DNA of 37,456 nt, taken from Bigelowiella natans CCMP2755. Lineage: Eukaryota; Protista; Cercozoa. A program made the position numbers and the translations under genes. The notes beneath the pieces were generated by a model. It saw nothing but the letters and a program-made list of their open reading frames with translations, did no database searches and was not told the DNA's origin. Below, one piece after another: positions 1 through 37,456 of the stretch. The stretch spans positions 1 to 37,456 of the forward strand of contig ADNK01003457.1 in NCBI GenBank assembly GCA_000320545.1, in the 5' to 3' direction. Each line of letters starts with the position of its first letter. The first letter of the stretch is position 1.

Positions 1-59
1 TCTGCTACTCCTGCGCCCGCGAATGGACGCTTTAACAGATCATCAGTGACCTGTATAAT

Positions 60-100
<41 letters not shown>

Positions 101-241
101 CAATAAATATATAAATGTGTGTGTGTGTGTGTGTGCGCGCGCGTGCGCGTGTGCGACATTTAGATATGTGAATATTGTATATACTGTATATACTGATCTA
201 TCAATATATACTAATATTGATATATCATACTACTATTCAGC

Positions 242-280
<39 letters not shown>

Positions 281-1550
281 CCATCAGAACTTTGTAGGGT
301 TGAATATTGAAAGCAGTAGGAGCTCTCAATGTCAGTCCCAAGACCTGGGTTCAAAGTAGGAGTAGTAGTATTAAGTACCAACAATATACAATATTAAAAA
401 CAAAAGATGATTGTAGTGATATTAAAACAAAAACTCCTAATCAAAATTAGTATAGATTCTGGCATTAGTAGGTGATAGCAAATAGTAACTATCAAGTGTT
501 TCAGGATAACGTCAAACATGATGATAGGGAAGATCGATTGGGTTAGCCTTTCCTATGCTCTGCTGAATGTAGTATGGAGGAGCTTCTTCTTCTTCTTCTT
601 CTTCTTCTTCTTCTTCTTCTATGAAAATATAAGAAGTATTAAAGATTAATTATTACTTGATTGAGAACTTCATCAGGTATTGCCTTCTTTTCAAACTCCT
701 GCATAAATGGGTATTATGGGAATAGGATTGTGTTATCGAGTAAATGCCATTGAATATTATATATATAGATATATAATTGATATATCATATTTAATATTCG
801 AAAATATGAAAGAGGTGGCCAAACCGTGGTTGTATGCAGATTTGCATAAAGAATTAGTGATCATTAGTAATCATTAGTAATAATGTAATCCTTGAAAAAT
901 TAGTAGTAATAATGAGTAAAGAAAGAATTAATAGTAATAATAATGTCACCTACCACCTCACCAATAGCAACAACAACAACAACAACAACTACTACTACTA
1001 CTACTTCGTCGTATGTTGTTAAGAAGATATCAACCAATCACTGTTACTACTTTCTTGCCGTTATGTGACAGCTTAGCAATAGTAGTAATATTCTCACCCC
1101 CCCTTTTCTTTTTCATCATCATCATCTTCTTCTTAATAATAATATCGTCGTTTAAATATCTCCACATCCATCCACCCTCCCCCCACCTTGCAAGAGAATC
1201 GAGCCAATGTAAGTCTCTTAAAGGCCTGTATGTAGAATAAAGTAGGTGTAAATATTAGTATTTGTTGTTGTTGTTGTTGTTGTTGTTGTTACCACAAAGG
1301 AAGAAACAACAACGATGCGTAGGTTATTTATGTTGATCGACGAGTATAATCCTGTTATTACTATCTCTTCTTCTTCTTCTTCTTCTTCTTCTTCTTCGTC
1401 AATATTAGGTGTTCTTGTGTACCAACCTGAGGCTCGGATCCGTCTAGAATTCTTTCAATCCTACTCATATTGCGTATTCCTGGTGGTGTTGATTAAGATA
1501 TAAGTATTGGTTAATCATCAATAATCTATATTTGATTTGTGGACTACTAT

Positions 1551-1585
<35 letters not shown>

Positions 1586-2366
1586 TTACTACTACTACTA
1601 CTATTACTACTACTACTAGCACTTCAAAACAAACACAAAAACAACAACAGTGTTCCTTCTTCTTCTTCTTCTCTTTCTACATGGTCAATCATGCATTTCA
1701 TACATCATAATCACTATGCTCTGGCTCTTCTTATCCTCATATCTGTATCATTAGGCTACTGACTTACTACTGCTATCACCAATCAATCAATCAGCACATG
1801 GGTTGTTGTATGTGTGCATGCATGTTGTTATATAGGGTCTCCAGCACCTTTAAAAGGCCTTGGCGCTTGTTCTAAGGATAATAATAATAATGCCACAAGA
1901 TGTTGTTAATAATAATCATCAACCCAACACTTGCAGTAGTACATAACATGCATACATACATGCCTGTGAGATAGGCTGATTTTTATTCTTATTAGTATTA
2001 ATTATAATCATCATCATTAAATATATGATGATTGGTGGTGCTGTCCAAGAAAAAGAGAGAGCAGTGATAATCCATCACTGATGTTTATTCTAATACGACT
2101 CCTCACACAATCAACTTGGATGACATAACAAATGGTTATAACAATGAAAATAGTAAAAATGATAATGATTAAGTAGTATAGTAACAGATAATAAATAATA
2201 ATCGAAGGGCGTCGGGCAGGAAGTAGTATATCTCACCAGGGATAGTGAGTGGTGCTCTGTCCCCTTTCTTCGATTTACGCCCTTTCTTACCCGAGGAGGA
2301 AGGGTTAGATCTGAGGAGGTACATTGTTCAACAACAATAAGGAAGGATTAGATCTGAGGAGGTAGG

Positions 2367-2400
<34 letters not shown>

Positions 2401-2789
2401 ACTCATCGTACTCACACGTCGTCACCACCACCACCACCACCACCACCATATTCCTCTTGTTCTCCAGCAACAAGCTCCTTACATGCATCATCACTCAAGT
2501 ATTATAACAACTATGCTTCCTCTACTTTGTTCCAACAACACTATGGCACGTGAAGGATACAAGACAGTATGAATAAATAATAATAATAAATAAACAATAA
2601 TAACGTGCAAATAATCAGCATATGTTCTTCTTTTTCTTCTTCTCCTTACGGTTGCTCAGATGATGCTGCCTCTGCTAAGAAAAATATAAAACGATGATTA
2701 TCACATAGCCGTTATTCGAGTGACAATAGCAGGTCTTACTACTTAGCCATCAAGTCAATATTTAATCACCACCACTACCACCACCACAC

Positions 2790-2823
<34 letters not shown>

Positions 2824-4245
2824 TGTCCAAGAAATATCAATGTAGCAGTACCAGAGCTACTTGATTCGTCTGAACTACCAGCACCGCCACCACCACCACC
2901 ACCACCACCACCACTCTTTGGCATTGGTTTGCCAAGGACCCTGTTGGATGACGAGAGGAGAAGAAAGAGAGAAATAACAACAAATAATAATCATCATCAT
3001 CAGCGGTGGCAGCAACGGCACTCCTAACATTGACGTGAGGCAGAGAAAATGAAAGGGGCTTTTGATGAGTGTGCGGCATCGATGACAAAACTTATGATTC
3101 CTATTTTGCTACTGATAAAGAAGATGGATGGATTCTCCTCACTTGAAATAATACTCTTCCTCTGTCATTTTCTTGCCGTCTCTATCCACGTATACAGGAC
3201 TATCCAAGTCTTCTCCATCGCTCTCCCATTCGTCAGAATCTGCCCACATTGTGTGTAATGAAGAAGAAAGAGCAGCATGCAAAGTTAGGAGAATCAATGA
3301 CAATACGGTCTATAGTTATTTTGCTTTTAGATGATGGCGATAAAGATGATGATGCGTTTATTTGGAAAAAAAAACAATAAATGGGCTGGCAAGGGTATTA
3401 TTATTATTACCATCATCAACAGACTCAAAAGGGTCTTTTGAGGGATCTACTGCCGATCTAACTGCTAATCTTGCTGCTCTTCCAAGATGCGCCACCTGCT
3501 AATAGATAGCGGTATTCATTGCAATTCAAACATACTGGTGGTGTAAATTGTAGTAGCTGCATGGTGATGGTGATGGTGATGGTGATGGTGATGATAACAT
3601 ATTGTAATTGATGTGTGACAACAGTTTTTAAAAACTAGGTGTTTTAGTACATGTGGAGGAGTAGATTTCGCTTCGACCACGGATGAACGAGAGGGCAATT
3701 GCCAGAGTGAAGGCTTGGACCACGGGACGACATTACTAATAGCATTTATTATTCATCCATCGATGGTGGGTGGTGGTGGTAAACAAGATGTCTGTCAAAC
3801 AATGGATGATGATGATGATGATGATCTCTTGTTGCGTGCCAATCAATATGACGTAACAACCACAAGGTTAGGCATTGTTCCTTCAAAATGTAGATCGATG
3901 TTTTTATCTTAATAATGCGTATAGCAGTAGTATTAGTTAGAACAACATATTTCTCCTACACCGAGGAGTAACAACTCTGACCTTGCTGCTGCCCTCGCCC
4001 TGCTTACCGTCGATCTAAAATAATGCATCGATGTTCTGATAATCGGAATCATGGGGTATCTATCATCCCAGCAAAAATTTCGAAGATGACATTAAGGAAA
4101 GTGTGAAAACAGGTACAGATATTGTTTGTTACCTTGGTGTAATGGCGGCTACTTCAGCCTTACTACTGCTACTATTGCTGACAACAATTGAAACAGCTGC
4201 CATAGTAATGAAGAGGAATGCTAGCAAGAGTGTCTTTGCCTTCAT
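1..4245 (-). CDS. Nitroreductase-family flavoprotein with long low-complexity N-terminal extension; multi-exon, 3' end outside window, 5' exons only partly resolved
   Basis: Phase-0 GT-AG exons 1225-1187, 698-657 and 344-282 join to AFKRLTLARFSCK-EFEKKAIPDEVLNQ-VLGLTLRAPTAFNIQPYKVLM, matching the nitroreductase N-terminal motif (R-x-S-x-K-x-F...P...L...APS/T-x-x-N-x-QP). Upstream coding-looking exons include IRNMSRIERILDGSEPQ (~1427-1479), DSDEWESDGEDLDSPVYVDRDGKKMTEEEYYFK (~3143-3239), VLGKPMPKSG(n) (~2852-2940) and hydrophobic MKAKTLLLAFLFITMAAVSIVV (ATG 4245). The true start may lie further upstream (to ~4750), and linkage of the upstream exons to the catalytic exons is not fully traced. 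Confidence 0.72.
1543..1618. repeat. (CTA)n microsatellite, intronic
   Basis: Visible trinucleotide run with a few TTA interruptions; source of the spurious poly-Leu ORF 1532..1762. Confidence 0.95.
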
Positions 4246-4908
4246 TCTAGTAGGTCCAGCACCACCAGTAGCAGTAGTAGGAGCAGTAGCAATGTTACGA
4301 TGATACGGTTGTTGTCGTTGCAGCACCTCCATCATCATCATCTTTCTGATCAGACACAGCTCTGCTTTATATCGCACGTTCACTTCTCTTATCTTTCATT
4401 GGTTCGTAGAGACCAAGAAATCATGATAATAGCCTATAATATGTATATGCGACAACCATACCGTCATGTCGTCATTCATTAATCTAAGCGACCGAAAAAA
4501 TAGGAAGTAACATGCTCCCAACACGATGTGACTGGATGTGGGAATGGTTGAAAAGCTTGTCGTAATCATGAAAAGGAGAAGATTCATCTGATTTATTGGA
4601 TTCTTTGATAATTACGATGTCGCAGGCTTTGATTGTCATCCTTTTGGATAATGAAGGAGTTAATGACTGGCAAGGCCTCTGAACCCATCATCGCCACCAT
4701 TCTGTGAAGGAGGTGAGGAGGAGGAGGAGGGCGAGTGCAGTCAATCAACTTCATTGAGCTGCAGCAGGAAAATCGACCGGATCCGTATCTACTGGGCAGA
4801 TCCAACGAAAATTGAACATTGTTGCGAAGGGAGAATCTTTCTCCGCTAGCAGTACTAACTACAAACAGAGACTAGCATTCACTTACTAGAAGAACAACGC
4901 ATAGCAAT

Positions 4909-5018
4909 ATGTCTTCTCCTGCAAACGGTACCACTACTACTACAACTGTTGATTCTACATCAGCAGCCAAACCAGGTAACAGGAGGCCAGCAACCATATA
5001 CAGTCACACACACACACA

Positions 5019-5060
<42 letters not shown>

Positions 5061-5635
5061 TTCAGAGACAGAAAGAGAGAGAGAGAGAGATGTACAGAGA
5101 CAGAAAGAGAGAGGAATGTTAATTGTTTATCCCTCACTTGGGATTTATGAAATATCCTTTCTCATGAAATATTCAAAGAATTTTAATTTCTTTACATCTG
5201 TATACCCTCGGTGCGGGAGAATAATTAATACTTAATAACATCTCCGTAATGCTGTATTGATAGCAATGACAAAGATAACTGAAGAGGAAGGGGAGTGTTT
5301 GAATAGATGCATGAAGATCGCTGGTACTCATGCGTTAGCAGGGGCAACGCTTGGCTTAGGTGTATCAGGGATTGCAGGTAGTGATGATAACCGCCGTATA
5401 CTACAACATATAGCTAATTTGAGCTAAAATGCATTTAGTATACGGTTGTAATCGATATCACACATCGGTGATGCTCAGCTGATTACTTCAAATTATATCT
5501 CCCCCTCCTACTAGCTCGAAGAATGCGAGTACCTGGATTAAGCAGCGCAGTACTTATATCGGCTTCAGGACTTGCTGGTGGATTGACAGGTTTGGCCTAT
5601 TCGACGAAGGTATCAAAATATATCAATATCAATAT

Positions 5636-5692
<57 letters not shown>

Positions 5693-6027
5693 TTATACAG
5701 ATTTGTACCCATATGTAAATTTACGTAAATATAATATTTGGGGCTATGTACTTGGGATCGGGGTTGAAAGAATGATGATCTAAAACCTAGTTTGTTCAGG
5801 TCTGTATGGAAGAAATAATGCAGCTGGACAGACGATCTCTCGTGAAGCGGCAGCTTGTAGGAGTGTAAGTTCAATTCGTAATTTTTCACACTTTTAGGGG
5901 TGTATTTATGCTCTTCTTCTTTTTCTTTTTCTTCTTCTTAATTATGTATTAACATCGTGTTGCCTGTATCAGACTTTGTCAGTGGAATCCAGGTATGGCA
6001 GAAGCTATTGAACAAGCTCGGAAGTAG
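4909..6027 (+). CDS. Small (131 aa) two-helix membrane protein, OCIA-domain-like; 5 exons
   Basis: Exons 4909-4975, 5264-5377, 5515-5609, 5800-5864, 5973-6027, all GT-AG and phase-consistent (396 nt). Product: MSSPANG...KITEEEGECLNRCMKIAGTHALAGATLGLGVSGIAARRMRVPGLSSAVLISASGLAGGLTGLAYSTKVCMEEIMQLDRRSLVKRQLVGVLCQWNPGMAEAIEQARK. The TEEE....C / two Gly-rich helices / C.E....L..S pattern resembles OCIA domains (family call tentative). Confidence 0.72.
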
Positions 6028-6199
6028 ATATCATCATCATCGCCTCATAGAAAGAGCGAGAGAGCGATTAGTAATAATACATGTCCTTGTCTGACTTCAA
6101 ATGATCGGATTTCTATACGTGTATGCATTCACTCTTCTGTGTCTGCTGCTGTGTGCTTGTGGCGCGCATTCGCCATAAATGGAATTGCTACATTGCCAG

Positions 6200-6750
6200 T
6201 ATGGATGATGGGAATTCTACTTATATTTAACCTAGCATCGCATGGTAGCCGACCTATATTGCGAATCGAACGACAGTCGAGTACTAGTAGCTAGAGCGAT
6301 ACGCAAACAACGCACAGTGCGTGTGCTGCGCAGTGCCTGGTAGCCGTCGTAGCCACGACGCTGCATATACAGCTGGCACGTATACACCTCAGCTAGCTCA
6401 GGCTACAGCTAGCGTCCAGTATGTACAGAGAGCACTTCTCTCCTACGTGCACACATATCTAGATATGCACGGCCGTCGTCCCGCGCCACCTAGCTAGCTA
6501 GCCACATGCACACGTACATAATGCTTGTTTCTTTGGATTTGCACCATGTTCATCTTCATGGCTAGATGCTAGATATAGATGGGATCACGTATACGTGAGG
6601 ATGCGTGCATTTGATGCTAGCATCGCTAGATCGCATAGACAGTGCGCGCTACATGCAGGTGCAAGCCGCCACGTCTAGACGTACAGCACAGCTAGACAGC
6701 GTGTATTGTGATGTTCGCGTGATAACACACACACCACGTAAACGGATTAC
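6200..6750. other. Convergent intergenic spacer 1: CTAG/TGCA/CATG-rich domain with central GC core (6470-6487)
   Basis: Lies between stops at 6027 (+) and 7009 (-). Contains cctagctagctagcc, cagctagctcaggctacagctagc and gctagatgctagat; core cggccgtcgtcccgcgcc. Confidence 0.7.
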
Positions 6751-7008
6751 AGAATGACGGCACATGCAAATCACTTATACACTACCTATGTTGCCATGGA
6801 GCGCAGCACCACTACTACTGCTACTGCTACTACTACTACTACTAAGATCACGACTACTGCGTCTATTATCAGCAATAATATTGTAGAATACTCAATAATG
6901 AATAAATTAAATAACAAGGAGGCTAAAGAGTAGCTCCTGAGACAGCAGCAGCCATTCGTATACTATGATGTGCCCTACCGCATGGCTCTATCACTTCTGT
7001 AGCAGTAG

Positions 7009-7489
7009 TTACGTTGATGGTGATACCGCTGTTGTCACACGAAAAGACTTCCATACAGCTGGCTGTTGCTTAGCTGTATGGATGAATAAAATGTAGTTGT
7101 TATTGCATAATATCATCACATGAACTAAGCTCTCAGTAACCACAAAGTTGGAAACACTCGTCAAACACTGCAAATGCTGCAAAGCAACATGATGATAATA
7201 ATGACTGTATACACTACTACTACTCTACTACTTACTACTACTACCGAAATTGCCCCACTGGTCCAAATTTGTCCTAGCAACGAAACGAAAGAGCTTCCCC
7301 TTTCATCATCATCAGTTTATTGCATTGCATGCAGCAAAGATACGAATCATTATGATTGGAATACGGACAAAACTAAAAATTGATGATGCTGTGATCATTC
7401 ACCTCAGCAACTGTTGTAGAAACATATGCGAGGGTTTTGATGGGACATTGTCCTGTGTAATACACAGACACACACATACACACGCACGC

Positions 7490-7560
<71 letters not shown>

Positions 7561-8677
7561 AGTCTTATATTTGAATACTAAAAATAATTTCTGCATAGAT
7601 TGACATTGTTTGCTCAATGTGATAGTAGTATAAAATGATGATTGATGATTGTACAAACCCCAGGCGTACTAGTATAAAATGATGATTGATGATTTTACGA
7701 ACCCCAGGCGTACTTGGATTCTTCGTAGCTACACTTCCTAGAGAATAGGTTGTTTATAACAACAAAGAACGAATTGTTTCAATTTCTTCGATTGCAGCTC
7801 TCTTCACTCTTATCTCTCGCATCAATTAACATTAAAAATAAAAAAATACATGTATGTATTAGTTAATATCAATATCGATATATTATATTATTTTGCAAAT
7901 CCCTCCTTTCTATGAATGACGACACGCCTTTATATCGTCCTATTATTGTTCTTCTTCTTATTATTATTATTATTACTTTGGAGAGAAGGCAAGCTTATAA
8001 TCGTAGTATTTGACCCCATTTTCATCTAGCCGGATATCCACTCCCATCAAATCAGCCTGTTAATTATTGTTGCATCATCATCATCATCTTCTTCTTCTTC
8101 TTCATCATCATCCGTCATCAATTACGCTCATGTAAGGAGAAAACTACCTCGTTAACATACAAAATGCTGCATGATCTGTCACATTCCTACGACTACTAGT
8201 ACTACGACGTTCGTTCTGAACAATAGCATACTTACTTCTTTGAGCTCTGTATCATCCTTTGTAATCATCTGGATGTAGCGATCGCTCTCAGGGCGTCCAA
8301 AGTCGCTTACTGATGCTTCCTGTTAGATGGTGGAAGAATGAATTATGAATATGCATGTTGTTGGACAATGGTTCTTCTTCTTCTTCTTCTTCTTCTTCTT
8401 CTTCTTCTTCTTCTTGTAATAATCTAACATATTACACCGACAATGACTTACAGAAACAGGAAAAGAAGAGATCTCGATACGTGAGAACACCGCGTTGTCA
8501 CTGATAGGTTCCTGATTTATTCCATAATTATAGCATATCTGTACATATTGCTAAGGATGGGGCTGTTGATGCTGCTGGTGCCGATGAAATTGTGATGATG
8601 AGTGATGATTATTATCGTCATGAGATAATTGAAGATGAGGACGGTTATAGTACGTACTTCAGGCTAATACATACAAT

Positions 8678-8721
<44 letters not shown>

Positions 8722-9267
8722 TGTTATACTACTACAACAACTTACTTCTACTTCTACTCCTACTACTACTATTATCTAATTCTACTACCTTTAACAGAAT
8801 CCAATTCTTCATGCTACCTGAACAATTTACCATAACACAATAACAAAAACAACAGCAAAGTTAGTGATATTTAATATCGTAAAATGAAGCACAAAGCTAT
8901 TGGCAGAAAATATTTATCTATTTGTATAGAATGTATTCACTAATGCGACACCCGTATACTCTTCGATAGGGTATATCTTCTATAGCCCCCCTTTTCATCA
9001 CCCTATATTACTTACTATACTACTGTTTTCTACGATTACTACCACTACCTTCGTTGTTTACTTCTGTTTGTGTCATTTTCCAGACTCTGGGATACTCAAA
9101 TCGAGCCTGGATGTAGAAGCAGAAAAAAGTGTAAGTACCTGTCCTAGTCATCATTCTTCAATCTCACACTCGTGCTTCTCAAAATGACGAATAAATGCAA
9201 TTTGGAAAGGTATTAGATTATAATTATGAATATTTCACAATGGTGCCAAAGAAGCCGTAGTATATGA

Positions 9268-9307
<40 letters not shown>

Positions 9308-9537
9308 CGGCCTTAGAGCCTCCTCCTGGTGTGAATGTTTCCACTTCATTATCAGCTCCCTGCTCAGGGTCAAGATTATACTGATCCTAGGAGGAGGAGA
9401 AGGAGAAGAAGAAGGGTAACAAGAAGAAAAAGATGATAGAAGGAATGGTGTAGGGAACAAAGAAGTGAATGAGAGAAGGAGCAAAAGAGGATAGTGCAGG
9501 GGAAACGAGGAGTTGGAGGAGAAATATATACATATTG

Positions 9538-9587
<50 letters not shown>

Positions 9588-10216
9588 GATCAAGCAACTA
9601 TCGCTAAACATAATCACGACACAATAAGGGAACTCATGCAGCATCACCACAGGACAGGGGTGGGCTGGTAGTAGTAGGGTATTTAATATATCCAAAACGC
9701 ATTGCTGAGACTGACCACATTGCCAATAGCAGTGCTCGCACCACGGGCAGAAAGAATAGGTGAATTCGTGGCGGAAAGGCCAAGATTGAGGGCGAGAATC
9801 GGTAAAACTCCTCGAAGGATTCTACTTCGGGTGACTAGTTGTGATAGTAGAGGAGCATTTATTTTATATCATCATGTATGTAGCACTGATTTCTATCACA
9901 CTCGAATAATTAGCACTTACCTTGCACACCATCGCCCACCATTGTATCATCTCTATTTGAGCTTAGTCTTCTAACTCTTCTCCTCGACGGAATGTCTCGG
10001 ATATATCGGTGTCTTGACAGAGCAGAGCTGCTGCAAGTCTATGGATGCACAATTATGGTGAGTTAAAATCCTATTCATGAGTTGGTACACACTTACCTTC
10101 CCTGTGGATGCTTGCTTATAGCAAATTTGACCAATATTGTGGCGGCCAATGACGGAACTACCCCCATAAACAGCCATGAGCAGCGTCTGGACGACGTAGA
10201 CGTGGAGGAGGTGCAT
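7009..10216 (-). CDS. PsbP-domain (PPD-like) thylakoid lumen protein, 317 aa, 13 exons, tripartite targeting leader
   Basis: Exons 10216-10097, 10038-9921, 9834-9716, 9386-9306, 9106-9049, 8817-8789, 8511-8452, 8319-8236, 8056-7977, 7737-7703, 7452-7403, 7299-7245, 7073-7009 are GT-AG and in phase (954 nt). PsbP-type motifs: ARFEYPRVW, SVSDFGRPE, ADLMGVDIRLDENGVKYYDY, TVAEGKLFRF...DQW, and C-terminal VWKSFRV. Confidence 0.85.
7490..7561. repeat. (GA)n microsatellite, intronic
   Basis: Visible dinucleotide run inside PsbP-domain gene intron 10. Confidence 0.95.
7626..7713. repeat. 44-bp tandem duplication spanning a splice donor
   Basis: 7626-7669 and 7670-7713, tagtataaaatgatgattgatgatt(g/t)tac(a/g)aaccccaggcgtac, 2 mismatches. 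Confidence 0.9.
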
Positions 10217-10225
10217 GTGGCAAGG

Positions 10226-10762
10226 ATGGGTTCTTCAAAGCCGAAAAAGTTACGGAATCCAGGCGGTAATCTTCGGAATCCATACACTATTAATCGGCAT
10301 CCAGACTACTACAAAGTATGGATTCCGAGTGAATGATCTGTACAAGTAGTAGCTCTTTACTCGCACTAAAAGAGGAGCAACCAAACGGCCTCTTTTCATC
10401 TTTTTTCCCCAAAAAATGCCTTTTGCCTTTCCTTTCGAATGTAGAGGATTTTCAATCTGCGACAACTGATATAAACAGTTACACGAAAGCAAGCTCCATC
10501 CACAATGTCCTTGTTGAGGCATATTCGACTGATATGCATGCGATTTTCACTCAACGTCTTGATACATATATTGTCGCAGTAACAATTTCAATAGCCCGTG
10601 GTAGTGTTACAAGGAAGGACCCCTACTCGTACTCGAGAAAGAAAACCACGGACGGTGTACGGTGTGAATGATGATCCGAATTTTGGATTGAAGGAAAAAG
10701 ACTACACGCTGTCAGAGAGTTGGACTTTTGAGAATGTTGTGTATGATGAGGTGATTGAATGA
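10226..10762 (+). CDS. Candidate small hypothetical protein (85-99 aa, 2-3 exons)
   Basis: 10226-10315 (MGSSKPKKLRNPGGNLRNPYTINRHPDYYK, donor GTATGG) joins in phase 0 to 10595-10762 (acceptor caatag; PVVVLQGRTPTRTRERKPRTVYGVNDDPNFGLKEKDYTLSESWTFENVVYDEVIE*). An optional middle exon 10447-10488 needs a GC donor. No homology recognised. Confidence 0.35.
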
Positions 10763-10928
10763 GCAGCTAGATTAGAGCTTCTTCTTGGGACGCTGACGCT
10801 GAACATCGAATCCTGATCCTGTTAAAAGCTAACGGAGCCTTCCAGCTTTAATCAAAGACTGTCAAAATCTTGGACACTAGTGATCTTTAGCACAAAGTTC
10901 AGCTGACTTGATCAGGACAAATCGAATT

Positions 10929-12569
10929 ATGTTAATAGCTATTACCTCCCTCACGCTATTTATGATCTCCGTGCAAGCTCGTAGTACTACCGGCAATACT
11001 ACTTCTCGTCCAAACATCATCATTTTCCTCGCAGATGACGTTGGATGGAATAATGTACAGTGGCATAACCCGGATATTAAAACGCCTCACTCAATGAACT
11101 TGTTGAAGGAAGGTATCGAGCTGGATCGGCATTACGCATTCCTGTACTGCAGCCCCAGCCGATCAAGCCTAATGACAGGACGGCTACCCTTCCATGTCCA
11201 GCAATTTAATAGACCAAACTACGATTTGAATCAAGGAGCGCATAGAAACTTCACATTTATTTCGAGGAAGCTTAAGTCCGCCGGTTATCAAACTCATCAC
11301 CTAGGCAAATGGCACTTGGGTATGTCCTCCTGGGGCCATATACCAAAAGGACGAGGTTTTGACACAAGCCTGGCGTATTTTGAAGGTGGAGAGGATCCTG
11401 TATCTCAACGAACATGCGCTGACACGATGTGTTTCGTGCCTGTCAACTCATCAACAAAACCACCCAAGGAGATGAAAAAATTTAGTTCAATGCCTTTCGA
11501 CTTCTGGGAGGACACGCATCCAGCTCGAAGCAGAGTTGGTTCTGGTCAACATAGTGACTTCCTATTTAATGATATAGCGATTAAAACTGTGGAGGATCAC
11601 GACCCTTCCAAAGGGCCTATGTTTATGTACTACGCAGGCAGTAGTGCTCACACACCACTCGAGCCACCGCAACGTTTCTTGGATCTATATCCTGAGGACT
11701 GGTACCTGGACAGAAGGCAATATGCCGCCTTGTGTACGATGTGGGATGAGGTTTTGTTCAATCTTACCTCAGCTCTAAAATCAAAGGGAATGTGGGAGAA
11801 TACAATCCTGCTCTTTTCAAGTGATAATGGTGGTCCAGTATATTGGAGCTTAGACGATGATTTTCCTCACGGTGCAGGAGCAAATAACTGGCCATTGCTA
11901 GGAGGCAAAGTATCTAATTGGGAAGGAGGGGTACGGGTTGCTTCCTTCTTATCTGGAGGTTTAGTCCCTCAAAAGATGTATGGTAGAAAGCTGAGCGCTT
12001 ACATCCATTTTTGTGACTGGTATGCTACCTTTTGCTCGCTTGCTGGCGTTGATCCTGAGGATAAAGTTGCAGAGATGTTCAACTTGCCGCCGATAGACTC
12101 GATAAATCAATGGCCTATATTATCAGGAGAGACGAATGAACCTCTGCGAACAGAGATACCGATCTCTGTTGACGTACAGTTGGAGCTTAAGGGAGCAGGA
12201 AAGTTCCTGAATCCTAAATCAAGTGCGTTGATACAAGGAGATATGAAGTATCTGGAAGGCATCCAAGTTCAGACGTTCCATCAAGGCAACAATTTTCCTA
12301 ATTCGTCGCGTTATGGAATGCTTACGGATCCTTTGCTCTTTAAACGATGTCCTAAACCAAGGGGGGGTTGTTTGTTCAACATAACAGCAGATCCTTCAGA
12401 AGAAATAAATCTAGCCGAGAGCTTCCCAGAACTTTGTAAGAAAATGTCCGATCGCGTGAATGAACTCAGAAAAACCGCCTTCCAAACTAAATCTGACGCA
12501 TCACAAAGGCAAGAGTGTTACGCACAGATCAGGAAGAACAATAACTTTTTCGGACCATGGCTCTCTTAA
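10929..12569 (+). CDS. Arylsulfatase (formylglycine-dependent S1 sulfatase, ARSB/I/J-like), single exon, signal peptide, 546 aa
   Basis: PNIIIFLADDVG, CSPSRSSLMTG (CxPxR formylglycine motif), GYQTHHLGKWHLG, SSDNGG, NNWPLLGGK.SNWEGGVRV, LFNITADPSE. First ATG is at 10929 (the ORF track starts at an upstream TTG), followed by hydrophobic MLIAITSLTLFMISVQA. Confidence 0.93.
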   Translation: MLIAITSLTLFMISVQARSTTGNTTSRPNIIIFLADDVGWNNVQWHNPDIKTPHSMNLLKEGIELDRHYAFLYCSPSRSSLMTGRLPFHVQQFNRPNYDLNQGAHRNFTFISRKLKSAGYQTHHLGKWHLGMSSWGHIPKGRGFDTSLAYFEGGEDPVSQRTCADTMCFVPVNSSTKPPKEMKKFSSMPFDFWEDTHPARSRVGSGQHSDFLFNDIAIKTVEDHDPSKGPMFMYYAGSSAHTPLEPPQRFLDLYPEDWYLDRRQYAALCTMWDEVLFNLTSALKSKGMWENTILLFSSDNGGPVYWSLDDDFPHGAGANNWPLLGGKVSNWEGGVRVASFLSGGLVPQKMYGRKLSAYIHFCDWYATFCSLAGVDPEDKVAEMFNLPPIDSINQWPILSGETNEPLRTEIPISVDVQLELKGAGKFLNPKSSALIQGDMKYLEGIQVQTFHQGNNFPNSSRYGMLTDPLLFKRCPKPRGGCLFNITADPSEEINLAESFPELCKKMSDRVNELRKTAFQTKSDASQRQECYAQIRKNNNFFGPWLS

Positions 12570-12649
12570 AATGATAGAAATAGCAACAATTGTAGAAGTA
12601 GCTTATCGTTTTTATGCAGTAGGACGTATGGGTCGTGGATAGGGAGTGA

Positions 12650-13860
12650 TGGTCATGCCTAGTACGATACTAGCGTTATGTGGCGAGCTAGTGAAGCAGT
12701 GTATGCTTAAACATAGGGATAACTGCTGGGTGTAGATTAGCTTTCATCCAGCAATACTCACTGCAGCAGGCCAAATGAACGTTGATATTTCAATCATGTA
12801 ACGAATGCTTAGGCTTCGGCCTGTTCGTCGTTTAACGTACCGTATAGCAAGCGATTTTTGGCACGCGCGTGACGACACATGTAAGACGGATGTAATTAAT
12901 CAATGAAATTTGTTCAATAGCGACACACGTCTAGCGGCAATGCAATGCATGCTGAGTGCGCACTCATTGTACCTCACATGATCGATTCTAGGGGGAGACA
13001 GTACTTCATCTCATTGACGTTGCTGATAGCCACATGCAAGAGTCACATGCACCTTGAAGTTTTTGTGATGTGCGCGTTTCTAGGTTTGACCAGCGATAGG
13101 TTGTACGTGACGTAGGGTCGGCGTATAGGGGGGCTAGCTATGGCTAGCTAGGGGGGGGCAAGATCAGCTAGCTAGAGATGGGTGCACGTACGCACACTTG
13201 CATGAGTGCATTCAATGAGCATCGCAACGCAATGTGCTACGCAGTGTACCAGTGTAGCGTGCGCCAGGCGCTCTGCTAGCCATGTAGCGCTAGCAGGCGT
13301 GTCGCCCAACACATTCGTTCGATCGCCGCGCGGGCGGCCGCATGCAATGTTGTCATTATTTGCGCGCGATCGCGAGTCAACGCAGTCTAGCTACTGCTAG
13401 CTAGCTTGCTAGCTGGCTAGCTGGCATCATCGCAATTACGCTAGCACGCATAGGCGGCGACTAGCAGAGTCATTCGCACCCTGCATGCACAATGGATCAT
13501 CAAATGTGACGTCTACATACATGTGCTGCACGTGTCTGTTGTTCATTGTTGGCAGCAGTAAATGAATTCATCTGAACAAGAGGTGCATGTGTTTCATTCA
13601 ACAACAAGAAGGCAGAGAGTGTTGTGCATTATCAATAGTTGGCTGCGGCAGCACGCGCAATGCAACCGATGAGACTCTGGAGCGCCAGTGCAGGCTTTGA
13701 TGGGTTGCACAACGCGGTTTGTGAGTGTGTGTACGTGTGAGTGTCGTGTTTCTATTTGGCATGTGCAGCTGCCGCAATGGCGATTCATGCAAACGGGGTA
13801 AAATTGAATACAACGGAACGAGTCTAATCATTACTAGGTAACTGCAATGGCAAGGCACGA
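12650..13860. other. Convergent intergenic spacer 2: CTAG/TGCA/CATG-rich domain with central GC core (13324-13341)
   Basis: Lies between stops at 12569 (+) and 13905 (-). Contains ctagctactgctagctagcttgctagctggctagctggc and gggggctagctatggctagctagggg; core cgccgcgcgggcggccgc. Confidence 0.75.
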
Positions 13861-13904
13861 AAAATGGGAGCTAAGCTTATGAAAGCGGCATTTGCTTTTT
13901 AAGT

Positions 13905-15016
13905 TCATTCATCGTCATCATCGTCGTCATCACCATCATCGCCGCCAGCAGCTTCTTTCTCTTCTGCCTTTTCTGCCTTGCCCTTGTAGTTAGGCTTAAT
14001 TTCACCGTATCCAAGCTCTGCAAGCTGTGCATCAATATCCTTAAGCTCATCCTTGGTTGCGGAAACTGCTTCTTCCACGATTTTTGACATAGCCTTCTTC
14101 TTTTCGTAGAACGCAGCATTTCTTGCCATCCTTTTCGCCTCGAGCTTGTTAATAAGATCATTGTGTCTCCATCCTGCCAGGGTAGAAAGATCTCCCAATC
14201 TGCAGAACTTACGTCCAGGCTTCAGACGAAGGTTTTTGAGAGCTCTAGGAATGCACAACTTTTTCTTTCGGTTGAACTCTTCAGGACACCCTTCAAAAGT
14301 CTTCAGACGGGCAAGAGCAGACTTCCCCTTCGACTTCTTGTGAGCAATCATGCCCCTCACTACTCTCCAGAGAATTCGGGATGGAGCACGGTAGTGGAAA
14401 GGACCCTTCTTAGGATTCGTATTCATGCGCTTCTTCAGGAATGCGTAGTATTTCACTGCGTATTATCAAAATCAAGACGTTAAATTTACACGTCTACCAG
14501 GGGAACAAGCAAATTGCTACTGACGTTTGTTACGAAAGAGGGATCCAGAGATGTTGATCTCTTCGCATCTCACCACAACCTGAGAAATCAATCATTGTTT
14601 TATCAGTCAGTTGAATGTGGTAGAGAGATCAGCAGTATTCCTTTATTCCCCTAATCCTCGCTAAGTTTCAATTTACATTGTGCAGAAATATTTATTAAAA
14701 GTGATCATTCCCTTCCCTCTTATAATAAATACCAAAGTATGAGTGATGTATCTCATAATCTTCACGTTCACACTTAAATTTACTGTGTATTCTATGATAT
14801 CAACAATACTGTTTGACAACTTTTCTATCTAACGTAGAAAAAAATGCGTACGCACAATTTTCTGCCCAGCCTGGATTTCTTTGCAGATTGTCGAGGCCAG
14901 TCGGCCCAGGAGGTGTCCCTTTCCGTCAATGAGGACTTCCTGAAGATAATGTTTAACGCGTTAGTAAAAGAATGGTAGCATTTTCAATCTGAATTGTACA
15001 CCTTTTGGAACGGCAT
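13905..15016 (-). CDS. RPL13A: 60S ribosomal protein uL13 (L13a), 234 aa, 4 exons
   Basis: Exons 15016-15002, 14939-14856, 14579-14525, 14455-13905 give [87 protein letters not shown]..., the canonical eukaryotic L13a sequence. Confidence 0.97.
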
Positions 15017-15555
15017 TGTTTCTAAGAAGGACTGAACCTAAAGGACGATATCGGTGTGTTTAGAGAGGTTTGCAAGCAGGTTAAGGGGTGGGGAACCACC
15101 TTTTTGGTCTGTGCGAAGCCGTGAGTGTTAGGTGCAAATTGTAGAAAAACTCCTATGATTTTTTGCTAAGACTCATGCTCAATATGTCGTTATGTATGAA
15201 TAGACGGCATCCTCTATTATCATTAAAAATCGGCAGCGGAGTTAATCCCCGACCTTCGGAGAATTAACAACTAGCGACATTTAATTTGGCATTAAATTAA
15301 AATTCGTTATCCATTATGAAAGGCAATCTTCGTAACTTCTTTGAATGTTCCTTTTTGTCGCATATGAAAATAGGATCAAAATCAAAATAATACAGTCTAA
15401 AATCATTCCTGCGACAGACTTTGCTACAACTTGTGCATATTCTGGTAGATAATGATATGTCGTAGACATAAAACGCCATACACTTTTCGAAATAGTACTC
15501 CTTCATTCCCCCCCTACGGAACCAGTTGAGGCGAAAGTGGGTATCATCTGCTAGG
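15017..15555. promoter_or_regulatory. Putative bidirectional promoter region, RPL13A / GPN3 (539 bp between start codons)
   Basis: Head-to-head ATGs at 15016 (-) and 15556 (+); AT-rich, no microsatellites. Function inferred from position only. Confidence 0.6.
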
Positions 15556-16597
15556 ATGGCGGAGAAGTTCGCGCAGCTTATCATTGGCCCAGCAGGAAGG
15601 TTTGACATCTGCATTCCTAATCGTTATTGTATAGTCGTTGACTTAAGTGTGTTAGTATGTATCTTGCTCCTCTAATCTCATTCTCCATCATTAGCGGAAA
15701 GTCCACGTACTGCACAGCCGTCCAGAATCATTGCTTCTCAATGAAAAGGAGTGTGCATGTGGTCAATCTAGATCCGGTAGGCTTCTCACGCAGAGTCGTG
15801 CTTCGTATCGACACTGAATTGCATACTAATTGATATGTTTGGTTGTACATCTTGTGTGCTTACTTACCTATTGTTTATATATATGAAAGGCGGCAGAGGT
15901 GTTTAAGTATAAACCAGCTGTTGACATTCGAGACCTTATATCTTTAGAAGGTTGCGAAGAATACAAGCATAAAAATCTCTATGCAGCAACATTCATGGAA
16001 GATAAATCGATAGATCTCTTCTTGTTGTACTTGACTACGACTACTACTGCTACTACTACTACTACTCTTACAACTACTACACAGATGCAATGGATGCCAT
16101 GAACTTTGGACCTAATGGGGGATTAGTCTTTTGTATGGAATACCTGGTCTCAATACTAATAGAACAACACAAATAGTAATAGTAATAATAATAATAATAA
16201 TCGTTCGAATTGGAATATATTCATCTATCTACACCGGTATTGGAGGAGAAAAGAGATTATGTTCTGAGGAGTGCTTATTTTTTTTGCTTTAATACTAATG
16301 TTGGAACTAATACTGTGTTTTTGCGAATGTTAGACACAAAACTTTGGCTGGTTTGAGGAGCAAATTGTAGGTGTGATGATTGATCAATTCGAAGCTTTTT
16401 TGTACCGAACTACTTTTATTGTTTCGGGGGTTATCGTCAAGTCGCCAAGGGCAGAATACTACCAGCACCGTGGCTTATTATGGACAACTAATGTACCTTA
16501 TCCTCGTCCCGCCCCTTGCTGCTATCAGGGTCTTTCGGGGAAGACTATATTCTGATTGATTGTCCAGGTAGAAACATACAACCCTCTCTTCTCCTCG

Positions 16598-16646
<49 letters not shown>

Positions 16647-17588
16647 CTCCTCTCTTCTCTCTCCTCTCTTCTCTCTTCTCTCTTCTCTCAATAATGGATA
16701 AGTTAAGAATCGTAAGATTATGGAATGATTCTTTCCGAACGCCACACATTAGCACCAAAATGAAATGGGAAATGATCAAAGGCACAACAAAATTAGAACA
16801 AACGCTTTATTGAATTGACCATACATTTCACATACAGTATATATTAATGCTCGTTGAATATGTGTGTATGAGTCAACGTGGACACCATTGAAAGCGTTTC
16901 TTGTCTTTTTTTCGTGGTGTGTTGCTTTCTCTCTTTACTATCTATCGATATGCAGGGCAAATTGAGCTGTATATCCATTTACCAGTATTGAAAAATGGTA
17001 AAAACCAGTGGAAGAAGAGGAGGAGGAGGAAAAGGAGAATGATTAAGCCTTTCCTTAACTCACACAATGATCATACTCGTCATCCACTACTTCGTGAAAT
17101 TCGGAGAAGATAGATATGCACTTTTCATCATATCTTCATTTGTGATATGTTTTGCCTGAATAACAGCAGCAGCTAGCAGCTCTGGTATTGTTAATTAATG
17201 CAATTTCAACTAATCAGTCACCCAAAAATTGGAGAAGTGGGGCTACCGTGTTGTCGTGGTAAGTTATAGAAGCAGCAGCAGCAGCAGTATTAGTAGTAGT
17301 AATTAGGAGGAATTATTACTCTTTGCCTGCTTGTATCTGTGAAGTCAGTTAATGTCCAAAATGAATGATAAATCGAGGCGACTAACTTTATGATGTTTGA
17401 GCACACTTCTTTACATAATTTGTATTGTTATCACCCACCCACTGCTAGGTGTGCTTGATGGATTCCATGTTCATTACATCTCCATCAAAGTAATCATCAC
17501 AATTTTGAAGTATTCGTTTCAATTATATATGATGATGAGGATCATCACTGGAAAGAATGCATCATTATGTACTTTATGACACGAGTGT

Positions 17589-17651
<63 letters not shown>

Positions 17652-17871
17652 AATACTGTATTACATGTGTTTTGCAATTAGCTTCAAATTTGCTTATTTC
17701 CTGCCTGCTATTGCGTGACTAATTTGTCATCACCATCAACATCATCATCATCATCATTATATTTAATATCCAGGTTCATATCTGGAACGTTATCAGCACT
17801 ATCAGTATGTTCGTGATAATTGAATTCTAATTATCTTGGCTGTAACAGTGATGATAATGATTGATAAACAT

Positions 17872-17902
<31 letters not shown>

Positions 17903-18602
17903 CAACTCACATAAATTCTGTCACTCTGAAAGATTCTCCTATTATATAAGTACCCCCCCCCCTCTTTTCCTGATCGAACGCCTTTTCCTTTCTTTCTCAA
18001 AAGCATTCATCACAAATGCTGCCTACAACTAATCCTTCTCCTCCTCCTCCTCCTCCTCCTTCGTCTGAAACGATGATATGGCCACACCAAGGCGATGATG
18101 CAGCTGGCATTGCCGCACATCAACGTCTTAAGCAAGTGTGATCTATTACCGGACAAGAAATCCACTTTGAACCGATTTTTTAATCCACCAATGGGGCAGC
18201 TGCTGCATGATCTTAATAAGGTAATAAAAAAGAAGAACAAGAAGAAGATAGATCATCATGGGATCCGTATTCTTCGTGGTATTTTAATGATGATGATGAT
18301 GACGACGACGATGTCGGAATGCCCAACCAAGTATTCTCTTTCATCCTGCTGATAAACCGTCTCAATACTCGCCAACAACGTTACTAACTACTACTTGTGA
18401 GCAGGATAGCATTGGAAAATTTCGAAAGTTGAACGAAGCTCTTAGTGACTTGATAACTAGTTACTCGTTGACGGCTTTTATTCCTCTTGACCTGACGGAA
18501 ACAGAGGTATGATCCTTCATCATACGGGTTAAATAAAACCACGTGTTGTTCAGTCGTATTCTCCATCTTATCGCTTGCTATGATGATACGACAATGTAAC
18601 GA

Positions 18603-18633
<31 letters not shown>

Positions 18634-19017
18634 ATTCATATATATATGTTGTGAAATGATGTGATAATATCCTAAACCAGAGTCTTGAGCATGTGCTGTC
18701 CTATGCGGATCACGCACTGCAATATGGCGAAGGTGTGGTGCTTGGAGAAGTGTAGGGAGTGGTGAGATATTAGTGCAGGAGCAAGGATGCTGGGATAGAT
18801 AGCGCGTAGAAGCCATGCGAGGACGGTAGTCTCTATTCTCCCTAAATATATAAAACACTCCACAGGACAAGAACCGAAGGAAATCGACGAGAAGGAGCCC
18901 TTGGAAGACGATTTTAAGTTTGAATCAGCGGGTGGAGGGAATAGTCAATCTGGAGATGAAGTGCAGAATCTAGCGAAGATGATAGCAAAAGTAGGTAGTG
19001 ATGACTTTAAGAAATAG
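15556..19017 (+). CDS. GPN3: GPN-loop GTPase 3, 304 aa, 14 exons
   Basis: Exons 15556-15599, 15695-15776, 15890-15950, 16085-16146, 16334-16370, 16529-16567, 16956-16997, 17218-17258, 17449-17489, 17774-17804, 18092-18220, 18405-18506, 18681-18732, 18866-19017 (915 nt). Motifs: AQLIIGPAGSGKSTYC, VVNLDPAAE, FGPNGGLVFCMEYL, YILIDCPGQIELY, KFISGTLSALSAM, PHINVLSKCDL, QYGE. These favour GPN3 over GPN1/2. Confidence 0.93.
17593..17645. repeat. (TA)n microsatellite, intronic
   Basis: Visible run in GPN3 intron 9; similar (TA)n runs occur near 66, 247, 5638, 8681, 9543, 18610, 29948, 31184 and 35723. Confidence 0.95.
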
Positions 19018-19039
19018 GCTGTTTTCGTCTAAAAGTTAA

Positions 19040-19745
19040 CTGGTATGCGATGCTTCGAAGTAAAAGCATGCGCTTGCATTGTGCACAGCGCACCAAAGCT
19101 TTAGCGAACGCTAGAAGTCAGTCTAGCAGTACATCATCTATGCATCATCTAGATCTAGAGATCATGGCTCCGACTCAATACATGCATCGATCATCACTTG
19201 TGTATAGATGTTAGCTAGATTAGACAGGTCTAGAGGTGTCGTAGACGCACAGTGGCATACATGCATAGCTAGATAGCTCTAGAGCTATCCAGCTTGCTAC
19301 AAAGCAGACGCGGACGTGTGATCTAGTGATGCACATGCGCATCACACAGACAAGGCTAGCAAGCTGGCGAAAACGTTTGTCACGCACCTTATTATGCTTG
19401 GCACATCAACATTGTGCGCGCAGTAGCGCATCGCATGCCATCCAGCTAGCTAGCTAGCCAGCACAACGCATATGCGATTTCTCAGGTTCTGCACATGCAC
19501 ACACACTAGCATGGATGCCACGAATCATCATTCTAGCATTCGCTAGATTCGCCCGCGGGCGGCAGCTCTACAGCTCAAAGAGGCCTAGCTTCACACAGCT
19601 ATTACCACGCAAGATTCACGCTCAATTAATGGCACCACATTTTGTGTAACCTTATGTACAACCGGCCCCAAACACACAGCAAGAGCCAGATACTGCTCTG
19701 CTTCATACATGCATGCTAGCATCATAAAGACCCCATGCGACGTAA
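19040..19745. other. Convergent intergenic spacer 3: CTAG/TGCA/CATG-rich domain with central GC core (19550-19563)
   Basis: Lies between stops at 19017 (+) and 19948 (-). Contains tctagatctaga, gatagctctagagctatc and cagctagctagctagcc; core cgcccgcgggcggc. Confidence 0.75.
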
Positions 19746-19947
19746 GACATTAAATAGAAGAAATTATCGTGATAACATCAATAGAGTTACAAGTGTTTTT
19801 CAAAAACGAAAATAGTGTGCTGTGTACAGTTTGTATGTACACAATAAATGAAGCTATACCATAAAGCTGTCGGTCGTCATTGAAGACGAGAAACAGAGAC
19901 AGAATATGTTGATTGATTGTTCCCACTCATGCTACTACTACGTTCGT

Positions 19948-22900
19948 TTAGACGAAATTCGTTGCTTTCAATGAGGAGTACTTTCCAGCCTCAACTTCCA
20001 GAGCTGGGTCGGACCTCGACATCGTAATAGTCTTGGTTCCAGGACGGCCAGTCTTATCAACCTTGACAGATACCGTACCATCCGCGGATGATGTCCTCAC
20101 CACAACTCCAACCTTCCACCTCAGATCGTACACGTCAACTTTCTGGTTCACGGCGAATTTTCTTTCCTCACGTTCATCTTCACTGTCGTAAGGCGTGTGG
20201 AGGCCGCCATCCAACGGCTCCTTATTCAAGAGCTTCTTCAGGGCAGACACCTTCTCTTTGACTGGGCGATAGTAGGGGACGTATTCGCACGTCAAGGTGT
20301 ACCTAAACACGACAACAAAAATTAAATAAATATTTTAAGAAAACAACACATTCGTACGTTATTATGATTATTATTATTACTATTTCTTTAATTTTTTTTA
20401 GTAAATAATTAATAAGCCTACCAACCTGCGGTACTTCTTGTGGAAACCAAGCTCTTCGCGCATAGCCTCATGAGATTTAAGTTTTCCTGCGAAGTATCTT
20501 TTCGCTAAATCTTTGGAGAAAGCAGTGACTTCATTATCCAGCCACTCGCGTAGGTGTTGCTTCGTTTGTGGACCGAGTTCTCCGCTTTCGTCGCTCTGAT
20601 ATTTTCGCAAACAAAATTTCACATAACAACAACAGAATCTTAAATGAGTACGAAGTATTACATTTGCTGTTTATTAGTTAGTAACCATCTTGGATGATCA
20701 TAAGTTGGTGAGAGTATTTATTTCATAAGAGCTGCTTTTTGAAAGAATGATGAATGCATGCGTCTCTATTACTACTACTACTCTCCTACTACTACTACTA
20801 CTACTACCATTACTACTTATTATCCATTACTACTTATTATTACCAAGTTGATGTTTTGCTTGTTGTTGTTTGTTGTGAGGGTCCTCTGCAAGCACTCTAT
20901 GGTTGCCTCATCCAGCTTCCCGGTGACAGGTAGGTTCCTGAAATGGACCCTCATGTGTTCTTGCAGTGCGGCCACAGTGACCGAGTCAAGTTGCCCTGTG
21001 ATCTCTGGCAGCTCGACTGTCGTACGCCTGAGGATGTACCGAAGATAGAACTGAAGTGCTTTGACAGTTTTTGGATGTAGTCCTTCTTGGTCAAGGTGCC
21101 AGTCGTACCCGCTCCGCCCACGACCATTGTACTCACGAAGAAGTGGGTGTAAGCGCTTTCGGATCGATTGGGCAGGTGCCCTTTCCCAAACATCGCCGTC
21201 GTGGTAGTTAATTTGGTAATAGCCATCTCCATGATCAACGGTGATTTCCCCTGGGTAGACACCGCTCTCAGTTTTGTACCTCGCAACAACTTGATCACCG
21301 ACACTCCACTCGACAGTAGTCTCTTTCTTCTCACCCACACCAAAGAAACCGATCAGACGCTCTACTGCTGCGCCGGCATTGTGCAGGAAATTCTGGCAGG
21401 CAGGCGAGAGCTTGGCCAGACGGAGTATTTGCTCCACCAGGAAATCGCCTTCTTTGAACTTGAGATCCTGCGTGAAGGCCAGGCAAAGCTTGCCAATAAT
21501 TTTTGGGGCGCGGTCGGACAAGTCTGGCGCCGACTTATCTGTAAGAAGAGCCGTTAGAACGCGATAGAATGGGCGCGTCAACTCGTGATGGCGATGCAAT
21601 ATGTCACGGTAAATATCTTCTAAGATATCATCCAAGATTTCCTTATCGGAATTGCAAATCTTGCAGATGAGAGTGGAAATGGGAGCTGCTCGAGCTTTTG
21701 TGTAACCTTCCATCAAGAGGCGATGGTAGAAAGCCGGTTTTTTCATTAAGTCTAGGTCATCATCCGTCTTGCACAACATCACTAGAAGGGAGAAGTATTC
21801 ATCGGGGAGATGGTCGATTCGAAAATCTGCGTTGTTTCTCTCCTGATTTGGCCCCACAAGTGCCACCAGAGCTTCAATTAGTTGGTAGTGGACAAGCAGC
21901 CTTTCCATCTCTGGCCCCATTGCCGCAAATTTGTAGAGTAGTCGGATCCAGTGGTAGTTGCTGGGACACCCAACCACTCTCAACTCGTATTCTAGGCGAG
22001 CAATAATGGTGAAAAGGTAACCTTCATTAGGCCTTGGCACTATCTCCTTGATCTTATTAGCTACGGATGACGCACTTCCAGAATCGGCCTTACTGTCTGT
22101 CTTCTCATCCTTTCCATCGTCTCCCTTTTTGGCCTCTTGGTCCATACCACCAAGACGATTAGGTGTGTTGGAGCGAACTGCACGCCTTTTTGCAGGTGCG
22201 GTACACGCCTTAGCGATAGCTCGCCTCTCGCCAGCTGCCAACGTTCGCATGGCTTCAGCGAGGAGGTCCACAGCTCCTTGTCTGACCTCTTGCACCGGGT
22301 ACGTTACTTGTGCCGTTTCGTACTCGGCCATGAGAATATTGAGGAACCAGTCTACCTTAGGATTAATGAACATGCTCAGGAGCCAGACAGAGGAAGCGAC
22401 GTTGCCAACGTAGAGAGCCTTGACTTCACGCACCCACCCAGCCCATCCTCGCCCTACTTTGTGAGCAGACCGAGCGAGGGTCATAAGTAGATACCGGGTC
22501 GCCAGGCGAGTGATTTGGTCGTAGAGGTTTGATGGGGTATTCGAGACGTCTTCTACCTTAGGCTGCTGCTCTGGTGCCTTTGGGTGAGCTTCCTTGAAGG
22601 CACGGATGATATCACGGAGAGCAACGCCGTAATGACGGTCGTGAGCCATCGACCCTCGCCATTTCTCCTCGTTTTCTTCCCAGATCTTGCGAAGCATTCC
22701 CTGGGGCACAATTGCTTTGGCCTTTGCTCTCTCCGCAGCCTCTGCCTTCTTTTTCTGCAGCTTCTGAACCAATTTTCCAGCCTGTGCAAATTTGAGCTTA
22801 CTTAATCCCAAAGATACGGGCTTCTGGACGACTTCTTTAGGCTGCTCTACTTTGTCGTAAAACAGAACGTACGCTGTGGAGCACTTCCAGCTGTCATTGT

Positions 22901-25900
22901 CCGCTGAACCAAAGGTTTCCTCCTCTAACTTGTTCACATCGAAAGCGGAGATCATTGAGTCGTTGAAGCAGTACCACTTGTCATTCGGTGGGCGCTCACG
23001 AATGTAAGAGTAGTAGTGGCCAGATTGCAATGTTCGGCCAGAATGAACGATGACACCCATGAGCTCATATTGATAATACTCATCAGGATGCTTGGATGGT
23101 GGAGTGATTTTGGCATCAGCCTTGCTCGATTCGGCTTCACCTGTATCAGTACCCCTTGGAAGCTTTCCATTTAGGACCTCTGCCGAGTATGGCTTCATGT
23201 TGAGCTTCTTTGGGAAGGAAATGCGGTGATTCAATTTGAGCGTATTGCCCATATTGTCGTAACCCATACGGTTGAGGCAAATCATAAGGCACTGAGGCAT
23301 CGTTTTGAAGACCGTGCGCTTGAATACCTTGACGTTCTTTTTTTCGTACTTTTGGCCAAAAACACCTTCCTTGGAGACCTTGCGCTGCTGCTGTTTGAAT
23401 TCTACATGAGATTTGAGGCATTCGTGCAGTGTCTTATGTCCATTGACATTCAAGGAAATAGGCCCAGTCCAATTATCGATGCTATATTCATAGTTCAGGT
23501 AAGGTGCTGCACGGGAACCGACGATTTGGTCAACGAACTTGAGACCACACACCGTCTTAACCGAGTCCTCGTAGGGACCTTTCTTCACACGGTCCTCTAG
23601 GCGCCCCAGCAGAATTTGCAGAAAGCCATTTGAATCAGCTTGCTCGTGCCCAGCTGCACCTTCCCCACGGACAGGGCGACCTGCATTTTCCCAATCAGGA
23701 TCCTCAAAGCTCTCGTGGAACTTCATTGGGCGAATTGCGCGCTTAGTAGATTCTTGAAGGTGTCCAAGGAGCCACTGCAACCCCTGCAGTTCATCGCGTT
23801 TCCACTGTGGGCGCGAAGGATTTGGATGCTGATAGTTTGTAATAGCTAGGATGTTTTCCCGCAACTTCGGCTGCATAAAGATCTGCTGCAGCGCTGCATT
23901 AATGTAACAAGTGTTTCCACAGTTAATGAGTCCACAATATCCTTCGCGTTCGTCGGAATCTTTAATCCAACCAGCCTCATATTCCCAGTTATCACGTCTC
24001 TTGTTATAAATTCTAAGGTGCTGTGGAACCAGAAGTGCAGCCAAAGTCTTAAGATTATCATCATTCCCGCTTGTCAATGCGGAGAGAAGTCTGAAAGCAG
24101 CTTCACGTGTCACATTGTGTTTGCACATTGGTGGTCGAATCTTGAGATGATACGAGTTTTCTAAGGTGGGGACTTTGAAGAGCATGTCAAATACGGGGGT
24201 GAGAAGCTCAAGTTTTCCACCAACACCCATCTCTTTTCGCAGGTCTGGAACTTTCTTAACCAATTCCGCGGTAAGATTGAGAAGAGCACCAAGTACTGCG
24301 TCCTGAGACTTTGGAGTAGTCTCTGTCATCGGGTGCTTCTTGATGAGGTTAGCAAGAGACCCGCCGATCATTGTTGCCGATTTCTCCTCAATTTCGTTGG
24401 TGTTTGCGATCAAGTTGCGCATAAGAAGAAGATACTGGGCGCAGTTGTTCTGCGTGTTAAGTTCCGAAAACCTTGCATGCACAACTTCCAACAGCTTGTC
24501 TCGCATCTGTTCACGCAATTTGGATACTTGCTCACTATCTTCTGAACAGCTTTTGCTGAGTTGATCAACTCCATCTGTGAAGGCCTTCTGAAGCATAACA
24601 TTTTTGTTGACAATGAGCGCGGCAGGGACCAGCTTCTCCCACTCGGGGCCGAAAGCCTTGATTTGCGCAAACACGGATGGTTGCACTTTTACCGCCGTAG
24701 TCAGGAGCCAGAAAATCGAGCTGAGAGCTTGAGAAGTATCGACCACAGTAGCCTCATCTGTTTTGACGAGGTTTGGGATCATATGAAGTGACACATCCAC
24801 GATAGAATCCAAAGGAAGAACTTTCAGTACAACCTCCCTGCTAACAACAATTCCCATAGTAAAAAATGCGAAGATTTTTTGCATCATCGACAGGCATCTC
24901 AAAGCTAGCTTATCGGCTACAAGAAGTGCAGAGGATTCCTTCAGCACCGATGCAAGTCGTGGCAAACCACCAGAAACAAAGGTCTTGCACCATTCGTCAT
25001 TATTTAATGGACTCTTCTTGTCTGTTCCTCGCTTAGCGGGGTCGATAATTTGGAGGGTGTACAGGAGTTTGACAGGGCGAGAAGGAAGAATTTCAGCCCA
25101 ATCGACTTTCCCCGCTTTGTGGATTCCACATAGTCTTACAGCAACAGTATCGCTCGCGGGAAGGTGTTCGAGGGTATCCCAAGCTAAGCCGCCAACAACT
25201 CCACCAACATCCAAAAATGAGAATATCAGGTTGAAGTATGTCTTTTCCCCAGCAAATGTATTTTTCAAGTGCTTCTCCACACCGCTAAGCTCCACTTTCT
25301 GCGGCTTACGGCGTTCCTTATTCTTGTCTCGCAGATAATCCTCCTTAGCTGCCTTGTCAACATCACCATCATCGTAGTGAACCCAGTAGGTCCCGTCTTC
25401 ATTGACCCCCTTAATTTCTGCTCCGTAGAGAGTACCCCCATCGCGCTTCCAGTGAGCATAGATTTTCTCGCCCTTTTTATAGAGAGGGCGCTTGATCATC
25501 TCTCCTTGGTCAATTCGAGTGAGGACATTTAACATTAGCTCGAGGGTTGCTTGCATGAGTGCCACGTCCTTTTCCTTCTTTGCTTCGTTCAAGCATTTGA
25601 TACAATTCTCAACAAACTCATCAAGGGCTGCCAACTTGGATTTCTCATCCATTTCCATGGTAGCAAATTTGATGTACATTGAGCCGAGAAACTTTTGCGA
25701 GTTTGCGCGGACAGTGGAATCGGATTCGCGTAGAGAGAAATCCCATAATTGGTCCATTCCTTCGAGCTCACTGTGTTTCATGACTGTAAGGGGAGCTTCT
25801 TCCAAAGCTCCTTTCTCCCTATTTGAGCTCAAAAAACAAGCTGTAAAACACCCTTGCCATTCGGGGGTGACCTTAATCTCCTCCTTTGTCTTCTTATGGA

Positions 25901-28661
25901 TATACTTCGAAGCTAGCTTCGTGAAAAGATGCTTCCGAGATTTCGGAGAGAAGACTGGATATCCGTCCTTCTTTTCCTTTAGGCAGTCGGTGAGCCATTT
26001 CATAAAGTACAGAGTGTCGAATTCACAAACACGGTTGGATGTGTAGAGGTCCCAGATGTCATCGATTTCGGCCGATTCAAGAGTGCGGTTGGGCGAATGA
26101 ACGCAGATGAATTGAATAAACCTTAATCTTGCTAATACTTGTTTTTTGTGAGTTGAAACGCCTGAAAGAGCCCTCAGTTCAGGTGATTTCTCTCCGTCTT
26201 TCTTTTCAGTTAGGCCCTTCCATGCAGCTGCGTTGTAGTTCTTACTGTTTTTGAAGAATAAGTTAAGCAGGTCAAAGTTCTCAACATTTTCGTCAATCTT
26301 TTGAGAAGTCTCTTTGTAGTCAGCACCCCTCATAAGGATTTGGAAGATCGTGAGAGCATTGACCTCTCCAGAGCCGTTGGTCAAACTCTTTACGCACATT
26401 TGCGCGTATTCGTCACGTTTGGACGCGAACATTTCATTTTCAAAGAGATGATTCAGGCACTTCGTTGCCTTTTGAAGTATACTCTTCTCAATCTTAGATT
26501 CATTCTCCGGTGCGAGCATGTCCCAGAGAAGGTTGAGTCCGTACCAATGGGTGCCTTTGGTGGCCTACACACATACACACAAAATATGTAAATATATATA
26601 TAACACAAAATATGTAATTATATATATTATACATTATAATGAAGATATTCCGTGTGTAAACCAGGGAAATAATGTTCGTTACCTTAACTGCACTCAGCGT
26701 AAATTTAGTAAGAGCTTCCAGCTGCCATGACGTGAACTCGCTGAACTCGATTCCTTCAGTTTGTCTTTTGTACATCATCGTCAGGGTCTTTTCATCCATT
26801 TGCTCAGCAAGCTGCGACATGAGTGCAGAGCCTTCCTCAGTTTTAGCTTGGGCCAGTAGAATATCAAGGTGAGCAGTCGAGAGTTGTTTGTTCTTAGCAA
26901 GGAACTTAAATATTGGAGATGAGACCAAGAAAAGACGTGGATCGTTTGAAATGACATCCACGACTTTGTTCTTTTCAATCCATTGGATAAACCTCTCAGT
27001 ATTTAGAAATCTCAATGTTGGAGGTTCCTCTTCAACCTCGTTAGGATACGAGTACTCATCCTTTAGTGCCTTGATACAGTGGGCCTGGAGGTAATCCTGT
27101 GTGTCTCCAGATCCGTCAGTAAAATGAACATTATAGGTTCCGTCTGAATTAATAGACGTGATCTCTGCTGGGTAGAAACTACCATTTTTGAATTGAGCTA
27201 GGACTCGTTCCCTTATTTCCCATTTCAAAGGCGTTAGAGCCTTAATGTAAAGATTGATGAGAGACATGCCCCGACGTTGTGCTACGATCTTGTCAGACCC
27301 AATGAAGAATAGAATTAAATCTAACTGTGCCGTCTCCCCAAATTCGTCTGCAGCACCCCTATGTAGCCCAGCCCCGCGGAGAATGCTGCAAAGCTGCTCG
27401 ACAAAATTATCAAAGAAACGTTTCTCTTTCCCAGCGATAGCGTAAATCTGATTTCTATCCAAGGAACCTAACACGCCTCCGAGAAAATTGCTATCATCAA
27501 CATGTAAGCTCTCGAAGTACTTCTGCATAAAGTTTTCGTTCAGCGAATATTTTCTCCATCGCAAAGTTGCAATCATTCTATTCGTTGTTTCGAATAGGGG
27601 TCCCTTTTGTGCCTTGCCTTTACGTCCTTCAACGAAGTCTTCAGTAGTCAGGGCTAAACGCTGGCGAAGAGCATCAAATCCTCCGGCCTCCCCAAATTTG
27701 TTAAGAAGGTAAATGGTGGCAAAGAGATCCTCTGGAGGTCCCTCACCTTCAATATTCCGTGTGACGCTAGAGAATCTGCCCTCAACTTGCTTCTGCATGC
27801 CACCAAGGACGTCGTTGATATTCCGGAAGTACATCATCTGCGGGCTTTCTATGCTTCTGTTGTTCGCCGGAAATATATATTCGATGCCTTTCATAGCTTC
27901 CTTCTCTTGTTCCTATGAGAATACACGAGGTGATATATCAGATGAGTTCAAATTGAGAAAATATTTGGGGTGAAAATTACCCTAGTTACATTCCCCGATT
28001 TTAAAGCAGCAACCAAAGTTTCAAGCCATGCAGTCAAGAAAGTGAGGGGATATTTCCAATTTTCCTCATTAATAATTGCTTGCAGCATATTGGGAAGGTA
28101 GTTTCCTTTGCAGAGCCATGTCATTTGTCCCTCCTTCAACTCAGTCCCATCATGGAGAGCTTTTCTTACTGTATCTAAGGTATCCTTTTCCTTTTTATAC
28201 TCCTCTATGTCGAGTTCATATCCAATGGGCTTGTTTCGACCTTCGCCCGTGTAATCTCCTTTCTCAACCATAGTCCACAAAGGAGTAATTTTTTTGGCTC
28301 CTAGGCGCATGTATACCCACTCATCGTACTGGCTGTCCCAACCTTCGTAATGAATCCTGACACGATCCTCCTCCTCGTCGACTTGTATAACTTTAGCAGT
28401 TCGCCATTTATTTTTATCGAGGACATCGCACCGTGTTCCCACGGGGTAGTCTGCGATTTTTGCTGGTTCCTGATGGAAAGTAGCGAAAATATTAATTCTG
28501 GTAAGTACAATGATATTTTCCTTTAGGGACACTATTTTCTTCTTCAATAGAATTCTGAAACAAACATTCCAACCCTAAGTCTATTCGAAGGGTTTAGATC
28601 GAAATATTTGTATGAAAAGAATGAAATCTCGGAAGGGAAGGGAATATTAAGAAATCACCAT
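19948..28661 (-). CDS. Large ubiquitin-specific protease (peptidase C19, USP9/24/34-like), ~2652 aa, 6 coding exons, with Tudor/Agenet-like and PG-binding-like modules
   Basis: Exons 28661-28659 (ATG only), 28469-27990, 27912-26683, 26564-20844, 20595-20426, 20302-19948, all GT-AG and in phase (7959 nt). Cys box GYCGLINCGNTCYINAALQQIF, His box YELMGVIVHSGRTLQSGHYYSYI, WYCFNDS, AYVLFY. The helical scaffold (LNKFGEAGGF, PPMCKHNVTREAAFRLL) is typical of USP9/24/34. Confidence 0.92.
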
Positions 28662-29845
28662 CTTGTGGCCGAACGCGTTCACTCAAATTGCTCAATTCTA
28701 TTATTTGGAAGAAGTTGAGGCTTAATTTTCCTGGAAGACACAATACAACTATTAGAAGATGCGAACGCTCATCCAAATAGCTGTCGCATGAATATTGAAA
28801 ATTCCCTTATACAAAATGGTAATATATTGCAAGGGAAGTGGGGGGGGAGCACCTGTATGCGCTCGACTATTCGATTTCAGATTTTAATATCCGAAGTAAA
28901 TCAATAAATTCGTATTTTCTACTTATTTAGTATAAAGCGACAATTGATTTTACTATTGTTTCACCTTTTACTTAGGAAATCCACACTATAGATTCATAGT
29001 CCAGGAGATGAAACTTCCCGATATTTAGGGGAAGCTACAGAGAATCTTCTCCGCACTTTTAACTTCGATAAAAAATTCAAAAGAACGTAGCAAATCCTAT
29101 TGCGACAAGTCTTTCCATTTAAATTTTAGCGCAGATAGACAGTTCACAATGGATTAAATTGTCGGCTAATCACACTAATCGAAATCCATCAAAATCTGAA
29201 AATCCTAAGGCAAAATCCCATACAAAAAAGACAAGCGATGCTGGACTGGATGATGTAGTCGGAGAAGGAAGGCATGCGTCATGAAATCCTAGAAGGCGTT
29301 CAACATAAAACGTGCCTCCAATAGAGTCCAGGCTACCGGCAGTACCGGTAGTTAGACTAAAACAGTCTGAAACTCACAAAGCTCGTTTTTCGGATAAGAA
29401 TCCCCTCTATTTGAATCTGTATCAAAACTTACGATCTATTCAGAATTTCGGTCGCCCAATCCATTTCGAATGTTAACCGTCCTATGAAATATATTGCGTA
29501 AAAATGGAAGTCGCTGGTAATAAAACGAATTAAATTGCAATTTTCTCCAACAATGACTACGCGTGATACGTCTTGATTAGCTTTGTATCAGTTACAGAAA
29601 AAAGTACATGTGCCTTCCCCCCCCCCCGTGCGCATTCTTCGAACTAAAATCAGGAGTGTAATTTATGACTTATGTGAGTACGCAATTCGAATTATCTTGA
29701 AAATACTTTACCAAGTAGATCTAGAAGTACATTTCGATGATTTTTTAAATCTACTGCACCGCCACACACATGTACCCGGGTGCTTCGAAGTACTTGTGGA
29801 GTGAGGTCAGAACTCAACCACTATCTTCCTACTCAGTTTTGTCGC
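28662..29845. promoter_or_regulatory. Divergent (head-to-head) intergenic region, putative bidirectional promoter and 5' UTRs
   Basis: Between predicted ATGs at 28661 (-) and 29846 (+); A/T-tract rich, lacks both microsatellites and the CTAG-rich signature. Confidence 0.5.
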
Positions 29846-29944
29846 ATGCCGCTGCCAACCATCAATGATCGAAATCGAAACTCTCGGCAATTGGTAATCC
29901 AATCCCAACTTGGATATTACATTTTTTGAGAAAAGTGCATGCTC

Positions 29945-29989
<45 letters not shown>

Positions 29990-29996
29990 AATGTAT

Positions 29997-30043
<47 letters not shown>

Positions 30044-31178
30044 ATCATATAAACACACATTGTGTGTAAATGGTTTTGCATCTACCTGTCCGCGGTCATT
30101 GTTTGTGTATATAATTCCAAAAAAATCCAAACATCAGAAATCTCAAAAACGACGACAAGCATCTGCGAATATGTGGGAGGCGAAACTTCCAACAATAAAA
30201 GCACGAGGACTGAAAAGTTTTAATGTAATGGAGCCCGACAGCTCAGCTCAGGTTTGTTAATATAGGTGGTGAATTGTCTCATATTAGCAAGTCTGATTAT
30301 GCTCTCTCTCTCTCTCTTTCTCTCTTTGTGCTTTCTCCAAATGGCTTATCTGAGCAGGAATGTCTCAAATGGACTGACACTATCCGCAAGGTTGGTATCA
30401 TATAGTGTCAATACCACTCTAGCAATGACTTATATTTTATTATTTCTTAGCCCGAGGAGTACGAATCGAGAAAGAAGCGAACCAACATACCCAAGCACCT
30501 AAACTACAAGAAATTCAACTTCCTTGACGACGAAGGCGATGCAATAGTACGGATTATTTCGTGTATATAGTATCAATTATTTATATACTCTTGATCTCCT
30601 CAATATAGATAGATGGAAAGTTTCTCAATTTTGAAATAATACCCTTCAGAAATGCTTGGAATGGGATGACGAAAAGTCCGACACCGATACGAACGTCCCA
30701 ACACCAGGGAACTCGAAATTTCAAAAATTCATGGCGAAGAAGAGGGGGGATAGGGATTCGGTAAACAATCAAAAAAAATATTCTTGTTGTTCTTCTCACA
30801 TCAATCAACGTATGGTTATCGTCCTCAATTCACTCTAGGTCGATGAAGCTCAACGACTAGCGAAGTTCATGAAGGAGCATTGTTCCTCTACATCAAATTA
30901 CAAACATCTCGAGAAGACGAGATCCAAGCTCTTTGGTTCGGTAGACCAACTTAACAGATATACTCGCAAGAACGATGACGATTTCCAGAACTTCTACCAA
31001 GATGGCTTGGCGGACCCTTTGTACACCAATCCAGAAAATCACATCTGCGTAATGATGATTGATTAGCAGGAGGGATACAATATTATGCGAGGAGGGGGGA
31101 GATTTTTTTATTTATTCTATCACAATATTACATACACATGCTCACTGTATATTGCAAATTTACACACGCACACACATA

Positions 31179-31219
<41 letters not shown>

Positions 31220-31493
31220 TTAATGTTTGTTAGTCCGTGTGTTATTATACCGTTGAATATGTTCGATTTTGTAGGTTGTAAACAAGAACTTCAAGAACGC
31301 TCTAGCAGTTGAGACACGCTTAAAACGCGCATTCAGGAGTGCTGGACTAGGAAAAGCGTAAGTTTCCATACTCCAAAATCATTGACACATAGTAACCAGA
31401 AGATGTTCTTTCATCAGACCAAAGATCCCCAAATCCAAGAACGGAATGAGTCGAATTGATAGAAATCTAGCTGCTGCAGCTAAGAGGAGATAG
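29846..31493 (+). CDS. Hypothetical basic/hydrophilic protein, 256 aa, 8 exons
   Basis: Exons 29846-29893, 30138-30251, 30358-30390, 30451-30546, 30650-30760, 30839-31048, 31275-31357, 31418-31493; all GT-AG with an open frame throughout (771 nt): MPLPTINDRNRNSRQLKSQKRRQ...GLADPLYTNPENHIC...RNLAAAAKRR*. No family recognised. Confidence 0.75.
29948..30038. repeat. Compound (TA)n-(TG)n microsatellite, intronic
   Basis: Visible runs in intron 1 of the hypothetical gene. Confidence 0.95.
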
Positions 31494-31599
31494 TGCTACC
31501 TTGAAAGAATAATGCGCTTCGCAAGTAGATATGTAAGCAGTAAGCTCTCACATTTCGCACACACATCTTTCATTTGTTTTCCAAACTGAAAATGAGTGG

Positions 31600-32840
31600 A
31601 AGTGCTCACACACATAGCACCAGCACATGCTAGCACGGTTGAGTCTTCTCGTTCGAATCATTACTTACACCCATGCGCCTCACCATTGTCACTATAGAAA
31701 CAATAAATAGCAACGTCGTTTGTCTGGAGCCCTGTCTCTTGTGTACATCTACTTAGTACACATGTATCGTAGAACATGACGTATACCATCGCATCTTCTA
31801 TACATAGGCGCGTTCTCTAGTTATAGTAGCTGACAGCGCAGCAATACATGCTACAACTTACGGGCCCTTACACACACATGCTGCTCTATGCTGATATGCA
31901 CTGCTACATGTAGATTGCTCACGCACAACACATCTGCTAGTAGTAGAGCAATGACTAGCTAGCACAGCACAAAGAGCACAGGCAAGCTTAACGATGTTCG
32001 CTGCTGGCATGCGAACACACAACAAATGTTTACCAATGTGACACCAACTACACACACAGCATGGCGCAGTGCCGTCAATTATGAGAGACTCAAGCTAGCT
32101 TGCAAAGCAGGTACGGTAGAACGTAACAGTACTATTGTCAGTGCTATATATAGCTGGCTGTTTTGTCGAATAAGCGGCCGGCGCGCCCTAGCACAGTGCA
32201 TCGCAACACATTCACACGACTCAAGCGTTACGTTTGCTAGTCTAGATCGTCGTATAGACCGTGCAGCAATGCCCACCGACTGGTCGAAATCGAAAATGAG
32301 CATGTACTGCACACACCTAGACACGCACACAGGCACACTGCAACAATGATGGACAACGTATTATTACTTGCTGTATCCATTGCTTGCACATCACTATGTC
32401 ATGCATGATGCTGCTGCGCGGCAGCCACATGACCAGTATGCATACACATCGCATGGAACTCATGTCTACTACTTGCAGACCGAAGGCTGGCATGGTATCG
32501 TAGTTCCTTTGTTGCAGACGGTGACATGACTAGATGTATAGATGAAGCCCAATGCACGTGCACTAGCGTAGCATGATTATTATGCACATGCCACGCGCGC
32601 AGAAGTCGAATTGGGAACAACGTATCGTACTACAGCTAGGAGCATCAAATTCTATCCCCAGTCTTCCCGATTTTTGGAATGAGACTATGGCTTCGCACGC
32701 GTACAGGCATGTAGCTAGATAGCGCATCCCTTACGCAGCATTCCTTAATGACAAGCATTTGCTATCTAGCTGTATTAGCTGCTCGCTGTCCGTGCGCCAA
32801 TCGACATGAAGGTACGATTATCACTTTTAGTAGCGCGACA
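31600..32840. other. Convergent intergenic spacer 4: CTAG/TGCA/CATG-rich domain with central GC core (32174-32188)
   Basis: Lies between the stop at 31493 (+) and the 3' end of the PPR gene (-). Contains gactagctagcac, aagctagctt, gctagtctagat and gtagctagatagc; core gcggccggcgcgccc. Confidence 0.72.
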
Positions 32841-33324
32841 AAAACAATATTTCACATTTGTATAATCACCTTATCAATCATACATTAATTAAAAATGCTG
32901 CTTTACATCATTCTCCTACTATCATCTCTATGCATTGAACGAGTTGTAACAAGGGGGAATCAATTTAGCTAGTGACACGAGCAGAACAGCAATATTTCAA
33001 AAGAGTAATGAGTTATCCGCAATCGTTGTGCAGGTACATATCGGTTGTTTCCACGTTATCATTTCATCGTCCGTTAATCATCATAAAATCTGCTTATTCA
33101 TTCAATCACCATCCTTCAGCAGCTGCTCGCAAATGGGGTCCTACATTAAAAAATAGACGAGGGCAAGCAATGGAGTCACAAATGGACATTTCAAGTTGAC
33201 CGATAAAAGGCGTCGAGGCAGTAAAGAAGGATGGATTGGTCCATTATTCCCAAATCTCACATCCACACCATCCTCATCATATCACCTCTCAAAATTAGAA
33301 AACTACATGAAAATGTGCGACAAG

Positions 33325-33381
33325 CTAGGGTTTCATGTATTCATAATAGCAGCTACTACTATCACTACCACTACTACTACC

Positions 33382-33416
<35 letters not shown>

Positions 33417-33461
33417 CTAAAGGGTCAACGTAAGCATCATCGTCCAGATATGATGATGATG

Positions 33462-33492
<31 letters not shown>

Positions 33493-34424
33493 TGATGACA
33501 CCGAAGATGAAGGCGGTGACGAGGATGATGACGATGATGATAAGGACTCTAATGCCTGTCTATTGAAGCTCCTACCACTACTACTACCACTACTACTACT
33601 ACTACTACTACCACTACTACTACTACTACTACTATCCGCCGCATTATGATTTTCCATTCCTCCTGCTCTTGCTTCCCGTTTCTTCTTAGCTTCTATTTCC
33701 TCCTTCCATTGACCTGCCACCCCACCCCCCTTAATGGCTGTCGCGGCTATTCTCCCCAATGTATTCTTGTCCCCTTCTTCTTCGCTGCCAAACAGCAGCA
33801 CAGAGGCCTCTTCCGACGTCTTTGTGGAGACTTCTCCTATCTCGTTGAGCATCAGATCTAGAGCAGCCTGCAATCATGTAGTAGTACATATCAATTCAAT
33901 TACACCATCATATCATAACTTGAAGGCCCATATAATTGTCCTGTATCCATCTGCTGCTGCTACTGTTTTTACATGTACCTTTCTCGCATATTCATTTCTC
34001 TCCTCCCTCTTTCCCTTGCCCCCCCCCCTTCCCCCCCCCCCCCCCCCCCCCCCCCAACTTCCGACTAACCAACCCCTAGTTACGTTCGTACGGTGGGGGG
34101 GGGGGGGGGGGGAGGGAGATTAAGAGTAGTAGCGCCTACATTGGGCGAGGCTATCATTCGAACAACATGTTTTTAACATCATCGTAGAATTCGCTACACC
34201 TGCCATTCCTGCTGCTTTGTATGTGCAACAACCTATTATGGTTTAGTGAAAGAAAGAATAATCAATCACGTCTACGATGATAAGGAAAAGCACATTAAAG
34301 ATACTAGAAGAGGAGAAATATCCTCCTTCTCTCCCCCGCTACCCACATATTACTATTATTATTACTACCTTCATTGCTGTTGTTATATCATAATTGCTGC
34401 TGTGACTACTAGCATAACTTTGTG

Positions 34425-34456
<32 letters not shown>

Positions 34457-35110
34457 TATCATTATCATTATCGTAGAGACCGACCTCTTGCACCTCATCT
34501 CTCCCTAATCCCACAATTTCTACATCGGAAAGATATCTGATTGGAAGAAGAGGAAGAGGGAGAAAGACCAAACACATGCCACGTCAAAAACAGGAGTTTT
34601 GGCCTCCTCTCACGAAGCATCACTACTGATGATCTTGGCAGTACATCAATACATGAATATATATAAGTAAGGTAAGGGGGGGGGGGGGGGATGGATGTAG
34701 TTATTATTTTTGTTTTTCTTTCTCTTCGTCATCTTTTTGCTGCCAAGGTTTTTTCTTTGCCTCTCCACAAAGCTGCTTGCCTCTTTGCAATAGATGTAAT
34801 ATGATGATGTCCTTAATTGTACGCGGGCTGCTACTTTCCTACCTAGAATCTAAAGACGATGATGATGATGACATCGACGCTTGTCGCCTATCTCCATCAT
34901 TTGCATATTGTTGACTTCTTGTGCTGGCTTCCTCTTCTTCTTCTTCTTCTTCTTCCATTCTTATCGCCTCATCACTGCCGGCAAGAGCTTCCCTCTCACG
35001 ACGGTACTGATCATCTATAGAAGAAAGAATAAAACGGAGGAATATACATCATCATCATTATCATCATCATCACCATCATCACCATCATCACCATCATCAT
35101 CACCATCATC

Positions 35111-35142
<32 letters not shown>

Positions 35143-35717
35143 CACCATCATCATCATCATCGTTATCTCTTCAGCAACACGAACCAAGGGCTGAAGTCAT
35201 GTCCTGGTAGAGCGTGAGCGCCTTTGCCCACTGTCCCACCTGATAGGTAACAACGGTTAGACACGCACGTAATCATAAAAAAGGAGTCATTGAACGATGA
35301 TGACGATGATGAATGGTGGTGATAAGGATGGAGATGGTGATGATCGGCGTGAAAGGAAAGCATTGGACGCACCATCATCATATCACGATCATCTTCATAA
35401 TCTCTGCCATCGTCGATAGCTTACATATTATTTACTTACCCATTGACTACTACTACTACTACTACCTGAGCTACAGCATTGATTGTGCTACTATACGACA
35501 TCAAGTCTGCTTCAACGCCCATCTGAAGGACAACGACGAGGAGGACCAACAACGCATACTCGATATCAACCCACAAACTACTATTCTCATCATCACCATC
35601 ATCATCACCATCATCATCATCATCACCACCATCATCACCACCATCATCACCACCATCACCATCACAGTGCTCTTAGCGATCTATCATTCACCAGCTACAT
35701 GTGCAATCATGGCCGCA

Positions 35718-35758
<41 letters not shown>

Positions 35759-37364
35759 GTAAATATCGGCCTAGCTCTTACAACATCAGTACCTACTAAC
35801 ACTACTACTATTACGACGACGACGAGCGACGAAATACTGTTGGCATTTCTTCTAGGAGCAGATAAAGAGCTCTTTGCCACTGCCCTGCTTTTCCACAAGC
35901 GCTGATTGCCTTGGTAGACATCGAAGAAGAAGAAGAAGATGATGAAGATGAAGATGATGATGAAGAAGAAGAAACAATAGGTAAGCAGGAGAAAATCCCA
36001 AGAAGACACACACACACACACACACACATACACACACACACACGTGTATGCTTTGTTTAATAGATATTTTTATAACAATCAAAGATTCTCCACTACTACT
36101 ATTACTACTTCTACATCTACTTCAAGTAGCCCCTCCTCCTCCTCCTCCTCCTCCTCCTACTACTACTACTACTACTATTAGTAGTACCGTAGAGTAAGTT
36201 ATGGTGTCTGGAGTGAGGTCAGCAAGCCTGGCCTTTCGCACTAATTCAAGAGCTTTTCTCCACTATTTAGAGGGAGGGGGGAAAGGAAAAGGAGATTCGT
36301 AAGTGTAAGAATTAATATTAGCTATAATGGAATATCACATTTTCACACACAAAAGCACAAAAACACAGAAAGAGAGAGGAGGAGGGGGCAGGGGGGGGGT
36401 TGGTAATTCTTCTCTTCTTTCTCTCGATCATTCGTTATTACTACAACTACCACTACTACTACTACTACTACTGAACAACAAAAACAAGGATAACCCCCCC
36501 CCCACCTGCTTGGACTGCTCACATGCAGCAATAACAGCATTGTACGTGATGATGTTCGGCTTCAATCCATCTGTGATGATGATGATAGTGTGATTTTATA
36601 TATATTAAAGATGATCACTGAGGTAGTATAAAGGCAGGCAGAAGAAGCATTAAGGACTGCATTGTGGTTGTGGTTGTTGTTGTTTTATACAACAAAAATA
36701 TCCATAAAATTTTGTAGAGATAACGGCAATAATAATAATAATAATAATAATCATCATCATCACCATCATCGTCGTCATGCAGGAGGACTACCTTTCTCCT
36801 GCATCCTCTCTAAGAGAACAATGGACTGCCTCCATTTTTTCGCTGATGATGATGATGATGACGATGATGGTGGTGATGATGGTGGTGATGATGATGGTGA
36901 TGACGAACGATGCAAACCATTGCTCACAAGCACATCATATGTGAATGACTTTCTCCCCCCCCGCGCCCCCCTTTCTCCTCACACAATCTCTACACGTGCA
37001 TTACCGCCATTAACATCTTATTCGTCATTCTGACTGCTACATCGTCTATTCTCAATGATGCGTTTCCTTCTTCTCCTCTTCTTCTTCTTCTTCTTCTTCT
37101 TCTTCTTCTCTTCTACACCTCTCCTTCTACCTCTTGCACACGCCGTTATAGCAGCGCTATAGGTCACCACAGTCCGACCTACATCTGAGAGCATCACGTA
37201 TTCAAATCATACACATCAAACCGTGCAATATATAGGCAAAGCTGCTCTAATCAGCAGAAATCCGATACGATCGAATGATAAGATGGAGAAGCATTGTTGG
37301 TTGTGCTGCGTGAGGTCTATTTGACCGAACCTTCTTCTTCCATCATATCCAACACTTCCACAGC
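33325..37364 (-). CDS. Pentatricopeptide-repeat (P-class PPR) protein, multi-exon; 5' end outside window, 3' end uncertain
   Basis: Small exons give successive ~35-aa repeats: AVEVLDMMEEE-DVGRTVVTYSAAITACAR; WRQSIVLLERMQEK-DGLKPNIITYNAVIAACEQSKQ-WRKALELVRKARLADLTPDTITYST-AISACGKAGQWQRALYLLLEEMPT-MGVEADLMSYSSTINAVAQ-VGQWAKALTLYQDM. Acidic/Ser-rich exons follow (including ORF 33325..33873). Further 3' exons down to ~32900 are possible. Confidence 0.85.
35588..35664. repeat. (CAT/CAC)n microsatellite, intronic
   Basis: Visible mixed trinucleotide run; a similar one lies at 35048-35161. Confidence 0.9.
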
Positions 37365-37406
37365 CTACGGATGACAATGATACACATCAAATATAGATTG
37401 TATGTG

Positions 37407-37451
<45 letters not shown>

Positions 37452-37456
37452 ATCGA

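Follow-up and report, generated by a model that had tools for sequence, protein, structure and literature searches.

CTAG-rich intergenic spacers of Bigelowiella natans combine an 8-bp insertion scar, TpA editing and purine-pyrimidine alternation

Duplication of the target together with retention of end bases is textbook behaviour of cut-and-paste DNA transposons. Excision of Tc1/mariner elements (Tc1, Minos, Sleeping Beauty) leaves the target duplication in both copies, along with a few bases from the ends of the element, while piggyBac, with its 4-bp target duplication, is excised seamlessly, the self-complementary 4-nt overhangs pairing and being ligated without processing. In Bacteria, IS630, IS5 and IS481 are moved by DDE transposases that favour symmetric CWWG-type targets and leave short duplications. 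Topoisomerase-II-dependent duplications of 2-4 bp are known from work on yeast and cancer genomes. In Bigelowiella natans, integrated viral DNA is hit by TpA-to-CpA/TpG hypermutation (Mettrop et al. 2026, bioRxiv 10.64898/2026.01.13.699255).

The window analysed here is a 37,456-nt stretch of B. natans CCMP2755 (contig ADNK01003457.1), in which a sequence-only reading had singled out four spacer blocks, A (6200..6750), B (12650..13860), C (19040..19745) and D (31600..32840), as dense in self-complementary words. This density is real. Pooled, the four spacers (3,709 nt) contain 69 CTAGs (15, 21, 18 and 15 from A to D), or 18.6/kb, compared to 59 (1.75/kb) in the remaining 33,747 nt of the window, and GCTAGC (6.2/kb vs 0.15/kb, 41-fold) and TAGCTA (3.8/kb vs 0.21/kb) are similarly concentrated, with TGCA, CATG, GCGC and ACGT each at 2-4 times the window mean. 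The reported scarcity of A/T tracts and microsatellites also holds, with 0.81/kb against 3.23/kb for A/T tracts of at least 5 nt and none against 97 for microsatellites of at least 12 nt. Purines and pyrimidines alternate at 0.61-0.65 of steps in each spacer (A 0.65, B 0.61, D 0.63) compared to about 0.49 elsewhere, with coding DNA at 0.45-0.46 and TA-edited transposon DNA at 0.48-0.56. A 300-nt sliding scan recovers the same four blocks, the weaker windows with three CTAGs being solely block edges and position 4801 (alternation 0.44, without a scar of the type described below).

The blocks form one distinct sequence class that is not a repeat. An origin as worn copies of one transposon or satellite family, or as RNA genes or exons missed by annotation, is highly improbable and largely refuted: the blocks do not align with one another, A, C and D each occur once in the 91-Mb assembly, and searches of the four for Rfam families, tRNAs and Pfam domains gave nothing. 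Block B alone lends this explanation something, as it has one partial paralogue in the genome (contig C3479) and carries on its minus strand a LINE-like dispersed repeat stump of about 46 bp (12875..12921) with one sharp end and the other variably truncated. This stump has 171 candidate places in the genome, of which 40 were scored at about 80-98% identity, most at 91-98%; in one of nine aligned copies, about 10 bp of target sequence are duplicated.

The convergent arrangement of the flanking genes stands for two blocks. Block B lies between a sulfatase ORF (10908..12569, plus strand; Pfam PF00884, E 2.6e-37) and a ribosomal protein L13 ORF (13905..14456, minus strand; PF00572, stop 13905-13907). 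Block C lies between a candidate GPN-loop GTPase exon (ATP_bind_1; 18095..18352, plus strand; PF03029, E 1.9e-4, under the curated cut-off) and a large USP/Tudor gene (19948..28553, minus strand), delimited by minus-strand ORFs, Tudor domains and a coding-score scan. For A and D the arrangement is that of the first reading, and a genome search with the Pfam PsbP model gave no match on this contig, on which a PsbP gene had been proposed beside block A. All four blocks start roughly 0-200 nt after a stop codon, the stops being ORF-based for B and C and taken from the first reading for A and D. The window contains no head-to-tail gene pair, so that 'convergent' cannot here be separated from 'behind a 3' end'.

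The CTAG excess in the spacers is very probably caused by scars of the form NNNN-CTAG-NNNN, an 8-bp insertion consisting of CTAG and a copy of the adjoining four letters. Identical 4-mers flank 16 of the 128 CTAGs in the window (about 0.5 expected), so that, microsatellites aside, CTAG ranks first of the 256 tetramers as a centre in this test; only a spacing of 4 with this centre stands out, and the duplication is exactly 4 bp. All 16 exact scars fall inside the spacers, where flanks at Hamming distances 0 and 1 number 16 and 12 (1.1 and 4.7 expected), compared to 0 and 2 among the 59 CTAGs outside. The scar density in the spacers is 4.9/kb, while introns, small exons and divergent spacers, about 20 kb together, have none, which points to exclusion from transcribed DNA.

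Block A has five exact scars and one nested scar. The identical-flank scan places ATAT-CTAG-ATAT at 6455..6466, ATCG-CTAG-ATCG at 6622..6633, ACGT-CTAG-ACGT at 6671..6682 (a scar that occurs 309 times genome-wide) and ACAG-CTAG-ACAG at 6688..6699, and iterative collapse resolves CTAG-CTAG-CTAG within CCAC-CTAG-CCAC at 6486..6505. In block B, with two exact and three one-mismatch scars, GTTT-CTAG-GTTT (13076..13087) is also present in the paralogue on contig C3479 and therefore predates that duplication; an overlapping chain with CTAG, CTTG and CTGG targets forms an array of 8-bp period at 13397..13424 (identical-flank and mismatch scans). Block C is the richest, with eight exact scars and one nested: CAGT-CTAG-CAGT (19119..19130), AGAT-CTAG-AGAT (19151..19162), AGGT-CTAG-AGGT (19226..19237), the overlapping ATAG-CTAG-ATAG and AGCT-CTAG-AGCT (19265..19286, the latter one of 569 genome sites), TGAT-CTAG-TGAT (19319..19330), CATT-CTAG-CATT (19529..19540) and, again by iterative collapse, CTAG-CTAG-CTAG within CCAG-CTAG-CCAG (19442..19461). 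Block D has fewer recognisable scars, namely one exact (ACAC-CTAG-ACAC, 32313..32324) and five with one mismatch, and it is alternating. About 35% of the spacer CTAGs are recognisable as scars; 59% of the remainder read G-CTAG-C, and we infer that this remainder consists of decayed or arrayed scars.

The direction of the event is given by three Harbinger-like copies (90-93% identical) with three scars, each present in one copy and empty in the other two. The duplicated words are AAGT, CAAT and CAGG, the CAGG site reading TAGG in the other copies. Across the whole genome, exact scars number 3,828 for CATG, 569 for AGCT, 309 for ACGT, 134 for TGCA, 16 for TCGA and 11 for GTAC, so that CATG exceeds GTAC 350-fold, while the same words around a GATC centre occur 3-9 times. 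At least 77% of all CATGCTAG 8-mers in the genome are followed by CATG. The flanks of 20 CATG scars are unrelated, and these scars are therefore independent events. In 42 pooled scars, the duplicated word has A or C at position 1 in 86% and G or T at position 4 in 95%, a symmetric target rule 5'-M..K-3', that is 5'-(A/C)NN(G/T)-3', with CATG by far favoured. Extrapolated from the window, the genome would hold roughly 25,000-40,000 exact scars.

A second layer is TpA-to-CpA/TpG editing. Edited scars occur as ACGT-CCAG-ACGT (46 in the genome) and ACGT-CTGG-ACGT (45), whereas the TTAG and CTAA versions (13 and 9) are at background level, and about 23% of ACGT-type scars have been edited. The Harbinger-like copies have a rho TA of 0.01-0.3; one locus has no CTAG at all and six CCAG- or CTGG-centred scars. 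The four spacers overall are not TA-depleted (rho TA 1.11, about 0.83 excluding CTAG), although editing acts unevenly on them too, and sub-block 13501-13800 of block B has a rho TA of 0.41 and a rho CA+TG of 1.90. In TA-free DNA, 11 of 16 surviving TAs lie within CTAG without a target duplication, and T[A]G is the rarest class in a mutation-accumulation table, with about 23 of about 236 context entries (Mettrop et al. 2026). CTAG is the slowest context of editing, without being immune, and because of this it outlives other TAs.

The third layer is the alternation, a nearest-neighbour property in which purine-purine and pyrimidine-pyrimidine steps are depleted. It has no phase memory, which rules out a decayed microsatellite as its source. 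Relative to a first-order Markov expectation, CTAG is at 4.0 and CATG, ACGT and AGCT at 1.5-1.8, whereas TGCA, GCGC and CGCG are at 0.9-1.1; the latter three, including TGCA and GCGC of the proposed signature, are fully predicted by dinucleotide content and explained by the alternation. Since transitions preserve the purine/pyrimidine class, TpA editing cannot create alternation; 8-bp scars cannot produce it either, and edited transposon DNA lacks it. Alternation consequently lies outside the scar and editing account, which could mean that the blocks are under selection. They might be two-way transcription-termination or boundary domains, for instance as flexible DNA or as arrays of factor sites or poly(A) signals that can be read from both strands, with alternation and words such as CATG and TGCA selected and scars and editing as passengers. 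This is unlikely, though the alternation, a sharp feature of blocks that start close behind stop codons, speaks for it, as does its recurrence elsewhere in the genome: around 20 scars from a random listing, alternation is 0.62 and the dinucleotide profile is that of the spacers. Against it, there is no common motif or alignable core, three blocks are unique, dinucleotide content suffices for TGCA and GCGC, and the blocks tolerate 8-bp insertions by the dozen, a LINE stump and hypermutation in patches, as in unconstrained DNA. Absorption of positive supercoils, as had been suggested, conflicts with established physics if Z-DNA is the means, as the left-handed form relieves negative, not positive, supercoiling.

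Taken together, the vocabulary of the spacers has three separable sources, namely the 8-bp insertion, TpA editing and nearest-neighbour alternation, and the spacers probably represent one genome-wide type of single-copy DNA behind gene 3' ends. The earlier idea of a mutational footprint was right for much of the signature, which is layered rather than one composition, while a modification target or binding array behind CTAG gives way to the stereotyped insertion. We lean towards regarding the spacers as a passive sink, not a functional domain, which would gather marks as silent DNA and not through any job done by their words. Each insertion duplicates four target bases around a fixed CTAG, adding one CTAG, and the doubled word is frequently itself a palindrome (CATG, AGCT, ACGT). 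The product is (G/T)CTAG(A/C), and because GCTAGC is again a favourable target, scars come to lie within scars and CTAG arrays build up.

The candidate agent, somewhat favoured, is a cut-and-paste DNA transposon of which the scars are excision footprints. Its ends would be CT..AG or CTAG..CTAG and its cut in the target staggered by 4 bp, and its excision would leave element bases on either flank; the footprint would be invariant because self-complementary CTAG flank ends pair and ligate without processing, and few or no element copies need persist. No element with CTAG ends was found; about 100 kb scanned gave no pair of terminal inverted repeats plus duplication, and 100 CATGCTAG half-sites are followed by no recurrent sequence. 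The Pfam piggyBac transposase model had no match in the assembly; as 14 control genomes, none known carriers, were also blank, this leaves absence unproven. Beyond this there is only one weak, TA-edited DDE_3 relic, and the ends of the abundant Harbinger-like family read GGCATTG... instead of CTAG. No scar is among the 21 new indels recorded over 3,132 generations of mutation accumulation, which weighs little on either side, since a run of this length would probably bring few events or none at any plausible long-term rate.

With scars in the tens of thousands and no resident element or matching transposase found, a host or viral enzyme might instead cut silent DNA with a 4-bp stagger at M..K sites, foremost CATG, and the breaks be sealed with a fixed CTAG, as a break-repair or genome-defence mark perhaps set alongside TpA editing. 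The strong sequence rule, the restriction of scars to silent DNA also targeted by hypermutation and the interleaving of scarring and editing in time would fit this. It is nevertheless quite improbable: we know of no repair route that adds a fixed tetranucleotide, fill-in of 4-nt overhangs, as in topoisomerase-II-dependent duplications, should give a plain tandem duplication of 4 bp that lacks CTAG, and a target duplication with kept end bases, together with a low copy number, fits a transposon.

Among known systems, the hypermutation of viral DNA in B. natans has the same signature as the editing seen here in transposon copies, spacer sub-blocks and scars, but the spacers as a whole lack its TA depletion, and that report makes no mention of CTAG, scars, convergent spacers or alternation (Mettrop et al. 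2026). Topoisomerase-II-dependent duplications resemble the scars in their 4-bp stagger, dyad-symmetric site preference and expected link to convergent genes, but that process predicts a plain tandem duplication, from which the fixed insert differs. For IS630, IS5 and IS481, CTAG is the pre-existing target, whereas here it is inserted, into CATG or some other M..K tetramer. Tc1/mariner footprints are likewise marks of fixed form at the donor site, but these elements duplicate TA only and their footprints vary somewhat, while here 4 bp, variable under the M..K rule, surround an insert that is always CTAG, with no element known and marks in the tens of thousands. PiggyBac shares the 4-bp duplication and the self-complementary flank ends; its overhang is the duplicated TTAA itself and nothing is left, whereas the CTAG of the scars would derive from the element and stay.

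The four tail-to-tail spacers of the window, blocks A (6200-6750), B (12650-13860), C (19040-19745) and D (31600-32840), carry the composition that the sequence-only reading ascribed to them. CTAG occurs 69 times in their 3,709 nt and 59 times in the remaining 33,747 nt of the window, with GCTAGC enriched 41-fold and TAGCTA 18-fold over the rest of the window. Microsatellites of at least 12 nt are absent from the blocks compared with 97 elsewhere in the window, A/T tracts are four times rarer, and the alternation of purines and pyrimidines is high. The same four blocks are recovered by a 300-nt sliding scan of the window. The view that they share a composition rather than an alignable repeat also holds, as no alignment was found among the four and no second copy of A, C or D in the 91-Mb assembly, which argues against a dispersed repeat or satellite family. 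Searches for Rfam families, tRNAs and Pfam domains returned none in any block. The position of the spacers between convergent genes was borne out for block B, flanked by a sulfatase gene on the + strand and a ribosomal protein L13 gene on the - strand, and for block C, flanked by a GPN-type GTPase exon on the + strand and a USP/Tudor gene on the - strand. The genes beside A and D were not confirmed: a PsbP profile search of the genome for the block A neighbour gave no match on this contig, a Pfam search of the small ORFs beside A and D gave nothing usable, and a codon-usage scan for the same genes was too weak on short exons. Gene junctions in the window alternate between convergent and divergent with no tandem pair, so that 'convergent' is indistinguishable here from 'behind a 3' end'.

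CTAG owes its place in the signature to an insertion scar. In the window, CTAG is flanked by identical 4-mers in 16 cases against about 0.5 expected, and it is the top flank-matching centre among all 256 tetramers, microsatellite words aside. The scar thus has the form X-CTAG-X, a 4-nt target word X duplicated around a fixed CTAG, which amounts to an insertion of 8 bp. A spacing of 4 with a CTAG centre is the only combination standing out and the duplication is exactly 4 bp: 5-base repeats around CTAG number 8, compared with 38 for 4-base repeats, and no 6-base repeat ranks among the top counts. The 16 exact scars are confined to the blocks, with no scar among the 59 CTAGs elsewhere in the window; beyond the blocks and their edges, three CTAGs are reached only by the 300-nt scan window 4801, which contains no scar. 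Scars with one mismatch are likewise over-represented in the blocks (12 vs 4.7 expected). Stepwise collapse of the scars exposes nesting, for example a CCAC-CTAG-CCAC scar that was hit again within its CTAG. That the mark is an insertion is seen in three Harbinger-like transposon copies that are 90-93% alike: each of the scars at AAGT, CAAT and CAGG occurs in a single copy, and the remaining two have an empty site there.

Exact X-CTAG-X matches, counted across the whole genome, reveal a symmetric target rule, in which the first base of the target is A or C (M) and the last is G or T (K). The M..K words CATG, AGCT and ACGT account for 3,828, 569 and 309 sites, respectively, compared with 134, 16 and 11 sites for the K..M words TGCA, TCGA and GTAC, and a control centre, GATC, occurs between the same target words at 3-9 sites genome-wide. 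Each exact scar forms a 12-mer, such as CATGCTAGCATG. CATG comes next after at least 77% of the genome's CATGCTAG 8-mers. The flanks of 20 listed CATG scars are mutually unrelated, indicating independent events. Among 42 pooled scars, A or C opens the target word in 86% and G or T closes it in 95%, and the base immediately outside tends to be G or C. As GCTAGC itself obeys the M..K rule, each scar creates a new good target, which would account both for the CTAG arrays and for the 59% G-CTAG-C context of those spacer CTAGs in which a scar can no longer be recognised. GCTAGC occurs 44,612 times genome-wide, and rough scaling from the window, whether based on length or on GCTAGC number, suggests roughly 25,000-40,000 exact scars in the genome.

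The scars are unevenly placed. Their density is 4.9/kb in the blocks and about 0.3/kb in transposon DNA, with none across about 20 kb of intron, small-exon and divergent-spacer sequence of the window. An 8-bp insertion inside an intron is expected to be mostly harmless, yet introns lack scars, which suggests that silent DNA, or this type of sequence, is targeted, beyond what selection alone would produce.

The CA/TG part of the spacer signature appears to reflect a published hypermutation. In B. natans, integrated viral DNA undergoes TpA-to-CpA/TpG hypermutation and transposase genes are TA-poor, in a study that does not mention CTAG, convergent spacers or scar-type insertions (Mettrop et al. 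2026, bioRxiv 10.64898/2026.01.13.699255). Hypermutated regions are defined there by an observed/expected dinucleotide ratio (rho) of at most 0.43 for TA together with at least 1.52 for CA+TG (Mettrop et al. 2026). Transposon loci clearly pass both thresholds, with the Harbinger-like copies being nearly TA-free (rho TA 0.01-0.3). The pooled spacers are not TA-poor (rho TA 1.11, CA 1.56, TG 1.31), and editing is patchy within this window, where sub-blocks such as 13501-13800 in block B are strongly converted; this is the only 300-nt window passing both thresholds (rho TA 0.41, CA+TG 1.90). Editing also reaches the scars themselves. The genome contains 46 copies of ACGT-CCAG-ACGT and 45 of ACGT-CTGG-ACGT, whereas the other transition products are at background (ACGT-flanked TTAG 13, CTAA 9), so that about 23% of ACGT-type scars have been edited. 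At one TA-free locus no CTAG is left, but six scars have a CCAG or CTGG centre. These edited scars rule out a strict immunity of CTAG to editing. Of the TAs surviving in TA-free DNA, 11 of 16 lie within CTAGs lacking any target duplication, and T[A]G is the rarest class in the mutation list of Mettrop et al. (about 23 of about 236 context entries, from approximate whole-table word counts). Taken together, these observations make CTAG the slowest editing context rather than an immune one. Scar formation and TpA editing alternated in time, and the edited share of scars (about 23% of the ACGT type and all in some loci) offers a relative clock for this recently described defence system.

A third component of the signature is the alternation itself, the fraction of steps between purine and pyrimidine, which reaches 0.61-0.65 per block compared with 0.45-0.46 in coding and about 0.5 in other non-coding DNA. 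All steps between the two classes are raised in the blocks (GC 1.68, CA 1.56, TG 1.31, AT 1.20), while steps within a class are lowered (CC 0.44, GG 0.59, AA 0.61), AG and CT excepted. The numbers of TGCA, GCGC and CGCG follow from this step bias alone (observed/expected 0.9-1.1), which leaves a 1.5-1.8-fold excess of CATG, ACGT and AGCT and a 4-fold excess of CTAG; the residual excess of the former three fits a doubling of favoured targets. TpA editing is not the source of the alternation, since transitions preserve the purine or pyrimidine class and edited transposons do not alternate (0.48-0.56). A decay of (TA)n or (CA)n microsatellites is also rejected: CG steps reach nearly the frequency expected under independence, and the purine/pyrimidine autocorrelation equals that of a first-order chain and is gone beyond lag 4, so that there is no phase memory. 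Alternating runs of at least 12 nt number 16 in the blocks, against 7.7 expected, the longest being 18 nt; the blocks are possible Z-DNA-prone tracts, their runs being too short and mixed for a firm assignment. The alternation may stem from selection, acting on DNA mechanics or on signals for two-way termination, or from a transversion bias, and a terminator or boundary role of the blocks, as proposed in the sequence-only reading, is possible. Flanks of scars elsewhere in the genome match the blocks in alternation (0.62) and in dinucleotide profile, and the blocks are therefore members of a true genome-wide class of DNA.

Block B additionally contains a 46-bp stump (12875-12921) of a dispersed LINE-like repeat, which has one sharp end and starts with ATGTAAGACGG on the + strand of the window. 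At least 40 copies of this repeat exist, cut to about 40-90 bp and about 80-98% identical across the 40 scored, and one copy carries a target duplication of about 10 bp. At 13128-13158, a short CTAG array is bracketed by two runs of 6-8 G. Part of the block (12643-13160) has a 515-bp duplicate of 90% identity at the end of another contig (C3479:1-516). The two differ by 20 transitions and 28 transversions (Ts/Tv 0.71), compared with three transposon pairs of which two have ratios of 15-24 and one of 3.6. This transversion-rich divergence could be real or an assembly-end artefact, and given the location of the paralogue at a contig end no weight is placed on it.

DNA lacking TA also lacks TAA and TAG stops, and long open frames consequently occur on both strands of such DNA (L030:1501-7001 and the pieces L002, L003 and L013), two examples spanning 545 and 631 codons. 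Such frames are probably not real genes, which makes them an annotation hazard. On the same piece of contig C2072, one ORF encodes a telomere-resolvase (ResT/TelK) catalytic domain (PF16684, E 1e-10, above cut-off) and is located at L030:1066-2379 (-), corresponding to C2072 ~15565-16878. It adjoins a weak DDE_3-like frame within almost TA-free DNA that is presumably foreign.

As the trace of a single DNA transaction the scars are unusually clean, being one identical 8-bp mark that is extrapolated to tens of thousands of sites, apparently all in silent DNA, and that obeys a strict and symmetric rule of target choice. They also demonstrate that signatures resembling a palindrome-rich terminator can arise as by-products of target duplication. 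Cut-and-paste excision classically leaves a duplicated target together with a few end bases of the element, and the scars show a target directly duplicated around a short fixed insert, with 16 cases in the window and thousands genome-wide against 3-9 for the controls. Exactly this scar would be expected from an element that has CT..AG or CTAG..CTAG ends and cuts its target with a 4-bp stagger. CTAG being self-complementary, both flanks could pair and ligate cleanly, yielding an invariant footprint, and a low-copy element moving without replication would leave many footprints and few copies. In that case, the scars log tens of thousands of landings and departures, from which target choice, chromatin preference and age would be directly readable. 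Three other models of the scar are rejected. A hAT/RAG-type hairpin (P-nucleotide) footprint should vary with the target, and CTAG is inserted whatever the target word; a staggered break that was simply filled in would leave no CTAG; and snap-back synthesis predicts inverted copies, whereas the observed copies are direct.

A scan of about 100 kb for terminal inverted repeats plus duplication gave no element with matching ends, and the continuations of 100 CATGCTAG half-sites were not recurrent. Scars account for 0 of 21 new indels in mutation-accumulation lines, where few or none are expected over so few generations. About half of the insertions in these lines (7 of about 14) end in ACA, such as TGACA, CCAACA and TACACA, and in one multi-base change AACA replaced TGGC (Mettrop et al. 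2026, supplementary indel list); this ACA signature is distinct from the CTAG scar. With no element and no matching transposase found in these searches and no scar among the 21 indels, a non-transposon enzyme system is possible and would constitute a new break-and-seal process. Such an undescribed enzyme system would recognise silent DNA, cut CATG-like sites with a 4-bp stagger and seal them with CTAG, as a second arm of genome defence or chromatin marking beside TpA editing, with the alternation as its preferred substrate or long-term product; we consider this rather unlikely.

The Harbinger-type family (DDE_Tnp_4) of this genome has inverted ends of at least 50 bp, beginning GGCATTGCAC, and is heavily TA-edited (L008/L027, L009/L028, L015/L029); its ends read GGCATTG and not CTAG, which rejects it as the agent. 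A DDE_3 profile detects one weak relic in the genome, and the 545-codon DDE_3-like frame is not accepted as an intact gene, as it sits in TA-free DNA and its sole remaining stops are TGA. A piggyBac profile search gave no matches, and likewise none in 14 control genomes, none of which is a known carrier, so that a piggyBac transposase may nonetheless be present. The literature searchable here yielded neither a description of a CTAG-plus-4 footprint nor a transposon combining a 4-bp duplication with a CATG preference. IS481EU and related families make duplications of 4 bp, but their ends are TGT..ACA.
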